Shown: positions 1 through 64,000 of the stretch, piece after piece
How positions within the stretch are numbered: position 1 is the stretch's first letter
How the letters are laid out: every line of letters begins with the position of its first letter
Source of the DNA: an archaeon
Lineage (GTDB): Archaea > Undinarchaeota > Undinarchaeia > Undinarchaeales > JBDRKL01
Direction of reading: 5' to 3'
NCBI GenBank assembly: GCA_043814055.1
Contig: JBDRKL010000012.1
Coordinates: 1 to 64,000, forward strand
Length of the DNA: 64,000 nt
Translations under genes and position numbers: made by a program
The notes under the pieces: model-generated
What the model saw: the letters and a program-made list of their open reading frames with translations, nothing else
Told to the model about the DNA's origin: nothing
Databases searched by the model: none

Positions 1-87
1 TTCAGTAAGAGTGGTTTTGCCGTGGTCTATGTGCCCGACTAATCCGATGTTGACCTCTGGGAGTTTGCAGACTTGTTTTTCACTCAT
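1..87 (-). CDS. eif2g: translation initiation factor aIF2 gamma subunit (N-terminus only, runs off window)
   Basis: Hand translation of the minus strand from ATG at 87 gives [29 protein letters not shown]. It has the GHIDHGKT P-loop and the conserved position after rps6e. Confidence 0.9.
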
Positions 88-98
88 AATAGATTAGT

Positions 99-545
99 TT
101 ATTCGGACTTTTCCTCAACAGGAGCAGTCTCTTCCTTTGGAGCTTCCGCCGGTTTCTCTTCCTTTGGAGCTTCCGCCTTGCCCAGGAGTTTGTCCAGCGC
201 TGGAGTTCCTGCAGTTACAACTTTCATATTGACCTGTACGATGTCCCCGCTGATTGTCCTGCCGCGGATTCGCTTCTTCCTGCGCTCGCCCTTGTGGAGT
301 GGGTTAAAACCAACCCCACCAGAGAGCAGGAGCCTTCGTGATGCAGCGCCTGATACGTCGTTCCTCATTGGATTGCCAACGCTGTCAGAGCCGCCTGTGA
401 GCTCAAGCTCGTAGCCAGGCAGACCGATTGTATCTCCCTGTATTTTCTCGCTGAGCTTCTTGCCCAAGAGTGCTGAGACGTCCTCAAGCTCCTTCTGGTA
501 TGTTTTTCCTGTTTTTGGGTCCGATATTACCAATTTAAATGCCAT
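99..545 (-). CDS. rps6e: 30S ribosomal protein S6e
   Basis: FKLVISDPKTGK and ELTGGSD..G.PMR motifs, KGERRKKRIRG; acidic C-terminal tail. Confidence 0.95.
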   Translation of the reverse strand: MAFKLVISDPKTGKTYQKELEDVSALLGKKLSEKIQGDTIGLPGYELELTGGSDSVGNPMRNDVSGAASRRLLLSGGVGFNPLHKGERRKKRIRGRTISGDIVQVNMKVVTAGTPALDKLLGKAEAPKEEKPAEAPKEETAPVEEKSE

Positions 546-551
546 TCAAAT

Positions 552-2306
552 TCACCTCTTTTTGATTATGTCTTCTATTTCGTTTAACAGTTCCAGAATC
601 CCTGGTCCCAGAGATTCAAATAACTTTTCCTTAATGAGTTTAATATCTCGCTTAGGAACGTGAACATATAAGATATCTTTCTCTTTAATATGCCTTCCGA
701 TTGTGGGCCCGACTATGGAAACCGCGACTTGCTCGCCTAATTTGGCCTCTTCTATGGCTTTATTATCCTTTTGCAGGGCTTTTATTGTTCCAATGACTTC
801 ACCAGTTTTAGTCATCAGCTCCTGCTTCGGCTTGATTGAGCCGGCAAGCACTTCAAAACCGCAGATTGCAGGATTGCACTGCCTGAACACGCAGCCTTCC
901 ATCAGCTTGATTTTGCCAGGCATAGTTAGTTCAGAGAGGAGTTCTTCCTTTGTCTTGTCCATCTGGTCCTGCTTCCACTGCTTGAATTCCTCAATCAATC
1001 CGTAAACAACGTCGCCCTCAAAAATCCTTAGCCTTAGTTTTTCAGCTTCGGCTTTTGCATCAGGGAGCAGCTTCACGTTGAACGCGAAAATCACCGCATC
1101 AAGCTCGTTTTCGTTCCGGACGGATTCCGCCTCCATAACATCCTTTCTTGAAACATCGCCGAAAGACGCTTTCCTGACAACTATGCCGTCGTCCTGAAGC
1201 ATTTTCACAAGCGCCTCAAGTGAGCCGATTGTGTCTGCTTTCACTATCACGCCGTTGTCATCTGTGTGGATTTGAACTTCCTCTATCTGCGAGCGAACTT
1301 CATCCTTCACGTTTTCAAGCTCAGCAGCTGACGCGACCATAACAGGAGAACCCGGGAGTGCATTCTCAATTCCAGGGGCAGATATCTTGATTCCAGCAGC
1401 TGCTGCTGCTTCGTCAACGCTTTTGAACTGGCTGCCGATTCTGATTTCCTGTAGCGGGTTCGGTCGCAGGAGAGCTTTTATTTTTGTGACTATTGGCTCG
1501 CCGGTTGTTCCGACAACGATTGTATCGCCTTTTTTCAAGGTCCCGTCATAGAGTATCACGTCAAGTGTTGCGCCGAGCCCTTCCATCTGCTTCACCTCAA
1601 GAACTGAGCCTTTCCCAGGACCTGAAACATCAACCTTGAGCTGTTCACCCATGTATTTTTGCGTCAGCCCGGTAAGGACCATTAGAAATTCAGGAATTCC
1701 CTCACCAGTCTTTGCGCTGATTGGTATGATGCCTACCTGTTTCGTGAAGTCGCCCACTCGGTCAAACCGCTCCGAGCTGAACTCGTTCTTGTGCAGGATT
1801 TCAACAATTTCGTAGATTTTTGTGTCAACTCTCTGCTGGACGTCCTCGCTCTGACTCTTAAAAGATTTGAGAAGCGGAATTTTTGGGTTTGATCGCCAGC
1901 CGTGGAAGAGGTCAATCTTGTTTGCGAGAACTATGAAAGGAGTTTTGTATGATTTTAAAATTTTAAGCGCCTCGTAAGTTTGCGGCTTGAACCCCTCGTT
2001 TATGTCAACGATTAAAACTCCGATGTCTGAGATTGAGCCACCGCGCTTTCGCAGGTTTGTGAACGCTGCGTGGCCAGGCGTGTCTATGAATAAAAGTCCA
2101 GGAATTGTAACCTCAACTCCAGCCTGCAATAGCAAAGGGCCGCAGATTTTTTTCACAACATCAATCGGGACTTCAGTTGCGCCAATGTGCTGAGTGATTC
2201 CGCCAGCCTCCTTATCAACCACAGTTGAGCTGCGTATCCTGTCCAGTAGCGAAGTCTTTCCGTGGTCTATGTGTCCAAGGACGGATACTATTGGTTGGCG
2301 TATCAT
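552..2306 (-). CDS. infB: translation initiation factor aIF5B (IF-2)
   Basis: [34 protein letters not shown] motifs; 584 aa, no intein. Confidence 0.97.
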   Translation of the reverse strand: MIRQPIVSVLGHIDHGKTSLLDRIRSSTVVDKEAGGITQHIGATEVPIDVVKKICGPLLLQAGVEVTIPGLLFIDTPGHAAFTNLRKRGGSISDIGVLIVDINEGFKPQTYEALKILKSYKTPFIVLANKIDLFHGWRSNPKIPLLKSFKSQSEDVQQRVDTKIYEIVEILHKNEFSSERFDRVGDFTKQVGIIPISAKTGEGIPEFLMVLTGLTQKYMGEQLKVDVSGPGKGSVLEVKQMEGLGATLDVILYDGTLKKGDTIVVGTTGEPIVTKIKALLRPNPLQEIRIGSQFKSVDEAAAAAGIKISAPGIENALPGSPVMVASAAELENVKDEVRSQIEEVQIHTDDNGVIVKADTIGSLEALVKMLQDDGIVVRKASFGDVSRKDVMEAESVRNENELDAVIFAFNVKLLPDAKAEAEKLRLRIFEGDVVYGLIEEFKQWKQDQMDKTKEELLSELTMPGKIKLMEGCVFRQCNPAICGFEVLAGSIKPKQELMTKTGEVIGTIKALQKDNKAIEEAKLGEQVAVSIVGPTIGRHIKEKDILYVHVPKRDIKLIKEKLFESLGPGILELLNEIEDIIKKR

Positions 2307-2383
2307 AGAAAATCACCATTCTTGATATACTGTGTACGTGGGGTTTAATAAAGTTATTATACAGCGGAGTTTTACTGCAGCCC

Positions 2384-3559
2384 ATGGATTACAAGGCGAA
2401 TATTTGGAAGATGTACTTTTTGAGTTTTCTAGCCAATATGCATTTCTTCGCAGGAGTTATGATTCCATTTTTTATGTACTGGGGCAAAATCAGCTATATG
2501 CAGATAATGATGCTGCAGGCACTTTTCATTTTAAGCGTTTTCATTCTGGAGGTTCCTACAGGAGCGATTGCGGATAGGTTTGGAAGGAAGATTTCAATCT
2601 CGCTGGGAATGCTCGGACTTATAGCAGGAGTGCTGATTTATGCTTCAATCCCGAACATTTGGGTTTTTATGGTTGGTGAAGTAATATGGGCGCTTGGCTG
2701 CGCATTGATTTCAGGCGCGGACGAGGCGATTTTGTATGACACCCTAAAAAAAATGAAAAAGGAACGAGACTTTAAGAAAGTTCTTGGAAGATACACAAGC
2801 TTCCTCCTGCTCGGCATACTGGTTGCCGGGCCTATTGGAAGTTTTATCGCGGGCACAATTGGGCTGCGGTATTCAATGATGTTAATGGCTGTGCCGCTTT
2901 TCTTTGCGTTCCTGGTTGCTCTGACGCTTAAGGAACCGCCCATAGTAAAGAAAATCTCAAAGGAGAACTATTTCAAAACATTGATAGAGGGAGTTAATTA
3001 TTTTAGAAAACACAAGATTTTGAAAATACTTGCCTTTGACAAGATAATGGTTTGGACGATAATATTTCTGGTGGTGTGGACTTACCAGCCTCTGCTTCTC
3101 GGTCTTGGGATGAAATTAATATACCTCGGTTTCGTGGTAAGCGCAATGACCTTTTTTGAGATAGTTGTGATTAACAGCGCGGACAGGCTGGAAAAAATAT
3201 TCCGCGGGAAGCTCAGATTCCTGAGGCTCAGCGCGATTATTTGCGCAGCAGCATACATACTGGCTGGACTAACAAGCCTAATTCTGCTTTCCACGATTTT
3301 GGTTATAATAATCGCAGGGTTTGGAACTGCGCGAGAGGTTTTGCTCAGGAATTATATGAACAAGCATGTTGAGTCTAGAACGCGTGCAACCGTGATGTCA
3401 GCTGTTTCAATGTTTCAGTGCCTAGTTCAGGGAATTTTCTACATAATACTTGGATTGCTGGTTGCGTGGTCGCTTGAATACACGCACGTTGTACTTGGCG
3501 TTTTGATACTCATCGTTGTTCTGGTTTCAAGAGTTGAAGAAAAGCATTTGCTGGACTAA
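2384..3559 (+). CDS. MFS transporter
   Basis: EVPTGAIADRFGRK (MFS motif A), SGADEA; about 12 hydrophobic segments. Confidence 0.9.
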   Translation: MDYKANIWKMYFLSFLANMHFFAGVMIPFFMYWGKISYMQIMMLQALFILSVFILEVPTGAIADRFGRKISISLGMLGLIAGVLIYASIPNIWVFMVGEVIWALGCALISGADEAILYDTLKKMKKERDFKKVLGRYTSFLLLGILVAGPIGSFIAGTIGLRYSMMLMAVPLFFAFLVALTLKEPPIVKKISKENYFKTLIEGVNYFRKHKILKILAFDKIMVWTIIFLVVWTYQPLLLGLGMKLIYLGFVVSAMTFFEIVVINSADRLEKIFRGKLRFLRLSAIICAAAYILAGLTSLILLSTILVIIIAGFGTAREVLLRNYMNKHVESRTRATVMSAVSMFQCLVQGIFYIILGLLVAWSLEYTHVVLGVLILIVVLVSRVEEKHLLD

Positions 3560-3566
3560 AAAATAA

Positions 3567-3869
3567 CGAGCGAAGCTCCGAATTGCGAAGCAATTCGTTT
3601 TTGATCAAACTCCAGACGCGCGAAGCGCGTTGGCCTCGGACGCTTTGTGTCCGACATTTTTCACAAATAAAAAGTTTGCGTCGAGCGAAGCGAGATTTTT
3701 GGTCAAGCTTTTTGCACGAGCGATAGCGAGTCTTTTTGATCACTCCGCCTGCTCGCGGAGGTAGAGCGGAGGCATTCGCCTTCGGCGAAGCCTCTATATA
3801 ATTTAGCATACGAGCGAAGCGAGTTTTTTGATCAAACTTTTTGGATAAATATCACCAATAAAAAGTTTG
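3567..3869. repeat. tandem cluster of about four family-A hairpin repeat units (CGAGCGAAGCGAG...TTTTTGRTCAARC-T5...A5G(G/T)TTG)
   Basis: CGAGCG(A/AT)AGC recurs near 3567, 3682, 3717 and 3811, each followed by TTTTTG(A/G)TCA. Inverted repeat CAAACTTTTT...AAAAAGTTTG ends 1 nt from the RNase P RNA 3' end. Confidence 0.85.
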
Positions 3870-3870
3870 T

Positions 3871-4207
3871 GCCGGAGTCAGTCGTAAATCTTCTTCTGTT
3901 TGTGCACTCTGAATTTTTGAGGTTCAGTGTGCCCGCGGTGAAGCGGGTGACGGCATTTTACTAAGCACCATACCGGCTTTCTCATCAGCGGTCATTGAAA
4001 GCACATTTGGCTTGCATCCATGCAGGCACTGTTCGTTTCATCCAAGCCGTTAGATCTCTGCTTTTCAGCTTCATGGCGTATAAACGGTGTGGTTCGTTTC
4101 TGTGACAGCACCAAACCCTCTCAGGCTTTCCATTGCTGGCTACACTGCTGTGGATGGAAGATTTTCCTCAGCCGCAAAGCGGCCGTAAGCCGTCCACTAA
4201 CTCCGGC
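3871..4207 (-). ncRNA. rnpB: RNase P RNA
   Basis: P1 termini GCCGGAGT.../...ACTCCGGC. Conserved blocks GAGGAAA, ACAGAAAC, TGAAAC, GCAAG and AACAGAA occur in the correct order. Confidence 0.9.
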
Positions 4208-4243
4208 TCGTAATTAGTGTGAAAGCGGGTATTTATGCTTTCC

Positions 4244-4810
4244 TCAAAGAACTTTCCCGCCGAGATATGGGATTGACTGCAGAACTTGTTTTGGGTTGCT
4301 TGACGCGTACGCGCCGATGAACTTGTACCTGCGCGCGTGGCCTTGCACTATGAGCTTTTTGCTTGTTAAGCCCCTGACTTTTATTGACGCAATTTCGTCG
4401 TAAGTGAAGTCCAGCTCGGTCTTGTAGCCCTCGGCCACAAGCTGTTGATAAGTTTTGTCTTTGACTTTGTTCTGCGCGTGGATTCTGATATCCTTGTTCA
4501 TAGCATTTTGGAGAAAACCAGCGAACATCTGCCTGCCGAGGCCCATTGTGTCAAGCCGAATTGCGTGCATTCCATTGCGGTCAAAGTAGATGTTGTAGTA
4601 GGCGTTCCCGATTGCCCAGCCCTTGAGAAGCCACTCACGCGAATCAGGAGCATACTTGGACTGCGCAGGTTCAAGCCGTGGTGCGGGTTCCTGCCCCGTG
4701 ACTTCTGGCTCAGGCTCTGAAGTGAAGTAAGAATTACATAAAGCGCAGTACTGCTGTTCAGTTCCAGGGATAAGTTTCAGCGCGTTGCCGCACTTTGGGC
4801 ATTTTGACAT
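4244..4810 (-). CDS. hypothetical protein with N-terminal zinc ribbon
   Basis: CPKC...CALC followed by a Pro/Glu linker and a beta-rich domain; AT-rich TATA-like element upstream. Confidence 0.7.
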   Translation of the reverse strand: MSKCPKCGNALKLIPGTEQQYCALCNSYFTSEPEPEVTGQEPAPRLEPAQSKYAPDSREWLLKGWAIGNAYYNIYFDRNGMHAIRLDTMGLGRQMFAGFLQNAMNKDIRIHAQNKVKDKTYQQLVAEGYKTELDFTYDEIASIKVRGLTSKKLIVQGHARRYKFIGAYASSNPKQVLQSIPYLGGKVL

Positions 4811-4918
4811 AGGATTGGATAGTTTACAGGATTTAAATTAGTTTGGGGTTAGAATTGACAATTTTTTGTTGGTAAAGCTTAAGTATATAGGAGGGCACTA
4901 AAAGTGTGGTGGAAAGGT

Positions 4919-5137
4919 ATGAGTAAGATACTCACAGTGTTAATTATCACGCTCGTCTTTGTAGCTGTGGTTATGTGGCTCTATGAAAATCCAGTGATTG
5001 AAACTGATGAAAAGGAAACACCAAATGTGCTGATTTCTTTTTTGAATTCAGGTGTGCTTGGAGTAATAACACTTATGCTGTTCTTGTTCCTTGGAATTGC
5101 TTATGTTGTCCTGCAGAGTGATGCGATGTTCCATTGA
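4919..5137 (+). CDS. small two-TM membrane protein
   Basis: Two hydrophobic segments. ATG at 4919 preferred over the upstream GTG. Confidence 0.6.
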   Translation: MSKILTVLIITLVFVAVVMWLYENPVIETDEKETPNVLISFLNSGVLGVITLMLFLFLGIAYVVLQSDAMFH

Positions 5138-5159
5138 TCCGCCCGCAAAATCGGGCGAG

Positions 5160-5206
5160 AGTTGTCCCGCATCACATTTGTGATGCTGCAACGCGGATGA
5201 GCAAGC
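5160..5206 (-). repeat. family-B hairpin repeat (GCAGCATCACAAA..TGATGCGGGACAA)
   Basis: Reverse complement contains GCAGCATCACAAATGTGATGCGGGACAAC, matching copies at 18630, 34858 and 35086. Confidence 0.75.
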
Positions 5207-5249
5207 CCACTACCTTTGGTTAGAGCTGATTGCTGCGCCACGCTATTTT

Positions 5250-8200
5250 TTACTTCTTAGACTTGGACCCAAATACATTCTTGCCATTGTACCTGAAGTA
5301 CACACCAATTAGACCCATAACCATTAGAACTGATATAATTTGAGGGGCTGCATTGCTGAGTACTGCAAGACCAGTTGGTCCGCCTTCGTCTTCTACAGGA
5401 GCTACAATCGCTTCCCTAGTCTCCTCAACTACAAGTTCAGGAGCTGGGATTTCTTCCACTACTTCTTCTGTCTGCTCTGCATTCATTGAAGGTGCTGAAG
5501 AAGGTGCTGCAGAAGGACTGCCTCCACCTACAATTGGAGTTGTGGTTGGAGCCGCTTTTTGGAATGGAGCCCACACGCTGAAGTGCGTTGCATTAGCCCA
5601 TACATAGTTCTCGTCCATATTAACTCCGCCGTTTGGATCATCATACGTGACCCATGCGCCATTTGCCTCGTCGTAATAGGTCAGGCGAAGCTGGGACTCG
5701 TCCATGCCTGCAACATCAGCATCAGTGTAGTAAATCTTTAGAAGCACCCAGCTGATGTCAATCTCATCAGATAATTCAATATCAAGCCACTGCCCAAGTC
5801 CTGACAAGGAAAACACTCCTGCAGCCGGGTTTTGGTTGTAATACCCAACATTTATGTGGCCGTAGAAAGGCGAATTTGTGTGAACTTCTGCTGAGAACCC
5901 TGCTGATCTGCCGCCGATTGTTGCACTTCCGCCAGATGTGTCCAGATTTAAGTATGCATAGCCCTCCTGCCCTGAGCTGAAGTTGATTAGCTCATTGTTA
6001 ATTGTTATGGTGCAGTTGTTCCGTGTTACACTTCCACCCATTGGAGCTATGTAGCCGTTTGCAATCTCAATATCATTGTTTTCGCATGTGACTGGCTCGG
6101 TAATTGACCAGTAGACTGACCTGCTGGACTCATCATATATTCCGTAGTCCCCGTTGTTTTTGAAATCGCCGTTTGTCATGTAGACTGTTGAATCAGAGTC
6201 AAGATACAAGCCAGTCATCCCTTCTTCCCGCATTCTTGGCGGGGTGCTTGTCTTGCGCTCAGAGACTTTTGCCTCAATGTGTGGGTCATACTCGTCCGTT
6301 TCTGTGTACTTTTCATATGCTGCTGTAGCTGTTGCAAGTGCGTCTGGTGACGACATTTCGTCCACGTACCCACAGAACTCAAGTTCATCAGGGTTGTTGT
6401 CATTGAAGTTTGTGTTTTCAATGTTTGCAGAGCTTTGTGAGAGCCTTATGCCTTCGCAGTTCTCATATATCTCTGTGTCTTGGATTGTGGGTCGGGCATC
6501 TGGGTCACATTCTGGCTCAGGCTCAGTCTCTTCCTCTGATGGGGCTGCGGGTAGTGCGTTTTTTTCATATTCCTCTGCCTCGCACTCGCCTGTGCCAGAG
6601 TCCTCCAAGTAAGCGCCATACTCGTTCTGGTAGTAGGAATCTTCGCTCATTATAAAGTCATTTATTTCAGAACTGTAGAACCCGTAATATGCTCCAGAAA
6701 CATCGTTGCCTTCAAAGTAATTGCCGTTTGGAGACATGTGGTTGCTGTACAGGGATATGCCAGCATAGGCGTATCCTTCGCCTTCCACTTTGACTGTGTT
6801 GTCAATTATTTGGTTGTTTGCAGTTCCAACGCGTATCCCAGTAAATGCCTCAACATTGTCTAGGGTTATTGTGTTCCCCTGAATGAGGTTGTTGCCACTG
6901 AACTCAGAATAATAACCTGCTACGCGAATGTTATGGTTCGGGTTGTTCTCAACTGTGTTGCCAATGACTCGTGAGTCTTTTGTTTCGTACAGCGTGAGCC
7001 CATTGTAGCCGTTGTCAGAAATAACATTGTCCTGCACAAGGATGTTGTTCTCGTAGTAAATCTCAATGCCGTCGTAGCTTCCCCAGTCATTAGCACCATT
7101 GTTTGTGACAATGTTGCCAATTATGTTGTGATTTGAGTAGTCGCCATCCTCACCGTAGATGTAGATTCCAGAATACGTGTTTGAGTCTATGAAATTGTTT
7201 TTTATATCCACTGAAGAGCTGTAGTCAATTTCAATCCCATAACCAGCCCCATCTGTTATGTTGTTGTTCTGTATTGTGGTAAAGTTTGACTCGTAGTTGT
7301 AGATTCCATAGTATACGTTGTAATTCTCATCAATGTCATTGCTGTCTATTGTGTTGCCGATGCTCTCGTCCAGGTAAATCGAGCTGTATGTGTTGTCGTG
7401 CATATAGACGCCGGTTATGGTGTTGCTGTTAGACTTTTTAAGGTATACGCTACCGTAGTCCCAATAGTAATTGTTCTCTCCGATTTCTCCGCCGGTTATT
7501 AGATTGCTGTGGGAGTCCTCCATGTAGATGCCCTCATAATAGTTGTACATAATCGTGTTGTCCTGGAAGGTGTTGCCTGAGGAAGAATCCATATAGACTC
7601 CGTATCCAAAGTTTTCAATTTCGCAGTTCTTTATTGTAGCACCTGAGATTCCGTTCATGTAGAGCCCTATCCCCCCTTCATCGCCCCCTATTGAATATCC
7701 ATCGCAGTCAAGCGTTATACCATTTGAACCCAGGTATAGTGCTACGTCTGTATCTTCATAGGAGCAGTATTCTAGGCTGTCATCTTCCAGAGTGTAACTG
7801 TCCAGCAAAACTCCGCCGCACTCGCACCCGCCGAATTCGCCGCCGCAGGAGGTTTCATCGCAGAGGTCGCCGTCGCCGTTGTCATTCGTGTCCTTCTGGT
7901 CGGGGTTTACAGTTTCAGCGCAGTTGTCGCACGCATCTCCAATGCCGTCGCCGTCCGTGTCAGTCTGCTCTTCATTCGGGGTGTTCTGGCAGTTGTCGTT
8001 TTCATTTAGGATGCCGTCGTCATCAAAGTCCAAATCGTTTATTGTGATTTCTATTGTTGGAGAGTTTGTTTCCTCCGGGTTTGAGTCTGATGCATATATT
8101 ACATAGAAGTTATATGAAGTGCCGTGGCTTCCAGTTGGCATTACATTCCAGGCTACTGGGCAGGTGTCGTCTGTGTCCATTGCACCCAGGCACGCAGTAT

Positions 8201-8876
8201 CTTCATAGGTCATTGGGTTTGCTGTGGTTGTGTAGAACGGGTCGCCCTCGTTCATTGGCACAACCCCCTTGTCCCGGAAGACGCAAACGTAGCCGTAGTA
8301 TGAGTTGAAGGTTTCAGATGGGCTAGAGCAGTAGTGGCAGTCGCATTCGTACAAGTCGCTCCATCCAAAGCCGTCTCCTACTTTGCCGCAGCAGGAACTT
8401 TCTCCTTCTGCAGCATTTTCATCGCAGAAGTCAGAATCGTCATATGAATAATAAGGGAGGTCAAAACTGCCTTCCTGATACCAGTACAGCCATTGATAAT
8501 GCTCATCAAAGTTGACCATATCGCCGCCGAGGGAGAGGCAATTGTCTCGTGCATCCTGAAAAACAGTATAATCTTGTCTGGGGGAGGAATCCATATACCT
8601 TGTTTGGCCGTTAACTTCAATCTCAGCGCAGCCACCGTTGCATGGGTATGGGTCCAGCGTAAGAGTGACGTCACCGCAAAGACCGCCGGAACATAATACT
8701 TCAGCGCTGTAACCGAATGCCTGCTGTTGTATGACAGTTGCCGACGTTGAAAGCGGTGTTACAGTCACAACACCGGTAGCGGGAACAGAGCTTTCAATTT
8801 GCGCAGATACAGAACCAGCGCAAAGCGTTAAAACTAATACCAAAACCATTATTGAACTCAATACTAAATTCTTCAT
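5250..8876 (-). CDS. large secreted cell-surface protein: TSP3-like Ca-binding repeats, right-handed parallel beta-helix, C-terminal TM anchor
   Basis: Signal peptide; DxDxDGxGDxCDNC repeats; GIYL..S..N.I..N.I beta-helix repeats; Ser/Pro/Glu linker and TM helix; SD GGAGGT. Confidence 0.85.
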   Translation of the reverse strand: MKNLVLSSIMVLVLVLTLCAGSVSAQIESSVPATGVVTVTPLSTSATVIQQQAFGYSAEVLCSGGLCGDVTLTLDPYPCNGGCAEIEVNGQTRYMDSSPRQDYTVFQDARDNCLSLGGDMVNFDEHYQWLYWYQEGSFDLPYYSYDDSDFCDENAAEGESSCCGKVGDGFGWSDLYECDCHYCSSPSETFNSYYGYVCVFRDKGVVPMNEGDPFYTTTANPMTYEDTACLGAMDTDDTCPVAWNVMPTGSHGTSYNFYVIYASDSNPEETNSPTIEITINDLDFDDDGILNENDNCQNTPNEEQTDTDGDGIGDACDNCAETVNPDQKDTNDNGDGDLCDETSCGGEFGGCECGGVLLDSYTLEDDSLEYCSYEDTDVALYLGSNGITLDCDGYSIGGDEGGIGLYMNGISGATIKNCEIENFGYGVYMDSSSGNTFQDNTIMYNYYEGIYMEDSHSNLITGGEIGENNYYWDYGSVYLKKSNSNTITGVYMHDNTYSSIYLDESIGNTIDSNDIDENYNVYYGIYNYESNFTTIQNNNITDGAGYGIEIDYSSSVDIKNNFIDSNTYSGIYIYGEDGDYSNHNIIGNIVTNNGANDWGSYDGIEIYYENNILVQDNVISDNGYNGLTLYETKDSRVIGNTVENNPNHNIRVAGYYSEFSGNNLIQGNTITLDNVEAFTGIRVGTANNQIIDNTVKVEGEGYAYAGISLYSNHMSPNGNYFEGNDVSGAYYGFYSSEINDFIMSEDSYYQNEYGAYLEDSGTGECEAEEYEKNALPAAPSEEETEPEPECDPDARPTIQDTEIYENCEGIRLSQSSANIENTNFNDNNPDELEFCGYVDEMSSPDALATATAAYEKYTETDEYDPHIEAKVSERKTSTPPRMREEGMTGLYLDSDSTVYMTNGDFKNNGDYGIYDESSRSVYWSITEPVTCENNDIEIANGYIAPMGGSVTRNNCTITINNELINFSSGQEGYAYLNLDTSGGSATIGGRSAGFSAEVHTNSPFYGHINVGYYNQNPAAGVFSLSGLGQWLDIELSDEIDISWVLLKIYYTDADVAGMDESQLRLTYYDEANGAWVTYDDPNGGVNMDENYVWANATHFSVWAPFQKAAPTTTPIVGGGSPSAAPSSAPSMNAEQTEEVVEEIPAPELVVEETREAIVAPVEDEGGPTGLAVLSNAAPQIISVLMVMGLIGVYFRYNGKNVFGSKSKK

Positions 8877-8958
8877 TTGTACCTCCCCAGGTAAACAATC
8901 TCTCAGAGAGAAACTGTGTAGTTAGAGAAGTATGAGTGTGTTTATAAAGATTGTTATT

Positions 8959-9100
8959 CTCCGGCTGATCCAAACCCACGTAGTGGGTTGGACAACTCAC
9001 AAACCCGCCAAAGCGGGTTGCGCAACGCACATCAGTGCGTTTGCGCTGTCGCGAGTTTGTCCCGGAGGAAGAGCGTCCCGCATGACGTTGGTTATGCTGC
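8959..9100. repeat. nested hairpin cluster downstream of 23S rRNA, including a family-B copy (9076-9100)
   Basis: Several inverted repeats. CGCTGTCGCGAGTTTGT is shared with the repeat at ~37735, and GTCCCGCATGACGTTGGTTATGCTGC is a family-B variant. Confidence 0.6.
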
Positions 9101-9257
9101 ACAATGAAACGCCAGAGATTTTTAACAGTTTATATTGCTGGCGATTCATTGTGGCGGGACTGCTGAGTAAGTTGAGTGCCATTGGTTAAAGCTCACGCTC
9201 AACTTTGGATCAATTCTAAAAAAATTTTAGAGTGGTCCCGCATAGAGTATGTATTGG

Positions 9258-12200
<2,943 letters not shown>

Positions 12201-12423
12201 TACCCAAGTCTACGTCTATGCGGGACCAATGTTACATATTCCCGTGCAGACTAAAGCACGGAATGTAAGGCCGGTCATCGGGCATTGGGCTGTCGGGAGC
12301 CGTACCCTCGAGAACCTCTTCACTCCCACCCCAATAGATCTGGGAGTTGTGTCATCAATGAATTGATGATTGTGATTTCGAAGCGTGAGCTTCGAAAGAC
12401 ACCCAATTATTTGGGTGTGATGT

Positions 12424-12747
12424 TTAGTCAATTACCCGGCGAGCCACATCTTTTATTTTCTTCGCAGTGTCGTCGTGAAGGTCTTTTGCTGCTTTCGCTG
12501 CTTCGACCATTTTAGTAAGGAGCTTGTCTGCATCTGGCGCCTGCATTAGAGTATGAGATGCCAATGCATCGCTCTCTAGAGAGACTGCAGCTGTAAGTGC
12601 AAGATCTGTTCGGTTCAATGCCAAAATAAGGGACTCAAAATGTTCCCCTGCATCTCTGACATCCTTTTCAGATTCTGTAAGATCTTTTTCTACTTTGATT
12701 AGTGCATCTCTAAATGATTCAATTACTCTTTCTATATCTTCAGACAT
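12424..12747 (-). CDS. hypothetical helical protein inside the 16S-23S spacer
   Basis: 107-aa ORF with strong SD GAGGTGA, upstream TTTAAA and amphipathic helical composition. Confidence 0.7.
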   Translation of the reverse strand: MSEDIERVIESFRDALIKVEKDLTESEKDVRDAGEHFESLILALNRTDLALTAAVSLESDALASHTLMQAPDADKLLTKMVEAAKAAKDLHDDTAKKIKDVARRVID

Positions 12748-12854
12748 TTTTATTTCACCTCGTTGATAGAGTTTCCTCTACTTAATTCTTTAAAGAACAC
12801 GCCTTGTATCAGAGGGCGTTACTGCATTATGCAGCTTATTTGACTATGATATGT

Positions 12855-12927
12855 GCCGAGCAAAGCGAGGCACACAAATTTCGCGTTAGCGAAATTTCTT
12901 TTGGTCAAACTTTTCGTGAAAAGTTTG
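12855..12927. repeat. family-A repeat at the 3' end of tRNA-Ala
   Basis: GCCGAGCAAAGCGAGGC...TTTTGGTCAAACTTTTCGTGAAAAGTTTG. Confidence 0.8.
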
Positions 12928-12929
12928 AA

Positions 12930-13003
12930 TGGACCCAACGTGATTTGAACACGTGGCCTTCTGCTTGCAAAGCAGACGATCTACCGGACTGATCTATGGG
13001 CCC
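12930..13003 (-). tRNA. tRNA-Ala(TGC)
   Basis: Full cloverleaf, anticodon arm TCTGC-TT TGC AA-GCAGA, G3:U70 identity pair. Confidence 0.97.
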
Positions 13004-13108
13004 AGTTTATGAACCCAGCCTCGGGCTCCAATATGATTATTATTGAGTGACCTGGTGAGAAAAAGACTCCCCCTGTTTAGCCCACAGACTTAGCTGTGGT
13101 GCTTTCTT

Positions 13109-14572
<1,464 letters not shown>

Positions 14573-14853
14573 TAATGGGAGAGTTCTTTCTCACCAGGCC
14601 AATTTTTCAGATTCATTCCCCTTAAGGAGAAAGTCCTCACATTTTTTCCCGCGGCCTTGATACAACACGCATACGCCAAGGCATATGCATGTGTGTCATT
14701 CGCCGAAGGCGAACGACAGGTACCCCTCACAGCTTGAAAGAATGAGTGTCGCCACTCCCCGATTTCAGTAGCTAAGGGCCTTCGAAATACGAGAGGGCCG
14801 CGAGTTCTCGTGTAAACGAGAAATTAAAAGCTCTGTTAATATAGAAGGTGGGG

Positions 14854-14862
14854 TATATAAAG
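14854..14862 (-). promoter_or_regulatory. putative TATA box of the rRNA operon
   Basis: TTTATATA on the minus strand upstream of the structured 16S leader. Confidence 0.5.
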
Positions 14863-14863
14863 T

Positions 14864-15460
14864 TTACTTCAAAACCGTTCCTGTCTCGCAAAACCACAAA
14901 TACATGTCTAGTTCTGCAAGGTTCATGCCCAGAGTGTCAGCCAATTGCTTCAACTGGGCTTCAATCTCTAAATATCGTGTTCTGCTTAGCGATTTCGGCT
15001 TTTCAATTATGCCATGCACAGCGAGCAAATCAAGTATATGAAAGTCAATTATTGCATAATTCTCATACCCAATATTTCGTAAAAAATGGCTCGCCTCTTT
15101 CATGCCGAGGCCCTTCACATTTTGTACAAGCCAGTCGCGTTCTAAAACCAAATTGTCTTTGAGTTTTCTGGCGTTTACAATATAATTTGCTCTTGTATTT
15201 GGGAATCTATGACCGAGCTCCTTGAGCTTTTTCGCTAGTTGTTTCTCGCTGAGTTTTAGAAAGCCATCTCCAATTTCTTTTTGAATCCTAATCCCACCCT
15301 CGGCTGTGTAATTCGCGGTGAGGATGCAGAAGCACAATTCTTTGAAAATTTCGTTGCTTGATTTTTTCCCAAGCGATTTGAACTCCTGTAGTCTTTCAGA
15401 TATTTGCGAGCTTATATCGTTCGCTTTTAAATTTTCAACCCTGCAAATCAGCTCTTCCAT
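14864..15460 (-). CDS. ogg: 8-oxoguanine DNA glycosylase / AP lyase (Ogg2 type)
   Basis: ELCFCILTAN, GHRFPN.RA, HhH VKGLGMKEASHFLRN, IIDFH, C-terminal DMYLW..ETG.VLK. Confidence 0.92.
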   Translation of the reverse strand: MEELICRVENLKANDISSQISERLQEFKSLGKKSSNEIFKELCFCILTANYTAEGGIRIQKEIGDGFLKLSEKQLAKKLKELGHRFPNTRANYIVNARKLKDNLVLERDWLVQNVKGLGMKEASHFLRNIGYENYAIIDFHILDLLAVHGIIEKPKSLSRTRYLEIEAQLKQLADTLGMNLAELDMYLWFCETGTVLK

Positions 15461-15822
15461 AACCCGTGCACGTTGCAGTATGCCTTGACAGTGTAGTTGT
15501 CGCCAATCTTGCAGAACTCCGCCTCAGGCGTATCCCCTGGCTTTAGGTGCTTTATTGTCATCTTGCCGTCTGCAATAATTTCAACCCACTCAATGTAGTG
15601 CTTTTCCTCCATCGGGTGCGGCACTTCGCCGACCTTTACGCGGATTTTTCCACCAACTTCTTCAACCACAGGCACGTGTTTCTCCTTGCCCTCGTCCTCG
15701 GTCTTCGCTACCTGGAGTTCCATGGGCTGGCCGCAGCAGATCAACTGGCCCACTCCGTCGTGCACTACAGCCACAATGTTGCCGCAGATATTGCATTTGT
15801 AGAGTTCACCTTGGTTTGTCAT
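15448..15822 (-). CDS. dfx: desulfoferrodoxin / 2Fe superoxide reductase
   Basis: CNICGN...CCG desulforedoxin domain; EKHVP, HPM..HYIEW, CNVHGLW. Confidence 0.95.
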   Translation of the reverse strand: MTNQGELYKCNICGNIVAVVHDGVGQLICCGQPMELQVAKTEDEGKEKHVPVVEEVGGKIRVKVGEVPHPMEEKHYIEWVEIIADGKMTIKHLKPGDTPEAEFCKIGDNYTVKAYCNVHGLWKS

Positions 15823-16337
15823 TTTAATCTCACCTCTGACAGTTCAAGATGGTCTTTTTCAACTTCTATGAAAGCTGTGAATATTTCCTTCACGCGCTCG
15901 TTGTCTGCTTCCGCAGCCGCTGCCTTGTAGAACTCTATCGCGCGAGTTTCTCTAGCGTGAGAATTCTCAAGGTTTTCTTTGTTCTCTACTGCGCACTCGT
16001 CGTCCGCTTTCGGCACAGCATCAAGCTTGAGAATTTTTTTCCATACACTAGCATGCTCTGCCTCAACCTTGCCAAGAGCTTTGAAGAGTTTTTTCCCTTC
16101 CTCGTCATTAGTATCCTCGGCTGCGCAGAAATAAAATGCTGCATTACTGACTTCAACCTGCAGTGCCTTCTCAACATTTGCCTGGTCTTTCTCAGTCAGC
16201 TCAACGTCAAAGTTGACCTTCGCGTCCTGGATTTCCAGTATGTATTTCTTGTGCGCCCCGCAAAAAGGGCAGTTGTCCGGCGCAGACTCTCCGATATAGG
16301 GGTCTCCGCAAATTTCACATCTCCAAAGTTTTACCAT
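15819..16337 (-). CDS. reverse rubrerythrin (rubredoxin plus ferritin-like diiron domain)
   Basis: WRCEICG...CPFCG followed by EAEH and EKDH diiron motifs; SD GGAGGT. Confidence 0.88.
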   Translation of the reverse strand: MVKLWRCEICGDPYIGESAPDNCPFCGAHKKYILEIQDAKVNFDVELTEKDQANVEKALQVEVSNAAFYFCAAEDTNDEEGKKLFKALGKVEAEHASVWKKILKLDAVPKADDECAVENKENLENSHARETRAIEFYKAAAAEADNERVKEIFTAFIEVEKDHLELSEVRLK

Positions 16338-16349
16338 TTTATTACCTCC

Positions 16350-16421
16350 TTACTTCTTTTTCTTAGTAACCTTCTTTTTCTTTTTGGTTGTGCAACCACA
16401 TCCGCATCCGCATTCTGGCAT
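16350..16421 (-). CDS. putative 23-aa Cys/Lys-rich peptide MPECGCGCGCTTKKKKKVTKKKK
   Basis: Fills the perR-rubrerythrin gap. GGTGA SD upstream of ATG 16421; the stop abuts the next gene's SD. Confidence 0.5.
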   Translation of the reverse strand: MPECGCGCGCTTKKKKKVTKKKK

Positions 16422-16426
16422 TTTAG

Positions 16427-16807
16427 TCACCGCCCTCCGCACTTTTTGCAAGTGCCGTGGAACATGATGCAGACGCAGTTCGCCGCGAAGTCTTGCTGGC
16501 TGAATTTTTTTAGCGCCTGCCTTGAAATTTCCTCTTGGAATGAATTGCATATTTTGTTGCATTTCCCGCACACACAGTGCTGGTGCGCGCAGGTGTTCCC
16601 ATCGTAATGGTACTCGCTGTTTATCTCAAGCCGGAGTATTTCGCCGTGCTCAGCCATCTTGTTAAGGTTTCTGTAAACCGTGGCGAGCGTGATTGTGGGA
16701 ATTTCCTTTTTCACTGCGGCGTGGACCATCTCTGCAGTTGGGTGTGTCTTGACGCTCTTGAGGTATTCAAGGATTTTGAGCTTCTGCGGGGTGTTTCTGC
16801 AGTTCAT
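16427..16807 (-). CDS. Fur/PerR-family transcriptional repressor
   Basis: TPQK..IL, HPTAE, LATVYRNL, H.H..C..C and C..C zinc site. Confidence 0.92.
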   Translation of the reverse strand: MNCRNTPQKLKILEYLKSVKTHPTAEMVHAAVKKEIPTITLATVYRNLNKMAEHGEILRLEINSEYHYDGNTCAHQHCVCGKCNKICNSFQEEISRQALKKFSQQDFAANCVCIMFHGTCKKCGGR

Positions 16808-16811
16808 ATTA

Positions 16812-16828
16812 TTAATAATGATTATTAA
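16812..16828. promoter_or_regulatory. Per/Fur-box-like operator
   Basis: Perfect 8-1-8 palindrome TTAATAAT-G-ATTATTAA between the TATA box (~16845-16853) and the perR ATG. Confidence 0.7.
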
Positions 16829-16928
16829 ATGATAAAGAATACTAGTATATAAAAGTTGTGGAGAAGTGGTGAAGACGCAACATTCTCTTGGTTTAATTTG
16901 AACTAAAGTTAATAATAGGAGAGAATGA

Positions 16929-17055
16929 TGCGGGAGACAGGACTTGAACCTGCGAAGGCACTAAGCCATTGGATGTCTTAATCATCGAGCACTGAGCTCT
17001 CAGCACTCAAGATTTCTCTTGAGTCCAACCCATTTGGCCGCTTTGGTACTCCCGC
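16929..17055 (-). tRNA. tRNA-Leu(CAA) with 43-nt intron at 37/38 (16975-17017)
   Basis: Cloverleaf with long variable arm; TTGGA-CT CAA G|intron|A-TCCAA. Confidence 0.92.
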
Positions 17056-17315
17056 TTAGAGTGATTAATGTAATAACCCCTTAAAATTGCTTTTCATATG
17101 GATTAGAGACCCATACCACCCCTTCACAAACCACTTCATACCCCAAAATAATGATAATGTAATTCGTTGTGGTAGTTATAGGGGCCATCACAAGGAAAAC
17201 CTGGTAGTGGCCGGAGGTTCGCCTCCGGTTGCACTCTTTCTTTTAAATTGCTGTCGCAAGCAGTGATTTAAAAGCGCACACGTTCCGCGAAGCGGAATGT
17301 GTCGTGTTTCAAGAA

Positions 17316-17594
17316 TTAGAATCCGAATGCATCTATGAACTTTTTCAACTTGTTGTATTCGGCCATAAACTCGTCGCCAGCCTCGGTTATTGCATAGTTC
17401 TTGCCTTCTTTGGTTTCAGTTTCTGTTATGAGTGTTTTTTCCAGCAATTCATTCACATACTCCATCATTTTCTTGTGCGAGAGATTTGACTTGTACATCA
17501 AGTGAGTTGGTTTTATTGAGCCGCCTTTTGCGCGGATAGAGCCCAGCATGTCATAAATGATTTCCATCTTGGTTCGTCTTGTTGAGGGGCTCAT
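17316..17594 (-). CDS. archaeal winged-HTH transcription regulator
   Basis: RRTKMEIIYDML...KPTHLMYKSNLS...Y.ITEAG pattern. Confidence 0.88.
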   Translation of the reverse strand: MSPSTRRTKMEIIYDMLGSIRAKGGSIKPTHLMYKSNLSHKKMMEYVNELLEKTLITETETKEGKNYAITEAGDEFMAEYNKLKKFIDAFGF

Positions 17595-18268
17595 CTTTTG
17601 AATACTGATATTATGTTAAACAATAGTATGCCGTAACCAATTAGCTGTGCGACCATTCCGAGCGCGTAGAGCGTTGGCTCAAGTATCATGAACACGAACG
17701 CGGCCTGGCTCACCAAAATGAAGAAAAACGCCAGCATAATCTGGAGAGCCGGACCGGACTTCTTCTTTGCATAGTTGTACTGGAAGAACGAGAATATGAA
17801 AAGCAGGAACGCCGCAGCGACCATATGGAAAACGCTGTAATATGTGAAGCTGAGCTCGGTTGAAATTACAGCGAACATCATCAGCAAAGCGAGCACTCTC
17901 TTGTCCTTTGTCTTGAGTGTAAGCCAGAAGAGCAGGGCGAGCGAGAACAGGAAGCCTGCGCGGTAGAAGAACACGCCGAGCAAGTAGACGTTCACAACGC
18001 TGGCCGAGGTCACTGCGGTTACCACAGACTCCATTGGAGCTCTGACTGAGCTGTAATACCTGGCGAAGTTCGCGAAAATCTTGATTAGGAACGAGAACGC
18101 AATCATCGCAAAGGAGTAGAACATTATGCTGTAGCTCTTGGCGCCGATAACTTTCCACGCGCGGTAGCTGAAGTAGAATATGCCCACTGCGACAAGCAGT
18201 GAAATTATGTCAAATATTATGTCATAGCCCGAGAACCAGACCGGGGTAAAGGTTAATGGAACGCCCAT
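17591..18268 (-). CDS. multi-pass (about 7 TM) membrane protein coupled to the wHTH regulator
   Basis: Hydrophobic ORF from ATG 18268 with TATA-like TTAAATA just upstream; its stop overlaps the wHTH ATG. Confidence 0.75.
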   Translation of the reverse strand: MGVPLTFTPVWFSGYDIIFDIISLLVAVGIFYFSYRAWKVIGAKSYSIMFYSFAMIAFSFLIKIFANFARYYSSVRAPMESVVTAVTSASVVNVYLLGVFFYRAGFLFSLALLFWLTLKTKDKRVLALLMMFAVISTELSFTYYSVFHMVAAAFLLFIFSFFQYNYAKKKSGPALQIMLAFFFILVSQAAFVFMILEPTLYALGMVAQLIGYGILLFNIISVFKR

Positions 18269-18318
18269 GGAGTAGGATAAAGGACAGAAGTATTTAAGGG
18301 TTTTTAAGTGAGAAGAAA

Positions 18319-18393
18319 TGCCCCAGCCGGGATTCGAACCCGAGTCTCCGCCTTGAAAGGGCGGAATGATTGGCCGGACTACACCACCGGGGC
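18319..18393 (-). tRNA. tRNA-Glu(TTC)
   Basis: Cloverleaf, CCGCC-CT TTC AA-GGCGG. Confidence 0.97.
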
Positions 18394-18411
18394 AGGTTTT
18401 TACCAATGTGC

Positions 18412-18576
18412 ACCGAGATACAAAGCTTTTTTCGTCAACGTTTTTGCGAAGCAAAAAGGTTGGACTTCACACCACCGGGGCAACTTTATGTGCGCCAGGC
18501 AATGTACTTTTCTTTTGGTCAAGCTTTTCTTCGTAAAGAAAAGATTGCCGTTGAGTACACCACCGGGGCAACTTTA
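18412..18576 (-). repeat. two extra copies of the tRNA-Glu 5' end, each followed by a family-A unit
   Basis: ACACCACCGGGGCA at 18381, 18469 and 18557, with TTTT(G/C)GTCAA...AAAAG(G/A)TTG units between. Confidence 0.85.
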
Positions 18577-18629
18577 AGCTATAGGGAGTATGCATTAACG
18601 AATTTAAAGGTTGCTATTTAGTTCAACTT

Positions 18630-18693
18630 GCTTGGTAGTTCCGTAGCATCACAAATGTAATGCGGAACCGCGTGTCAACTTCGCGAGAAGTTG
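18630..18693 (+). repeat. family-B repeat at the 3' end of tRNA-Ile
   Basis: GCTTGGTAGTTCCGTAGCATCACAAATGTAATGCGGAAC...TGTCAACTTCGCGAGAAGTTG. Confidence 0.75.
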
Positions 18694-18696
18694 TAA

Positions 18697-18808
18697 TGGG
18701 CCCGTCGTGATTCGAACACGAGACCTCACGCTTTCGCAAGCGTGCCCGCATTTTGTGCGGAACACAGCCATATAAGGCGTGCGCTCCACCAGGCTGAGCT
18801 ACGGGCCC
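18697..18808 (-). tRNA. tRNA-Ile(TAT) with 38-nt intron at 37/38 (18733-18770)
   Basis: GGGCCCG acceptor stem, CACGC-CT TAT A|intron|A-GCGTG, T arm TCGTG-TTCGAAT-CACGA, discriminator A. Confidence 0.9.
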
Positions 18809-18944
18809 AAACTTTTATTTAGCCTATGGTTTTGGTTTCCGATGAACTGACCCGATAAGGCCGCAGCATCACCAAAGTGATGCGGCCTAACGCCCCTCCG
18901 CCGCTGTGCGGAGAGCTCCACGGGCCCAAACTTTTATTTAGCCT
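18801..18944. repeat. 25-bp direct duplication (ileS stop plus tRNA-Ile 5' end) enclosing a family-B hairpin
   Basis: ACGGGCCCAAACTTTTATTTAGCCT at 18801-18825 and 18920-18944; GGCCGCAGCATCACCAAAGTGATGCGGCC between them. Confidence 0.85.
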
Positions 18945-21864
18945 TGTCAAACCCAATGCTTATCTCCTTGTCCTCGAATTTGCACTCGCCGGAAACTTTT
19001 GCTTTTACTGGTAGTTCGGCTATATCAATCTTTTCAGCGCCGACTTTCAGCACGATTTCCTCGCGGAACTTGTTCAGTGCCCTGCGTGCAAATTCGTCTG
19101 AACTGGAGAATGTGACGTTGATTTTCTCATCAACCTTGAATTCGTTCTTCTTTCGCAACACCTGGACTGCGCGCATTACCTCGCGGGCTAGCGCTTCTTC
19201 CAGAATTGCTGGGGTGAGCTCGTTGTCCAGCACGAGCTTGCCGAACTCAAATTCTTTTTCAATTCCTTTTGTGCTTCCTGCCTTGAGCTCTTTCACATTT
19301 GCCTGTGTTTTTATGACTTGCTCAAATGTTTTCAAGGCCTTCTTGACTTTGTCATCACCTTCAACTGCTAGAGTCTTGAGCGGCCAGCGGAGTTTTACTT
19401 TTGCTTCCTCGCGGGCAAAGAATGATGCTTCCACAATGCTGCGCGCGATTTTCATTTCTTCCTCAAGCTTTGCGTCTATTTTCTTTGAGTCCGGTTTTGG
19501 CCAGCTGAGCATGTGGATTGATTCCGGAGCTTTCTTGTCCAAAGGTTTTACAATTGCCTGGTATAGTTCCTCTGTGAGTATTGGGAGGATTGGCGCGGCT
19601 AAAATAAGGTACTGCTTGAGCACGTCATACAAGACCTTGAAAGCTGTGAGCTTGTCCGAGCCCTTTGCCGAAACCCAGGTTCGGTCGCGTATTAATTTAA
19701 TATACCAGCGCGAGAGATCCTCAACCATAAAGTCGCGCAGGAGCGGCGGAGCGTCAGGGAATTCCATATCCTCAAACGCCTGCGTAACCTGCTGGTTTAG
19801 AGTATTTATTCTTGAGATTATCCACTTGTCCTCGGGCTTGAGCTTTTTCGTGTCAAGCTTGAACTCTTCTGGGTTGAAGCCTTCAACATCCATGTATTTC
19901 GCGAACTGCGCAACGTTCCAGAGAATGTTCAACGCTTTGTAAGCCTCGTCCATGTCTTTCCAATTCACGCGCAGGTCTTCGCCAGACCGCGAAGCTCCGA
20001 GGCAGTAAAGCCTCCAGGCTTCTGAGCCGATTTTTTCAATTACTTCAGAAGGTTCAATTACATTGCCAAGTGATTTTGACATCTTCGCGCCTTTCTCGTC
20101 CGAGATAAAGCCGTGCATGTAAACGTTCTTGTAAGGAGTTACGCCGTGAGAGACCATTGAGAGGCAGAGCTGAGAGTTGAACCAGCCGCGGATTTGATCC
20201 TTTCCTTCTGTGATGAAATCTGCAGGCCAGAGCTTCTTGAACTCCGTTTCATCTTTTGGGAATCCGAGCGATGCCCAGGTCGCTGCGCCTGAGTCCAGCC
20301 ACACGTCAAGAATGTCCGGGATTCTGCGCATTTCCTTGCCGCACTCTTCGCACTTGAATGTTACCTTGTCAACGTGAGGCCTGTGGAGCTCTTTCACGTC
20401 TGCATTGAGCTCTGCGCGTGAGCCGATTACTTTCACGTGGTTGTTCTCACAGCGCCAAATTGGCAATGGAATGCCCCAGTATCGTTGTCTTGAAATGCAC
20501 CAGTCCTGAATGTTCTCAAGCCAGTCGCGGAACCATCGCTCGCCAGCCCAGTCCGGACTCCACTTGACTTTCTTGTTCTCCGCAATGAGCTTATCCTTCA
20601 TTTTTGAAACGCCGAGATACCACTGCTCTGTGGCTCTGTAAATAATCGGAGACTTGCAGCGCCAGCAGTGCGCGTACTCGTGCGAAACAGGGGTTTTCAT
20701 CGCGAGAATTCCTTTTTCCTTGAGAACGTCAATGAATTTCGTGTTGTCCTTGCTCGCGTTCCAGCCTTGGTATTTCCCGCCGAGCTCGTTGAAGTCCCCG
20801 TTCTCTTCAACAACTGTAAATGCTGGAATGTCCAATTTCCTGCCAACATCAAAGTCCTCTGCGCCGCAGCCAGGGGCTGTGTGCACGCAACCTGAGCCTG
20901 CGCTGAGAGTTACGAAACCGTAGAACATCTCGTCTGAGACCGGCTGGATTGTGTAGGCGTTCGGGTATTTCTTGTGCATTTCCTCATGGACTGGCATGTC
21001 CCCTGCGAATGGGTTGACATATTCAATTCCTTTCAGTTCACTGCCTTTCAGGGTTTCAACAACCTCGTACTTCTTCTCCATCATACCCATCAATGCAATT
21101 ACGAACGGCTTTGCAAGAATCCAATACTCGTCTCCGACTTTGATTTTTGCATAGTCAAAATCAGGGTGCACCGCGACCATCATATTCATCGGGAGCGTCC
21201 AAGGTGTGGTTGTCCAGATTAAAACATACTCGTTCTTTTTTCCGCGGAGCTGGAACTTGACGTAAACTGAAGAGTCTGTTACTGTTTCGTATTCAAGCTC
21301 GTGCTTCGCGAGCGCAGTTGCGCAGCGCCAGCACCAGGTGACTGAGCGCGGGCCTGTGAAGAGAAGACCTTTGTCATGTGCTTTTTTGAGCGCCCACCAG
21401 GCGCCTTCAATATAGGAGTCGTCAATTGTGCGGTATGGCTTGTCCCAGTCCATCCACACGCCGAGCCGGGCGAACTGCTCATTCATCTTCGCGAGATTGT
21501 CAAGCGCGAATTTCCTGCAGTTGTCAATGAACTTGTCCATGCCAACGCCGGTTTCAATTTCTTTCTTGTTCTTGATGCCCATCAGCTCTTCAACTTTCAC
21601 TTCAATCGGTAGGCCGTGCATGTCGTAGCCCGGCTGGGACCTGACGCTGTAGCCCTGCATTCGCTTGTAGCGCAGAATTGAATCCTTGAGAACTTTGTTC
21701 CAGGCGGTTCCAAGGTGGATGTTCCCGGTTGTGTATGGCGGGCCATCGTTGAAGTACCATTTCTTGTCCTTCTCGTGGAGCTTCTGGACTTTTTCAAAAA
21801 TTTTCCCGTCTTTCCAGTACTTGAGAATCTTTTCCTCGGTTTCCTGCGGCTTGAATTGTTCCAT
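18934..21864 (-). CDS. ileS: isoleucine--tRNA ligase
   Basis: DGPPY, HLGT (HIGH-like), WTTTPWTLP, WCISRQRYWG, KMSKS. Confidence 0.97.
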   Translation of the reverse strand: MEQFKPQETEEKILKYWKDGKIFEKVQKLHEKDKKWYFNDGPPYTTGNIHLGTAWNKVLKDSILRYKRMQGYSVRSQPGYDMHGLPIEVKVEELMGIKNKKEIETGVGMDKFIDNCRKFALDNLAKMNEQFARLGVWMDWDKPYRTIDDSYIEGAWWALKKAHDKGLLFTGPRSVTWCWRCATALAKHELEYETVTDSSVYVKFQLRGKKNEYVLIWTTTPWTLPMNMMVAVHPDFDYAKIKVGDEYWILAKPFVIALMGMMEKKYEVVETLKGSELKGIEYVNPFAGDMPVHEEMHKKYPNAYTIQPVSDEMFYGFVTLSAGSGCVHTAPGCGAEDFDVGRKLDIPAFTVVEENGDFNELGGKYQGWNASKDNTKFIDVLKEKGILAMKTPVSHEYAHCWRCKSPIIYRATEQWYLGVSKMKDKLIAENKKVKWSPDWAGERWFRDWLENIQDWCISRQRYWGIPLPIWRCENNHVKVIGSRAELNADVKELHRPHVDKVTFKCEECGKEMRRIPDILDVWLDSGAATWASLGFPKDETEFKKLWPADFITEGKDQIRGWFNSQLCLSMVSHGVTPYKNVYMHGFISDEKGAKMSKSLGNVIEPSEVIEKIGSEAWRLYCLGASRSGEDLRVNWKDMDEAYKALNILWNVAQFAKYMDVEGFNPEEFKLDTKKLKPEDKWIISRINTLNQQVTQAFEDMEFPDAPPLLRDFMVEDLSRWYIKLIRDRTWVSAKGSDKLTAFKVLYDVLKQYLILAAPILPILTEELYQAIVKPLDKKAPESIHMLSWPKPDSKKIDAKLEEEMKIARSIVEASFFAREEAKVKLRWPLKTLAVEGDDKVKKALKTFEQVIKTQANVKELKAGSTKGIEKEFEFGKLVLDNELTPAILEEALAREVMRAVQVLRKKNEFKVDEKINVTFSSSDEFARRALNKFREEIVLKVGAEKIDIAELPVKAKVSGECKFEDKEISIGFDKAK

Positions 21865-22036
21865 TTATTTGTCTCAGGTTTGGCGCGCTTTTATTTATAC
21901 TCAACCGTGCCCCAGAAATTTTGAAAAAAGGAGCACAGTTTCCACTAAAACTATCGTATTATGATAATTTCAGAGTCTGTGTTCATTAGATTACAAATGG
22001 GCTCGGTGGTTTAAATAAGTTTCTTCAGCAGAGTAG

Positions 22037-23401
22037 CTATTTCCTATACCTAACTTTTATCTCAACGCTTTCAAAGAACTCATACCACTTGTAGAATACA
22101 AAGCCGATTAGGATTAGAATTATGCCGCCTTCAATTACGAAGCGCTGAAGCTGCATTATTAGGAACAGGCACATGAATATTCCAAGCAGGGCAGTGACTG
22201 GAAACCTGCCGATGTTAAGCGGAGCTCTGAACTTGCCCTGATAATGGTGCGACTTGTACCTGAGCACGATGAGCGAGAGGTTCACCAAGATAAAAGTCAC
22301 GAAGATTGTGAAGTTCGTGAGCTCTGCGATTAAGTTTAGGTCACCACCGAGCATGAAGAGGATTGAAATTATGAGTATACAGAGTATCGCAACCCAAGGA
22401 GTCCTGTGCTTGTTGTGAATTCTTGAAAGAACTGAAGGGAGTGAGCGGGCGTGACTCATTCCATAAGCGATTCGGGAAGTTGAGAGAAGGGTTATGAGAA
22501 CTGTGTTCGCGGTTGAGATTAATGCAACGATGCCGAGAACCAGAAATGCTTTGGTGCCAAGCACAGATGCCGCGACATCAGCAAGCGGAGCTTTTGATGC
22601 TGCCAGATTTTCCCAGCCCATAACGCTCACGGCAGAGATTCCTACAAAAATATAGAGGATTGTTGTAATTGCAATTGAGAGTAACAATGCCTGAGGAATT
22701 ACTTTTTCAGGATTCTTGGTTTCCTCAGAAAGTTTTACAACGCTTTCAAAGCCGATGAATGCGAAGAAAATCAATGCCGCGGCGCTGAACACGCCGGGAA
22801 AGCCGTTCGGCATTTCAGTGTAGCTCACAGAGCCGATTGAGGTGAGAGCGAGCACGATGATTGCAATAAGACCGCCGACTTCTATGATTGTGAAAATAAC
22901 GTTGAGGTTTGCGGATTGTCTAACCCCAATGAAATTGACATATGACAAAATTGCGAGCATTGCAATTGCTGGTGCAAGAACCGGAGTTCCAAACAGGGCA
23001 GAGAAATAACTGCCGAACCCAATTGCAACCACTGCCGCAGAGATTATTCCTGCGCTTAAAATCAACCAGCCGACCAAGTGCGCGAGCTTTTTTCCGAACG
23101 CGTGTTCTGCGTAAACATACTCGCCCGCGTCTTTTGGGAAAATTGAGGAAAGTTCAGCGTAACTAAAAGCTGTGAATAATGCAACCACGGATGCGATAAG
23201 GAATGAGAGCCAGACTGAGTTGCCTGCGAGTCCGGCTGCTGAGCCGATGAGAACGTAAATTCCAGCGCCTGAAATTATGCCAACCCCACAAGAGGTGGCT
23301 TGGAGCAAACCAAGGTCACGACGCAGCGTGATTTCTTTATGCTCACGCTTCCGCTTGTGGTGATGTTCTGGATGCGTTCTGATTCGTTTTGGGTGTGTCA
23401 T
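22037..23401 (-). CDS. APC-family amino acid permease
   Basis: LRRDLG, GAGIY, YAELSS.FP..AGEY, FFAFIGFE, EETKNP. Confidence 0.92.
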   Translation of the reverse strand: MTHPKRIRTHPEHHHKRKREHKEITLRRDLGLLQATSCGVGIISGAGIYVLIGSAAGLAGNSVWLSFLIASVVALFTAFSYAELSSIFPKDAGEYVYAEHAFGKKLAHLVGWLILSAGIISAAVVAIGFGSYFSALFGTPVLAPAIAMLAILSYVNFIGVRQSANLNVIFTIIEVGGLIAIIVLALTSIGSVSYTEMPNGFPGVFSAAALIFFAFIGFESVVKLSEETKNPEKVIPQALLLSIAITTILYIFVGISAVSVMGWENLAASKAPLADVAASVLGTKAFLVLGIVALISTANTVLITLLSTSRIAYGMSHARSLPSVLSRIHNKHRTPWVAILCILIISILFMLGGDLNLIAELTNFTIFVTFILVNLSLIVLRYKSHHYQGKFRAPLNIGRFPVTALLGIFMCLFLIMQLQRFVIEGGIILILIGFVFYKWYEFFESVEIKVRYRK

Positions 23402-23514
23402 TGATTAGAGTGTCATAGGCAGTTCTATTTAAGCATTTTGAAGTCTGCAGTCCGCAAACAGATAATATATTATATTCGTTTTGGTTTATTGTAGCATCGC
23501 CTTAAGGCAGAAAA

Positions 23515-26202
23515 ATGGCTGAATATTATAGTTTAAGCGCATCAGAAGCAATCAAAACCCTGAAGAGCTCTGGGAAAGGTCTGACCAGCCAAGAGGCTAG
23601 AAAGCGGCTGGAAGAGTTTGGACCAAATGAGCTGAAAAAAGAGACTGGGGCAACTGTTTTGCACATTTTTTTGAACCAGTTCACAAACGCGCTTATTTTA
23701 TTGCTAGTATTTGCAGGCGTTCTGTCCCTGGCCTTGGGGGAGATGATAGAGGCAGTGGCAATTTTTATAATAATACTGCTCAACGCAGTTCTTGGGTTTT
23801 TTCAGGAGTACAGGGCGGAAAAATCAATTGAGACCCTTGAAAGGATGTCAGCCCCCACGGCAAGGGTTCTGCGCGACGGGAAAGAGCAGAAAATTCCGGC
23901 AAGGGAAGTCGTGCCAGGGGACATTCTTTTGCTTGAGGCAGGGGACATTGTTTCAGCGGAAACGCGGCTCGTGGAGGTTTCAAGCCTGCAGATAGACGAG
24001 GCGTCGCTGACCGGGGAATCCGTACCATCAGCCAAAACCACGGAGCAGTTTGGGCCTGGCACTTCAGTGGCTGATCAGGAGAACATCGCCTTTATGGGAA
24101 CCACAGTAACGTATGGGAAGGGGAAAGGCATTGTAATCAGCACGGGCATGAAAACAGAGTTCGGAAAAATTGCCGCTTCCCTGCAGGAAACAAAAGAAAC
24201 TGAAACCCCGCTGCAGAGGAAATTTTCAGAGCTCGCTAGGCAGATAGGCATCATAACAATCGTCCTTATTGCAATAGTTTTTGTCTCCGGCACAATCCAG
24301 GGGACTTTGTCAGTTGCAAAAATGCTTTTGCTGGCTCTGGTGCTCACCGTGTCCACAATTCCAAATTCATTGCCTCTGGTTGTTACTGTCGGGCTGTCAA
24401 TGGGGACAAACCGGCTGGCAAAGAAGAACATGCTCGTCAAGAAGCTTTCCGCAGCGGAAAGCCTAGGCGCGGCAACCATTATTTGCAGCGACAAGACCGG
24501 GACTATAACGAAAAACCAGATGACCATAACGGAAATGTTTTACAGCGACCAACGAATCAAGGTGAGCGGGGCCGGCTATGAGCCAGAAGGTAGTTTTTAC
24601 GCCAGAGGCAAAAGGATTGACCCTGAGCAGCTTGAACTGCCCCTGCGCATAGGCTGCTTGTGCAACAATGCAAAGCTGGTTGAAAAAAGCGGCGAGTGGG
24701 GGATTCTCGGTGACCCGACCGAGGGCGCCTTGGCAGTCCTTGGAAAAAAGGGAGGGCTTGAAGAGGATGAATTGCTCCGCAATTTCTCTTTTGTTACAGA
24801 GCTGCCATTTGACTCGGACAGGAAAAAAATGTCCGTCATATTTAAAAATGAGGTCAGCAAGAAGACAGAGGTCTATGTTAAAGGAGCCCCTGACCTTCTT
24901 CTGGATTCGTGCAGCAGGATAATTGAGAACGGCAAAGTGAGGAAACTCACAAAGAGGGACAGGGAAAAAATTCTTGAGACGAACGATTCTTTTGCAGGAA
25001 GAGCGCTGCGGGTTCTTGCCCTTGCATACAGGGAGCTTCCAGCGTCCAGTAAGTACAGCATTGAAAGCGTGGAAAAGGACCTAATATTCGCCGGGCTTGT
25101 AGGCATGATTGACCCGCCGAGAGATGGGGTCAGGCAGGCGGTTAAGGAGTGCTGGGAGGCGGGGATAAAAGTTATGGTGATAACAGGGGACCATGCCCTA
25201 ACGACCAAGGCAGTGGCCCAAAAAATCGGATTGTTCAGGCGCGGGGACATTGTGCTCACAGGGGACGAAGTTGAAAAAATGAGCGATGCCGAGCTTGAGG
25301 GAAAGATTGAAAAAGTCAGGATTATTGCCAGAGCCCTGCCCATCCAGAAATTAAGAATTGTTGACATCCTGCAAAAGGGTGGGCACATTGTGGCAATGAC
25401 AGGTGACGGGGTGAACGACGCGCCCGCCCTGAAGAAGGCCGACATTGGGATATCAATGGGCATCACTGGCACTGACGTGGCCAAGGAAGTTTCAAAAGCG
25501 ATCCTTGTGGACGATAATTTTGCCACAATAGTGAACGCCATTGCAGAGGGGAGGAACATCTACAACACTTTAATCCGGTCTGCCAGGTTCTTCCTTTCAT
25601 GCAACACAGGGGAGATAACTGCGGTGTTTGTTGCGATAATGCTTGCATTTCCGCTCCCCCTGCTGCCGCTGCAGATTCTGCTCATGAACATGCTTACTGA
25701 CAATTTCCCGGCTCTAGGTCTTGGGTTTGAGCCGAGAGAGGAGGGGATTATGAAACGGAAGCCAAGGGACCCAAAAGAGAAGCCGATTACGAGGAGAGTA
25801 TTCCTGTCAATAATTATCTTTGGATTAATAATGGGGCTGGGAACTTTGTTCATGTTCGTGCAATACGTAGACATTCACCTGGGCAAAGCACAGACAGTGG
25901 CGTTCACAACGCTTGTAATGTTCCAGATGTTTGCCGTAATGAGTAGCAGGACGCTGTACCCCTCAAGAAAGCACCTTAATCCTCTCTCAAACATGTGGCT
26001 GTTCAGCGCGGTTTGCCTGTCGCTAGTCATACAACTGGCGGTTATTTACTGGTCTCCGCTGCAGTTAATCTTCGGAACCGTCCCTCTGCTTGGGGTTGAC
26101 TGGCTCAAAATCATCGGCATCTCAAGCATGGGATTCGTGATGATGGAGATAAGCAAGCTTTTTGTTGGGGAGAGCAAGCCTCAGGCGGTTTGCCTCGTGT
26201 AG
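23515..26202 (+). CDS. P-type (IIA-like) cation-transporting ATPase
   Basis: TGES, DKTGT, KGAP, DPPR, TGD, GDGVND. Confidence 0.95.
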   Translation: MAEYYSLSASEAIKTLKSSGKGLTSQEARKRLEEFGPNELKKETGATVLHIFLNQFTNALILLLVFAGVLSLALGEMIEAVAIFIIILLNAVLGFFQEYRAEKSIETLERMSAPTARVLRDGKEQKIPAREVVPGDILLLEAGDIVSAETRLVEVSSLQIDEASLTGESVPSAKTTEQFGPGTSVADQENIAFMGTTVTYGKGKGIVISTGMKTEFGKIAASLQETKETETPLQRKFSELARQIGIITIVLIAIVFVSGTIQGTLSVAKMLLLALVLTVSTIPNSLPLVVTVGLSMGTNRLAKKNMLVKKLSAAESLGAATIICSDKTGTITKNQMTITEMFYSDQRIKVSGAGYEPEGSFYARGKRIDPEQLELPLRIGCLCNNAKLVEKSGEWGILGDPTEGALAVLGKKGGLEEDELLRNFSFVTELPFDSDRKKMSVIFKNEVSKKTEVYVKGAPDLLLDSCSRIIENGKVRKLTKRDREKILETNDSFAGRALRVLALAYRELPASSKYSIESVEKDLIFAGLVGMIDPPRDGVRQAVKECWEAGIKVMVITGDHALTTKAVAQKIGLFRRGDIVLTGDEVEKMSDAELEGKIEKVRIIARALPIQKLRIVDILQKGGHIVAMTGDGVNDAPALKKADIGISMGITGTDVAKEVSKAILVDDNFATIVNAIAEGRNIYNTLIRSARFFLSCNTGEITAVFVAIMLAFPLPLLPLQILLMNMLTDNFPALGLGFEPREEGIMKRKPRDPKEKPITRRVFLSIIIFGLIMGLGTLFMFVQYVDIHLGKAQTVAFTTLVMFQMFAVMSSRTLYPSRKHLNPLSNMWLFSAVCLSLVIQLAVIYWSPLQLIFGTVPLLGVDWLKIIGISSMGFVMMEISKLFVGESKPQAVCLV

Positions 26203-28103
26203 TTCAGCTTGCCACCAGCCAGGAGGATTTGCATGAACCTTTTGGTCAGGCTATGCCTAACCTTGATTGGCCCGCCGTTGTATTTTATTGTAAACTCTGC
26301 ACTACAGTTCTTCATATGCGCCTTGATGCCCAGGATTTCAATTTTGCCGCCCTGCTTTATTTTGTTGTAGTCAGATTTGTCCGCAAACTCCAGGGGAATT
26401 ATGCCAAAGTTGATTAGGTTGTCCTTGTGGATTCGCGCAAAGGATTTTGCAATCACTGCCTTGACCCCTAAGTACATTGGAGCGAGGGCTGCGTGCTCCC
26501 TTGAGGAGCCCTGACCATAATTTTCTCCGCCGATTATGAAGCCGCCCTTGTTCTTCTTTGCGCGGTTCACAAATTCCGGGTCAACCTGCTCAAATACATA
26601 GTCTGAAATTGCAGGAAGGTTGCTGCGCAGAGGAAGAAGTTTTGCCCCTGCCGGCATTATGTGGTCTGTGGTTATGTCATCACCAACTTTTAGAAGGACT
26701 TTTCCTGTGAGCACTGCAGGGAGCGGGTTCATTTTTGGGAGAGGCTTGATGTTTGGGCCGCGGATTATTTTGATATTTGAATTGGATTTTGGCGGCTTGA
26801 TTATCATTCTGTCATCGATTGTGAATTTTGCAGGCAGTTTTACATCAGGGCACTTGCCGAGCTTTCTCGGGTCTGTGATTTTTCCAGTTAATGCGCAGGC
26901 AACTGCAGTTTCAGGGCTGCACAGGTATGCTTTCGCGCTTTTTGTCCCGCATCGGCCCTCAAAGTTGCGGTTGAAAGTCCTGATTGTAACCGCGTTTGTT
27001 TGCGGTGCCTGGCCCATTCCAATGCAAGGCCCGCAGGCGCACTCCAGAACTCTTGCGCCTGATGCAATTATGTGGGAAAGTTCTCCTGTCTCAGCAAGTT
27101 CATTTAAGACTTGTTTGGAGCCTGGGCTGATTGTGAGTGAAACATCAGGGTGAACTGTTTTTCCTTTGAGCATTGCAGCAACTGTCTTGAGGTCTTTGAG
27201 CGATGAGTTTGTGCAGGAGCCAATGCAGACTTGCTGGACTGGGGTTCCTGCGACTTGGCTGACTTTCACAACATTGCCTGGGCTGTGCGGCTTTGCGATT
27301 AAAGGTTCAAGCTTACTGAGATTTATTTCAATTGTTTCATCGTATTTCACCCCAGAATCTGCGCTCAACGCCTGCCAGTCTTTTGCGCGACCCTGCGCAG
27401 TAAGGAATTTCTTTGTAATATTGTCTGAGGGGAAGATTGATGTGGTTGCTCCGGTCTCGGTGCCCATATTCGTGATTGTGCCGCGCTCAGGAACTGTGAG
27501 CGTTAAGATGCCTGGGCCGTAGTATTCCAATATTTTTCCAACTGCGCCTTTCACCCCGAGTTTTCTGAGCACTTCAAGTATCACATCTTTGGCTGCAACG
27601 CAGTTCGGGAGTTTTCCTGTGAGTTTTACCCCTACAATTTTTGGAACTTTCACGTAGAATTCCCCGCCGCCCATTGCAACTGCAACATCCAAACCTCCAG
27701 CGCCGATTGCGATTGAGCCAACTCCGCCTGCAGTTGGAGTGTGCGAGTCTGAGCCGAGGAGAGTTCTGCCAGGTCTTGCGAAGCGCTCAAGATGGAGCTG
27801 ATGACAGATTCCGTTACCGGCTCTTGAGAGAAGAATTCCATACTTTTCGGCAATGCTCTGCAGGAACTTGTGGTCGTCCGCGTTGCGGAAGTCGCTCTGG
27901 AGCGTGTTGTGGTCAATGTAAGAAACCGAGAGCTCGGTCTTGACTTTCTTGACACCCATTGCCTCAAATTGGAGGTAGGCCATTGTGCCTGTTGCGTCCT
28001 GGGTGAGCGTTTGGTCTATCCGTATTGCAATCTCGCTGTCCGGCTCCCACTTGCCTTTCACTATGTGCTTTTCAAGGATTTTTTGAGCCAGGGATTTTGC
28101 CAT
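26181..28103 (-). CDS. aconitate hydratase
   Basis: GICHQ, GSDSHT, GSCTNSS, CGPCIG, NRNFEGR, TTDHI, GQGSSREHA. Confidence 0.92.
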   Translation of the reverse strand: MAKSLAQKILEKHIVKGKWEPDSEIAIRIDQTLTQDATGTMAYLQFEAMGVKKVKTELSVSYIDHNTLQSDFRNADDHKFLQSIAEKYGILLSRAGNGICHQLHLERFARPGRTLLGSDSHTPTAGGVGSIAIGAGGLDVAVAMGGGEFYVKVPKIVGVKLTGKLPNCVAAKDVILEVLRKLGVKGAVGKILEYYGPGILTLTVPERGTITNMGTETGATTSIFPSDNITKKFLTAQGRAKDWQALSADSGVKYDETIEINLSKLEPLIAKPHSPGNVVKVSQVAGTPVQQVCIGSCTNSSLKDLKTVAAMLKGKTVHPDVSLTISPGSKQVLNELAETGELSHIIASGARVLECACGPCIGMGQAPQTNAVTIRTFNRNFEGRCGTKSAKAYLCSPETAVACALTGKITDPRKLGKCPDVKLPAKFTIDDRMIIKPPKSNSNIKIIRGPNIKPLPKMNPLPAVLTGKVLLKVGDDITTDHIMPAGAKLLPLRSNLPAISDYVFEQVDPEFVNRAKKNKGGFIIGGENYGQGSSREHAALAPMYLGVKAVIAKSFARIHKDNLINFGIIPLEFADKSDYNKIKQGGKIEILGIKAHMKNCSAEFTIKYNGGPIKVRHSLTKRFMQILLAGGKLNYTRQTA

Positions 28104-28207
28104 GCGTGATGTCCGTAAGATTTATTTATATATGTTAGTATGAAGCGTCAGCTTCATATGTGATGAGGTAAAAAAGTATATAAAGGAGAATTAATACCGC
28201 TATACAT

Positions 28208-28585
28208 ATGACAAAGGAAACGCTTTCAGTGCTGAGCGAGAAAGTCAGGGAAGAGGAAGACCCTGAGGTTTTGCTTAGCGAGATTTTTAAGTTCATAAAC
28301 CTGGAACCGGCGATGATTGCGATTTATTTCAAGCTGCTTCATTCTGAAAAAGCAATGACTGTTACCGATTTGAAGGGCGCGCTGACTTATTCCGAGCGGA
28401 CGATTAGAAAGTATCTCAAGGACATGCTGGACACCGGGTACATCAAGCGGACCACTATTGAGGAGGAAAGACCGTGCTATGCGTACTTTGCGGTTTCCCC
28501 GAAGAAGGTTTGGCAGAAACTAGTAAGTGAAGTTAGAAAGGTGAGGAAAAGAGCTACAAAGGCATTTGGGAAATATAACGGTTAA
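28208..28585 (+). CDS. HTH (TrmB-like) transcriptional regulator
   Basis: wHTH pattern SERTIRKYLK.M...GYI...Y.Y.AV.P; divergent from aconitase. Confidence 0.75.
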   Translation: MTKETLSVLSEKVREEEDPEVLLSEIFKFINLEPAMIAIYFKLLHSEKAMTVTDLKGALTYSERTIRKYLKDMLDTGYIKRTTIEEERPCYAYFAVSPKKVWQKLVSEVRKVRKRATKAFGKYNG

Positions 28586-29778
28586 GCCTGGTATTTCTTA
28601 AACTTCTGCTCAAGTTTTGGGTCCTGCAAAGTGTTCATCACGTACTCTGCGAATTTTGCGCCTGTTGCTCCGGACTTGTGCCCGGTTACCTTGAGTTTTT
28701 TCTCATACTGCTCACAGATGTCAAGAGCCATGTCAAGTTTTTTGGATTTTTCCCCAAAGCCGATGTGGTTTAATAGCATTGCAGTTGCTTTCATCATGCT
28801 TGATGGGTCTGCGTATTCGCCGCGGCCTTCCTCAACCATTCGCGGAGCGGTTCCGTGGATTGCCTCAAACATCGCGTACTGCTTTCCAATGTTCGCGCTG
28901 CCAGCGCTCCCGACCCCGCCCTGAATTTGCGCTGCCTCGTCCGTGATTATGTCGCCGTAAAGATTTGGAAGCACTACAACTTTGAATTCTTTCTGCCGCG
29001 CCGGGTCTATGAGCTTCGCAGTCATTATGTCTATGAACCAGTCGTCCCATTTTACCATAGGATAGTTCTTCGCGATGCGCTCTGCAGTGTCAAGGAACTT
29101 GCCGTCAGTTGCCTTGACCACGTTGGCTTTTGTCACAACGCTTACCTTGTTAATTTTATTTTTCTTTGCGTACTCAAATGCGAGCTTGATTATGCGCTCC
29201 GAGCCCTGGGTTGTGATTACCTTGAAGTCAATTGCAAGGTCCTTTGTTACATTGATTCCTTTGCTGCCGAGTATGTAAGCGCCTTCTGTGTTTTCCCTGA
29301 AGAATATCCAGTCAATTCCCTTGTCCGGAACGCTGATTGGCCGCACATTCGCGAACAGGTCAAGCTCGCGGCGCATTGCCACGTTCGCGCTTTCAATGTT
29401 CGGCCACTTGTCGCCCTTCTTTGGCGTGAGTGTTGGGCCTTTGAGAATGATGTGGCAGGCTTTGAGCTGCTTGAGCACGTCGTCCGGGATTGCCTTTTTG
29501 GCTTTTGCGCGGTTTTCAATTGTGAGCCCGGTTATCTCGCGGATTTCAATCTTGCCGCTCTTTATTTCATCCGCGAGCAGGAATTCAAGAATTGTTCGCG
29601 CTGGCTTGCAGATGTACGGGCCGATTCCGTCTCCGCCTGCTATGCCGATTATGATTGGGTTAAGCTTGCTGTAGTCTGTCCACTTCTGCCCCTTCTTGAG
29701 CTTGTCAACTCGAGCGAGCTGTTCTTCAAGAACTTTTCCAAAATGGTTCTTCGCTTTTGTGATTGCTTGTTTATTCAT
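28582..29778 (-). CDS. isocitrate/isopropylmalate dehydrogenase family, probably isocitrate dehydrogenase
   Basis: GDGIGP, LKGP, SANVAMR..LDLFANVRP, RENTEG, PNLYGDI, FEAIHG; located in the acl-acn cluster. Confidence 0.88.
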   Translation of the reverse strand: MNKQAITKAKNHFGKVLEEQLARVDKLKKGQKWTDYSKLNPIIIGIAGGDGIGPYICKPARTILEFLLADEIKSGKIEIREITGLTIENRAKAKKAIPDDVLKQLKACHIILKGPTLTPKKGDKWPNIESANVAMRRELDLFANVRPISVPDKGIDWIFFRENTEGAYILGSKGINVTKDLAIDFKVITTQGSERIIKLAFEYAKKNKINKVSVVTKANVVKATDGKFLDTAERIAKNYPMVKWDDWFIDIMTAKLIDPARQKEFKVVVLPNLYGDIITDEAAQIQGGVGSAGSANIGKQYAMFEAIHGTAPRMVEEGRGEYADPSSMMKATAMLLNHIGFGEKSKKLDMALDICEQYEKKLKVTGHKSGATGAKFAEYVMNTLQDPKLEQKFKKYQA

Positions 29779-31597
29779 CGTGCATGTATGCGACATCGTC
29801 CTGCGGATGCCTGTAAAGTCCTTGCTTGAGCCTGTACTGGTCCAGGATGTGACCGATTATGCCGATGCTCCTCCCAAGCAGGAAGAATGAGTTTAGGACT
29901 CCGGTGTTTACCATTTCATCAATCTCAGCGTCTTTGAACTGACCTGTGCTTTTCATCAGGTCAAGGAATGTTACTCCGATGCAGCCGTCCACGTTCAGGA
30001 TGAGCGTGCCTTTCTTCTGGGTTGTGATTTTTTCAACTGCGAGCGCGTAGTCAAGGTACTCAGTTGACTTGAAGTTCTTCTTTGCGAACTTGACGAGCAC
30101 TGTGACTCGCTTGTCAGGATTTCCTATGCTCTTGATGCGGTGACCGATGCCGGGGATGTATTTGCCCTGCTTTTTCATTTCCTTGACAAAGTCCTCTGGC
30201 TTTGTGCCAGCGTCCTTTGCCTGCTTGAAGAACATTGCGGCGTCGCTGATTGCCCCGCCAAATCTTGGACCAATTGTGAGTATGCCTGAAGCGAGTGATG
30301 ACATAACATCTCTGCCTGCGCGGGCTGCAACTATCGCGTTATGAGCGCCTGAGACGCATGGACCGTGGTCTGCTGTGGTTTTCAAAATCATTTCAATGTA
30401 GTCGTTAGCGTACTTCGGAAGCTTTTTCTTGAACCAGAGCTGGGCGATTGTTTCACCAAGGGTTCCTTTCTCAACGAATTCGCTTATCGGACGGTCTCCG
30501 TAGGTTGCTTCCTCGCCGCGGTCATCAGAAATCGTGCAGATGAAATTTGTCGGCCTTCTTACTTTGCCTTCTTTCACAGCTTTTTTGTAGTCCATTGGAA
30601 CGTTTGGAAGATTTTCAGGGATTGGAATCTCCTTGTACTTATTGCCTGAAACCCGTTCATAAGTCTTGCGTATTTTTTCCCCGAAGTCGTTGAATGAGTT
30701 TGGTACTATTGCTCCGGCTTCTACAAGGGCTTTGTTCTTCGCGTCCGCGGTTTCCTTGTTGCTTCCTGCTTTCGCACCAGCGTGGCCGAACTGGACTTCA
30801 GTCAGGAACATTTTCGCGCAGGTTCCAGTCACCCACATCACCAAGGGCTTCTTGAGCTGTTTCTTTTTGAGTGCTTCCGCAATATCGTACTCCTCAGTTC
30901 CGCCAACTTCGCCAAGGCAGACCATCATTTTCACTTTTGGATTATTTTCATAGCGGAGTAGATGTGAAAGTAAAGTTGAGCCGGGGTATTTGTCCCCGCC
31001 GATTGCCATTCCCTCGTAAACTCCGTCCGAGTTGTGCGAGACAATGTTGAAGAGCTCGTTTATCATTCCGCCGGATTTTGAAACCAAGCCAACTGAGCCC
31101 TGCTGGAATAGGCGGGAGGCGATTATGTTGTCTATTGTTCCGCCTGTGTTCCCAATCTTGAAAGCGCCTGCTGTCATTCCACCGACTGTTGCAGGTCCGA
31201 TTATTACTTTGCCGAGCTTTTTCGCAAGCGCGGCAAGCTCGCGTTCCCTGCGCTCAGGCACTCCTTCTGCAATTACTGCGATTGTCTTGATTTTTTTGTG
31301 CTCAAGGGCTTCCTTGGTGGTTGAGTATGCTGAGCGGAATGAGGCGAAGTTCAGCATCACACTAACGTCAGGGTGCTTTTGCATTGCCTCGTTGATTGTG
31401 CGGTACATTGGAATGAGAATTTCGTTTGGACCGAAGAAATATTTCTGAAGACCGGCGCGGGTTTCGTTCACAATCGCTGCTATGCTTGGTTTTTTTCGTC
31501 CGCAGACATAGTCAAAGTCCAGCATTCTCTGGATTGCGTTTTCGCGGTTGCCGTACATTATTGCTCGGGTGTCTTTTGTGAAGAGTGAGGCGCTCAT
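29771..31597 (-). CDS. aclA: ATP-citrate lyase alpha subunit (CoA-binding, phospho-His and citryl-CoA lyase domains)
   Basis: MLDFDY.C.R..PS, NFASFRSA, GPATVGG, QFGHAGA, ADHGP.VSGAHN, IPGIGHRIKS, LNVDG. Confidence 0.95.
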   Translation of the reverse strand: MSASLFTKDTRAIMYGNRENAIQRMLDFDYVCGRKKPSIAAIVNETRAGLQKYFFGPNEILIPMYRTINEAMQKHPDVSVMLNFASFRSAYSTTKEALEHKKIKTIAVIAEGVPERRERELAALAKKLGKVIIGPATVGGMTAGAFKIGNTGGTIDNIIASRLFQQGSVGLVSKSGGMINELFNIVSHNSDGVYEGMAIGGDKYPGSTLLSHLLRYENNPKVKMMVCLGEVGGTEEYDIAEALKKKQLKKPLVMWVTGTCAKMFLTEVQFGHAGAKAGSNKETADAKNKALVEAGAIVPNSFNDFGEKIRKTYERVSGNKYKEIPIPENLPNVPMDYKKAVKEGKVRRPTNFICTISDDRGEEATYGDRPISEFVEKGTLGETIAQLWFKKKLPKYANDYIEMILKTTADHGPCVSGAHNAIVAARAGRDVMSSLASGILTIGPRFGGAISDAAMFFKQAKDAGTKPEDFVKEMKKQGKYIPGIGHRIKSIGNPDKRVTVLVKFAKKNFKSTEYLDYALAVEKITTQKKGTLILNVDGCIGVTFLDLMKSTGQFKDAEIDEMVNTGVLNSFFLLGRSIGIIGHILDQYRLKQGLYRHPQDDVAYMHDE

Positions 31598-32832
31598 TTA
31601 ACCCCCAGAGCGATTGGAACAACTGCAGTCATGTGAGATTCAGGACCGTGCACTTTAATTGGAATTCCGGTTTCCTTGCCGAGCTTACGCATGTTGTCCA
31701 GGCCTTCCTTGAAGTTCGGCCCTCCGCGGCGCACGTAGATTTTTACTTTATTTTTCTTTAGCTTTGGTGCGTACTCGCGCAGGGCCTGAATTATTCCTGT
31801 GAAAGTTTTTGCAACATCAGTGAAGTTCGCGATGCCTCCGCCTATGATTAGGATTTTGCCGTTGTTTCGCGTCATTAAGTCCAGGATTGTTTTCGCGTAG
31901 TTGTAAGTTTCCTCAGTGCTCGGGTTGCCACTATACTCGCCGTAGTTCGCAAGCTCTTTGCTAAAGCCCAGGTCGCATACTGTGTCTGAGTAAATCACGG
32001 ACGCTCCGCCGCCTGCGACCATTGTCCAGACTTTTCCTTTTGGATTAAGGATTGTTAATTTCAAAGAAGCGCCTGAATCCTCATCAATCTTTTTTATGTA
32101 ATGCTCTTCGCGCGTAAGCTTTCTTCCGAATGGAGCTGGGAATTCCAAATCACCCCAGATTGCTGCATTTTCAAAGAACGCGGTGTCGTCAAGCTTTGCG
32201 ACAAGGTCCAGCGGGACTATGTTTTTGCCTGAGAACACGAACGGGTTGAATTCTATGTATGTGAAGCCGAGTTCTGTGAAAGTTTTGTAAACTGATTTTA
32301 TGAAATTGATTATTTGCTCTCGATTCTTAACTCCGGCTGGGACAAGTTTTTTAAAATCCACATTGCTCAAAGAGCCTAGGATTGGCACTTTCGTGGTTTT
32401 CACATTAGCCCAATTTTCTTCAACGTCAACTCCGCCCTTTGTTGAGAAGTAAATATTATCGCCATCGCGGTCCATCTTCATCGCGAGGTAATACTCTTCG
32501 TCGTGCGGCACAAAAGGTTCAATGAGGAAGTGCGTGAGAACTCCGGTTGTTTTCCCAACCGTGGCTGTGCGGTTCATATTTTTCTTGATGAAGGCGGTTG
32601 CTTGAGCTAGGTTCGCGTTGAGCAGGATGAGTTTGTTCTTGCCGCGCTTTCCGAATAGCTGGTCTGGCTTTACAACAAGCTTGGTCTTTTTGAGCCACTG
32701 GTTCTTTTCGCCGAGCTGACCGAGCTTGGTTTCAGGAGTTACAAGAACGAGCTTGCCTGGGATTGAAGAATTCTTAATGTATTTTGCCAGGAGTAGTTTT
32801 CCGTCGTACTCCCGAATGCCGCGTTCTGCCAT
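31594..32832 (-). CDS. aclB: ATP-citrate lyase beta subunit
   Basis: IREYDGK, VKPDQLFGKRGK, SLKLTILNP.G.VWTMVAGGGASV, GGGIANFT, RRGGPN. Confidence 0.95.
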   Translation of the reverse strand: MAERGIREYDGKLLLAKYIKNSSIPGKLVLVTPETKLGQLGEKNQWLKKTKLVVKPDQLFGKRGKNKLILLNANLAQATAFIKKNMNRTATVGKTTGVLTHFLIEPFVPHDEEYYLAMKMDRDGDNIYFSTKGGVDVEENWANVKTTKVPILGSLSNVDFKKLVPAGVKNREQIINFIKSVYKTFTELGFTYIEFNPFVFSGKNIVPLDLVAKLDDTAFFENAAIWGDLEFPAPFGRKLTREEHYIKKIDEDSGASLKLTILNPKGKVWTMVAGGGASVIYSDTVCDLGFSKELANYGEYSGNPSTEETYNYAKTILDLMTRNNGKILIIGGGIANFTDVAKTFTGIIQALREYAPKLKKNKVKIYVRRGGPNFKEGLDNMRKLGKETGIPIKVHGPESHMTAVVPIALGVK

Positions 32833-33390
32833 TTATTCTAACACCAATTCGTATTTGTGCGGGTTGTGCATCTGCATTCCGTGGACAGCAGAGTATGAGA
32901 TTGAAGTCCCTATGCACACAGTCACTTCGCCGCTAAGGTCTTTTGGTACATCATTAAAGAGCAGATAGCCGGTTCTCGTCTCGTTTGGCTCAACATCTAA
33001 GCCGTCAAAGTTCCAGCCGGTTATCTCGTATTTGTCCGGGATTTTCTGCACGTATGCGTTCTCTGAGTAGAAAGTGAGTGGAGCTGTTCCAACGTTCTTG
33101 ACCTCAATTGAGGCGCGGAACTCTGTAACTTCAGAGCCGGTTGAGTCAAGGTGCGTGAAATAGCCGATATCAATGAGCTTGGTCTCGAACATTCCGTAAT
33201 TGTGCTCCTTGTTTATCCAGGCGTAGTTGTATTCCTCTTCAAATTCAGGCTCAGGTTCTGACTCATCTGCTGGCGCAGAAACCTCTACTGGAGATGGCTC
33301 TGCCGCTGGTTCCTCCATTGGGAATTGGATACAGCCTGATGCTGACACTACAAGGATTAAAATAAGTGCAAAGAGAGCGAGTTTTCTCAT
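32833..33390 (-). CDS. putative lipoprotein with Ig-like (DUF4352-like) domain
   Basis: MRKLALF...ASGC lipobox, Pro/Glu linker, V.N.G and EPNETRTGYLLF. Confidence 0.7.
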   Translation of the reverse strand: MRKLALFALILILVVSASGCIQFPMEEPAAEPSPVEVSAPADESEPEPEFEEEYNYAWINKEHNYGMFETKLIDIGYFTHLDSTGSEVTEFRASIEVKNVGTAPLTFYSENAYVQKIPDKYEITGWNFDGLDVEPNETRTGYLLFNDVPKDLSGEVTVCIGTSISYSAVHGMQMHNPHKYELVLE

Positions 33391-33453
33391 AGCTGGAGGT
33401 AGGGAAGGATAATATTTAAAGTTGTTTGTATAATCAAATGGAGAGGTGAAAGA

Positions 33454-34146
33454 ATGGAATTGAAACAAGCTCCAGCGATAATACCAGCACTGGATTTGCC
33501 GATTGCAGAGGCAGGGGAATTGGTCGCGAAGCTGAAGGATGTTGAGGACAAGATTGCCGCTTACAAGATTAGCTCGCTTCACGCGTTTGAGTGCGGGCTG
33601 AAGGTTGCGGTTGATGAGCTCAGAAAGCACACTGAGCTGCCGATAATTTATGACCACCAGAAGGGCTGTACTGATATCCCTGCGATTACTGAAAAGCAGG
33701 TCAGGCTTGCCAAGAAACTGGGAGTTGATGCTTTCATCGCGGTTCCGCTTGGTGCAGGAGGGGGGACGCTTAGCGCTTTTGTTAATACTGCGAAAGAAGT
33801 TGAGGTTCTGCCGATTGTTTTGCTTGAAATGACCCACTCAGGGGCAAATGACTTTTTGAAAGATGACACGCCGAAATTGGTTTTTGAAAAAGCAAGCGCG
33901 CTCGGAGTGAAATATTATGTTGCTCCGGGAAATAAGCCGGACAAACTAAAGGAGTACAAGGCAATGATTGGCGATGCTTTAATAATGAGCCCGGGAATTG
34001 GAGTTCAAGGCGGCGGAGCTGAGGAAGCAGTAGCTGCGGGGACTGATTACCCGATTGTCGGCGGGGCGATTTACAAGGCAGATGATCCTGTTGCTGCGGT
34101 TAATGAGTTGTATGAGCAGGCGAAAAGGGGGTATGAAACAAGATGA
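33454..34146 (+). CDS. pyrF: orotidine-5'-phosphate decarboxylase
   Basis: IIPALD, YK, D..K...DIP, SPGIGVQGG, IVG; overlaps pyrE. Confidence 0.88.
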   Translation: MELKQAPAIIPALDLPIAEAGELVAKLKDVEDKIAAYKISSLHAFECGLKVAVDELRKHTELPIIYDHQKGCTDIPAITEKQVRLAKKLGVDAFIAVPLGAGGGTLSAFVNTAKEVEVLPIVLLEMTHSGANDFLKDDTPKLVFEKASALGVKYYVAPGNKPDKLKEYKAMIGDALIMSPGIGVQGGGAEEAVAAGTDYPIVGGAIYKADDPVAAVNELYEQAKRGYETR

Positions 34147-34781
34147 CAAAAAAAGAAATTGCTGAGATTCTGCTGAAGATAAAAGCTGTAACGCTGAACG
34201 TGAAGGAGCCGTACACTTACGCGTCCGGAATAAGAAGCCCGATTTACACTGACAACAGGCTGCTGATGTCGCACGTTCCTGAGCGCAGGAGGATTGTTGA
34301 AATAATGCAGGAGGCTCTTAAGGAAAAGGGAATTGACTTTGACGTGATTGCAGGCACAGCGACCGCGGGGATACCGCACGCTGCGTGGCTCTCTGAGCTT
34401 GAAAATTCCCCTATGATTTATGTGCGCGGGAAGCAGAAGGAGCACGGCAAGCAGAACAAGGTTGAGGGCAATCTTGAGACCGGGCAGACCGTGATTGTGG
34501 TTGAGGATTTGATAAGCACAGGCGGGAGCTCAATTGAAACTGTTGAGGCAATCCGAAGCGCAGGCGGGATTGTTGAGAATGTTCTTGTGATTTTCACCTA
34601 TGACATGAAGAAAGCAAAGGACGCGTTTGAGAAGGCGAAGTGCAATGTGATTGCTCTTTGTGATTTTGGCTCAATGATTGAAGAGGCAGCTGAGCGAAAA
34701 TACATTACAGAAAAAGAGGCTGAGATTGCGAAAGAGTGGAATAAGGATCCTGAGAATTGGGGTAAGAAGTATGGGTTTTGA
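34143..34781 (+). CDS. pyrE: orotate phosphoribosyltransferase
   Basis: ASGIRSPIY.DNR, K.HG, VVEDLISTGGS. Confidence 0.95.
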   Translation: MTKKEIAEILLKIKAVTLNVKEPYTYASGIRSPIYTDNRLLMSHVPERRRIVEIMQEALKEKGIDFDVIAGTATAGIPHAAWLSELENSPMIYVRGKQKEHGKQNKVEGNLETGQTVIVVEDLISTGGSSIETVEAIRSAGGIVENVLVIFTYDMKKAKDAFEKAKCNVIALCDFGSMIEEAAERKYITEKEAEIAKEWNKDPENWGKKYGF

Positions 34782-34857
34782 ATAAGAAAAGGTTTAAATT
34801 ATATAGTAATTACCAATATAGCTCCCTTAGTGGGCAAATAGCAAAGTAGTTTGACTT

Positions 34858-34902
34858 GCTTGGCAGTCCCGCAGCATCACAAACTTAACGCGGGACAATT
34901 TG
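34858..34902 (+). repeat. family-B repeat, left copy flanking tRNA-Asn
   Basis: 45 bp, one mismatch to 35086-35130. Confidence 0.9.
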
Positions 34903-34922
34903 TCAACTGAATTTGCAGTTGT

Positions 34923-35047
34923 GCCTCTGTAGCTCAGCGGTAGAGCGTCTGGCTGTTATCACAAAGCGCGCTTTGTGAATCATCACGAAGCGCAGCGAAG
35001 TGATGGGTACCAGAAGGTCGCAGGTTCAAATCCTGCCGGAGGCGCCA
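34923..35047 (+). tRNA. tRNA-Asn(GTT) with 50-nt intron at 37/38 (34959-35008); CCA encoded
   Basis: TCTGG-CT GTT A|intron|A-CCAGA; BHB central helix CUGU/AUGG and outer CAC/GUG. Confidence 0.93.
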
Positions 35048-35085
35048 ATCTTATTTTCATTTATTTAACCAAAGGCAAACAAATA

Positions 35086-35130
35086 GCTTGGCAGTCCCGC
35101 AGCATAACAAACTTAACGCGGGACAATTTG
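35086..35130 (+). repeat. family-B repeat, right copy flanking tRNA-Asn
   Basis: GCTTGGCAGTCCCGCAGCATAACAAACTTAACGCGGGACAATTTG. Confidence 0.9.
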
Positions 35131-35246
35131 CCGGCGTAATTTGACGCCGATTTATGCAAAAACCTGAATAATTTGAATAGAAAGGAAAAATCCAGAAAGA
35201 TTTAAAAACTCAACCGCCATATGAGGCAATCTAAATAGGCTAAGCA

Positions 35247-36527
35247 ATGACATCCAATCCTTTTGAAAACGCGCTAAAACAGCTTGAGAAAGCTAACTCC
35301 ATCGAGCCCATAGACCCGGGCATATACGAGATTCTGAAGACACCGCAGAGGATTTATGAAGTTTCCGTTCCAGTCCAGAAGGACGACGGGAGCATAGAAA
35401 ACTGCAAGGGCTACCGCGTCCAGTACAACGACGCGCGCGGACCCACGAAAGGTGGCATAAGGTTCCACCCGAACGTGACGCTTGACGAGGTCAAGGCGCT
35501 CTCGGCGTGGATGACCTGGAAGTGCGCGGTTGTTAATGTTCCATTCGGCGGAGCCAAGGGCGGGGTAACCTGTAATCCCAAGGGAATGAGTGAGACTGAG
35601 CTTGAGAGCCTGAGCAGGGGATTTATGCGCGAGATTGCCGGGTTCATAGGCCCGGACACGGACATTCCAGCTCCTGATGTTTACACCAATCCGAAGATAA
35701 TGAACTGGATGAGAGATGAATACTCAAAGATAGTCGGCAAGGACACGCCGGCTATTATCACTGGAAAGCCAATTGAGCAGGGAGGTTCTGAAGGCAGGGG
35801 TGCAGCAACCGCGAAGGGCGGTGTTTTTGTCCTGACCGAGGCGTGCAAGCACGTTTCAAACTGCCCGCCTGAGGTTGTTGCGAAGTGCAAGCAGAGCGGA
35901 AAGTGCCAGACCCATGCCAAGGTTGTTGTGCAGGGCTACGGGAACGCAGGAGCTCACGTGGCTGAGATTCTTGACAAGCTCGGCTACAAGGTGATTTCAG
36001 TCAGTGACTCGCACGGCGGCATAGTCAATGAAGATGGCTTGGACCTGAAAAAAGTAGATGAGCACAAGAAGGAAACCGGCTCAGTTATTGGTTTGGAAGG
36101 TGCAAAAGATATTTCTGACGAGGAACAGCTTGAGCTGGACTGCCACATACTCGTTCCTGCCGCGCTGGAGAACCAGATTACGGAAGAGAACGCGGACAAG
36201 ATAAAAGCGAACATAATTCTTGAGCTCGCGAACGGGCCGACAACTCCTGAGGCGGACAAGATACTCTGGGAAAAGAAGAAATTTTTGATACCGGATATTC
36301 TCGGAAATGCGGGCGGCGTGACTGTGAGCTATTACGAGTGGTTGCAGAACAAGAGCGGAGAGCACTGGACCGAGGAGGATGTTTTCGCAAAGCTCAAGAT
36401 AGTTATGGAGAAGGCATTCCACGACGTGTGGGCTGTTTCAAAAGAGTATGATATTGATATGAGAACTGCGGCATTCGTGCTCGCGGTTAGAAGAGTTTCT
36501 GAGGCTGAAAAAGCTAGGCAGAAGTAG
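35247..36527 (+). CDS. gdhA: glutamate dehydrogenase
   Basis: RGPTKGGIRFHP, MTWKCA, GGAKGG, DIPAPD, QGYGNAG, ELANGP. Confidence 0.95.
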   Translation: MTSNPFENALKQLEKANSIEPIDPGIYEILKTPQRIYEVSVPVQKDDGSIENCKGYRVQYNDARGPTKGGIRFHPNVTLDEVKALSAWMTWKCAVVNVPFGGAKGGVTCNPKGMSETELESLSRGFMREIAGFIGPDTDIPAPDVYTNPKIMNWMRDEYSKIVGKDTPAIITGKPIEQGGSEGRGAATAKGGVFVLTEACKHVSNCPPEVVAKCKQSGKCQTHAKVVVQGYGNAGAHVAEILDKLGYKVISVSDSHGGIVNEDGLDLKKVDEHKKETGSVIGLEGAKDISDEEQLELDCHILVPAALENQITEENADKIKANIILELANGPTTPEADKILWEKKKFLIPDILGNAGGVTVSYYEWLQNKSGEHWTEEDVFAKLKIVMEKAFHDVWAVSKEYDIDMRTAAFVLAVRRVSEAEKARQK

Positions 36528-37472
36528 TTACCAATCAACAGCCCGAGTTTTCATTCCTGTTTTCTGCTCCAAGTATTTCACAGCGTGCAGGGCTGCTTTT
36601 GTTCCGTTGCCCACCGCAGTTGTGATTTGTTTTGTCCCGCCAATCACGTCACCGGCTGCGTAGAGCCCTGGTATGCTTGTTGCGCCTTCCCTGGAAACTT
36701 TCACGTGACCTTCCTCGTCCAGCTTCGCGCCAATCTTGCCGGCCATTTCAGAGGCTGGGTTTACTCCAATGTTTATGAAAACTCCGTCTGTTTCTATGAT
36801 TTTTTCCTCGTTTGTTTTTGTGTTGTGGACTTTGAGCCCGGTAACTAGCTTGCCGCCGAGCACTTCCAGCGCGGCGGTGTTAATTATGAGCTCCACATTG
36901 CTTTGCTTTAGGTTTTTAAGCGTTGCCGCGTCAGCGCGGAACTCCTCCCGCCTGTGGATGAGATAAACTTTCTTCGCGATTTTGCTTAGCAGGAGAGCTG
37001 AGTCAACAGCTGTGTTCCCGCCTCCGATTACAGCGACTGTTCTGCCTCTGAAAAATTGAGCGTCGCACGTGGTGCAGTAGCTGACCCCCTTGCCGCGGAA
37101 CTCTTCCTCACCAGGGATGCCGAGCTTGCGGTGCTCTGCGCCTGTTGCGAAAATCACAACCCAGGCCTTGTACTCAGCCTTGGCTGTCTTGAGTATGAAC
37201 TGCTCGTTGTCCATCTTGAGCTCGGTTACCGGCTCCATAAGGACCTTTGCGCCGGCCTTCTCTGCCTGTTCCTTCATTTTTTGAGATAAAGTTGTGCCAG
37301 CGATGCCTTCAGGATAACCAGGATAGTTCTCTATGAACGGGGTCTGCGCCATCTGCCCTCCTGGTATCTTTGACTCAAATAGGATGGTCTTCACTTCCTG
37401 GCGGGCTGCATAGATTCCAGCGGTCATTCCAGCTGGTCCGCAGCCAACGATTAGTATGTCGTATTTGTCCAT
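36528..37472 (-). CDS. trxB: thioredoxin-disulfide reductase
   Basis: GCGPAG, GVSYCTTCD, GGGNTA, HRR, AAGD. Confidence 0.93.
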   Translation of the reverse strand: MDKYDILIVGCGPAGMTAGIYAARQEVKTILFESKIPGGQMAQTPFIENYPGYPEGIAGTTLSQKMKEQAEKAGAKVLMEPVTELKMDNEQFILKTAKAEYKAWVVIFATGAEHRKLGIPGEEEFRGKGVSYCTTCDAQFFRGRTVAVIGGGNTAVDSALLLSKIAKKVYLIHRREEFRADAATLKNLKQSNVELIINTAALEVLGGKLVTGLKVHNTKTNEEKIIETDGVFINIGVNPASEMAGKIGAKLDEEGHVKVSREGATSIPGLYAAGDVIGGTKQITTAVGNGTKAALHAVKYLEQKTGMKTRAVDW

Positions 37473-37650
37473 AGCTCAAGAATGGGACGCGGTTTTAATA
37501 TAGTTTGCGCAAGAAAAACCTTAAATACGGGGAACAACACTGATAGTCTTACAAATGAAACTAAGTGAGTGTCTTCACAGCTAGAGAAATGATTTCACTT
37601 AGTTTGGATTCTGGAAAATTTTTAAAGAGCTTTAGCTGTAAAATTAAAGC

Positions 37651-37805
37651 AAAAAATGGCCCGGGTAGTTCATTGGCAACCTTTTTCTTTTCACAAAAGA
37701 AAAAGCTCGAACGCGCACAGCGCGTTGAGCAACTCGCTGTCGCGAGTTTGTTTGACCAAAAAGAAAACTTCGGACCGATTTGCGAAAAAAATGGCCCGGG
37801 TAGTT
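37651..37805 (+). repeat. 20-bp direct duplication of the tRNA-His 5' end enclosing a family-A unit
   Basis: AAAAAATGGCCCGGGTAGTT at 37651-37670 and 37786-37805; CAACCTTTTT...TTTGACCAAAAAG between them. Confidence 0.87.
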
Positions 37806-37868
37806 TAGTGGTTAGAATTGGAGACTGTGGATCTTCAGACGCGAGTTCAATTCCCGCCCTGGGCCCCA
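37793..37868 (+). tRNA. tRNA-His(GTG), G-1 and CCA encoded
   Basis: GGAGA-CT GTG GA-TCTTC; G-1 opposite C73. Confidence 0.93.
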
Positions 37869-37870
37869 TT

Positions 37871-37950
37871 CAACCTTTTTTCCCTTGCGATTGGGGGAAA
37901 AAGCTTGACCAAAAATCAGGGGCGTTCGCTCGCTACGCTTGCGAAGCCCC
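37871..37950. repeat. family-A repeat at the 3' end of tRNA-His
   Basis: CAACCTTTTTT...AAAAAGCTTGACCAAAAA followed by a GC hairpin containing GCGAAGC. Confidence 0.8.
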
Positions 37951-37973
37951 ACTTCTTTTTACAGGTGATTTAG

Positions 37974-39263
37974 ATGGATAAATTTGAAGCCACCCGCGGA
38001 ATGAGGGATTTCCTTCCAGAGGAGATGGAGAAGAGAAGGTATGTTATTGATATTATTAGGACGACCTTCAAGACCTATGGCTTTGGCGAGATTTGGACTC
38101 CTGCGCTTGAGAGCCTTGGGCTGCTAAGCGCAAAGAGTGGAGGCGGGGACGAGATTGCAAAGACAATATTCACGCTCAAGGACCAAGGAGGAAGGATGCT
38201 CGGGCTCAAGTTTGACCAGACTGTTCCAACCTCAAGGGTTATCGCGAACAACCCGCAGCTTACAAAGCCATTCAAGCGATTCATAATCAGCCCGGTTTGG
38301 AGGTATGAGAGACCGCAAGCAGGGCGATATAGGGAATTCTGGCAGGCGGATGTGGATATTTTCGGCTCGAAAAACCCAGAGGCAGATGTTGAGACTGTTG
38401 CGTGCACAGCCGCTGTTCTTACTGCGCTTGAGTTTGAGGAGTATGAGATAATCATAAACAACAGAAAACTGCTCAAGGGGCTTGCGATGCAGTTCGGATT
38501 CAAGGAGAACCAGGTTGTGGACCTGCAGAGGTGCATTGACAAGCTGGACAAGAACAGCGAGGGTGAAGTTGTGCGCGAAGCAGCTGAGAAAGGGCTTGAC
38601 GAGGACTTGGTAAGGGACTTTATAGCCACGATAAGCATGGAAGGGAAGCCGGAGGATGTTTTGAAAAAGATAAAGCCAAGTTTGAAAGATACACTTGCGC
38701 TGGAAGGGCTTGGCGAACTAGAGGAGTTTATTTCACTTTCAAAGCCGTATGGCATTTATGAGAAGCTCAAGCTGAACTTGAGCATGGTAAGAGGCTTGGA
38801 TTATTACACCGGCACGATTTTTGAGTTCAAGGCAACTGACGCCAAGATTGGCTCGTTTATGGGCGGCGGAAGGTTTGACAAGCTTGTTTCAGCTGCAGGC
38901 GGAGAAGCGATTGCAGCCACCGGGCTTTCAATAGGCGTGGACAGGCTTGTTGAAATTTTGAGAACTAAAGAGAAACTCAAGGCAAGCGGCGGGTGCAGGG
39001 TTCTTGTAGGCTATTTCCCTAACTGCAGGGAGAAAGCAATTGAGATTGCGCAGGGATTGAGGAAGGCTGGGGTTGAAACTGATTTTGACACAAAGCGCAG
39101 GAGCGTTTCAAAAGTTCTGGACTATGCGAACGCGAAGAAGATTCCTTACGTGGTTCTTGTTGGAGAGAAAGAGCTGAAGGAGAACAAGGTTGCGCTTAAG
39201 AATATGGAAACAGGAGAGCAGAAGTTGGTTAAGGAGAGCGAGCTGTTAAAAAGTTTAAAGTAG
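37974..39263 (+). CDS. hisS: histidine--tRNA ligase
   Basis: RGMRDF, DQTVP, RYERPQAGRYREF.Q, RGLDYYTG, GGGRFD; C-terminal anticodon-binding domain. Confidence 0.96.
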   Translation: MDKFEATRGMRDFLPEEMEKRRYVIDIIRTTFKTYGFGEIWTPALESLGLLSAKSGGGDEIAKTIFTLKDQGGRMLGLKFDQTVPTSRVIANNPQLTKPFKRFIISPVWRYERPQAGRYREFWQADVDIFGSKNPEADVETVACTAAVLTALEFEEYEIIINNRKLLKGLAMQFGFKENQVVDLQRCIDKLDKNSEGEVVREAAEKGLDEDLVRDFIATISMEGKPEDVLKKIKPSLKDTLALEGLGELEEFISLSKPYGIYEKLKLNLSMVRGLDYYTGTIFEFKATDAKIGSFMGGGRFDKLVSAAGGEAIAATGLSIGVDRLVEILRTKEKLKASGGCRVLVGYFPNCREKAIEIAQGLRKAGVETDFDTKRRSVSKVLDYANAKKIPYVVLVGEKELKENKVALKNMETGEQKLVKESELLKSLK

Positions 39264-39293
39264 TGGGAAAAACATAGGTAATGATTATGGCAA

Positions 39294-39482
39294 GTGAGTA
39301 TCTTCACATGGATATGCAAACTGGACACGAAGTCCCGTCTAGTTATACCTTTTAAGGCGCGGAAAGAGCTTGAGATTTCTGATTCTGTTCTTTTGAAACT
39401 TACAGAAGACGGACTAGTTGTTACAAAATCTAATGGAGAAGAGGGAAGGCCAATTTCTAAGATGTGTAGGAGAGTAGAATGA
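39294..39482 (+). CDS. AbrB/MazE-family DNA-binding protein
   Basis: KLD.K.RLVIP..AR..L.I pattern. Confidence 0.7.
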   Translation: MSIFTWICKLDTKSRLVIPFKARKELEISDSVLLKLTEDGLVVTKSNGEEGRPISKMCRRVE

Positions 39483-40103
39483 AAAATTCAGCAGAGTGTC
39501 TTCATTTTAGGAATACCAAATAAGGGGCGTTTGAAAGAGCCAGCAGTAGAACTTTTAAAAAAGGCAGGTTTGATTCTTGGCGAGAATGGGAGGTGCCTGA
39601 GCAACAAGGTAGAGGGGGAGAATATTGTTGTGCAGTCTTTCAGGGCAAAGGACATTCCGCTCTATATTGCAGAGGGCGCTGTGGATGTGGGAATTACAGG
39701 ATATGACATTTGGAAAGAGTCCAGATTAGAGCTGAAAGAATTGCTTGACCTGAAATTCGGTTACTGCGACTTGATTTTGGCAGGGGTGGCTGGGAAAAAA
39801 ATAAAGAGAGGGGTGAGGGTTGGAACTTCATTTCCCATGCTTACTGCAAATTACTTCGCAAGGCAGGGAATCGCAGCGAGGATTATTGAAGTTTCAGGCG
39901 CAGTTGAGATTCTTCCAAAGTTAGGAATTGCCGATTTTGTAGTTGACTTGACCAGCACGGGCGCCACCTTGAGGGAGAACGGGCTGGTTGTGCTTGACAA
40001 AATTTTGAGCTCTTCAGCAAGATTGCTGTGCAGGCGGATGAAAGAAAAAAACGTAAAATTTGCTGAGCGACTCAGGGAGGTTATTGAAAATGAAAATTTA
40101 TGA
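39479..40103 (+). CDS. hisG: ATP phosphoribosyltransferase, short form (start ATG out of frame by 1 nt)
   Basis: GIPNKGRL, RAKDIP, GITGYD, GAVE, DLTSTGATL..NGL. ATG 39479 has an SD but the reading frame begins at 39483. Confidence 0.85.
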
Positions 40104-41367
40104 GATGGGGGAAGTCCCGAAAACAATAATGATGCGAGCTAAGACTGACGTTGACTCTGTTAAAGAAAGTGTAGGAGAAACAATAAAAAATATCAGAAAA
40201 AATGGGGATACAGCGCTTCGCAAGTATACTGAGAAGTTTGACAGGGTTTTGATAGAGGATTTCAAAACCAGTGAGGACGAGATTAGGGAAGCATATGAGG
40301 AGATAGATCCGCTTGTTCTTGAAAAAATCAAAGAGCAAATTGAGTATTCAAAAAAGTTCGCGAGCGCAGACAAGAAGAATTTAAAAGAGGAGTGGAGCGT
40401 TCAGCTTGGGGAAGGAATTGAAGGTGGTTTGAAACTTACTCCGATTGAAAGTGTTGGGCTCTACGTGCCAGGCGGGAAAAACCCGTTCCCGACTGTGATG
40501 CAGATTCTTGCGATTCCTGCAAAGATTGCTGGGGTGGAGAAGATTGTTGCGTGCACTCCACCACAGAAAGACGGAAAAATACTAGCAGAGGTTTTGGTTG
40601 CTGCAGATTTGTGCGGCGTGGATGAGGTTTACAAGATGGGCGGGGCGCAGGCAGTTGCTGCTTTTGCTTACGGGACTGAGAGCGTGCCAAAGGTTTTGAA
40701 AGTTGTGGGGCCGGGGAATCCATATGTTACTGCTGCAAAGCTGCTGTGCTTTGGGGAAATTGGGATTGACATGCCAGCAGGACCGAGCGAAGCATTGATT
40801 ATTGCAGATGAAGGCGCAACTCCAAGTTGGCTTGCAGCAGATATCCTTGCAAGGGCAGAGCACGGACCGGATTCTGCCGCTGTGCTTGTAACCTGGAAAA
40901 GGGAAATTGCTGAGAAAACCTTGGAGGAAGTTGGAAGGCAGAAGAAAGAGCGTTCAAGGCAGGAGTATATTGAAACTGCGCTAGAAAAATACTGCGCGGT
41001 TGTTCTTGTCAAGGATTTAAGAGAAGCTGTTGATTTTGCAAACGAATATGCTCCGGAGCACTTGGAGCTACAGGTGGAGAGCCCAAGAGAGATTCTGCCC
41101 TTGATAAATAATGCAGGGTCAGTGTTTCTCGGTTATTACAATCCAGTGGCTGTTGGCGACTACGCAAGCGGCGTGAACCACATATTGCCAACCGGTCAGT
41201 GGGCCAAGATGTTCTCGCCTGTAAGCGTTGAGACATTTATGAAGCGCGTGCAGTTTTCGTATGTGAACAAAACCGGGCTTGAGAAGCTGAAAGGAATTGT
41301 TGACACGATTGCTGATATTGAAGGTTTGGACGCGCACAGGGAGAGCGTAGATATTAGGCTCCGCTGA
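40090..41367 (+). CDS. hisD: histidinol dehydrogenase
   Basis: GLYVPGG, GGAQA, GPGN.YV, IDMPAGPSE, AEH, APEHL, GDY.SG.NH.LPT. Confidence 0.95.
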   Translation: MKIYEMGEVPKTIMMRAKTDVDSVKESVGETIKNIRKNGDTALRKYTEKFDRVLIEDFKTSEDEIREAYEEIDPLVLEKIKEQIEYSKKFASADKKNLKEEWSVQLGEGIEGGLKLTPIESVGLYVPGGKNPFPTVMQILAIPAKIAGVEKIVACTPPQKDGKILAEVLVAADLCGVDEVYKMGGAQAVAAFAYGTESVPKVLKVVGPGNPYVTAAKLLCFGEIGIDMPAGPSEALIIADEGATPSWLAADILARAEHGPDSAAVLVTWKREIAEKTLEEVGRQKKERSRQEYIETALEKYCAVVLVKDLREAVDFANEYAPEHLELQVESPREILPLINNAGSVFLGYYNPVAVGDYASGVNHILPTGQWAKMFSPVSVETFMKRVQFSYVNKTGLEKLKGIVDTIADIEGLDAHRESVDIRLR

Positions 41368-41396
41368 GAACAGCGGGGTTCGATTGGAGGTGAAAA

Positions 41397-42002
41397 ATGA
41401 AAATTGAGGAAAAAAGGAAGACCAGCGAGTCTGAAATAAAAGTGGTTTTGGAAGATGGTCAGAGAAGAGATATGAAAATTGATACTGGCTTGAACTTTTT
41501 GAACCACCAAGTGAAGCAGATAGCGTGGCGGCTGTGCATGAACATAGACGCGAGCATAAAGAACACAACTGAGTACAGGAGCACGCACACGATGTCAGAG
41601 GATTTGGGAATAGTGCTAGGCAGGGCTTTGCTCAAGATGTACGAACAGAAAGCAAAAGAAGGTGTGAATGGGTTCGGCGCAGCGTATGGAGTGATTGACG
41701 AGGCGCGGGCTTTCGCAGCGGTGAGCATAGAAGGCAGGGCAAACTCGTTTGTGGAGATGTGCCCTGAAATTGAGCGGCTTGAACTTGTTGAGGATATGCT
41801 GTGCTGGGACTTGGTCGCATTCCTTGAAGGGCTTGCGCAGGGCATGAAAGCAACTGTGCAGGTGAACATTGAGCGTGGCAGAGACCCCCACCACTCCTGG
41901 GAAGCTACGTACAGGGCACTCGGAGAGGCGCTCAAAATAGCACTTCAGAAGAATGAATGGAGGAAAGGCACAATTGCAGGAGTAAAAGGAACACTAGAAT
42001 GA
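41397..42002 (+). CDS. hisB: imidazoleglycerol-phosphate dehydratase (divergent)
   Basis: R.TSE, TG..FLNH, H..SED, IDEA, HH..EA; operon context. Confidence 0.85.
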   Translation: MKIEEKRKTSESEIKVVLEDGQRRDMKIDTGLNFLNHQVKQIAWRLCMNIDASIKNTTEYRSTHTMSEDLGIVLGRALLKMYEQKAKEGVNGFGAAYGVIDEARAFAAVSIEGRANSFVEMCPEIERLELVEDMLCWDLVAFLEGLAQGMKATVQVNIERGRDPHHSWEATYRALGEALKIALQKNEWRKGTIAGVKGTLE

Positions 42003-42658
42003 AAGCTGTAATTTTTGACATGGACGGGGTGCTGGTCAAGGAGGACCGGTACTGGAAAGTGGCCAGTGAAGTGGCATTTGACCTAGCGGGGAGAAGGATT
42101 CCTTTTGCTTTCGTTCAAGAGTGCAAAAGCAGGGGAATGAATTCAAACTGGGAAATCTGCTACGAGTTCGTCAAAGGGACTGGGATTGATTATGAAGGAG
42201 TCAAAGAACTTTTTCAGAAAAAGTTGGCAGAATTAAATCCAAAAAATGAGCTTGTAATAAGTAGAGAGGCTTTCCTTGATGTTTTCTTTAGCCTGAAGCC
42301 CTTGTACTCAATGTACATAGCGACCAGCAGACCGAGGAAAGAAGCGCTGGAGGCGGTTGAGCAGACTGTTCTTTCAGAATTTTTCAATGAGGATTCGGTT
42401 TATGGAATGGAAGATGCCGCACCTGAGAAAAATCTGAAAGAAGCCCTGTTCTCCATGGTCAGGGAGAAAAACAAATTAGGGGACTGCATCGTGGTTGGGG
42501 ATACTGTTTCAGATGTCCTGGCAGGAAAGCGCCTTGGGTTCATGGCAGTTGGAGTTTATGGCAGTTTGGACAATAGGGCAGACCTTGAAAAAGCCAGGGC
42601 GGATATTTTGGCAGAGAACCTATCGGAGCTTTGGATTTTGTTGGATGGAATCAAATGA
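41999..42658 (+). CDS. HAD-family phosphatase, candidate histidinol-phosphatase
   Basis: FDMDGVL, ATSRP, GDT..D; lies inside the his operon. Confidence 0.75.
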   Translation: MKAVIFDMDGVLVKEDRYWKVASEVAFDLAGRRIPFAFVQECKSRGMNSNWEICYEFVKGTGIDYEGVKELFQKKLAELNPKNELVISREAFLDVFFSLKPLYSMYIATSRPRKEALEAVEQTVLSEFFNEDSVYGMEDAAPEKNLKEALFSMVREKNKLGDCIVVGDTVSDVLAGKRLGFMAVGVYGSLDNRADLEKARADILAENLSELWILLDGIK

Positions 42659-43326
42659 AAATTTATCCTGCAATTGATTTGCTTGGCGGAAGAGCAGTGC
42701 AATTGGTTGGCGGAGATCCAACTAAGCTTTTGTTTAGCAGGGATGCTCTTGAGCAGGCTGAGAAATTCAAAGAAGTGACCTTGTGGCTGATTGATTTGAA
42801 TTCTGCACTAGGCAATGGATCTAACCTCAAACTTATAAAAAAAATACTCACTAAAAGCCCTGCTTGCGTTGGAGGAGGCATTCGAACCATAGAAAAAGCC
42901 AATGAAATGTTAGAAGCAGGGGCTGAAAAAATAATCATTGGAACAAAAGCAGTTGAAGACCCTGAGTTTTTGAAAAACTTCGATCCAGAAAAGGTGATAG
43001 TTGCACTTGACTGCAAGAAGGGGAAAGTATGCATTGATGCGTGGCAATCTGAGACTGGGCGCGAAGTTGAAGACATTGGAGCAAAATATTACCTTGTAAC
43101 AAATATTGATGTTGAGGGACGGCAGGAAGGACTTGACTTTTCTTTTGTTGAGAATGTTTTGGACAAATTGCCTAATGTGATAATTTCTGGCGGAATTTCT
43201 TCCCCAGAAGATGTTTTTAAAATTAAAAAAATGGGCGCGTACGGTGTCGTTATAGGCAGCGCGCTTTATTCTGGAAAAATAAAACTTGAGGAGGTTTTAA
43301 ATGAAAAAAATAATGCCATGCCTTGA
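42655..43326 (+). CDS. hisA: ProFAR isomerase
   Basis: IYPAIDL..G.AVQL..G, VGGGIR, SGG. Confidence 0.92.
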   Translation: MKIYPAIDLLGGRAVQLVGGDPTKLLFSRDALEQAEKFKEVTLWLIDLNSALGNGSNLKLIKKILTKSPACVGGGIRTIEKANEMLEAGAEKIIIGTKAVEDPEFLKNFDPEKVIVALDCKKGKVCIDAWQSETGREVEDIGAKYYLVTNIDVEGRQEGLDFSFVENVLDKLPNVIISGGISSPEDVFKIKKMGAYGVVIGSALYSGKIKLEEVLNEKNNAMP

Positions 43327-44050
43327 CACTTTTGATGGAAAGCTTGTCAAAGGCGTGAAGTTTGAGATAAACAAAGAATTTGGAGACCCAGTAGAGTATG
43401 CAAAGAAGTATTGTGAAGATGGTGCTGACGAGCTTGCTGTGCTGGACATTAACGCGACTCCTGAAGGGAGAGCTACATTGCTCGAGGTTGTGAAGAACAT
43501 TTCAGCAGTGTGCACTGTGCCGCTCACAGTTGGGGGCGGAATACGGAGTGTTGAAGAGATTGAAAAAGTGCTTGATGCAGGCGCTGACAAGGTTTCAATA
43601 AACACCGCTGCTGTGAATCGACCTGAGTTGATTAAAGAAGCTGCTGAAAAATTTGGCTCTGAAAAAATTGTTGTAGCAATTGACTTCACCAAGAAAGATG
43701 GAACTTGGAAAGTGCTTGTTAATGCAGGAAAAACAATTGTTGACAAAGACGTGATTGAATGGGCCAAAGAAGCTGAGGAGTTGGGCGCAGGAACTTTGCT
43801 TCCAACTAGTTTGGATGCTGATGGGACAAAAAAGGGCTTTGATTTAGAGGCAACCCGGCTGATAAAAGAGTCTGTTTCAGTGCCAGTAATCGCAAGTGGC
43901 GGCGCAGGAACTCTTGAGGACATGTACAAAGTGCTGACAGAGGGTAAAGCGGATGTTGCATTGGCAGCAAGTATTTTCCACTACGGAGAATACACAGTAC
44001 GGGATGTCAAGAAGTATCTAAAAGAAAAAGGAGTTGAGGTGAATCTATGA
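43301..44050 (+). CDS. hisF: imidazole glycerol phosphate synthase cyclase subunit
   Basis: [32 protein letters not shown]. Confidence 0.95.
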
Positions 44051-44604
44051 ATTTGAAACCAGTTATTGCTCAGGACGCCAGCACAAAAGAAGTGCTTATG
44101 CTAGCGTGGGCCAATGAAGAAGCGCTTGAGAAAACAAAGGAAACCGGGTATGCCTGGTATTGGTCAAGAAGCAGAAATAAACTGTGGAAGAAGGGTGAGA
44201 GCTCAGGAAATGTGCAGAAGATTGTTGAGGTTATGGAAGACTGTGACAAGGATGCTCTGCTGTACATTGTTGAGCAGAAAGGAAATGCCTGCCACACTGG
44301 GAAATATTCCTGCTTCAAAAAGGAAAAACCATTTACGCTTGAAGTTTTGGAAAAAGTGATTGAGCAGAGGAAGCTGGAGAAACAAGAAGGCAGTTATACT
44401 GTGAAGCTTTTGGAGGATGAGGAATTGGCGTGTGAGAAAGTTTTGGAAGAGGCAGGAGAAGTTGTGCAGGCGGTGAAGAAAGAGGGAAAACAGAGAACAA
44501 TTGAAGAGGCCGCTGACGTGCTGTATCACTTGATGGTTTTGCTCGCTGGGAAAGGTATAAAATGGATAGAGGTTGTTGGGGAATTAAGCAATAGGTCTAA
44601 ATAA
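44047..44604 (+). CDS. hisIE: bifunctional PR-AMP cyclohydrolase / PR-ATP pyrophosphatase
   Basis: WSRSR..LW.KGESSG, DCD.D, ACHTG..SCF, then EEAGE...EAADVLYH. Confidence 0.95.
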
Positions 44605-46162
44605 ACACCTTAATATCATCATTATACCGCAGGGCTCTTTCAACTATCTTTCCGAGCTTGGTCCTTCTGTTAAGGCGGATTTCAGTGATTCTTCCTATTT
44701 TTGTCTTTAGGAGGAAGTTCTTGCCGGCGTAGAGCGTGACCTCCTTGTTCGCGCACTCATTATCAAGCGTTATTATGTAATCGCTCTTGGTTTGCTGCAC
44801 CACGGCTTTTGAGCCCTTTGGCGCGTCACCGGCTGGCATCACGACTGTTTCCTCGCCGAAGGTGTAGATTTCATACTCAAGCCGGCCGGACTCAAAGTCA
44901 AGCACTTCAACAACCGGGCGCGCAAGGTCAGCTTCCATCATCCCTGCAGGAACTTTGACCTTCATTTTGGTCTCGTAGACTGTTTGGATTTTCGCGTCCT
45001 TTATGAAAATTACAGTGTCAACTATGTGCGCGATCTGACCGAGCTCTAATCGCCCAACTAATCTTTGTATCGCGTTAACAGGCTCGCTTGAGTGAGTGAC
45101 TCCAACCATTCCGACCCCAGCTAGGCGCATATCCGCGAAGACCGTGAAGTCAGAGCTCTTCCTTAGCTCGTCGTAGATTGTATAGTCAGGCCGGACAAGG
45201 AGGAGTATGTCAGCGGACTTTGCCATTGAGCCCTCAAGCGGACCGTATTGCGTGATTTCTTTTCCAACCTGAAGATCGCGGGGGCTCTCAAGGGTTTTAA
45301 CAATTGTTCCTTTTTCCTGGTAGTGCTCGGCAAGTGCTGCAGCGAATGAGGATTTGCCTGCGCCAGGGGAGCCGCAGATGAATATGCCCTCGGCTTTCCC
45401 GTCCAAGCGCTCGCGAAGCTTGTCTGACATTAAGTATGAGTCCAAGGTTGGTTTTTTGATTGGATGCGCAGCTGTGATTTCCATTACGTTCGTGAAAGGC
45501 GGTTCTGTAATTACGATGCGATAGTTCCCATCCTGCACAACTGTGGCACCGTTCGCGCTTATCTCGGTTGTGCGGGTCGCGCGGGCCTTGTCCATTATAC
45601 CGCGGTAGAGCCCGTCAAGCTCTTCGTCTTTCATTGGCTCCTCGCGGATTGCAGCGAACTCAACCTTGCCTGGCATTCCTTTCTTTGCCATTGGGGAAAG
45701 CCCTGCCTTGAGGTGCACGCTCATTGTCTCCTTGTCAAAGAACTGCTCAATGCCCGGCGCGTCCTTTAGCTTTGTCTCAATGTGCTTGCACTCTATGCCG
45801 CGGGCTTTTGCCGCGAGGTACATTATGTAATCACCGGTTAGAAGAGTTGCGCCGAGTTTTGTGGCTGCCTCGCGTATCATGCCATCAATTGAGCCGAAGC
45901 GCGCTGCCTTGATTTCCTCAACGCTCGGCCGCTCGCCGTGATAGTTCAAAGTGATTTTGCCTTTCTTCTCAAGCTCCTTGAGCTTGGCGAGCTCCTCAAG
46001 CCCGTCAAAGCCGATTGTGCGTCCTTTGTTCGCCTGGTTCTCCAGCTCGGAAATTACTGATTCAAGAATTATGACTTCGCCATTGAGCTTGCCGGACTCA
46101 ATAAGCTCTGAAATTTTGCCGATTATGATAATGCTTGTGTCCGGCAGAGTCTTCTTATCCAT
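44597..46162 (-). CDS. PIN-domain / PilT-like ATPase (PINA family)
   Basis: PIN domain DTS..., Walker [34 protein letters not shown]. Confidence 0.9.
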
Positions 46163-46252
46163 ACAAAGCTTTAAAAGACCAGAGTATTAATTTGTTTCTA
46201 TGAGACACACACTAAGAAATTGGTTTTGCGTGTTCATCAACATCGGAGGCCG

Positions 46253-46735
46253 ATGTTGATGATTTCAAAAGCGGTTTTTCTCAAACTGAAGCAGGACCAG
46301 AAAGAGCGCGTGCTCGCAGCGCTTTTTGAGGCAAAGTTCAAGAGCTTCAGCATTTTGAAGGAGAGCGTTGTTATTGATGTTCCAGCCGGCTACAGCGTTC
46401 GCGTTGCGGCTGTGCTTCAGTGCGAGGAGCAGGACGAAATAGTCAAGAGAATTTTCGTTGTTATGGAAGAGTTCAACGACTTCCTGACCACAAAGGACAT
46501 TAATGAGATTTACACCCACGTGGACGAGCTTGCCAAGACCGGCGAGTTTGTTCCGGAGCGGGATGATTTCTGGGTTGTGACGAACGAGAAGTGGACCTAC
46601 GAAGCGTATGAATACGCGCGCGGCAAGGTTGCACTAATGGACGCGGACGCGGTTATTGAGGGCATTGAAAAATACTACGACAAGTCGCGAGAGCTACGAG
46701 ATGCTGTGAGGCACTTCGGGCTTGTAAAGGAATAA
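46253..46735 (+). CDS. hypothetical protein, possible Mrr-like restriction-endonuclease fold
   Basis: C-terminal VVTN..WT..A..YA...V.LMD resembles Mrr-type domains; start uncertain. Confidence 0.5.
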   Translation: MLMISKAVFLKLKQDQKERVLAALFEAKFKSFSILKESVVIDVPAGYSVRVAAVLQCEEQDEIVKRIFVVMEEFNDFLTTKDINEIYTHVDELAKTGEFVPERDDFWVVTNEKWTYEAYEYARGKVALMDADAVIEGIEKYYDKSRELRDAVRHFGLVKE

Positions 46736-46737
46736 AA

Positions 46738-47172
46738 CTAAGAACTCATCTGAGTGTTTTCAGAATTTGGCAGGTTCAGGTTTACCAGGACATCCTGGAA
46801 CTCAGGGCCATTGAGTATCAGCTCAACTTCAGTAAGTATGCCAACGAGCTCGGTGCCGTTTACCACAGGGAGCTTTTTTATCTTGTACTCCGCCATTAGC
46901 TTTGCCGCGTCCTGCAGGGTTGTCTCAGGGGTTGTCACAACGAGGGGTGAGCTCATTATTTCTCCGACTGTTGTCGCATTCGGCTTTTTGTCCTTCGCGA
47001 TGACCTTGTACATTAGGTCAGTGCTCGTCACGATGCCGAGCGCCTCTGTTTCACTAACTATTATCACACAGCTGAGCTGGTGCTTTTCCATTTCCTTGAC
47101 CGCCTTGACCACGCTGGTTTCCTTCGTGGTGGTGTAAACATTCCTAGACATTACTTCTGCAACTGTTGTCAT
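46738..47172 (-). CDS. CBS-pair domain protein
   Basis: VAEVMS, GIVT..D, V.EIMS, LPVV....LVGILT. Confidence 0.92.
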   Translation of the reverse strand: MTTVAEVMSRNVYTTTKETSVVKAVKEMEKHQLSCVIIVSETEALGIVTSTDLMYKVIAKDKKPNATTVGEIMSSPLVVTTPETTLQDAAKLMAEYKIKKLPVVNGTELVGILTEVELILNGPEFQDVLVNLNLPNSENTQMSS

Positions 47173-47195
47173 AAATTCATCTTTGATTTTGGGTT

Positions 47196-47615
47196 TTATA
47201 TGCTTGCGGGTTCGCGGAGCTTTAGCCCCAGCTTCTGCTCAAGCTTCTTGATGAGCTTGTCGTCCGGAACCATTGAGCCTGACATTAACTTGTTTATCAC
47301 AGATTCTTTCTCGTTGAGCATCTGCGCGAACTCGTCCTTCTTCTTCCCACTTCTATTCCATACGTTGCGGATTAGCTCAGAGTAGTTTTCAACAAGCTCC
47401 AGCTCGCCGGGCTCGTCAGAATATGAAGGTTGGGATTGGGGCTGAGAGAACTTTGGCGCAGAAACGCTTTTAGAAGATTTTGAAACCGGCTGCGGCACTG
47501 AGAACTGAACCTCTTCACCATATCTCACGCAGTCGTCGCAAACGCTGAGAATTGAGCCCTCTGTTTTTATCTTCCTGACTCTTCTAAGTTCCTTGCCGCA
47601 AAGTTCGCAGTCCAT
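47196..47615 (-). CDS. mbf1: archaeal multiprotein bridging factor (Zn ribbon plus HTH)
   Basis: CELCG...EGS.L.VC..C, ELVENY, C-terminal HTH, KLE..L. Confidence 0.88.
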   Translation of the reverse strand: MDCELCGKELRRVRKIKTEGSILSVCDDCVRYGEEVQFSVPQPVSKSSKSVSAPKFSQPQSQPSYSDEPGELELVENYSELIRNVWNRSGKKKDEFAQMLNEKESVINKLMSGSMVPDDKLIKKLEQKLGLKLREPASI

Positions 47616-47622
47616 TTCTTCC

Positions 47623-48444
47623 TTAAACCAATTTTACAGTAATTTTTCCCTTTGTGTCGCTGTCAAAATCATGACTGAAATAGTATATCCTTGGACCATA
47701 GAAGGTGTGGCTCCACTCTTCCCCGGGGTCAATCTTGACCGGAGCGGTTCCCTGTTCAAAATTTATTTTGTGAGGATATTCGTCCATGTTAACCCAAGTT
47801 ATGCGTGCAGGGGAGTTCACTATCAGGACATCTGGCTCAAAACTCCATCTGTACATGTAGATTGTTTCAGAACTAGCGGGTTCAATTTCTGTTGCATCTG
47901 CATAGGAAGGGATTGAATATGCTGTTGAGAGAGTCACACGAATTCGGCCATTCAAACGCGGGTAAAGGCTGCAATCGTAACTGTAAATTTTTGGACCAAT
48001 GAAAGAATAGGTCCAGGATTCACCTTGCGCCAGTTTTGGGGACTCCGCATAATTATTGCCGAATCTTACCCTGTGATACTTGGTGTCAGTGTTCACCCAA
48101 GTAACTTCAACGAGATTGGCAGCATCAATAACTTCTGGCTTAAAGCCCTTTGCAGTTATTTCCACTGTGGCAGTGGCAACTTTAATTTCCGCACCAAGTT
48201 CTTCTTTTTCTTCTGTTTTCACGAGTTTTATTGCTGTTTTTGGAGTTTCAGGGGTTTTTAGCTCAGCAGGTTTGATTGGATTCACCACAAGGCTGACCTC
48301 GGCAATGTTTGATGGTGTGGCTGATGTTTCCTGATAACCCATTCCAGCAAGGGAGTTTAAAGGGAAGTATGAGAACTGCACCCCGATTACTATAATGAGT
48401 ATTCCGATGATAAGACCAGTTGCAACGGCGTCGTATTTGTCCAT
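47623..48444 (-). CDS. membrane-anchored tandem cupredoxin-fold protein
   Basis: Two repeats of F.P...V.W.N.D...H.....GE.W...F..P..Y. Confidence 0.75.
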   Translation of the reverse strand: MDKYDAVATGLIIGILIIVIGVQFSYFPLNSLAGMGYQETSATPSNIAEVSLVVNPIKPAELKTPETPKTAIKLVKTEEKEELGAEIKVATATVEITAKGFKPEVIDAANLVEVTWVNTDTKYHRVRFGNNYAESPKLAQGESWTYSFIGPKIYSYDCSLYPRLNGRIRVTLSTAYSIPSYADATEIEPASSETIYMYRWSFEPDVLIVNSPARITWVNMDEYPHKINFEQGTAPVKIDPGEEWSHTFYGPRIYYFSHDFDSDTKGKITVKLV

Positions 48445-48519
48445 AATTACGAATAGGAAAAGGTGGTTTATATTCGTTTCTGGCGTTAGGTATTTATTAG
48501 AGGAGGGCGAAAAGGGGTT

Positions 48520-49074
48520 ATGGAATATAGGGATGTCTGGGTTGTTTCAGCGTTTTCAATACTGTCGGCGTTATCGTATTTGTTTTTTGACACGCTCGGG
48601 CCGTTTAATGGGAATTATTACCTGGATGCTTTTATGGAATTGCTTTCACAACTTGGCGGGGTTTACATTTACTTCGCGCTCGGCGGGGCCCTCGTGGGCT
48701 ACGCGTTCCTCTACGGCAGGGGCGAGATGAAGCAAAAGGGCGCATTTTTCATGTTCGCGCTCCTCGTGGACACCCTGCTCATACTCGCGCTCAAGGACCT
48801 GATTGGCAGGGAGCGGCCGATTCCTGAAACACATTACACAAAGGCGTTCCCGAGCGGGCACGCAGCGAACGGAATATTCACCGCGAAGATGCTCGGTGAC
48901 TGGTATCCAAAGTTCAGGGGCGGGTTGTACGCGTTTATGCTGCTCTGCGTCTCAAGCAGGATTTATTTTGGAGCTCATTATCTTTCAGATATTTTCGCAG
49001 GGTTTGCGATAAGCTATGGGACCGCGGTGCTGTGGATGTGGGTTTATGGGAAGTATGTTGAGAAGTCTGAATAG
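48520..49074 (+). CDS. PAP2-family membrane phosphatase
   Basis: K.LIGRERP, FPSGH, SRIY.GAHY.SD. Confidence 0.92.
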   Translation: MEYRDVWVVSAFSILSALSYLFFDTLGPFNGNYYLDAFMELLSQLGGVYIYFALGGALVGYAFLYGRGEMKQKGAFFMFALLVDTLLILALKDLIGRERPIPETHYTKAFPSGHAANGIFTAKMLGDWYPKFRGGLYAFMLLCVSSRIYFGAHYLSDIFAGFAISYGTAVLWMWVYGKYVEKSE

Positions 49075-49158
49075 CCGAGCGTTAGCGAAGCTCCGAATCG
49101 CTCTGCGATTCGTTTTTTGGTCAAGCTTTTTTCACAAATATAACCAATAAAAAGGTTG
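49074..49158. repeat. family-A repeat at the 3' end of the C/D sRNA
   Basis: CGAAGCTCCGAAT...TTTTTTGGTCAAGCTTTTTT...ACCAATAAAAAGGTTG, closely similar to units at 3571 and 3811-3869. Confidence 0.85.
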
Positions 49159-49215
49159 TCTCAGATCGCCCATCACTCATCACCTTATCAGATCGATGTC
49201 GGATCTTCATTGACA
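49157..49215 (-). ncRNA. box C/D guide sRNA
   Basis: TGTC A-ATGAAGA(C)-TCCGACATCGAT-CTGA(D')-TAAG-GTGATGA(C')-GTGATGGGCGAT-CTGA(D)-GACA. Two 12-nt guides complement the local 23S and 16S; TATA-like element upstream. Confidence 0.9.
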
Positions 49216-49264
49216 GCTTATGTTAATAAATAAACTAATATAAATAGTGTTTTAAGTTGCGGTT

Positions 49265-49489
49265 TTATGCTGTTTCTTCTTCAGATTCTTCTTCAGCCGG
49301 CGCTTCCGGTTCGGATGATTCCCCTTCTGCAGGTGTCTCGTCCTCAATGGATTCGTCGTCGCAGCAATCGCAAGAATCGTCAGTTGACTCTTCTGCAGGT
49401 GCCTCGTTTGAAGTTTCTTCAGAAGTCTCTTTGGTGGTCTCTTCTGCAGTTGCGTCCACAGATGTTTCGTTTTGTGTTTCTTCTTCCAT
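49265..49489 (-). CDS. small highly acidic disordered protein with CDCC motif
   Basis: SD GGAGG; follows the ferredoxin gene on the same strand. Confidence 0.6.
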   Translation of the reverse strand: MEEETQNETSVDATAEETTKETSEETSNEAPAEESTDDSCDCCDDESIEDETPAEGESSEPEAPAEEESEEETA

Positions 49490-49518
49490 TTTGATTTCCT
49501 CCTTTAATTGATTATGAG

Positions 49519-49758
49519 TTATGCCTCAACCGCTGTGTCTTCTGCAGGGACTTCAGTTGGTAGGGTCTTTGGCTTTATTTCAATTGCAGTCTGCGGGCAG
49601 GCTGAAACACATGCTCCACATTCTACACAGACATTTGGATTTGCCTGTGGCTTGCCGTCCGGGCCTTTGCTGTCTTCCATCGCTTTAGGGTCAAGCGGGC
49701 ATACTGCTACGCACGCTTTGCAATTTATGCATAGTTCATAGTTTACTATTGCTGGCAT
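49519..49758 (-). CDS. 2x[4Fe-4S] ferredoxin
   Basis: Two CxxCxxCxxxCP motifs; SD GAGGTGA. Confidence 0.93.
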   Translation of the reverse strand: MPAIVNYELCINCKACVAVCPLDPKAMEDSKGPDGKPQANPNVCVECGACVSACPQTAIEIKPKTLPTEVPAEDTAVEA

Positions 49759-49870
49759 TTTTCAATCACCTCTCCGACTTTAAAATTTTAATCATATATA
49801 AAACTATTGCAACCTGTATGCAGTGAAGTTGCAGAAAAGGTTATTAAAGCATTAGGGCAAAATTGGCTGT

Positions 49871-50419
49871 ATGAAGCTCATTGTTGGAGTCACAGGAGCG
49901 TCTGGAATGCCTCTAGCCCAGCGGCTGCTTGAAGTTCTCGCTGAGAAAAAGGTTGAGGTTCATTTGATTGTTTCTGAGAGCGCGAAGAAAGTTATGGAGT
50001 TTGAGGAAACCAAGCTGGAGAATTTGGAGAAACTCGCTGCGGAAGTTCACAATGAGAAAGATATTTCGGCTTCAATCGCGTCCGGCTCGTTCAAGACGGA
50101 CGGTATGGTTGTGATTCCGTGCAGCATGAAAACCATTGGCGGCTTGGCGTCGGGCTACTCGGACAATTTGATTCTGCGCGCAGGGGATGTTTGTCTTAAG
50201 CAGGACAGGAAATTAATTCTTGTGCCGCGGGAGACTCCGCTGAGTTATATTCACTTGAAGAACTTGACCACACTGAAACAGGCCGGAGCTGTGATTCTGC
50301 CGCCGGTGGTGGCGTTCTACCAGAAGCCGCGCACTTTGGAGGATATGACAGATTTTATAATAGGCAAAGTCTTAGATTCGCTTGAGATTGAACATAAACT
50401 ATACGAGAGGTGGAAGTAA
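49871..50419 (+). CDS. ubiX: flavin prenyltransferase
   Basis: GVTGASG, IASGS, PCSMKT, RAGDV.LK, PRETP. Confidence 0.95.
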   Translation: MKLIVGVTGASGMPLAQRLLEVLAEKKVEVHLIVSESAKKVMEFEETKLENLEKLAAEVHNEKDISASIASGSFKTDGMVVIPCSMKTIGGLASGYSDNLILRAGDVCLKQDRKLILVPRETPLSYIHLKNLTTLKQAGAVILPPVVAFYQKPRTLEDMTDFIIGKVLDSLEIEHKLYERWK

Positions 50420-51676
50420 ATGAAACCATTGAACTTTCAACAGGCAGTTGAGAAGCTCCGCGAGAAAGGAATGCTTGAGGTTGTTTCAGAAGAGCGCAGC
50501 ATTGGAGAAATCGCTGAGAAGATTAAGGACTTGAAGCCGATTCTTTTTGAGAATACCGGGACAGATTATAAGGTTGCTGCGAACGTTTGTGGCAAGGAAC
50601 TTTTTGAAGCTTACTTTGACGCGCCTTGGAAAGATATCCGCGCGCAGTTTGGGAAAGCTGCTGGAAGTCCTGGCACGGTTGAAGCAACTGACGAGTTTCC
50701 GTTTGAGGAAACCGATGATGATTTTGAAAGCCTGCCGATTCCAATGTACTACAAAGGCGACGGCGGGAAATACATCACTGCAGGGGTTTTCGTGATTGAG
50801 CAGGATGGGGTGAGGAATTTGTCTTATCACAGGACTATGATTGTTGACGGCAAGACCGCGGTTGTGCGGTTGTGCAAGAGGCATTTGTGGGACGCGTATG
50901 AGAAGAATGGGAATGAATTGGATGTGGCGATTTGCATTGGATTAGATCCTGCGCTTCTTTCAGTTGCATCTTTCTCCACCAAGGAGCCGATGGATGAGAC
51001 TGAGATTGCAGCAGGGTTCTATGAACAGCCGCTGAAGATGGTCAAGATGAGCAACGGGATTTCAGTTCCGCGCTGTGCAGAGATTGTGATTCTTGGAAAG
51101 ATTACAAAAGAGCAGGCAAAGGAAGGGCCATTTGTTGACTCAACCGGAACTATGGACGGGGAGAGGCAGCAACCGGTGTTCAAACTTGAGAAAGTTCTGC
51201 GCAAGAAAGATGCGATATTCTATGCACTCGTGCCAGGCCGCGGAGAGCACTCATTCCTGATGGGTGTGAGCAAGGAGCCGATTTTGTTCAACGAGATTGC
51301 AAAGGTCGCGGACATTCAGGATATTTCATTCGCAGACGGCGGGATAGAATGGATGGGCGCTGTGGTGAGCATCAAGAAGAAGTCTGATGCTGATGTGAAG
51401 AAAGTTATTGAAACCGCGTTCGCTACACACAAGAGCCTGAAGCACGTCTGGGTGTTTGATGAGGACATTGACCTGCTGAACCATATGGACCGCGAATGGG
51501 CGTTCACTACGCGGTTCCAGGGCGACAAGGACATTTACACTTATCCAGGCGAGCCAGGGTCAAGCCTTGACCCGAGCTCAGAGCCAGGTGATGACAGGAG
51601 AAATACGTGCAAGGTTGGGTTTGACTGTACGATACCGATGGGGAAGGACAAGAAGGACTTTGAGAAGGTGGCGTGA
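50420..51676 (+). CDS. UbiD-family decarboxylase, probably anhydromevalonate-phosphate decarboxylase
   Basis: DGG.YIT, N.SYHR, EGPF.D, SSLDPS, K.GFD.T; mevalonate operon context. Confidence 0.88.
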   Translation: MKPLNFQQAVEKLREKGMLEVVSEERSIGEIAEKIKDLKPILFENTGTDYKVAANVCGKELFEAYFDAPWKDIRAQFGKAAGSPGTVEATDEFPFEETDDDFESLPIPMYYKGDGGKYITAGVFVIEQDGVRNLSYHRTMIVDGKTAVVRLCKRHLWDAYEKNGNELDVAICIGLDPALLSVASFSTKEPMDETEIAAGFYEQPLKMVKMSNGISVPRCAEIVILGKITKEQAKEGPFVDSTGTMDGERQQPVFKLEKVLRKKDAIFYALVPGRGEHSFLMGVSKEPILFNEIAKVADIQDISFADGGIEWMGAVVSIKKKSDADVKKVIETAFATHKSLKHVWVFDEDIDLLNHMDREWAFTTRFQGDKDIYTYPGEPGSSLDPSSEPGDDRRNTCKVGFDCTIPMGKDKKDFEKVA

Positions 51677-52476
51677 GGATGGATTTGCATAGTGAGACAG
51701 CAAATGAGCAAAAACGGCTTGAGTACCTGAGAGGCATTCTTCAAAAACTTGAAAAATGCCAGGGATATTGGGAAAAAGTAGCAAGTGCTGTTGTAGATTC
51801 AAATAAATACAAAATTGGTGCATTTTTAAAAGAGAATAAAGAGCTGGGACGGGATGTCGAACAGATTATGATTACAGAGCTGAACGACGACCCTGGACTA
51901 AACAACGGTAATTACCTGTGGATGCTAAAGCTCACATATAAATTATATGAGGAGATTAATAGGATACTAGGGAAGGCGGACTCAGACGAGATTACTAATA
52001 TAGATGCAGATGCGAAAATTAAGAGTTTGTACCGCAGGACGAAGATGTTGCGGGTAAAGGAACTTCGAAAAATCAAGACACGCCCTGTGCCGGAATCTGC
52101 GCATGGAATGACATTAGAACTTTTGAAAGCACTCAACAAGGAAATTTCTAGAATCACTGAGGAAATAGAAAGGGAACAGAACAAGCTTGAAAAACTTGAG
52201 AATAGGCGGAAGAAGGCATCCTTGACGAAGAAAAGGAAACCCAAAACCCCTGAGAAACTCCACCCAAAAGGTATGGAGCTTGAGGATCTCCGCGCTCTTG
52301 TTTTGAAAAAATACCAGTGGTACATGAGGTATATGAACGACGAGCAGGAGTTCCCAAGCTTCACAGAAGATAGTATAAAGAATGCGGAAAAAAAGTATAC
52401 GTTGGTGGATATGAACAAGGAGATGGACTTCCTGCTTAAGCACAAGAGCAGGAAGGATTTTGAAGAGGAAGCGTAG
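51673..52476 (+). CDS. hypothetical charged helical protein
   Basis: 267-aa ORF overlapping the UbiD stop; coiled-coil-like; no recognised motif. Confidence 0.65.
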   Translation: MRMDLHSETANEQKRLEYLRGILQKLEKCQGYWEKVASAVVDSNKYKIGAFLKENKELGRDVEQIMITELNDDPGLNNGNYLWMLKLTYKLYEEINRILGKADSDEITNIDADAKIKSLYRRTKMLRVKELRKIKTRPVPESAHGMTLELLKALNKEISRITEEIEREQNKLEKLENRRKKASLTKKRKPKTPEKLHPKGMELEDLRALVLKKYQWYMRYMNDEQEFPSFTEDSIKNAEKKYTLVDMNKEMDFLLKHKSRKDFEEEA

Positions 52477-52477
52477 C

Positions 52478-53449
52478 ATGGCAGAAGGCAGTGGCTTTGG
52501 AAAAGTGATTTTGTTCAACGAGCACTTCGTTGTTTATGGAGTTCCAGCTATTGCGAGCGCGATTTCTAACAAGACTGTTGCAAAGGTTACTGAAGCTGAG
52601 AGCCTGAAGCCGAGTGGCAACGAGGGCTCAATGGTCGGGAACGGCTGGGTGCTTGAGGACAACAGGGATGCGAACGAGGGCTATAAAACCAAGAAGCTTG
52701 AGCACCAGAAAGAATCAATTGAGCTTGTCCTGAACGCTGCAGATTTTATTGCAGATGAAACTCCAATTAAGATTGAGCTCGGCGGGGACTTGAAAGCCGT
52801 GGGCGGAGTTGGGGCGAGCGCTGCGGTCTGCGTTTCAATCGCGCGGGCTTTGAGCAAGGAATTTGAACTGGGCTTTGATGATGATAAAATAAATGAGATT
52901 GCCTATGAAGGAGAAAAAGCATATGCTGGAACCCCTAGCGGGATTGACAACACTGCTTCAACTTATGGCGGGCTTCTGTGGTTTGTGAAGAATACTGAGG
53001 GCGGGGCTAACACAATGGATTTGATGGAGCTCAAGGAGCCTTTGGAAATTGTGATGGGAAATACTGGGATTACTACTGATACCAAAGCAGCGGTTGAGGG
53101 AGTTCGGGAAAGGAAAGAGGGGAATCCTGAGTATGAGAAAATATTTGCGCGGGCGCACGAGCTTGGGAAAGAAGCGCTCATCGCGTTGAATGATTTTAAT
53201 TTGGAGAAAGTTGGGGCGTTGATGAATGAGAATCACGGAATGCTTCAGAAGATTGGAGTTTCGCACGAGAAGCTTGACGAGCTCGTGGAAATTGCGCAGG
53301 AGAACGGAGCTCTTGGAGCGAAGATGACTGGCGGCGGAATGGGCGGATATATGCTTGCGCTTACTCCGGGCAAGGAACTGCAGGAGAAAGTTGCGAAGGC
53401 GATGGAAGACACGGGTTATGAAGCTTTGAGGACTAAGATTGGGGTTTAA
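52478..53449 (+). CDS. mvk: mevalonate kinase
   Basis: GKVILFNEHFVVYG, GGVGASAA, G.PSGID, GAKMTGGG.GG. Confidence 0.9.
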   Translation: MAEGSGFGKVILFNEHFVVYGVPAIASAISNKTVAKVTEAESLKPSGNEGSMVGNGWVLEDNRDANEGYKTKKLEHQKESIELVLNAADFIADETPIKIELGGDLKAVGGVGASAAVCVSIARALSKEFELGFDDDKINEIAYEGEKAYAGTPSGIDNTASTYGGLLWFVKNTEGGANTMDLMELKEPLEIVMGNTGITTDTKAAVEGVRERKEGNPEYEKIFARAHELGKEALIALNDFNLEKVGALMNENHGMLQKIGVSHEKLDELVEIAQENGALGAKMTGGGMGGYMLALTPGKELQEKVAKAMEDTGYEALRTKIGV

Positions 53450-54643
53450 ATGAACTTAACAAAAGACGAAGAGGCAATGCTCAATGGAGAGCATGGGAAC
53501 GCGAAGAAAAAGTCAATGGAAATTCTAGTTGCGCTGGGGAAGATTTTTGGAGCTGAGCGGTTGATTCCTGTAAAGAGTGTTCAAGTTGCAGGGGTTTCAT
53601 ATTCAAATTTAGGCGAGCCAGGCTTGGAGTACTTGTCCGAGCTTGCGAAGGATGGTAAGGTTGAAGTTTTGACTACGCTGAATCCAGCAGGGATGGATTT
53701 GAAGAACTGGGAAGAATTGGGGTTTGCGCCTGAGTTTGCTGAGAAGCAGAAGCGAGTTATTAATGCGTTCACTGCGATGGGGATTCAAGCGACTTGCACC
53801 TGCACTCCTTATTTGATTGGTAACAAGCCAAAGCTTGGCGAGCACATTGCGTGGAGTGAGTCGAGCGCGGTGACTTATGCGAACTCTATGCTTGGCGCGA
53901 GGACTAATCGGGAAGGTGGGCCGAGCGCTTTGGCTGCGGCGCTGACTGGGAAAACGCCTGAGTATGGTTTGCACTTGGATGAGAACAGGAAACCGCATAT
54001 TCATTTTAAGGTTGAAGTGAAATTGGAAAAGCTTTCGGACTATGGGGCTTTGGGCTATGCGATTGGACAGAAGTGCGAGAACAAGATTGCTTATATCAGC
54101 GGCGTGGAAAAGCCGAGTGTGGATGAGCTCAAGACACTCTGTGCTTCGATTGTAACTTACGGAGCTCAGCCGATTTTCCATATGGAAGGGGTTACACCTG
54201 AAACTACAAACTACGAACTACCAACTACAAACTACACAATCACAGAGGCAGACATCAAAGAAGCCTACGAGGCGTTGACTGATGAAGGAACTGATGTTGA
54301 CTTTGTAAGTATTGGTTGTCCGCACGCGAGCATTGAGGAGATTGAAAAAGTTGCAGAGCTGTTGGAAGGTAAACAGGTTAAGGTTGATACTTGGATTGCA
54401 ACTGCGCGGCCTATCAAAGTTGAAGCAGACAAGTTGGGCTTTTCAAAAACTATTGAAGATGCAGGAGCGAAGTTTTCGTGCGATACCTGTATGGCAGTAG
54501 CTCCGCTCAAGGGCAGGTTCAAAACTTGTGCGACTACGAGCGCGAAGGCGTGCTACTACGCGAGGAACAAGAACGCGATGAAGATGCGGATTGGAAGCTT
54601 GGAGCAATGCATTGATGCGGCGGTGAGTGGGGAATGGAGATGA
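53450..54643 (+). CDS. phosphomevalonate dehydratase large subunit (aconitase X)
   Basis: GVSY.N.G, TTLNP, TCTPY, AWSESSA, IGCPH, DTCM. Confidence 0.9.
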   Translation: MNLTKDEEAMLNGEHGNAKKKSMEILVALGKIFGAERLIPVKSVQVAGVSYSNLGEPGLEYLSELAKDGKVEVLTTLNPAGMDLKNWEELGFAPEFAEKQKRVINAFTAMGIQATCTCTPYLIGNKPKLGEHIAWSESSAVTYANSMLGARTNREGGPSALAAALTGKTPEYGLHLDENRKPHIHFKVEVKLEKLSDYGALGYAIGQKCENKIAYISGVEKPSVDELKTLCASIVTYGAQPIFHMEGVTPETTNYELPTTNYTITEADIKEAYEALTDEGTDVDFVSIGCPHASIEEIEKVAELLEGKQVKVDTWIATARPIKVEADKLGFSKTIEDAGAKFSCDTCMAVAPLKGRFKTCATTSAKACYYARNKNAMKMRIGSLEQCIDAAVSGEWR

Positions 54644-54930
54644 AAGAGCAGATAAAGAATTTCTTAATGCCGGATTTGAAGAGGGTTGTACTATTTTCCC
54701 TAATCAGTCTAGGCATGTATATTATAGCTTTTCATATTTTTAAGGGGTATTTAGCAACTTATGGCTACCCATTGCCATTCGGTTATGCTAAGACAGTGCC
54801 GGGAAGCATATTTGCAGGCCCATTGTATATAGCTTGGAGCATACCGAATATACTGGCGAATCTCTTGATTTATTACTTGATTGCGTGCCTATTTTCTTTT
54901 GCTTATGAGAATCTGCGAGGTTCAAAATGA
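54640..54930 (+). CDS. small membrane protein
   Basis: Two hydrophobic segments with a YGYPLPF loop; overlaps both neighbours. Confidence 0.6.
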   Translation: MKEQIKNFLMPDLKRVVLFSLISLGMYIIAFHIFKGYLATYGYPLPFGYAKTVPGSIFAGPLYIAWSIPNILANLLIYYLIACLFSFAYENLRGSK

Positions 54931-55310
54931 AAGGCAGAACAATAGTTAAAGGAATCGCAGAAGGCATTGCCCTGGTCAGCCAAGAGCCCATCTCATTCTA
55001 CGGCGGAGTTGACCCGGACACTGGAATTGTGGTTGAAAAAGGGCATGCCCTTGAAGGAAAAGAACTGACTGGGAAGATTCTCGTGTTCCCGCAGGGCAAA
55101 GGGAGCACAGTCGGGTCCTATGTTATTTACGCGCTGAAGAAAAATGGCAAGGCGCCTGCGGCGATTGTTTGCAGGGAAACCGAGACCATTGTCGCGGTCG
55201 GGGCGATTATCGCAGAGATTCCAATGGTGGATAAAGTAGATATATCAGGAATTAATAGTGGCGATAAGCTTAAAGTGGATGGAGACCAAGGGGAAGTAAT
55301 CATATTATGA
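54927..55310 (+). CDS. phosphomevalonate dehydratase small subunit (DUF126)
   Basis: ISFYGGVDP.TG, GKGSTVGSY, AP.AI. Confidence 0.92.
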   Translation: MKGRTIVKGIAEGIALVSQEPISFYGGVDPDTGIVVEKGHALEGKELTGKILVFPQGKGSTVGSYVIYALKKNGKAPAAIVCRETETIVAVGAIIAEIPMVDKVDISGINSGDKLKVDGDQGEVIIL

Positions 55311-56215
55311 TAAAAGCATCTGCACCTTCAAAATTAATGCTGTTTGGGGAGCACGCGCTACTCTACGGCGAGCCCGCGATAGCCACTGCGGTTGACAAGC
55401 GGGCGCACGTCACAGCCTGCGAACTTGAAAAGCCGCGGATTGTGATTGAGCGCAAGGAATCAGATGAGAGCATAGATATTTCTATCAAAGACAAGTCAGA
55501 CCACCCAATTGCAAAAGCTGTCCAGGCAACGTTGAAGCACCTTAACAAGAATGTCGGCATTGGAATTGAAATTGACAACGGCGTCACGGACAGCGCTGCC
55601 ATAATCAGCGCGACCACGGGCGCAGTGATGAAGCTTCTTACTGACAACTTGATAAAGCCCGAGGTGGCTGAGGTCTCGTATGAAACAGGAAAACTGCTGA
55701 ACAACGGAACGAATGGCATAGACAGCACTGTCACGACTTTTGGGGGCACTGTCATGTTTGAGAAGGGGCAGGGCAGGACTGTTCCAATTCATAATGACCT
55801 GAGCTTTGTCATAGGAGACACAGGAATAAGGAGCGACCCGAACGAGCTTATTGCAAAAATAAAGACAGTGGCGGAGGACCCAAAAGTTGCGCTCATGGTA
55901 TTCAGCATCGGCTCGCTTGTGCGGCGCGCGAATAACGCGCTCATAGCAGGGAACCCGCTTGAGATTGGCCGTCTGATGGATATGAACCACGTGTTTCTCA
56001 GGAATCTTGGCGTGAGCAACCAGTCGCTGGAAAACATAATTGAAGCGGCGAAGGAGACCGGCGCATTCGGAGCCAAGATAACAGGGACAGGCGGCGAGGG
56101 CACGGTAATTGCGCTCACAGACAAGCCAAACGAAGTTGCAAAGGCGATGAAAGAGGCGGGAGCAGTGAAAGCATTCTCAATAAAAAGCAACCAGGAGGGA
56201 GTGAGAATTGAATAA
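55307..56215 (+). CDS. second mevalonate-kinase-like GHMP protein with degenerate ATP loop
   Basis: K..LFGEHA..YG.PAIA, GID, GAKITG.GG.G present; PxGxGLGSS absent. Confidence 0.8.
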   Translation: MIKASAPSKLMLFGEHALLYGEPAIATAVDKRAHVTACELEKPRIVIERKESDESIDISIKDKSDHPIAKAVQATLKHLNKNVGIGIEIDNGVTDSAAIISATTGAVMKLLTDNLIKPEVAEVSYETGKLLNNGTNGIDSTVTTFGGTVMFEKGQGRTVPIHNDLSFVIGDTGIRSDPNELIAKIKTVAEDPKVALMVFSIGSLVRRANNALIAGNPLEIGRLMDMNHVFLRNLGVSNQSLENIIEAAKETGAFGAKITGTGGEGTVIALTDKPNEVAKAMKEAGAVKAFSIKSNQEGVRIE

Positions 56216-57002
56216 CGGAAAGGATTTAGTTTTCATAAAGCTGGGAGGTTCTGCAATAACTTTCAAGGACCAGCCAGGGAAGGCGAATTTTAAAGTGCTT
56301 GACAGGAGCGCGGCGGAGATTGCAGAAATTGCCATAGATTATAATTTATTGGTCGGCCACGGCGGAGGTTCGTTTCCGCACCCGGTCGCACAGGAGTACA
56401 AGGTGCAGGAGGGAATTAAGATATGCGGAACAAAAGGATTCGTGGAGACGCAGAATGCGGTGCGCAAGATTAACTCTCTCGTGGTGAAGAGTCTTGTGGA
56501 CAAGGGAGTTCCTGTTGTTCCTATACAAACCTCCGCGTGCGCTGTGATGTCAAAGGGCGAGATAACCGAGATGTATCTTGACCCGATAAAAGAGGCGTTA
56601 AAGAACAGGATGGTTCCTGTGCTAAATGGGGACGTGCTATTTGACCTGACAACAGGCTGCGGCATAGCTTCCACTGAGATGATATTTAATTACCTTGCGA
56701 AAAAGCTCGGGCCAAAGCGCATCATACTTGGGGCGAATGTTGACGGGGTTTACGCAGGCGGGGCTGATGGCGGCAAGCTCATAGCAAGAATAGACAAGAA
56801 CAACAAGCGGAAAATTATTGAAGAACTTAAAGAAGTTGAGCCAGCAGTCCCGGATGTTACTGGAAGCATGGCTCACAAGGTTGAAGAGCTTTATAATTTG
56901 AGCAAACTGGATATTGGAATACAAATAGTAAACATGCTGAAGGAGGGGTACCTGAAAAGGGCAGTGCAAGGCGAGCACCTGGGCACTATTATTCACGTGT
57001 AA
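56208..57002 (+). CDS. ipk: isopentenyl phosphate kinase
   Basis: KLGGSAIT.K, HGGGSF.H, PVL.GD, DVTG.M..K. Confidence 0.92.
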   Translation: MNNGKDLVFIKLGGSAITFKDQPGKANFKVLDRSAAEIAEIAIDYNLLVGHGGGSFPHPVAQEYKVQEGIKICGTKGFVETQNAVRKINSLVVKSLVDKGVPVVPIQTSACAVMSKGEITEMYLDPIKEALKNRMVPVLNGDVLFDLTTGCGIASTEMIFNYLAKKLGPKRIILGANVDGVYAGGADGGKLIARIDKNNKRKIIEELKEVEPAVPDVTGSMAHKVEELYNLSKLDIGIQIVNMLKEGYLKRAVQGEHLGTIIHV

Positions 57003-57003
57003 A

Positions 57004-58053
57004 ATGGCAAGCAAAACTGAGAACAGAAAACTGGACCACATCAACATATGCTCTGATGAGGGCGTTGAGGCGAAGGAGAAGAGCACAATGCTTGAGCTCG
57101 TGGACTTTGTGCACGAGGCGCTTCCTGAGATAAATATTGATGAAATTGATTTGTCAGTTGAGCTGTTCGGGAAAAAACTCAACGCGCCAATCATAATCAG
57201 CGCAATGACCGGCGGGCACGCAGTAGCTGAAAAAATAAACAAAAACCTCGCGAAGGCGGCGCAGAAGCTCGGGGTCGGGTTTGGGGTTGGCTCGCAGAGG
57301 GCGATGATTGAGGATGAAAAGCTCGCATACACTTACCAGGTGCGGGATGTTGCACCGGACATACTTGTGATTGGGAATATTGGCGCGCCACAGATTCGCG
57401 AATATGAAAAAGGCGAGGTGCAGAAAGCGGTTGAGGATATTGAAGCGGATGTTCTCGCAGTGCACTTGAACGCATTGCAGGAAGTGATACAGCCGGAGGG
57501 CGACACGGATTTCAAGGGATTCGCTGATGATATTGGAAAGCTTGTGAAGAAAATGAAAGTGCCGGTGATTGTAAAGGAAACCGGAGCTGGAATTTCAAAA
57601 GAGGCGGCTAAAGAGCTGATAGAAAAAGGAGTCGCAGGCATAGACACTGGCGGGGCAGGAGGAACTTCCTTCGCAGCGGTTGAATACAAGCGGACCAAGG
57701 GAAAGGACACGGGCTTGTGGGACTGGGGCATACCAACCGCAGCCTCAATACTTGAGGTCAGGAGCGTTTCAAAAGACATCCCGCTTATTGCAACAGGAGG
57801 AATACGGACAGGGATGAGTGTTGCAAAGACGATTGCGCTCGGCGCGGACGCGGCGGGAATTGGATTGCCTCTGCTCAACGCGGCAAGGGAAAGCTCGGAG
57901 AAAGTTGAGGAAGAGCTTGAAAAAATAATTGACAGCCTGAAAAAAGCCATGTTCCTGACAGGTTCTGCCAGCTTGGGAGAATTGAAGAAGAAAAAAATTG
58001 TCCTCAAAGGCGAACTATATAACTGGGCAGTGCAAAGGGGGCTGAATGGCTAA
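57004..58053 (+). CDS. fni: type 2 isopentenyl-diphosphate isomerase
   Basis: RK.DH, AMTGG, GSQR, HLN..QE..QPEGD, KETG.G, GGTSFA.VE. Confidence 0.95.
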   Translation: MASKTENRKLDHINICSDEGVEAKEKSTMLELVDFVHEALPEINIDEIDLSVELFGKKLNAPIIISAMTGGHAVAEKINKNLAKAAQKLGVGFGVGSQRAMIEDEKLAYTYQVRDVAPDILVIGNIGAPQIREYEKGEVQKAVEDIEADVLAVHLNALQEVIQPEGDTDFKGFADDIGKLVKKMKVPVIVKETGAGISKEAAKELIEKGVAGIDTGGAGGTSFAAVEYKRTKGKDTGLWDWGIPTAASILEVRSVSKDIPLIATGGIRTGMSVAKTIALGADAAGIGLPLLNAARESSEKVEEELEKIIDSLKKAMFLTGSASLGELKKKKIVLKGELYNWAVQRGLNG

Positions 58054-58936
58054 GAAAAAGGGCGTGGAGAAGATAGAGGTTACACTTGCGGAGAAGGCAA
58101 AAACGCTCATTGAGATAACCCGGCCGGTGAACTGCGGAATGATAGGAATTTCAGTTGCCATCGCAATGTGGGTTGGGTTTGGAGGAATGCCTCTGTTTGT
58201 CCTGCTGATTGCTGCGCTGGTGGCTGCGATAGGCATAAACGCCGCAGGGAACGCGCTTAATGATTATTATGACATTGATATTGACAGGATAAACAAACCG
58301 GGCAAGGCGCTTCCATCAGGGAAGATAACCAAGGTTGGGCTTTGGATTTATGCCACTTTGTTGTTCGCTATGGGAAATACGGTTGCGATGCTCTACTTGA
58401 CCAAAATCCCAATAATAATTGCAGTAATTAATTCTGTCCTCCTCATAGTCTATGCGATAAAAGTCAAGAAGTCAGGATTCCTGGGGAACATAATGATAAG
58501 CTACCTTGTTGCTTCTGTGTTTGCGTTCGCGGCCGCGGTTGTTGACGCGCTCATGATAGGAATATTCCTTTCAATAGCTGCGTTCTTCACGAATGCAGCA
58601 CGTGAAATTCTGAAGGACCTTGAGGATGTCAGGGGGGACGAGCTTGGCGGAGCGCAGACGCTTCCGCTAGCAGAGGGCGGCAAAAAGACCATGATAGTTG
58701 TTGCGTCATTCCTGATACTCGCGATAATATTGAGCCCGCTGCCATACCTGCTTGAAATACTTTCAATGTACTACATAGCAATAATACTCGTGGCTGACAC
58801 AATATTGCTCGGTGTGATATACTCAGTCCTGAATAAGCGGACAAGAAAAAGCGCCACGGTCAACCAGAGGCGCATAAAGTTCGCAGCGATAATAGGAATT
58901 CTCGCGTTCCTCGCGGGAACTGTTCCATGGCCATAA
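58046..58936 (+). CDS. digeranylgeranylglyceryl-phosphate synthase (UbiA family)
   Basis: RP.N, GN.LNDYYD..IDRINKP, REI.KD.ED..GD. Confidence 0.9.
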   Translation: MAKKKGVEKIEVTLAEKAKTLIEITRPVNCGMIGISVAIAMWVGFGGMPLFVLLIAALVAAIGINAAGNALNDYYDIDIDRINKPGKALPSGKITKVGLWIYATLLFAMGNTVAMLYLTKIPIIIAVINSVLLIVYAIKVKKSGFLGNIMISYLVASVFAFAAAVVDALMIGIFLSIAAFFTNAAREILKDLEDVRGDELGGAQTLPLAEGGKKTMIVVASFLILAIILSPLPYLLEILSMYYIAIILVADTILLGVIYSVLNKRTRKSATVNQRRIKFAAIIGILAFLAGTVPWP

Positions 58937-59958
58937 ATGAAACCTGCACCCCAAGGATTGTGATAGAAAACAACGCATTAGATGGGATTGGCGATATTGT
59001 TGAGGGGGGCAGGGCGCTCATAGTTGCTGACGAAACCACAATGAGGGTTGCAGGAGACCGGGTAAAAAAAGCGCTTGAGGAAAAGGGAATTGATGTTAGC
59101 GTTTATTTTGCAAAGATTTCTGATGAGAAAACTGTTTCCGAGGCAGTGGATGCTGTGAAAGAATCAGGCGCTGAGATTGTTCTGGGAATTGGGGGAGGAA
59201 CTTGCATAGACATTGCAAAACTTAGCTCGTTCAGGAATAACGTGCCGTTTATTTCAGTTCCGACATCTGCCGCGCACGATGGGATCTGCTCGCCAGTTGC
59301 CTCAATAAAGCAGGCAGACGGGCTGAAGTCATATCCGGCAAAGCCGCCGATTGCGGTTGTTGCTGATATTTTAATCATAAAAAATGCACCTGAGAAATTT
59401 TACGCTGCAGGTGTGGGGGATTTAATCGCGAATTTCACTGCCGTGGCTGACTGGGAATTGGCAAGAGATGAAAAGGGCGACGAGTTCAATGAGGAATCTG
59501 CCGAGCTTTCAAGGAAGAGCGCGCAGGCGATTTTGGAGGCAATTGATTCGGTTGCGGAGCGGAGTGATGAGGGAGTAAGAATTGTTATGGATGCTCTAAT
59601 CAAGTCAGGGGTTTCAATGTGCATGGCAGGCTCCAGCAGACCGTGCTCTGGGGCTGAGCACTTGTTCTCGCACAACTTGGACAAGATTGCAGGCTTTCCA
59701 GCACTGCACGGCGCCCAGTGCGGGGTCGGCGCGATATTGATGGCAAAACTGCACGGGCTTGACTGGGAAAAATACAAGGAAGTGCTTGAGAAGGTTGGGG
59801 CTCCGACCACTGCAAAAGAGCTTGGGGTGAGTGAGGGGCAAATCGTGCAGGCACTCGTTAGTGCACACATGCTCCGGGATAGGTACACAATACTACACAA
59901 GGCGCCGTTGAACGAAGAAAAAGCTAAAGAACTAGCAAAGATTACAGGTGTAATATGA
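58927..59958 (+). CDS. egsA: sn-glycerol-1-phosphate dehydrogenase
   Basis: GGG..ID.AK, PT.A.HDGI.S, SSRP.SG.EH.FSH, HG.Q.G. Confidence 0.93.
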   Translation: MAINETCTPRIVIENNALDGIGDIVEGGRALIVADETTMRVAGDRVKKALEEKGIDVSVYFAKISDEKTVSEAVDAVKESGAEIVLGIGGGTCIDIAKLSSFRNNVPFISVPTSAAHDGICSPVASIKQADGLKSYPAKPPIAVVADILIIKNAPEKFYAAGVGDLIANFTAVADWELARDEKGDEFNEESAELSRKSAQAILEAIDSVAERSDEGVRIVMDALIKSGVSMCMAGSSRPCSGAEHLFSHNLDKIAGFPALHGAQCGVGAILMAKLHGLDWEKYKEVLEKVGAPTTAKELGVSEGQIVQALVSAHMLRDRYTILHKAPLNEEKAKELAKITGVI

Positions 59959-60704
59959 AAGACGTAAGGAAGCACATATTTGACAAGCTCAAGAAAGAGA
60001 AACTTGTATTCACATTGCTAGACCCTGAAAAGCTTGACGCGAAAGAGGCCGGAAAGCTCGCGAAGAAGCTTGAGGACATTGGGTCTGATGCCATAATGCT
60101 CGGCGGCTCAACAACTGGCTCAATAGATGATGTTGCAAAGGCGGTTAAGGATGCAGTGAGCATTCCGATAATACTTTTCCCAAGCTCTGCGATGTCACTC
60201 TCAAAGCACGCGGATGCTGTGTTCTTCATGAGCCTGATAAACTCTGAGAAGATTGAATACCTGATGGGGGAGCAATTGAAGGGCTCACTAATGGTCAAGA
60301 ATTATGGCTTGGAACCGATAGGAATGGGCTACATCGTGATAAATACTGGTGAGCCAACAATGGTTGAGAAGGTTGCACAGATAAGGCGGCTCACGAACAA
60401 GGAAGCGGTATCGTGCGCGCTAGCCGCTGAGTACTTCGGGATGAAAGTGGTCTACCTTGAGGCAGGATCCGGGGCGCAGAGCCCTGTGCCAGACAGCATG
60501 ATAAGCGCTGTGAAAAAGGAGATTGGAGTGCCGCTCATAGTTGGCGGCGGAATAAACGGCCCGCTGATGGCCAAGAAGAAGCTTGAGGCAGGGGCTGACA
60601 TTATTGTAATAGGCACTGTGATAGAAAAGGCGTACGCAAAGGCCGCTGAGATAATTGACATTGTAAAAAAAATCCCGGTTGAAAAGAAAGGATTGAAAAA
60701 ATGA
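59955..60704 (+). CDS. geranylgeranylglyceryl-phosphate synthase
   Basis: LLDP.K, GGST, ILFP, YLEAGSGA, VGGGI. Confidence 0.93.
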   Translation: MKDVRKHIFDKLKKEKLVFTLLDPEKLDAKEAGKLAKKLEDIGSDAIMLGGSTTGSIDDVAKAVKDAVSIPIILFPSSAMSLSKHADAVFFMSLINSEKIEYLMGEQLKGSLMVKNYGLEPIGMGYIVINTGEPTMVEKVAQIRRLTNKEAVSCALAAEYFGMKVVYLEAGSGAQSPVPDSMISAVKKEIGVPLIVGGGINGPLMAKKKLEAGADIIVIGTVIEKAYAKAAEIIDIVKKIPVEKKGLKK

Positions 60705-60949
60705 GCTGGTTGTTCTCCTTAAGAATGAAACTGCACAGGGTTAAAAGGAGAAAGAAAACTATCCCAGACATTAAGGAAGAAATAGAGGAACTGAAATCAG
60801 GAATAGTCCATCTAAATGATCAGTACATGCAGCGAACCATAGAAGACCGGGAGTACGAGAGAAAAAAGCAGGATGCTCTGCATAAAATTCATCATCTTGA
60901 GGAGAGGATACTTGAGAAGAAGATGGAGAATATGGGCGAAAATATGTAA
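60701..60949 (+). CDS. small coiled-coil hypothetical protein
   Basis: Overlaps the GGGPS stop (ATGA-type junction) and fills the gap to dph6. Confidence 0.55.
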   Translation: MSWLFSLRMKLHRVKRRKKTIPDIKEEIEELKSGIVHLNDQYMQRTIEDREYERKKQDALHKIHHLEERILEKKMENMGENM

Positions 60950-60964
60950 ATTTTTGAGTAACAA

Positions 60965-61642
60965 ATGAAACTAGCAGTACTTTTTTCAGGGGGCAAGGAC
61001 AGTACAATGGCTTTGCACAAGGTTCTGAAGCAGGGGCACGACGTTACTCATTTGGTTTCTGCGTTTCCGAAGAACCCAGAGAGCATGCTTTACCACACTT
61101 CAAATATTGAGCTTACCAAGCTCGCGGCAGAAGCGATTGGAATTCCACTTTTGAAACTTGAGGTTGAAAGTTTGGAAGACACTGGGGAGGCGGCTGAGCT
61201 TGAGGAAGCTTTGGAGAAGCTGGATATTGAGGGAATTGTTGTTGGCGGAGTTAGCTCAAAATATCAGGCAAGGATTTTCAGTGCGATTGCAGACAAGCTT
61301 GGGATTGAGATGATTGCCCCGTACTGGGGAAAGCCGCACGAAGAATTGATTCGGGAGGCGATTGGAGCTGGGTATGATATCAGGATTACTTCTGTTTCTG
61401 CTGATGGGCTTGATGAGAATTGGCTTGGAAGGAAATTGGACTTGGAAACGCTTGAAGAGTTAAAGAAGCTTAAAGAAACGTATGGGGTTGATATTGGGGG
61501 CGAGGGCGGGGAGTACTGCACTGTGGTTGTTGCAGGGCCGATTTTCAAGAAGCGAATTAAGTTTTTGGAGTCTGAAAAGGTTTGGGAAGGGATGAGCGGG
61601 AAGCTTGTTGTGAAAAAGGCAGAGCTCGTGGCGAGCAAATAA
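60965..61642 (+). CDS. diphthine--ammonia ligase (Dph6 / PP-loop ATPase)
   Basis: LFSGGKDS, GEGGEY.T.V. Confidence 0.9.
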   Translation: MKLAVLFSGGKDSTMALHKVLKQGHDVTHLVSAFPKNPESMLYHTSNIELTKLAAEAIGIPLLKLEVESLEDTGEAAELEEALEKLDIEGIVVGGVSSKYQARIFSAIADKLGIEMIAPYWGKPHEELIREAIGAGYDIRITSVSADGLDENWLGRKLDLETLEELKKLKETYGVDIGGEGGEYCTVVVAGPIFKKRIKFLESEKVWEGMSGKLVVKKAELVASK

Positions 61643-61715
61643 TAATACACCGAGGCACGGGCGAGGAGAGCTTGGTTAAGGTTTATATAGCACTTTCAAT
61701 TAATGGCAATCGGGA

Positions 61716-62804
61716 ATGACATTTAGCGAACGAACTAACAAGATACTGCACGCAGCAGTTTTGTTCCTTTCCCTGTACTTTTTCCTAGTTTCAATAAAGC
61801 TCATGGGCGGGTCGTTCAAGCTTATGGGCTCAGGTTTTGCCGAGACGCTCCTGAGCGCGACTGCGAATCCGCTTACAGCACTCTTTATTGGAATTCTTGC
61901 AACTGCAATTATTCAAAGCTCATCTTCAACTACTTCAATTATTGTTGCGTTCGTTGGCGCTGGTATGCTGCCGCTTGAGGCAGCTATCCCTATGGTAATG
62001 GGTGCAAATATTGGAACAACAGTTACAAACACCTTGGTTTCATTTGCCCATCTTACGCGGCGGAGCGAGTTCAGATTGGCGTTTTCTTCTTCAATTGTCC
62101 ACTTATTTTTCAACGCGATTATTGTTATGATATTTTTCCCGCTTGAACAAGCTACTCATATTCTTCAGAGAACTGCGATTTATATGGCTGATATGACTGT
62201 TGGAACTTCAGGCATGACTTTCACAAGCCCGTTGGATCAAGTAATTACGCCAGTTGTGAAAGCAGTGATACACGTTCTTCCTCCTCAGTACATGATACTA
62301 ATTTCAGTTGTGGTGCTTATGATTGCGCTGAAGTATCTTGTGACAGCAACAAAAGTCCTGTTCATTTCAGGCAGGGAGAATTTCCTGAGCAAGTACTTGT
62401 TCAAGACTGCCAAAATAAGCTTTGTGTGCGGATTCCTACTTACTGCGCTTGTGCAAAGCAGTTCAATCACAACATCACTTGTAGTTCCATTTGCAGGGGC
62501 AGGCCTCTTGTCACTAGAGCAAATATTCCCATTCGCACTGGGCGCAAATATTGGAACTACGGTTACAGCGTTCCTTGCGGCTCTGGTTACTGGAACAACA
62601 ATGGCGCTGGCGCTTGCATATGTGCACATACTCTTCAATTCGCTTGGCGCAATTGTGATATGGCCAATTAGAAAATTGCCGATATGGATGGCGGAGAAGA
62701 TGGGCGAGATAGTTGAGAAAAAGCGCAGGGTAGCTCTTATATACGTGGCAGTAATATTCTACATACTGCCCCTCATGGTCTTAATATTAAGCGGGGTGAT
62801 TTAA
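61716..62804 (+). CDS. Na+/phosphate cotransporter
   Basis: Two QSSS...GANIGTT repeats. Confidence 0.92.
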   Translation: MTFSERTNKILHAAVLFLSLYFFLVSIKLMGGSFKLMGSGFAETLLSATANPLTALFIGILATAIIQSSSSTTSIIVAFVGAGMLPLEAAIPMVMGANIGTTVTNTLVSFAHLTRRSEFRLAFSSSIVHLFFNAIIVMIFFPLEQATHILQRTAIYMADMTVGTSGMTFTSPLDQVITPVVKAVIHVLPPQYMILISVVVLMIALKYLVTATKVLFISGRENFLSKYLFKTAKISFVCGFLLTALVQSSSITTSLVVPFAGAGLLSLEQIFPFALGANIGTTVTAFLAALVTGTTMALALAYVHILFNSLGAIVIWPIRKLPIWMAEKMGEIVEKKRRVALIYVAVIFYILPLMVLILSGVI

Positions 62805-62806
62805 AA

Positions 62807-63562
62807 ATGGAACTTTACAAAAGAATATATGATGCGTGGAAGAAGCGGCCGATACTGGAAGATGCATATAATCATGCAGCAGACATACTGAAGCGGGACC
62901 AGTACATGTTCAATGAGGTCTGCACTGCCCTAATAAGCGGCGGCTCCACAAGGGAGAGCAGTACTGATGAGGAGAGGGACATAGTTGAGATAATCACAGA
63001 GGAAGACCACAAGATAAACGACATGGCGAGGAGCATCCGCCAGGAACTGCTGTCTTATCTTGCGCTGAACAGCTCGCCTGACCTGTCATCCTCGCTTGTG
63101 CTCACGAGCCTTGTGATATACCTTGAGCGGCTTGGGGATTACACAAAGGACCTTGCTCAGCTTACCCTGCTCAACGCGCCGAAGTTCAGGCAGATGACTT
63201 ACCATGGGGACATAGAAAAATATCAAAAGCACTTGATGGTAATGTTTGACCTTACAATAAAGGCATTTGAAAACGGGGACAAGGTTGCGGCGATGAAAGT
63301 AATGAACGAGAATGTCAAGCTCAGGAATGAGACTGATGTTTTGCTGCACAAAATCAATACTGACAAAAACATACGCGGCAGGGAGGCAATGACCTACACT
63401 TTGTACACCCGATATTTCAGGAGAGTTGCCGGGCACTTGGAAAATGTCGCATCAAGCGTGATTTCGCCATTCCCTGACTTGGGGTTCAAGCACGCTGCAG
63501 GGGTTAAGCTCACGGAGAAGAGAACAAAGATGAGCAATATTGTGAAAAAGAGAGGGAAGTAG
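62807..63562 (+). CDS. PhoU-family protein
   Basis: LERLGDY and RRVAGH motifs in two helical repeats; follows the Na/Pi transporter. Confidence 0.85.
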   Translation: MELYKRIYDAWKKRPILEDAYNHAADILKRDQYMFNEVCTALISGGSTRESSTDEERDIVEIITEEDHKINDMARSIRQELLSYLALNSSPDLSSSLVLTSLVIYLERLGDYTKDLAQLTLLNAPKFRQMTYHGDIEKYQKHLMVMFDLTIKAFENGDKVAAMKVMNENVKLRNETDVLLHKINTDKNIRGREAMTYTLYTRYFRRVAGHLENVASSVISPFPDLGFKHAAGVKLTEKRTKMSNIVKKRGK

Positions 63563-63599
63563 ACAAAGTTCTTATACATAAAGATAAAAATCAACTCGT

Positions 63600-64000
63600 A
63601 TGGATGTTGTGATTCTAATACTGGCTTTTTTTACATAGGTCAGACAATAGATATACTCATAAGGAAGGCGATTGACAAGGAAAAGCCGCTGTGGCTACTT
63701 GTTTTGCCGGCTCTTCTCCTGCCGACGTATATCTTAAGCGATTTTTTCTTCAAGTTCATCCTCCTTTTCATACTCATAATGTGGAGCCGCGTATGCAGGA
63801 GCTCGGGTTATGGATTGAATTACCAGTTTCCGCTCATAGTTGCAGGCGGCATAGTGCTCGGACCTGCAGCAGGGGCAATCCTTGGTTTTGTGCCGCTGAT
63901 CCTCGTGCCATTCATCCGGCCTGACGCACAGGTCGTGTCAATATACCAGAGCGCGGTGCTCCTGACTATAATAGGCGCAGTGAGCGGGTTCCTTGGCGGG
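63600..64000 (+). CDS. membrane protein (partial; apparent frameshift in a T7 run)
   Basis: ATG 63600 gives MDVVILILAFF then stop. The shifted frame is open to the window end as a hydrophobic protein (YIGQTIDILIRK...GIVLGPAAGAILG). Confidence 0.6.

Follow-up and report, generated by a model that had tools for sequence, protein, structure and literature searches.

A three-tract repeat with the layout of a DNA triplex adjoins structured-RNA genes in an archaeal genome and behaves as mobile DNA

On balance, we read the repeat described here, termed family A, as a small non-autonomous mobile DNA, the conserved part of which is a three-tract, triplex-shaped module, and for which we propose a single-stranded DNA (ssDNA) route. 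The repeat itself is real, and chance is excluded: a genome-wide motif scan of the source genome, G000 (0.98 Mb, 82% complete), gave 38 matches, while ten triplet shuffles of that genome and its reversed sequence gave none. One match (C9:51287) was dropped as the SRP promoter copy, a promoter look-alike, leaving 37 non-coding copies of 28–120 nt. The window, by which we mean the whole stretch of 64,000 nt that was analysed, contains the following copies and target genes.

3567..3678, minus strand: full copy of family A, its core holding a nested two-hairpin insert
3682..3714, minus strand: 3' half copy (A-tract, core, mirror tract, accessory hairpin)
3722..3745, minus strand: partial copy (core end, mirror tract, accessory hairpin)
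3810..3869, minus strand: full copy (5' arm and T-tract, loop, A-tract, 8-nt core, mirror A-tract, accessory hairpin)
3873..4205, minus strand: RNase P RNA (Rfam RF00373), target gene
12857..12927, minus strand: copy with the G of tract 2 mirrored in tract 3 and two accessory hairpins (fold z -6.2)
12930..13003, minus strand: tRNA-Ala, target, between 16S and 23S rRNA (discriminator at 12930)
18319..18393, minus strand: intact tRNA-Glu
18429..18462, minus strand: copy with core variant C...G
18463..18488, minus strand: second dead copy of the tRNA-Glu leader and 5' end (limits approximate)
18507..18547, minus strand: copy with a 7-triple mirror including one G
18548..18575, minus strand: dead copy of the tRNA-Glu leader and 5' end, to the D-loop (limits approximate)
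37651..37676, plus strand: dead copy of the tRNA-His leader and 5' end, to G18G19
37677..37768, plus strand: copy with nested hairpins, upstream of tRNA-His
37794..37868, plus strand: tRNA-His, target (CCA ends at 37868)
37871..37956, plus strand: copy 2 nt after the tRNA-His CCA
49075..49158, minus strand: copy 2 nt after the D box of the C/D sRNA candidate
49161..49210, minus strand: box C/D sRNA candidate with C, D', C' and D boxes, absent from Rfam (D box ends at 49161)

The preliminary description placed copies at the 3' ends of RNase P RNA, tRNA-Ala, tRNA-His and the C/D sRNA (a candidate with a 10-nt match between its D' guide and the 23S rRNA of the window), and all four junctions are as it described; the copies that it reported upstream of tRNA-Glu (18547, 18462) and tRNA-His (37677) are also present. 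The region 3567–3869, which it took for about four tandem units, proves to be a mosaic: it holds two 3' halves and two full copies, of which one carries the nested hairpin insert. Its remark that no copy lies away from a non-coding RNA (ncRNA) holds within the 64-kb window but fails genome-wide, where 28 of the 37 copies are ncRNA-linked, 8 lie at protein-gene starts or ends and 1 is ambiguous (doubtful ARAGORN tRNA calls were removed from the tables). A preference for structured-RNA genes is nevertheless borne out: 11/37 copies start 1–8 nt after one of the 44 known ncRNA 3' ends, against an expectation of 0.07, whereas there is no enrichment after stop codons (one copy directly after, 1.5 expected). 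The sole RNA run examined has reads over no element copy, and hence has no bearing on expression or ends.

Family A behaves as mobile DNA, being patchy among kin and carrying long flanking duplications. In a cross-genome comparison, G000 has 24 copies whereas each of 16 relatives from its phylum has 0–3, and orthologous sites are mostly empty: the RNase P 3' site in 22/22 other readable genomes and the 37871 site in 4/4 relatives. Because kin are not independent, P values overstate. In G003, a relative that belongs to a different family, the 37677 site 5' of tRNA-His is filled too; the tracts there are identical and the core is compensated, and this shared copy also fits long retention under selection. 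Duplications of 14–93 nt flank 56 of 188 copies (mean 2.95 in shuffled pairs), some of those counted being tandem units (10/55) or modules of composite repeats. One takes in an SRP promoter that is not transcribed, and several run antisense to the ends of protein genes. The 5' junction is precise, with one fixed junction base, at targets as unrelated as L37e, glmS, RNase J and C/D sRNAs, and family A also lies antisense at tRNA 5' ends. Junctions carry 0–3 extra bases, and in 36/45 there is 0 nt of microhomology; priming by microhomology was rejected on this count.

Such precise junctions could arise in another way. A random non-coding insertion might undergo polar erosion, its CAA end deleting the flank until an essential element is reached (a tRNA end, G1, a splice site or a stop codon), in which case flush junctions would reflect selection and not targeting. 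In its favour, junctions are flush on either strand and at both of the splice sites, two CRESS genomes have such a junction 1 nt past the Rep stop, and 132/188 copies have no detectable duplication. Yet a stop codon directly adjoins only 1/37 copies in G000, in a genome with ∼20 times as many protein genes as RNA genes; dead tRNA fragments repeatedly have the junction at D-loop and T-loop positions, and nothing essential there would halt erosion; and perfect duplications of 22 and 42 nt extend right to the junction. We regard erosion as an unlikely account of the family.

The preliminary description saw a hairpin repeat, and a hairpin unit is indeed present, but the structure is more than a hairpin. 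A CAA(A/C)C 5' arm with a pyrimidine tract is followed by a variable loop, a complementary purine tract, an 8-nt core, a mirror purine tract and accessory GC hairpins. Among 203 distinct elements the three tracts covary three ways: a G in the tract is mirrored in 40/45, A changes to G in only 3/421, and shifted mirror registers account for only 0–6 of 45. Asymmetric tracts are exact mirrors in 25/29 cases and direct repeats in 0/29; pairing of the third tract in some other duplex was rejected (0/29). The core reads S-x-TTGA-y-S', and its S/S' ends covary (G..C in 190 and C..G in 26 of 233). The tract order is thus the layout of an intrastrand triplex, the triplex fold itself being predicted, as the folding program gives duplex pairs only. 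Hairpin loops of the GNA/GNNA type are characteristic of DNA. In the accessory hairpins such loops lie on the strand opposite the RNA in 39/69 cases, against 3 on the RNA strand, and 12/16 accessory tetraloops are not GNRA. The first loop of family A spans 2–45 nt and the second 8 nt, with many stems of only 4–5 triples. Judged by the layout of dif sites, an Xer/dif site was rejected because of this variable loop length (2–45 nt).

Copies also open introns in many different tRNAs, placed at the 5' splice site. The junction falls 0–2 nt after position 37 in 11/12 distinct cases from other genomes. Of 15 intron-borne copies, 9 have a BHB (bulge-helix-bulge) with the full helix (4-bp central helix, two 3-nt bulges, 37/38), G000 tRNA-Met has 3 bp, one has 2 bp and 4 were not parsed. 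The preliminary description mentions neither the mirror tract, nor that gene ends are duplicated, nor that some copies sit within tRNA introns.

A further reading is a template jump, in which a reverse transcriptase (RT) or primase-polymerase extends the 3'-OH of element ssDNA onto free RNA 3' ends (D-loop fragments, mature tRNA or the 5' exon once cut), after which recombination of the chimera with the gene leaves X-element-X'. It would account for the intron junctions just after position 37, for junctions -2 to +3 nt from the CCA position in G000 tRNAs, and for the few extra bases and scarce microhomology; CCA is encoded by 9/10 element-followed G000 tRNAs against 14/29 others, the element supplying CA in 3. 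It is hard to reconcile with the lack of RVT_1 in G000, and the antisense junctions at G1 and inside protein-gene ends, like the duplicated promoter, are not RNA 3' ends. We think this quite improbable.

More doubtful again is a polymerase-stalling triplex that gives rise to duplications nearby and passes from one tRNA locus to a similar one through gene conversion or illegitimate recombination, an idea already put forward to explain the instability of TMECO. According to the accessible part of PMC4666352, polymerases are arrested by purine-motif triplexes, and TMECO loci show instability; tandem arrays and mosaics of family A are common, and no enzyme was found. Against it, unrelated genes are reached with one fixed junction base, and the spread over archaea, Clostridia and viruses exceeds local slippage. 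Least probable is the preliminary suggestion of a domesticated terminator or 3'-processing signal common to ncRNAs: the U-tract directly after RNA 3' ends, the strong ncRNA enrichment and the one site conserved between families speak for it, but the same U-tract opens tRNA introns and occurs in leaders and the rRNA spacer, many copies are antisense or upstream and the RNase P site is empty elsewhere, so that copies are not consistently sense, downstream and conserved at orthologous genes as archaeal U-tract terminators are, the conserved structure is DNA-type, the RNA-sense layout is that of a purine-motif triplex, unable to form in RNA, and PIT elements lack terminator activity (both per the accessible part of PMC4666352), and no tRNA lies near the element in 32 Methanosarcina and Ruminococcus loci, bar one doubtful call over the repeat itself.

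Returning to a mobile ssDNA element, the following steps would explain the data. The element may fold and move as ssDNA of the strand opposite the ncRNA, adopting a pyrimidine-motif triplex with GNA/GNNA hairpins. The 3' end of this strand would become linked to the base of a stem that is exposed where structured-RNA genes are heavily transcribed, or to gene ends; candidate joining sites are the acceptor stem on either strand, an intron splice site and the D- or T-loop. The target gene would survive because repair or re-synthesis copies 14–93 nt of it, and intron-borne copies are predicted to be spliced out through the BHB. The enzyme would act in trans; our leading guesses are that a visiting ssDNA replicon supplies a rolling-circle HUH Rep, or that a primase/polymerase of the host serves.

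Searches for a mobilising enzyme were consistently negative. In G000, at 82% completeness, we found no match to PF01797 (Y1), PF00589 (tyrosine integrase), PF00078 (RT, RVT_1), PF04480 (DUF559), PF01541 (GIY-YIG), PF00239 (resolvase) or PF07282 (TnpB); PF02407 (Viral_Rep) was also unmatched, as was its positive control. The motif lay beside 0/10 DUF559, 1/30 GIY-YIG, 0/25 Y1 and 0/5 resolvase loci. Copy number does not follow Y1 count over 61 genomes (Spearman 0.06; presence/absence odds 3.2, P 0.06). The motif-flanked HUH/Y1, IS200/IS605 or integrase gene that the preliminary description proposed seeking was thus not found, and the membership of the REP/RAYT system that it had raised finds no support. 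An all-against-all comparison of 617 flanking ORFs gave housekeeping clusters only, and 223 neighbouring ORFs (Pfam scans of 94/108 and 129/185 listed) held no recurrent mobile family, with single matches to TnpB, maturase, integrase (inside the ORF), phage capsid and Viral_Rep. We saw no extended version with cargo, 4/162 distant repeats being judged chance or tRNA–tRNA likeness, and plasmid and phage BLAST with the element gave only weak short matches. A literature search that included motif strings, with most subscription papers and all supplements outside its scope, returned no description of family A.

Family A is also present in Methanosarcina, Clostridia and giant-virus contigs. New here is its occurrence past the Rep stop in 3 of the 32 CRESS ssDNA genomes read, where the strand with GNA loops is the inferred virion strand and matches the strand predicted from chromosomal copies. 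The origin nonamer stem-loop lies elsewhere (Rep-antisense in 31/37 loci), so that the element is not the Rep nick origin; GNA/GNNA loops number 31 vs 6 of 162 in CRESS intergenic loops. Relatives of the CRESS Rep were sought in 17 + 31 further archaeal genomes, in a search that had no positive control and gave no match anywhere. Presence in ssDNA viruses hints at the route of spread, and the virion-strand copies offer a direct way to test the fold. A bolder version, which we think unlikely to hold, makes the module a signal for single-strand priming or for the capping of ends, common to CRESS replicons, giant viruses, bacteria and archaea. On this version, ends made in tRNA processing in small archaea, among them the 5' exon end that the splicing endonuclease leaves, would directly receive its free 3' end, by extension or by joining; new tRNA introns and partial tRNA copies would then be written into genomes by a DNA triplex that spreads itself without an enzyme.

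Among small structured repeats, REP/BIME/REPIN elements are short hairpins moved by RAYT Y1 transposases, and MITEs have terminal inverted repeats and a fixed-length target duplication. Double-hairpin elements of fungal mitochondria, MITEs and Rickettsia palindromic elements are all enzyme-less and lie near or inside RNA genes. Family A resembles the REP group as a non-autonomous short imperfect palindrome in many intergenic copies, with mosaics and ssDNA-type hairpins, but differs in its third tract, its long variable duplications and the absence of a Y1 gene from G000 or beside the motif. Its variable 3' end and duplications of 14–93 nt separate it from MITEs, and from the other two groups it is set apart by a triplex layout with neither terminal inverted repeats nor fixed-length duplication. 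Fujishima reportedly described tRNA intron transposition in Thermoproteales in 2010. As in the Thermoproteales and Asgard cases, so far as the sources are accessible, related sequences occupy introns of different tRNAs at BHB-compatible sites; unlike those introns, family A also occurs free between genes, at many sites that hold no intron. The accessible part of a study of Asgard intron gains found no general route by which archaeal tRNA introns arrive (bioRxiv 10.64898/2026.10.13.758758), and family A, both free and at 5' splice sites, is a traceable donor. The Caldiarchaeum element at tRNA-Thr (1.8 kb, also given as 1.9 kb) likewise inserts near the start of a tRNA, in its 5' part; a dead 5' fragment is left upstream, and the insertion has been connected with intron gain, but the element encodes a predicted recombinase, whereas family A is 28–120 nt and non-coding (Sugahara et al. 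2012, PMC3293823, accessible part). Dead tRNA fragments in DPANN genomes need not be integrase att scars.

The closest known system is the BoxC/PIT/TMECO class II intrastrand triplex repeats, which the accessible part of Holder et al. 2015 (PMC4666352) presents as dispersed intergenic repeats, patchy between kin, tied to local instability and without known function. Family A shares these habits and the one-strand order of pyrimidine, purine and mirror purine tract, with the mirror tract at the 3' end as in class II; its stems and loops fall outside the ITxF limits (stem 6–15 nt, loops 1–6 nt). Where the TMECO/BoxC consensus is G/C-rich, family A is A/T-rich, with T:A-T and occasional G triples, and in place of a 3-nt loop it has the conserved, covarying 8-nt core. 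The fixed 5' junction, the long target duplications and the occurrence in archaea and ssDNA viruses are further differences, as are the tRNA ends and introns that it targets, tRNA being nowhere mentioned in the accessible part of PMC4666352. A triplex shown by CD/NMR is a mark of the TMECO/BoxC class, while that of family A is predicted from its layout; its three-way covariation is rare natural evidence for a DNA triple helix under selection.

Family A, the short triplex-shaped repeat, was matched 38 times in a scan of the whole source genome (archaeal, 0.98 Mb, 82% complete); neither the 10 shuffles nor the reversed genome gave a match. One match was dropped as a promoter look-alike. Of the 37 copies kept, 13 lie flush with the 3' end of an RNA in sense (nine tRNAs, RNase P, SRP and two C/D sRNAs), one is antisense and flush with G1 of tRNA-Ile, two open introns at 37/38, in tRNA-Met and tRNA-Gly, five lie behind a dead duplicate of an RNA 5' end (three for Glu, one each for His and SRP), seven are additional array members behind RNAs, eight sit at starts or ends of protein genes, and one is unclear. 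The RNA junctions named in the preliminary description are borne out, with the element 0-2 nt from each RNA end; the RNA at 49161-49210 has C/D boxes and a guide that matches 23S rRNA over 10 nt. Its reading of 3567-3869 as about four tandem units gives way to a pair of full copies plus two 3' halves, and its statement that no copy lacks an ncRNA fails genome-wide, given the eight copies at protein genes. The suspected enrichment at ncRNA ends is present: 11/37 copies start 1-8 nt past an RNA end against 0.07 expected, using 44 RNA ends from Rfam, ARAGORN or by-eye reading and ∼91 kb taken, by a crude definition, as intergenic DNA. For comparison, one copy follows a stop codon, with 1.5 expected.

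Our preferred reading, which we hold to be somewhat better than an even bet, is that family A is a non-autonomous, triplex-shaped mobile element folded as ssDNA. Joining would occur by one fixed end, at the feet of stems and the ends of genes, and would be accompanied by duplications that are long and vary in length, with the enzyme supplied in trans. Among rival readings, polar erosion is unlikely but still appreciable, a template jump onto RNA ends has a rather small chance, and slippage with conversion, requiring no transposition route, seems to us improbable. Strict copies number 24 in the source genome and 0-3 in each of 16 phylum relatives. Comparison of empty and filled sites agrees with the mobility first proposed: the RNase P 3' site has no full copy in 22/22 other readable genomes, and 4/4 relatives lack a copy at the tRNA-His 3' site. 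Two of the 22 genomes keep a 5' remnant at the RNase P site. One of four relatives (G003) has the tRNA-His 5' site filled; it shares the dead fragment, its tracts are identical and its core is compensated. Either the insertion is old and was retained, or site-specific insertion took place more than once.

Junction microhomology is 0 nt in 36/45 cases. The sequence immediately 5' of the junction is repeated downstream in 56/188 elements; shuffled pairs give 2.95 on average. These duplications are 14-93 nt long and directly abut the junction in 29 of the 188 elements compared; tandem units make up 10/55, and some others are modules of composite repeats. The duplicated stretch (a start or tRNA 5' end in sense, an antisense gene tail, or, behind the copy, the tail of a tRNA) always leaves one gene intact.

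The anatomy of the unit runs CAA(A/C)C, pyrimidine tract, loop of 2-45 nt, complementary purine tract (tract 2), 8-nt core and a third, purine tract mirroring tract 2. Among 203 distinct elements from the source genome and fetched loci, whose counts are not independent because they include kin, a G in tract 2 has G at the mirror position in 40/45 cases (0-6/45 in shifted registers) and an A has G there in 3/421. Asymmetric tracts are exact mirrors in 25/29 cases, the longest over 15 positions; none is a direct repeat, so an alternative duplex for the mirror tract is excluded. The core ends change jointly (G..C in 190/233, C..G in 26/233), and CAA/TTG becomes CGA/TCG in 17 elements, 11 of them a divergent variant that may be a separate family. 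Under the classification of Holder et al. 2015 (PMC4666352), the RNA-sense strand has a class II layout and its complement a class IV layout; the paper states that RNA is unable to form purine-motif triplexes. That the family is an RNA-level terminator we regard as very improbable. Accessory hairpin loops are GNA/GNNA in 39/69 cases on the opposite strand versus 3 on the RNA strand, and 12/16 tetraloops of this type are not GNRA. Such loops are typical of DNA mini-hairpins, and we infer ssDNA folding for the strand complementary to the RNA. A short variant at 18663-18683 (-), after the tRNA at 18697, keeps the arm letters and has no T/A tracts; it recurs upstream of tRNAs on contigs C8 and C13 of the source genome.

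The pattern is present in 11/30 other archaeal genomes and in 36/61 genomes of one class (Altiarchaeota, by two shared loci), while a genome-collection scan gave at least 121 stretches. Names among the matches listed include Woesearchaeota, Micrarchaeota, Altiarchaeota, Methanosarcinales, Methanobrevibacter, Thermococcus, Halobacteria, Clostridia and Cloacimonadota. A Methanosarcina genome gave 59 matches and a Ruminococcus genome 31, arranged as mosaics; none of 32 such loci has a tRNA neighbour, barring a doubtful tRNA call on the repeat itself, and the ncRNA preference is therefore lineage-specific. Overall, a tRNA lies within 250 nt of 52/180 matches in other genomes. Fourteen matches there fall inside tRNA introns in sense, 11/12 distinct cases starting 0-2 nt past position 37; two antisense matches inside introns lie at the 3' helix foot, and antisense copies adjoining a tRNA 5' end are flush with G1 in 6/7. 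The BHB helix has 4 bp in 9/15 intron cases (four could not be parsed), and some intron copies are probably passengers in introns that predate them.

A viral match, L017, is a complete circle of 1.9 kb. It encodes Viral_Rep and, convergently, a capsid protein with homologues named Cressdnaviricota capsid; the element and its accessory hairpins lie between the two genes' stop codons. The element follows the Rep stop in 3/32 related loci with a readable region, and in two of these three CRESS copies the core is 9 nt long and each of the three arms has a longer tract. The nonamer stem-loop, which we take to mark the replication origin, is Rep-antisense in 31/37 CRESS loci; the virion strand would therefore carry the same element strand as predicted from the chromosomal loops. 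In the regions past the Rep stop, GNA/GNNA loops number 31 on the putative virion strand versus 6. These regions (L300-L335) are GNA-loop hairpin mosaics resembling the accessory hairpins of the archaeal repeats. As the 9-nt-core variant is also present in giant-virus contigs, the CRESS viruses bearing the element need not have archaeal hosts, and may carry it as a passenger. In two such contigs (L353, L359) the variant lies in frame within two ORFs. No CRESS-type Rep was found in the source genome or 48 other archaeal genomes, in searches run without a positive control.

For the mobilising enzyme, eight families sought in the 82% complete source genome gave no candidate, nor was one found beside the motif in other genomes. 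The suggested tie to REP/RAYT systems is not upheld: copy number does not track the count of Y1, their HUH transposase (Spearman 0.06), and Y1 is absent from 6/8 genomes with at least five copies; by presence or absence, the odds are 3.2 (P 0.06).

Several further loci were recorded. On contig C4, a whole C/D sRNA is duplicated around an opposite-strand copy and followed by several tail duplications (112480-112800), and ∼50 nt, possibly an unrecognised small RNA, separate a TATA-like box from a copy (131455-131506). At C4:51043-51273 and, in a distant archaeon, L087:2501, homologous beta-CASP genes, presumably aCPSF1-like, have the element antisense within a duplicated tail. Both tRNA finders miss a tRNA-Met at C10:136234-136453 whose anticodon intron is accompanied by a second insert, ∼100 nt long, within the T-loop. 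The window also holds a second hairpin family, of type GCAGCAT...ATGCGGGAC, close to tRNAs, to the 23S end and to the ends of genes; at 18809-18950 a duplicated tRNA leader and 5' end flanks it on both sides.

Second hairpin family and other features of the window
5152-5189, second-family hairpin
9075-9100, second-family hairpin
9154-9190, second-family hairpin
18630-18687, second-family hairpin
18863-18900, second-family hairpin
34858-34915, second-family hairpin
35086-35143, second-family hairpin
16929-17055, tRNA with hairpin-rich intron, escaping Rfam and ARAGORN at default settings
18697-18808, tRNA with hairpin-rich intron
34923-35044, tRNA with hairpin-rich intron
12424-12747 (-), ORF of 107 aa without Pfam match, in the 16S-tRNA-Ala-23S spacer directly downstream of a family A copy
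49445-49760 (-), small ferredoxin-like ORF and acidic ORF, both below the 90-aa cut-off, immediately upstream of the C/D sRNA

A literature search found no description of family A. It works like a REP-type parasite and, as far as the available text of PMC4666352 describes them, like the BoxC/PIT class II repeats, yet it is a member of neither group.

Follow-up and report, generated by a model that had tools for sequence, protein, structure and literature searches.

The locus raises the question of why the 5' end of a single archaeal tRNA-Glu(UUC) gene occurs three times in a row, and of how the two incomplete copies came to lie in front of the complete one. The window (the whole stretch of DNA that was analysed, 64,000 nt of contig JBDRKL010000012.1) was found to contain exact GCCCCGGTGGTGT at 18381–18393 (the true gene), 18469–18481 and 18557–18569, on the minus strand only, against a chance expectation of 0.04 matches in the window; three matches were reached in 0 of 100 shuffles. 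In the Rfam alignment, this 13-mer comprises the acceptor strand (positions 1–7), U8, G9 and positions 10–13 of the D-stem, and the three cores are spaced 88 and 88 nt from start to start. Both upstream copies have the exact 20-mer TAAAGTTGCCCCGGTGGTGT (tRNA strand) in common, at 18469–18488 and 18557–18576, and the true gene has 14–15 nt in common with them. The brackets differ in extent, the outer pair reaching from −7 to +13 (20 nt) and the inner pair only from −1 to +13 (14 nt). The threefold 5' end, the 20 bp shared by the two extra copies including upstream sequence, and the family-A hairpin that follows each of them on the same strand had all been pointed out in the first-pass annotation and were confirmed here. 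As in att duplications, a direct repeat carrying part of the tRNA-Glu gene is present, with one copy completing the gene. The copy number of the cores is known from one assembly. The features of the locus are collected in Table 1.

Table 1. Features of the tRNA-Glu(UUC) locus and its surroundings, in window coordinates.
Feature	Position	Strand	Basis or remark
Intact tRNA-Glu(UUC) gene	18319..18393	−	Rfam tRNA 55.9 bits, model 1–71 of 71; ARAGORN tRNA-Glu (ttc) 18318–18394
True 5' core (tRNA positions 1–13)	18381..18393	−	Exact match; positions from cmscan alignment
Inner module M, 88 nt	18394..18481	−	Core copy 18469–18481, GAAGTC, A hairpin, A-rich tract, core-pairing strand, 15-nt spacer
Family-A hairpin of M (CAACCTTTTTGCTTCGCAAAAACGTTG + ACGAAAAA)	18427..18462	−	Best match elsewhere C9 50733–50767, 91% over 35 nt
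M strand pairing with its own 5' core	18410..18426	−	MFE of isolated unit; 3' partner at unit positions 56–72
Outer module O, 88 nt	18482..18569	−	Core copy 18557–18569, ACTCAACGG, A hairpin, TTGACCAAAAGAAAAG, pairing strand, spacer ACATAAAGTT
Family-A hairpin of O (CAATCTTTTCTTTACGAAGAAAAGCTTG + ACCAAAAG)	18511..18547	−	Repeat analysis
O strand AGTACATTGCCTGGCGC pairing with its own 5' core	18492..18508	−	MFE of isolated unit; unit positions 62–78
Leader TAAAGTT before outer copy	18570..18576	−	Repeated at 18482–18488 before middle copy
TATA-box candidate TTTAAATT	18601..18608	−	Centred 35.5 nt upstream of outermost copy; 1 mismatch to TTTAWATA
R-type two-hairpin element between tRNA-Ile and promoter	18612..18696	+	Repeat families D1/D3; hairpins 18676–18693 and 18638–18669
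Upstream neighbour tRNA-Ile, anticodon UAU, intron-containing	18697..18808	−	Rfam tRNA 53.7 bits; anticodon loop CUUAUA

The insert between the cores consists of 68–75 nt of hairpin repeat. When folded alone, all 8 of 8 units paired their first 18 nt with their last 40 nt (8–16 pairs); in the MFE structures of the isolated units, the closing helix of O has 15 pairs (3 of them G·U) and that of M 16 pairs (6 of them G·U). The best duplex partner of GCCCCGG in O is CCUGGCGCA, 9 nt from the end of the unit. Similarly, the best partner of the 7-nt acceptor strand was located 5–20 nt from the unit end, an interval chosen post hoc, in 9 of 15 units against 2.8 expected (P = 3.6e-4), and in 6 of 12 units with the G003/G007 homologues left out (P = 0.018, same post hoc interval). 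A pairing strand was not found in the tRNA-Glu(CUC), tRNA-His and tRNA-Tyr units, and duplex energies alone were not significant against shuffles for most units. The two modules are homologous, with an alignment score of 14.5 against 5.1 ± 2.1 in shuffles (0 of 1000 as high), yet they are not each other's nearest relatives, matching at about 68% with several indels needed in the alignment. O has its closest relative in front of tRNA-Glu(CUC) of the same genome, a unit that matches it at 83% over 58 nt, and further homologues in the related loci L013, L014 and L015, whereas the closest relative of the M hairpin sits within the intron of tRNA-Val(UAC).

The same arrangement was encountered throughout the genome, a 14-contig draft that is 82% complete. 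Among 40 tRNA calls, six have their 5' end repeated upstream and four their 3' end repeated downstream; all 11 extra terminal 12-mers lie outward and in direct orientation (7 upstream for the 5' ends of the six tRNAs, 4 downstream for 3' ends), and none was present on the other side or the other strand of these calls. Two further 5' cases were found at tRNA-Ile(UAU) and tRNA-Ala(CGC), the former, the upstream neighbour in the window, carrying its own 25-nt end duplication (18801–18825 and 18920–18944). A scan of the genome returned 29 A units, 13 of which lie between exact repeats of 13 nt or more found within 170 nt, compared with 33 of 3000 random sites. The exact brackets measure 13, 14, 14, 15, 17, 18, 19, 20, 20, 22, 25 and 34 nt, in addition to one diverged bracket of about 86 nt, so that the duplications do not have the fixed length of MITE- or IS-type elements. 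Protein genes are also affected, as one 14-nt bracket consists of the ATG and four codons of an L37e-like ribosomal-protein gene; the other non-tRNA brackets cover a stop-codon region (15 nt), an ORF tail (34 nt) and the diverged repeat of about 86 nt. One cassette family can stand at different genes with locus-specific brackets, as at tRNA-Ile and tRNA-Ala(CGC). The right-end motif of the A unit has 21 exact copies in this genome (0.98 Mb), against 0–4 in 16 relatives and 0 for the reversed-pattern control, and the units are multi-copy extragenic palindromic hairpins of the REP/REPIN kind. As for microhomology between donor and target, inspection of the junctions showed only overlaps of 1–5 nt, such as C/CAACC in the case of the L37e-like gene and CAATC (D arm) against CAAYC (A unit). 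The process is neither 5'-specific nor tRNA-specific, and the hairpin cassette arrives together with the gene-end duplication. The earlier view that 5'-end duplication is unusual does not hold in this genome, where 3' ends are duplicated about as often and protein-gene ends as well; for the same reason, a tRNA-targeting integrative element is not indicated.

The preferred reading, to which we would give an even chance, is that each of the two extra 5' ends is the orphaned half of a cassette-linked target duplication, the two duplications having happened in succession as one instance of this genome-wide process. In each of two events, a cassette with a family-A hairpin would have been copied into the first 13–17 bp of the tRNA-Glu(UUC) gene, with a duplicated stretch running from −7 to +13 in one event and from −1 to +13 in the other. 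Since the duplication would start upstream of +1, the right-hand copy would have restored a complete gene and the left-hand copy would have been left behind. The differing closest relatives of O and M fit two separate events, and the two successive insertions proposed in the first-pass annotation are probable given these relatives, the unequal brackets (20 and 14 nt) and an O–M identity of only 68%; the equal spacing of 88 and 88 nt is a coincidence under two independent events and counts against such an origin. More generally, in Undinarchaeota-type genomes, this one and its relatives, hairpin cassettes would come to lie at the ends of genes, flanked by direct repeats that measure 13 to about 86 bp, and only those insertions whose duplication spans the gene end would survive. 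The variable bracket length, together with the failure to detect a transposase, integrase, Cas1 or reverse transcriptase, suggests that the copies arise where replication or repair switches template at DNA prone to form hairpins, and not through a dedicated staggered-cut enzyme. In the 82% complete genome, no Y1_Tnp (the RAYT partner), Cas1 or RVT_1 (reverse transcriptase) was found, Phage_integrase (tyrosine recombinase) had no match at E values up to 0.01, and the Cas12f/TnpB zinc ribbon gave only a sub-threshold match (16.5 bits, against a cut-off of 26.3 bits) inside a 638-aa frame; these five families made up the search. The variable duplication length and lack of a detected dedicated enzyme are as template switching would have them, although the genome is incomplete and an unidentified or virus-borne enzyme is possible.

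The position of the promoter is relevant to whether the modules are still transcribed. It had been noted that the nearest TATA-like element lies upstream of the outermost copy and not of the intact gene. This was upheld in so far as TTTAAATT, with TTTAAA at 18603–18608 and 34 nt from the outer copy, is the only good TATA match, at the normal distance for tRNA genes of this genome but measured from the outermost copy; it was qualified by a weak TATA-like TTTGTATC (18417–18424; two mismatches, 28% chance per window scanned) centred 27.5 nt upstream of the true gene and overlapping the core-pairing strand of M. In four of the eight 5' events, this one and those at three further duplicated tRNAs, a TATA with at most one mismatch (3.3% chance per window scanned) stands 32.5–35.5 nt before the outermost copy; none of the eight has such a match before the true gene. 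The retention of the TATA before the outermost copy makes a TSS near 18578–18580 and a leader of about 185 nt plausible, if unproven, as judged from the sequence. Transcription would most likely still start from this old promoter and run through both modules, RNase P would cut at 18393/18394 (a gene for RNase P RNA is present), and each module would fold on itself through its tRNA-like 5' strand, the complementary strand at its 3' end and the A-hairpin cap, and the decoy acceptor strands would thereby be prevented from competing with the true strand. When the putative precursor was folded as a whole, its 3' acceptor strand was paired with the outer core in the MFE structure and with the middle core in the centroid, in neither case with the true core, so a long leader would risk misfolding.

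This misfolding in silico also speaks for the most serious competitor, which we consider possible but doubtful, namely that the modules are dead relics, with the gene's own promoter a few nt upstream of 18393 in the A-rich/TTTGTATC region of M, and transcripts from further out ending at the T-runs of the hairpins. Possible archaeal termination signals are indeed present and count against a long leader (TTTTCTTT in O, where the run reads T4CT3, and TTTTT, or T5, in M), GAAAAAAG and TTTGTATC together would provide promoter elements centred at −27.5, and A units come immediately behind tRNA and RNase P RNA 3' ends, in the manner of terminators, all 16 of 16 units within 250 nt of a tRNA lying on the tRNA's strand. 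Nevertheless, TTTGTATC is weak and shares bases with the core-pairing strand of M, and tRNA-Glu(CUC), tRNA-His, tRNA-Ser(UGA), tRNA-Asn, tRNA-Ile and tRNA-Ala(CGC) have no TATA within two mismatches upstream of the true gene. A units are also located within the introns of tRNA-Met, tRNA-Gly(GCC) and tRNA-Val(UAC), each the sole gene with its anticodon among the calls; RNA polymerase must consequently be able to pass A units.

Another origin was considered in which two or three tandem tRNA-Glu genes once existed and the interiors of the upstream ones (about positions 18–65) were replaced by an A cassette, both acceptor strands being kept in tRNA-sized mini-genes. The units without their spacers measure 79 and 73 nt, close to the 75 nt of the tRNA, O ends in CCTGGCGCA, which may be compared with the tRNA 3' end CTGGGGCA, O is similar to the tRNA up to about position 26 (81% over 37 nt), and the closing helices resemble extended acceptor stems. 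Additionally, the loci L026 and L027 of relatives share one identical hairpin of 35 nt, which stands in front of tRNA-Gln and of tRNA-Pro, with tRNA positions 1–12/20 on its left and a perfect 7–8-nt complement of them on its right, and a real tRNA-Glu in L014 holds an A cassette in its intron. On the other hand, the unit interiors showed no residual tRNA similarity in global alignment (P = 0.97 and 0.74), the 3' 17 nt of O, despite the closing helix, were not significantly similar to the tRNA 3' end (P = 0.41; M, P = 0.039), and neither unit matched the Rfam tRNA model even at E values up to 10. The pairing strand is also complementary to positions 8–16, unlike a real tRNA 3' region. No convincing 5'-acceptor-like partner was found in the four 3' events searched, and the pairing strand has no counterpart in the protein-gene events, so the replacement of gene interiors cannot be the general process; we regard it as improbable here. 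The units are likewise unlikely to be tRNA pseudogenes, being similar to the tRNA only from position 1 to about 26, with no similarity in the interior and no match to the tRNA model at the same E values.

The search of relatives covered 30 other genomes, none in the same family as the window's genome. Genus g4, which belongs to another family, has the same O-type junction (core, ACYCAACGGCA and hairpin) in front of both its tRNA-Glu isoacceptors, a distribution that fits an old module, conserved or repeatedly converted, better than a recent neutral insertion. In public genome contigs, the junction CCGGTGGTGTACYCAACGGCA was found in seven stretches, three of them on Candidatus Undinarchaeales/Undinarchaeota contigs (four matches) and the other four being chance matches in bacteria; both matches in metagenome contigs lay in GC-rich non-tRNA DNA. 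The occurrence of the O-type unit in two families and at both Glu isoacceptors would also be expected if the unit of 5' copy, hairpin and pairing strand were not a neutral scar and instead a selected RNA element, for example a module for RNase P/RNase Z processing or for folding. The closing helices contain 2–6 G·U pairs, which pair in the sense RNA only, six of the eight units fold more stably as sense than as antisense, and the outer core of tRNA-Pro in L027 has T5 where its partner has the matching A. However, of the 16 tRNA-Glu loci of relatives that were examined, only three, all from one genus, carry the unit, and the duplex energies were mostly not significant. The unit was also absent from L016, the ortholog of L014 in the same genus, where about 200 nt of other low-complexity sequence are found, so that L016 is not a clean empty site. 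A conserved functional leader is likewise regarded as improbable.

The exact 88/88 period and the homology of O and M could also result from one insertion followed by local tandem duplication, through unequal crossing-over between two cores, and subsequent divergence. Perfect tandems of modules do occur, as two 106-nt units in L013, three 67-nt units after tRNA-Thr(UGU) and two 56-nt units after tRNA-Thr(CGU). Such a duplication predicts like leaders before the middle and true cores, whereas TAAAGTT precedes the outer and middle cores and TAAAAACCT the true gene; moreover, O and M resemble each other less than O resembles the unit of Glu(CUC) or the M hairpin the copy in the tRNA-Val intron, and the O–M alignment needs several indels. 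This origin is thus distinctly unlikely. Partial tRNA genes beside full ones are the classic scar of integrative elements, but att-site remnants of decayed integrase-borne elements once integrated in the tRNA gene are very improbable, as the intervening DNA is 68–75 nt of a multi-copy hairpin repeat, one cassette family occurs with different cores (Ile and Ala, Gln and Pro) in place of one att core, no tyrosine recombinase was found in the 82% complete genome and protein-gene ends are duplicated too. An assembly artefact of this metagenome-assembled 14-contig draft is likewise unlikely, and indeed hardly credible: a perfect 90-nt tandem of the tRNA-Met 3' module at a contig end (C13 47429–47608) indicates that such repeats do break assembly, but the 88-nt units are only about 68% alike with several gaps, their exact repeats are only 14–20 nt long, and the same architecture is found in the independently assembled relatives L013, L014 and L015. 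A CRISPR array was ruled out, the two "spacers" being homologous to each other and to a dispersed family, and so was a split tRNA gene, the pieces being 13–17 nt long, not reaching the anticodon loop and being followed by an intact gene.

The R-type element between tRNA-Ile and the promoter has BLAST matches to at least 10 other copies, most of them abutting tRNA 5' ends. The spacer between tRNA-Ile and tRNA-Glu is 303 nt long in the window; in family f5 (L023–L025), tRNA-Ile(UAU) and tRNA-Glu(UUC) are 2 nt apart, which suggests that the whole spacer could be secondary.

Successive cassette-linked duplications, as preferred here, may be part of a broader proposal, which is put forward tentatively and rated as rather unlikely. 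Undinarchaeota would spread hairpin cassettes by a transposase-free, hairpin-triggered copy-choice that duplicates 13 to about 90 bp of target and so spares essential gene ends, and at tRNA 5' ends the products would be selected or built as self-closing pre-tRNA-leader modules (5' copy, inverted partner and hairpin cap). If true, selfish repeats would have a new means of colonising a minimal genome, and inserts bearing terminators and promoters could enter tRNA leaders, introns and perhaps split tRNA genes by this route. DPANN genomes have almost no spare DNA, and a repeat family has nevertheless multiplied by sitting on gene ends and regenerating them. If the process is enzyme-free template switching, duplicated gene ends, long structured leaders of tRNAs and tRNA introns filled with cassettes would have a general origin that has been overlooked; an enzyme, should one take part, would be an unknown one making unusually long and variable target duplications. 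In annotation, orphan tRNA starts and ends and duplicated start codons in these genomes should not be taken for the scars of integrative elements.

In the literature searched on Undinarchaeota, DPANN and archaeal tRNA-gene repeats, no description of gene-end hairpin cassettes was found. The A units resemble REP, BIME and REPIN sequences and prokaryotic MITEs in being short, multi-copy, non-coding, hairpin-forming, lineage-specific intergenic repeats with nested insertions. MITEs make short target duplications of fixed length (2–10 bp) and REPs, to our knowledge, make none, whereas the brackets here vary from 13 to about 86 bp and no RAYT/Y1 transposase was detected. Separate pieces of tRNA genes recall the split tRNAs of Nanoarchaeum equitans, a DPANN archaeon whose split genes include tRNA-Glu and tRNA-His; there, the 5' halves reach position 37 and are indispensable for function, whereas the present pieces measure 13–17 nt and are followed by a complete gene. 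Partial tRNA genes are left by integrative elements through attL/attR duplication by tyrosine recombinases (Reiter 1989 and Williams 2002, as cited in PMC9897764), and the same source describes 44-bp repeats flanking elements of 9–23 kb in Thermococcaceae. The likeness lies in a duplicated piece that regenerates the gene; the differences are an insert of kb size there against a 68–75-nt hairpin repeat and no detected integrase at the tRNA-Glu locus, and, for the cassettes in general, a duplicated piece of 13–25 nt at either tRNA end, the same cassette with different cores and hits on protein-gene ends. Casposons are reported to prefer the ends of tRNA genes (PMC5137440). With casposon and Cas1-CRISPR insertion, the cassettes share a long target duplication and a regular repeat-insert-repeat layout beside a promoter, but no Cas1 was detected, the duplication length is not fixed and the "spacers" are homologous hairpin cassettes. 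We know of no report in which template switching recurrently spreads repeats at the ends of genes. Short-range replication template switching (PMC7954356) and inverted triplications or ODIRA (PMC4689423) are known, and such rearrangements resemble the present events in being enzyme-independent, with junctions at hairpin-prone sequence and a variable duplication length. The events described there copy nearby sequence, whereas here a cassette from a dispersed repeat family stands at the junction. Template switching can also give short inverted copies, with which the direct/inverted/direct order of core, pairing strand and core at the tRNA-Glu locus may be compared.

The first 13 nt of the tRNA-Glu(UUC) gene, GCCCCGGTGGTGT (the core), were found three times in the window, on the minus strand only, with 0.04 matches expected by chance and three or more copies reached in 0/100 shuffles of the window. 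The cores are spaced 88 and 88 nt apart, and the Rfam alignment places the 13-mer on the 5′ side of the acceptor stem, U8, G9 and the 5′ side of the D-stem. The exact match between the outer and middle copies covers 20 nt (the 7-nt leader TAAAGTT plus the core), the true gene has only 14–15 nt in common with its two upstream copies, and each of these is followed by a T-rich/A-rich family-A hairpin. The tRNA-Glu(UUC) downstream of both modules is a normal gene according to ARAGORN and Rfam. The triplication is real and no artefact, and the observation of the first-pass annotation (three 5′ ends, 20 bp common to the two extra copies with upstream sequence included, a family-A unit after each, and TTTAAA at 18603–18608, checked on the sequence) was confirmed in every detail.

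Features at the triplicated locus and at related loci (positions without prefix are in the window; G000, the genome holding the window; C-numbers, its contigs)
Feature	Position	Strand	Remarks
Core, true gene	18381-18393	-	exact 13-mer match
Core, middle copy	18469-18481	-	exact 13-mer match
Core, outer copy	18557-18569	-	exact 13-mer match
tRNA-Glu(UUC) gene	18319-18393	-	Rfam tRNA 55.9 bits, full model; ARAGORN call
tRNA-Ile(UAU)	18801-18944 (5′ duplication)		ARAGORN miscall as Ser(cga)
tRNA-His(GUG)	37651-37806 (5′ duplication)		
RNase P RNA gene	3873-4205	-	
Hairpin array downstream of RNase P RNA	3560-3870		at least four cassettes: two A units, GAGGC/GCCTC hairpin, CTCCGC/GCGGAG hairpin
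tRNA-Met(CAU) intron	G000:C12:152975-153083		initial A unit includes T5 run
tRNA-Gly(GCC) intron	G000:C4:126284-126390		initial A unit includes T5 run
tRNA-Val(UAC) intron	G000:C9:50735-50806		initial A unit includes T5 run
Cassette upstream of tRNA-Ala(CGC)	G000:C10:78524-78691		
L37e-like ribosomal-protein gene	G000:C10:141171-141299 (start duplication)		
tRNA-Thr(UGU) trailer	G000:C10:138484-138650		perfect tandem, 67 nt x3
tRNA-Thr(CGU) trailer	G000:C8:32625-32724		perfect tandem, 56 nt x2
'tRNA-Pyl(cta)'	G000:C12:115016-115240		doubtful ARAGORN call; 95-nt intron
tRNA-Met 3′ end tandem	G000:C13:47429-47608		contig end; perfect 90-nt tandem
Reverse match of this tandem	G000:C12:153103-153209		contig end

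Family-A units have the form CAAMCTTTTT, a variable inner part and AAAAAGYTTG, followed by AYCAAAAA, and 29 of them were detected by a pattern scan of the 0.98-Mb genome. The right-end motif AAAAGYTTGAYCAAAA occurs in 21 exact copies in this genome and in 4, 1 and 1 copies in three relatives of the phylum, with none in 13 others (control with the reversed pattern: 0–1 matches). The units were found directly 3′ of tRNAs and RNase P RNA, at the very start of the tRNA-Met, tRNA-Gly(GCC) and tRNA-Val(UAC) introns, and after orphan 5′ copies of tRNA-Glu(UUC), Glu(CUC) and His; those less than 250 nt from a tRNA lie on its own strand (16/16). Hairpins of the CTCCGC...GCGGAG and GAGGC...GCCTC types are further families in the same constructions, and a two-hairpin 'R' element lies directly against seven or more tRNA 5′ ends. 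The tRNA-Met intron also contains a TATA-like AATTAAAAAT, ~27 nt 5′ of the 3′ exon.

For the 40 tRNAs called by ARAGORN in the genome (two calls are dubious), repeats of the first or last 12 nt were searched for within 700 nt (≤1 mismatch). The first 12 nt were repeated at 6/40 calls (7 extra copies in all) and the last 12 nt at 4/40; the extra 5′ copies were all upstream (7/7) and the extra 3′ copies all downstream (4/4), in direct orientation, and none was found on the opposite side or strand within this range. Two further 5′ cases, the neighbouring tRNA-Ile(UAU) (25-nt repeat) and tRNA-Ala(CGC) (14 nt), have a tRNA portion of only 8 nt. Exact direct repeats ≥13 nt long bracket 13/29 A units (≤170 nt on either side) vs 33/3000 random positions, and four bracketed A units are far from any tRNA, the duplicated sequence being the start codon and four further codons of an L37e-like gene, a stop-codon region, 34 nt of an ORF tail with the last residues altered, and a diverged stretch of ~86 nt at the 3′ end of a gene. 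Since the 3′ ends of four tRNAs and protein-gene ends are also duplicated, the process is neither tRNA-specific nor 5′-specific, and the earlier idea that 5′-end duplication is something special was not upheld. What the cases have in common is a duplication that spans a gene end, so that one side again carries a complete gene.

tRNA-His(GUG) is built like tRNA-Glu(UUC): AAAAAATG and the initial 12–13 nt of the gene form a 20-nt repeat whose second copy is found 135 nt upstream. An A hairpin and a double hairpin of 44 nt separate the copies, and a good TATA, TTTAAAGA, precedes the outer one by 34.5 nt. The perfect 25-nt duplication at tRNA-Ile(UAU) runs from the last part of the isoleucyl-tRNA synthetase ORF to position 8 of the tRNA, and brackets a 94-nt two-hairpin cassette whose family is also found after GGGCCCGT, upstream of tRNA-Ala(CGC). 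The L37e-like gene, with a start copy 115 nt upstream and an A hairpin cassette in between, is the counterpart, in a protein gene, of the 5′ duplications at tRNAs. The repeat unit of both tRNA-Thr trailers is an A unit plus part of the tRNA 3′ end. At the tRNA-Met tandem the copy number is uncertain, since repeats of this type apparently interrupt the assembly. The D-arm 17-mer GTAGCCTAGTCTGGATA of 'tRNA-Pyl(cta)' was found again 201 nt downstream, suggesting either a pair of neighbouring Arg-like tRNA genes or a further end duplication.

The cassettes (hairpin inserts) of the outer and inner 88-nt modules are homologous (alignment score 14.5 vs 5.1 ± 2.1 in shuffles), aligning at 68% with several gaps. 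The outer one is nearer to the unit at tRNA-Glu(CUC), with 83% over 58 nt, and the inner hairpin to a copy within the intron of tRNA-Val(UAC), with 91% over 35 nt. Together with the leader, identical before the outer and middle cores and different before the true gene, these separate relatives and the difference in brackets (20 vs 14 nt) are consistent with separate insertions of two related cassettes, which may have occurred in either order. The first-pass annotation is partly right: two insertions are probable, the long leader is plausible, and the process is confined neither to 5′ ends nor to tRNAs. A single insertion followed by tandem duplication of one module explains why both spacings are 88 nt, and there are clear precedents at other loci, but it predicts the wrong pair of identical leaders.

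The nearest genomes compared were 12 of the same order, from other families. Similar constructions were found at tRNA-Glu(CUC) with two identical 106-nt modules (locus L013), tRNA-Glu(UUC), where a single module is present and the intron carries an A cassette (L014), tRNA-Glu(CUC) and tRNA-Asn with terminal duplications (L015 and L032), and tRNA-Gln and tRNA-Pro, which have an identical 35-nt hairpin (L026, L027). Duplication of the 5′ end was present at 3/16 tRNA-Glu loci examined in relatives, all three in one genus. The outer module is homologous to the L013, L014 and L015 modules and, within its own genome, to the unit preceding tRNA-Glu(CUC), sharing the junction core + ACYCAACGGCA + hairpin. 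This junction was matched in public representative genomes by three contigs titled Undinarchaeales/Undinarchaeota and otherwise by four chance bacterial sequences, and in metagenome contigs by two sequences, both by chance. The tRNA-Ile(UAU)–tRNA-Glu(UUC) gap is 2 nt in one family of relatives (f5; L023–L025) vs 303 nt in the window, where the spacer consists of hairpin elements throughout; the two genes may form an ancient co-transcription unit.

Each 5′ module is predicted to close on itself, a feature absent from the first-pass annotation. When the units were folded alone, the first 18 nt paired with the last 40 nt in 8/8, with 8–16 pairs (outer unit 15, 3 of them G·U; inner unit 16, 6 G·U), and the sense fold was better than the antisense in 6/8. 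For the 7-nt acceptor strand, the best partner is located 5–20 nt from the unit end, a range picked after the data were seen, in 9/15 units vs 2.8 expected (P 3.6e-4), and in 6/12 without the G003/G007 homologues (P 0.018). The Glu(CUC), His and Tyr units lack this partner, duplex energies alone were mostly not significant, and the 3′ and protein-gene events examined contain no counterpart. The strand may be an inverted copy, or one selected to sequester the decoy (extra upstream) core; sequestration at the RNA level is favoured because partners are limited to decoys transcribed ahead of the true 5′ strand. It may also be a remnant of the tRNA 3′ acceptor strand in a gutted gene, but neither the interiors of the modules nor their 3′ ends show significant similarity to the tRNA, and Rfam gave no match in the modules.

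A TATA match (≤1 mismatch; 3.3% chance per window scanned) was found 32.5–35.5 nt upstream of the outermost copy in 4/8 5′ events (tRNA-Glu(UUC), His, Tyr and Ser(UGA)) and upstream of the true gene in 0/8; undisturbed tRNA genes have matches at similar distances. The archaeal TATA box is centred ~26 nt upstream of the transcription start, which would place the start near 18578–18580, as the first-pass annotation expected. Pre-tRNA-Glu may accordingly carry a harmless long leader, transcribed from the outermost TATA through both modules, and the A units inside three tRNA introns imply that polymerase can pass such units; an RNase P RNA gene is present in the genome. Against this stand the T-runs in both modules, a weak TATA-like TTTGTATC 27.5 nt upstream of the true gene (28% chance of such a match) and the fold of the 262-nt precursor, in which a decoy core takes the place of the true one as pairing partner of the 3′ acceptor strand. 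The long leader is ranked somewhat above a promoter of the gene's own.

The exact brackets measure 13–34 nt and one diverged bracket ~86 nt, unlike the fixed duplications of transposases, casposases and CRISPR integrases. In the 82%-complete genome, searches for five enzyme families gave nothing for Y1 transposase, Cas1, tyrosine recombinase and reverse transcriptase and only a sub-threshold match for the TnpB zinc ribbon. For tyrosine recombinases, even of the Xer type, nothing was detected at E up to 0.01, with 14/14 control genomes matched. An element-borne att site was rejected because one cassette family carries different, locus-specific brackets. Given the variable brackets, the enzymes not found and the exclusion of an att site, the preferred reading is that the cassettes would have been copied by copy-choice during replication or repair at hairpin-prone DNA; an enzyme of a new or virus-borne kind is possible. 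No description of such cassettes was found in the literature searched on Undinarchaeota or DPANN. The nearest known systems are the partial tRNA genes left by integrative elements (PMC9897764), REP/MITE repeats, Cas1-type integration (PMC5137440) and replication template-switch rearrangements (PMC7954356, PMC4689423). The first three each differ from the present feature in at least one defining property; the template-switch events described copy nearby sequence, and here a cassette of a dispersed family lies at the junction. The feature is placed with hairpin-repeat and gene-end-duplication systems.

Follow-up and report, generated by a model that had tools for sequence, protein, structure and literature searches.

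The tRNA-His gene of this archaeon has probably received, at its promoter-proximal end, a non-coding hairpin cassette whose insertion duplicated the target sequence, and the gene would now be read from its old promoter through the inserted DNA. In the window, by which we mean the whole stretch of 64,000 nucleotides analysed, the sequence AAAAAATGGCCCGGGTAGTT is present as an exact direct repeat (20/20) at positions 37651–37670 and 37786–37805. This duplication had been pointed out in the initial annotation, and it is beyond chance: at least two matches were found in 0 of 100 dinucleotide shuffles, the chance expectation being none, and no third copy is present in the window even when up to 3 mismatches are allowed. 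The features of the locus are the following.

37620..37627, + strand: TATA-like box TTTTAAAG of the tRNA-His promoter, predicted from the sequence and from an A/T box in relatives.
37651..37670, + strand: repeat copy 1 (the decoy), made of a 7-nt leader, G-1 and tRNA-His nt 1–12; exact match to copy 2.
37671..37785, + strand: inserted hairpin cassette of 115 nt (family-A unit, nested module and tail), delimited by its fold, by the relatives and by collinearity with genome G003.
37677..37704, + strand: family-A hairpin CAACCTTTTTCTTTTCACAAAAGAAAAA, with 25 consecutive columns identical to the tRNA-His unit of G003.
37705..37751, + strand: nested double-hairpin module of 45–47 nt in the 3' arm of the A unit, delimited by covariation and by a gap in G003.
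37752..37785, + strand: 3' motif of the A unit, TTGACCAAAAAGAAAA, and a 24-nt tail up to repeat copy 2; AAAAAGAAAACTTC is common to G003.
37786..37805, + strand: repeat copy 2, the leader and nt 1–12 of the working gene; exact match to copy 1.
37793..37868, + strand: intact tRNA-His(GTG) with encoded G-1 and CCA (ARAGORN; Rfam RF00005).
37871..37914, + strand: second family-A unit, 2 nt 3' of the CCA (covariance model R1, 47.8 bits).
37915..37953, + strand: GC hairpin module ATCAGGGGCG...GAAGCCCCACT, 84% identical to G000:C6:51311-51366, which lies behind tRNA-Trp.
37974..39263, + strand: hisS (Pfam tRNA-synt_His, 3e-47; HGTP_anticodon), with GGTGA at 37964–37968.

Since G-1 is encoded at 37793, the repeat corresponds to positions −8 to +12 of tRNA-His. 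Copy 1 is followed by CATTGG and the gene has TAGTGG at the same place, a match of 4 out of 6 to tRNA nucleotides 13–18; over nt 1–18 the decoy agrees with tRNA-His at 16 positions, and the family-A arm CAACC starts thereafter. This extended match means that the true junction may be in the D-loop. The breakpoint previously set at about nt 12 thus holds for the exact repeat and not for the whole resemblance: the target duplication is exact from −8 to +12 and probably extends into the D-loop (nt 18). The upstream repeat copy is a dead 5' fragment, hence the name decoy. Downstream, ARAGORN called tRNA-His(GTG) at 37794–37868, and the Rfam tRNA model RF00005 matched 37794–37865 with 57.2 bits over model positions 1–71 without interruption; in a scan of the region 37400–38000 with E values up to 10, nothing besides the tRNA exceeded the gathering score. 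Together, repeat and cassette displace the working gene by 135 bp. One tRNA with a GTG anticodon was called in the assembly, and tRNA-His therefore looks single-copy.

The cassette folds with a free energy of −37.0 kcal/mol, compared with −26.9±3.1 kcal/mol for shuffled sequences (z = −3.2). It has no ORF and no promoter-like box, and its ends (CATTGG... and ...GATTTGCGA) form no terminal inverted repeats, the inverted repeat being internal. We assigned units to family A when the 5' arm CAACCTTTTT pairs with AAAAAGCTTG, followed by ACCAAAA, in sense orientation at a tRNA end or in a tRNA intron, and both the leader and the trailer unit of tRNA-His have these characters and are in the sense orientation. 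As described earlier, the unit between the repeats (37671–37785) carries extra hairpins, namely the nested double hairpin at 37705–37751, and a further family-A unit follows the CCA. In the cassette, the arms CAACCTTTTT...AAAAAG and TTGACCAAAA (37752–37761) are separated by the double hairpin; because the nested module splits its arms (37677–37686 and 37700–37761), the leader unit is not listed by the covariance model R1.

The pairing of these elements is backed by covariation. The alignment A2 comprises six copies of the double hairpin, of which four lie within A units and two stand alone; 99.1% of its cells are paired and at 7 of the 18 pairs both partners have changed, a level of pairing and of both-side changes that was reached in 0 of 500 shuffles. 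For 26 simple A units, pairing in the stem amounts to 92%, and two of its pairs show A-U/G-C and C-G/A-U exchanges; this count was made on a stem supplied by hand, since RNAalifold gave no pairs on the MAFFT alignment of the 26 units because the loops were misaligned. No near-identical donor of the cassette exists in the genome, where nothing matches better than 90% over 68 nt; such a lack is not what a recent insertion with a perfect 20/20 repeat would lead one to expect. Complementarity of the cassette tail to the decoy was also considered as a general rule and was dropped: 7 of 8 pairs form in the g5 relatives, the rule fails in G003 and it is weak here.

The tRNA-His locus could be recovered in 10 of the 12 other genomes of the order that made up our comparison set, the contigs of G009 and G010 ending at hisS. 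Six of these ten (G002, G006, G007, G011, G001 and G005) have an uninterrupted promoter-tRNA-His arrangement, that is to say an empty site, and it is because of them that the tRNA-His case is recognized as an insertion. The initial annotation was right to see in it a second case of the architecture found at tRNA-Glu. The sites of the remaining four (G003, G004, G008 and G012) are filled and carry a decoy. In G004, G008 and G012, which belong to one genus, the site is broken at nt 8 and holds a different hairpin of 35 nt; the two copies of the flanking repeat AATCAATAAAAATGGCCCGGAT agree over all 22 bp in G008, and in G004 and G012 a few positions differ, meaning that the decoy decays, as is expected of a functionless by-product.

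The fourth filled site, that of G003, belongs to another family, and its congener G007 has an empty one. The tRNA-His repeat of G003 is about 19 bp long (17/19 identical). Its unit is collinear with ours: it presents a decoy, a junction at nt 17/18 and 25 identical hairpin columns, then a gap of 45 columns exactly at the position of our nested module and, after it, 14 identical columns (AAAAAGAAAACTTC). Between the two genomes the tRNA-His genes themselves are only 83% identical. On the basis of these alignments, the nested module was added later in our lineage and the cassette is conserved at least as much as the tRNA-His gene that hosts it. In G001, G005 and G011, A-like hairpins are found in the 37/38 intron of tRNA-His, so that one cassette family is encountered as the leader, the trailer or the intron of tRNA-His, depending on the genome.

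Looking at the promoter, the TTTAAA hexamer had been correctly placed at 37621 (37621–37626) by the initial annotation, and the distance then given, about 32 nt, becomes 30 nt to the start of the repeat and 38 nt to the +1 of the decoy. An A/T box occupies the same position behind a conserved upstream element in seven aligned relatives, and the spacing of TTTAAA to the decoy +1 is nearly constant among the decoys (−38 for His, −39 for the outer Glu-TTC and −39 for Tyr). No TATA-like hexamer was found within 70 nt of the intact tRNA-His gene. Of the 40 predicted tRNAs, 31 share this lack, and in many of them a hairpin directly abuts the 5' end, so that long structured tRNA leaders appear to be normal in this genome. 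With no TATA-like hexamer close to it, the intact gene would be expressed by read-through of the cassette and released by RNase P, the RNA of which is encoded at C12:3873-4205 (141 bits). Family-A units are also found within the introns of tRNA-Met and tRNA-Gly, which means that the polymerase must read through such units. The T runs of the region (T5 and T4 in the cassette, T6 in the trailer unit) could end archaeal transcription; we infer read-through because the cell presumably needs both tRNA-His and hisS. As for the A-rich sequence ACCAAAAAGAAAA, located 27–36 nt upstream of the intact gene, nothing was found in favour of its being a hidden TATA box.

The unit indeed precedes hisS and the his operon, as had been noticed: hisS is followed on the same strand by hisG, hisD, hisB, a HAD hydrolase gene, hisA, hisF and hisIE, and in all 10 recovered relatives hisS lies 8–67 nt behind tRNA-His. 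These short spacers argue for co-transcription. The spacer is 105 nt long here as against 8–67 nt in the relatives, from whose spacers the second A unit (37871–37914) is absent, and a reading by eye of these 105 nt revealed no TATA-like box. In the public metatranscriptome run X1, two small contigs covered hisS only (37991–38185) and none covered the tRNA, the leader or the spacer. A search for population variants among metagenome contigs, made with exact patterns (the upstream flank plus repeat, and a 36-nt stretch of the tRNA), gave 0 matches.

Exact direct repeats of at least 12 bp spaced by 25–450 bp are frequent in the genome, which contains 244 of them compared with 14, 17 and 24 in three shuffles. 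When the survey of tRNA genes suggested at the outset was carried out genome-wide, more cases were indeed found: six tRNA genes have 5' decoys, with breaks ranging from nt 8 to nt 18, and about nine have a duplicated 3' end.

5' decoy, His: repeat of 20 bp, break at nt 12.
5' decoy, Glu-TTC: repeats of 20 and 14 bp, break at nt 13–14.
5' decoy, tRNA at 18696–18809: repeat of 25 bp, break at nt 8.
5' decoy, Ala-CGC: repeat of 14 bp, break at nt 9.
5' decoy, Tyr: repeat of 14 bp, break at nt 14.
5' decoy, Glu-CTC: 13 bp exact, decayed further upstream, break at nt 18.
3'-end repeat, Pro-TGG: 22 bp.
3'-end repeat, Ser-CGA: 20 bp.
3'-end repeat, Glu-CTC: 19 bp.
3'-end repeat, Ser-GGA: 17 bp.
3'-end repeat, Met: 17 bp.
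3'-end repeat, Leu-GAG: 13 bp.
3'-end repeat, unannotated tRNA-like end at C10:139423: 15 bp.
3'-end repeats, Thr-CGT and Thr-TGT: tandem arrays.

Five of the 3'-end repeats begin in the T-loop, at AATCC or AGTCC. The tRNA-end repeats measure 13, 14, 14, 14, 17, 17, 19, 20, 20, 20, 22 and 25 bp, and further repeats of 34 and 63 bp exist; lengths of 13–25 bp match no fixed staggered cut. Several repeats include leader sequence that is specific to their locus (7 nt for His, 14 nt in G008 and 17 nt for the tRNA at 18696–18809), and some contain the first 10 nt of the resident A unit (Ser-GGA; C13:17004, 63 bp). The same architecture is found at the start of protein genes, as exemplified by the ATG-starting repeat at C10:141171. 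At least two cassette families are involved, family A and one beginning with GGAGCTCTCCGC, which lies behind GGGCCCGT in two different tRNAs. A 17-bp repeat at C12:115022/115223, near an ARAGORN 'tRNA-Pyl', comes from neighbouring tRNA genes sharing a D-arm and was excluded from the counts. At several junctions (His, Glu, the tRNA at 18696–18809, Ala and several 3' events) we observed by eye what look like scars, 1–3 changed or added bases followed by 3–6 tRNA-like bases.

The idea of a position-specific insertion did not withstand this survey: with breaks anywhere between nt 8 and nt 18, repeats of 13–25 bp, and 3' ends and protein-gene starts affected as well, the preference is for gene ends and the D-arm/T-loop region and not for one nucleotide.

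With covariance model R1, 33 units were identified in this genome, and 18 of the 40 other archaeal genomes sampled contain one or more; none was found in three genomes of family f3, and the two of these with a recovered locus have empty tRNA-His sites. Twenty of the 33 units are in a predicted tRNA or within 320 nt of one, a number inflated by tandem copies, and all 20 are on the strand of the tRNA. The tRNA-Glu units of G000 (TTC and CTC), G007 (two loci) and G003 have the decoy and the junction GTGTA-CYC-AACGGC in common, and their alignment contains 42 invariant columns. The presence of one decoy/cassette junction in three genomes suggests that the tRNA-derived arm travels with the cassette, and such shared junctions seem to fit an arm-carrying cassette better than a blind staggered cut. 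Likewise, repeats that include bases of the resident A unit and vary widely in length fit recombination in shared sequence. The locus-specific leader bases in the repeats nevertheless point to duplication of the target itself, which means that, for every kind of site, at least the initial event has to have duplicated it.

From these elements the following course of events can be proposed. A family-A unit would have entered the 5' end of tRNA-His, to be joined later by the 45-nt double-hairpin module; the decoy would have kept the original spacing to the TATA box, with the working gene moved downstream. The old promoter would then direct a transcript through the cassette, with a leader of about 143 nt that RNase P would remove, and hisS would be carried on the same transcript by way of the second family-A unit. 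Units would most likely enter genes sharing their arm by recombination of the unit together with its tRNA-derived arm, through either a Campbell-type crossover or gap repair, and would be lost again when the two repeats recombine. Recombination does not account for the first duplication and the locus-specific leader bases that it contains. It also counts against this proposal that no gene for an integrase, Cas1, a reverse transcriptase or a Y1 or DDE_Tnp_1 transposase was found in the 82%-complete assembly. In this lineage, hairpin cassettes form a whole population, placed in the sense orientation at the ends of tRNA genes and within tRNA introns; the tRNA-His cassette is one of them, and such cassettes are gained and lost over short evolutionary times. 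A more general reading, which we put forward only tentatively, is that the gene-less hairpin cassettes of DPANN archaea are an undescribed kind of mobile DNA that uses a short arm copied from the start or the end of a tRNA gene to enter any gene with the same arm, has no dedicated recombinase recognisable in the genome and ends up in leaders with decoy starts, in trailers or, after landing at 37/38, in introns.

Prokaryotic MITEs, REP sequences and Rickettsia palindromic elements are likewise short and structured repeats, non-autonomous ones, which genes tolerate within them or next to them; they go with short fixed duplications or none, with terminal repeats and with a cognate transposase or RAYT. 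Neither terminal repeats, a fixed duplication nor a cognate transposase or RAYT of this type was found at the tRNA-His cassette or in the 82%-complete assembly. Gene-less hairpin cassettes with repeats of 13–25 bp at tRNA 5' ends are not described in the full-text literature searched, which leaves subscription journals outside. It is rather unlikely that the insertions were made in a transposon-like way, by an enzyme acting in trans through staggered nicks about two helical turns apart, with survival of only those insertions that restored the gene. The repeats do consist of the target's own sequence, leader included, and many of them are 17–25 bp long; at tRNA-His the length is 20 bp in our genome, 22 bp in G008 and about 19 bp in G003. 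A precedent is the Cas1 casposase, reported to need a T-loop segment and to give duplications of 14–15 bp that overlap tRNA-Pro at its 3' end (Beguin et al. 2016, PMC5137440). Our cases resemble that account in the long duplication over a tRNA gene end and in the 3'-end repeats, which mostly begin in the T-loop; they differ from the casposons it presents, which have a fixed length of 14–15 bp, terminal inverted repeats and Cas1, in that the repeats here measure 13–25 bp and neither of the other two was found. The lengths, extending also to 34 and 63 bp, do not form a single fixed duplication length, the cassette lacks terminal inverted repeats and the genome lacks near-identical copies. Repeats with the first 10 nt of the resident A unit resemble the product of a crossover in shared sequence, and identical junctions across genes and genomes are unexpected from independent staggered cuts. 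Finally, no gene for a suitable enzyme was found in the 82%-complete assembly: Cas1 (PF01867) and RVT_1 gave no match there and matches in control genomes, Y1_Tnp (PF01797) and DDE_Tnp_1 (PF01609) gave no match and the controls did, and the TnpB zinc-ribbon (PF07282) reached only 16.5 bits, below the cut-off of 26.3.

We give a still lower probability to the idea that a larger element of the pTN3 type once integrated at tRNA-His and was mostly deleted, in which case the 20-bp repeats would be attL and attR and the 115 bp a remnant. The pTN3-like (suicidal) tyrosine integrases of Thermococcales are described as integrating plasmids and viruses of kilobase size at an attB formed by the 5' half of a tRNA gene, the tRNA being afterwards expressed from the integrase promoter (PMC8371274). 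Compared with that description, the 5' part of the tRNA is duplicated here too and the working gene lies behind the insert, away from its own promoter; the direct repeats drawn from the 5' part of the tRNA span −8 to +12, so they are shorter than the 5' half and include leader, and the insert differs by having no integrase match and no promoter-like box and by a repeat that extends into locus-specific leader. In Caldiarchaeum subterraneum, a 5' fragment of tRNA-Thr(GGU), tRNA-Thr-F (nt 1–27), is reported 1.87 kb upstream of the intact gene, beside a 1,868-bp insert with a recombinase-like ORF; it varies within the population, and the authors connect it with the gain of introns (Sugahara et al. 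2012, PMC3293823). Both loci have a dead 5' fragment with upstream sequence, inserted DNA and an intact gene, and as far as that report describes its locus, ours differs by 115 nt of gene-less hairpins, by an exact 20-bp repeat and in that no recombinase gene was found. Partial tRNA genes are also said to be common in Thermococcaceae, with 44-bp repeats around elements of 9–23 kb on the 3' side (PMC9897764): there, too, a tRNA fragment and an intact copy form direct repeats around an insert, which in our case is a tiny non-coding cassette on the 5' side.

Further points that speak for such a relic are the continuation of the decoy as an imperfect tRNA copy to nt 18, like an attP arm, and the 3' repeats, most of which begin in the T-loop (AATCC), a classical crossover site. 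Against it, Phage_integrase (PF00589) had no match in the 82%-complete assembly and was present in 14 of 14 controls. The insert is no random remnant, since it belongs to a structured family with at least 33 copies and compensatory changes; the repeats contain 7–17 nt of locus-specific leader at several sites, the architecture recurs at protein-gene starts, and inserts of 35–140 nt at about 15 sites would require near-total deletion every time.

Less probable again is a selected regulatory leader, in which decoy and hairpins would tune the maturation of tRNA-His or the expression of hisS and the his genes, for instance by competition for the acceptor strand. In the computed MFE fold of the 220-nt precursor, the decoy replaces the true 5' strand in the pairing with the 3' acceptor strand, and the model makes the decoy a possible competitor for this strand; the result follows from the two copies having the same sequence and says nothing about use. 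The linkage of tRNA-His and hisS is kept in 10 of 10 recovered relatives and decoy/cassette junctions are conserved across families, but the unit is missing in 6 of these 10 relatives, among them the congener of G003, G004 and G012 have a decayed decoy, and the lineages differ in the cassette and the breakpoint at this site. Junction conservation across families, for its part, could also be read as the mark of a functional leader. Lastly, a fragmented gene (with the decoy as an exon, and the cassette plus the second repeat as an intron at nt 12/13) or an assembly artefact deserves hardly any credence: family-A units do occur in tRNA introns of this genome and A-like hairpins in the 37/38 intron of tRNA-His in G001, G005 and G011, but no bulge-helix-bulge was identified by eye at the two junctions, the downstream tRNA-His is complete (Rfam 1–71) so that no splicing is needed and the insert is not an archaeal tRNA intron, and the same architecture in independent assemblies of relatives argues against an artefact.

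Taken together, these data place the insertion of the hairpin cassette at tRNA-His in the class of tRNA-targeted insertion, a lineage-wide process. What is new here is that tRNA-His sites are empty in some relatives and filled in others, that a genome of another family has a collinear unit, that tRNA-Glu junctions are shared and that the spacing between TATA box and decoy is constant. To our knowledge, the documented acquisition of archaeal tRNA introns, fragments and split forms involves elements of kilobase size with recombinases; a gene-less cassette of 115 nt does likewise at an apparently single-copy tRNA-His gene, a case that hints at how small archaeal genomes gain insertions in their tRNA genes. 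In such genomes, decoys, long structured leaders and cassette-filled spacers will mislead tRNA finders as well as promoter and operon calls. If read-through does take place, tRNA-His, hisS and perhaps the his operon rely on one promoter and are now separated from it by inserted hairpins. The empty and filled sites in close relatives, together with the presence of the same family in tRNA introns, give concrete sequences with which to test the birth of introns and fragments, and if mobility by means of a tRNA-copied arm is confirmed, arm-carrying cassettes of this kind would be a source from which tRNA introns and split or fragmented tRNA genes still arise.

Family A, the short non-coding hairpin cassette that sits in sense orientation at tRNA gene ends and in tRNA introns, was also found next to the RNase P RNA gene, and behind tRNA-Met a cassette forms part of a longer unit:

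Window 3873-4205, minus strand: RNase P RNA gene (141 bits).
Window 3826-3869, minus strand: family-A unit, at most 3 nt 3' of the RNase P RNA gene.
Contig C12 of the source genome (G000), 153103-153280: 90-bp unit behind tRNA-Met, made of the 3' 17 nt of tRNA-Met plus a cassette.

Additional cassettes lie downstream of the RNase P RNA gene and its A unit, at about 3540-3800. The tRNA-Met unit recurs in at least 2.5 tandem copies, 98-99% identical, at the end of contig C13 (47429-47655, reverse strand), where the flanking DNA differs from that at the C12 array; either these copies form a second locus, or the assembly is broken within the array.

Looking at the cassette ends, the tRNA-His cassette begins with CATTGG (window 37671-37676), the inner tRNA-Glu cassette ends with GCACATTGG (18405-18412, minus strand), and the outer one also contains ACATTG. 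This pattern could point to circularly permuted joins, or be chance. Phage_integrase (PF00589) had zero matches in the whole source genome, an archaeal assembly rated 82% complete, and there is therefore no XerA-like recombinase in this assembly either.

In three relatives of the same order, tRNA-His carries a 37/38 intron (45 nt in G001, 111 nt in G005 and 27 nt in G011) that opens with an A-like hairpin (e.g. CGAACTTTTTAGAAAAAGTTCG). In two archaea outside the order the 3' end of tRNA-His is duplicated: in G024 a repeat of about 24 nt flanks a 70-nt insert, and in G027 AATCCCGGCTTGGGCCCT flanks an insert of 52 nt. As for the source genome, in the region C12:115016-115240 the ARAGORN call "tRNA-Pyl(cta)" looks like a tRNA-Arg(TCT) whose long intron opens with an A-like hairpin, and a second tRNA with the same D-arm comes after it; the 95-nt "tRNA-His(atg)" call at C6:86651-86745 is doubtful.

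A small hairpin of the type GTCAACT-N5-GCAGTTGT or AACTTCGCTAGAAGTT abuts the 5' end of about seven tRNAs of the source genome, for example:

Contig C8, 32558.
Contig C8, 36238.
Contig C10, 138406.
Window, 34923.

A TATA-like hexamer at -62 to -30 was present in only 9 of the source genome's 40 tRNAs.

Two further features surround tRNA-His:

Window 37520-37615: conserved element of about 75-80 nt, directly 5' of the tRNA-His promoter.
Window 37794-44604: tRNA-His, hisS, then hisG, D, B, HAD, A, F and IE, in a single row on the same strand.

The upstream element, present in all ten order relatives whose locus was recovered, has a TATA-like box of its own (CTTAAATA, 37520-37527), a core ATGA..AGTGAGTGTCTTCA and a stem TAAGTGA/TCACTTA. 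No Rfam family matched it at or above threshold. One possible reading of the element is an undescribed small RNA, perhaps a C/D-box-like one whose boxes are degenerate. On the 3' side, hisS follows tRNA-His at a distance of 8-67 nt in 10/10 recovered relatives, and this conserved proximity suggests that tRNA-His and hisS are made as a tRNA-mRNA co-transcript.
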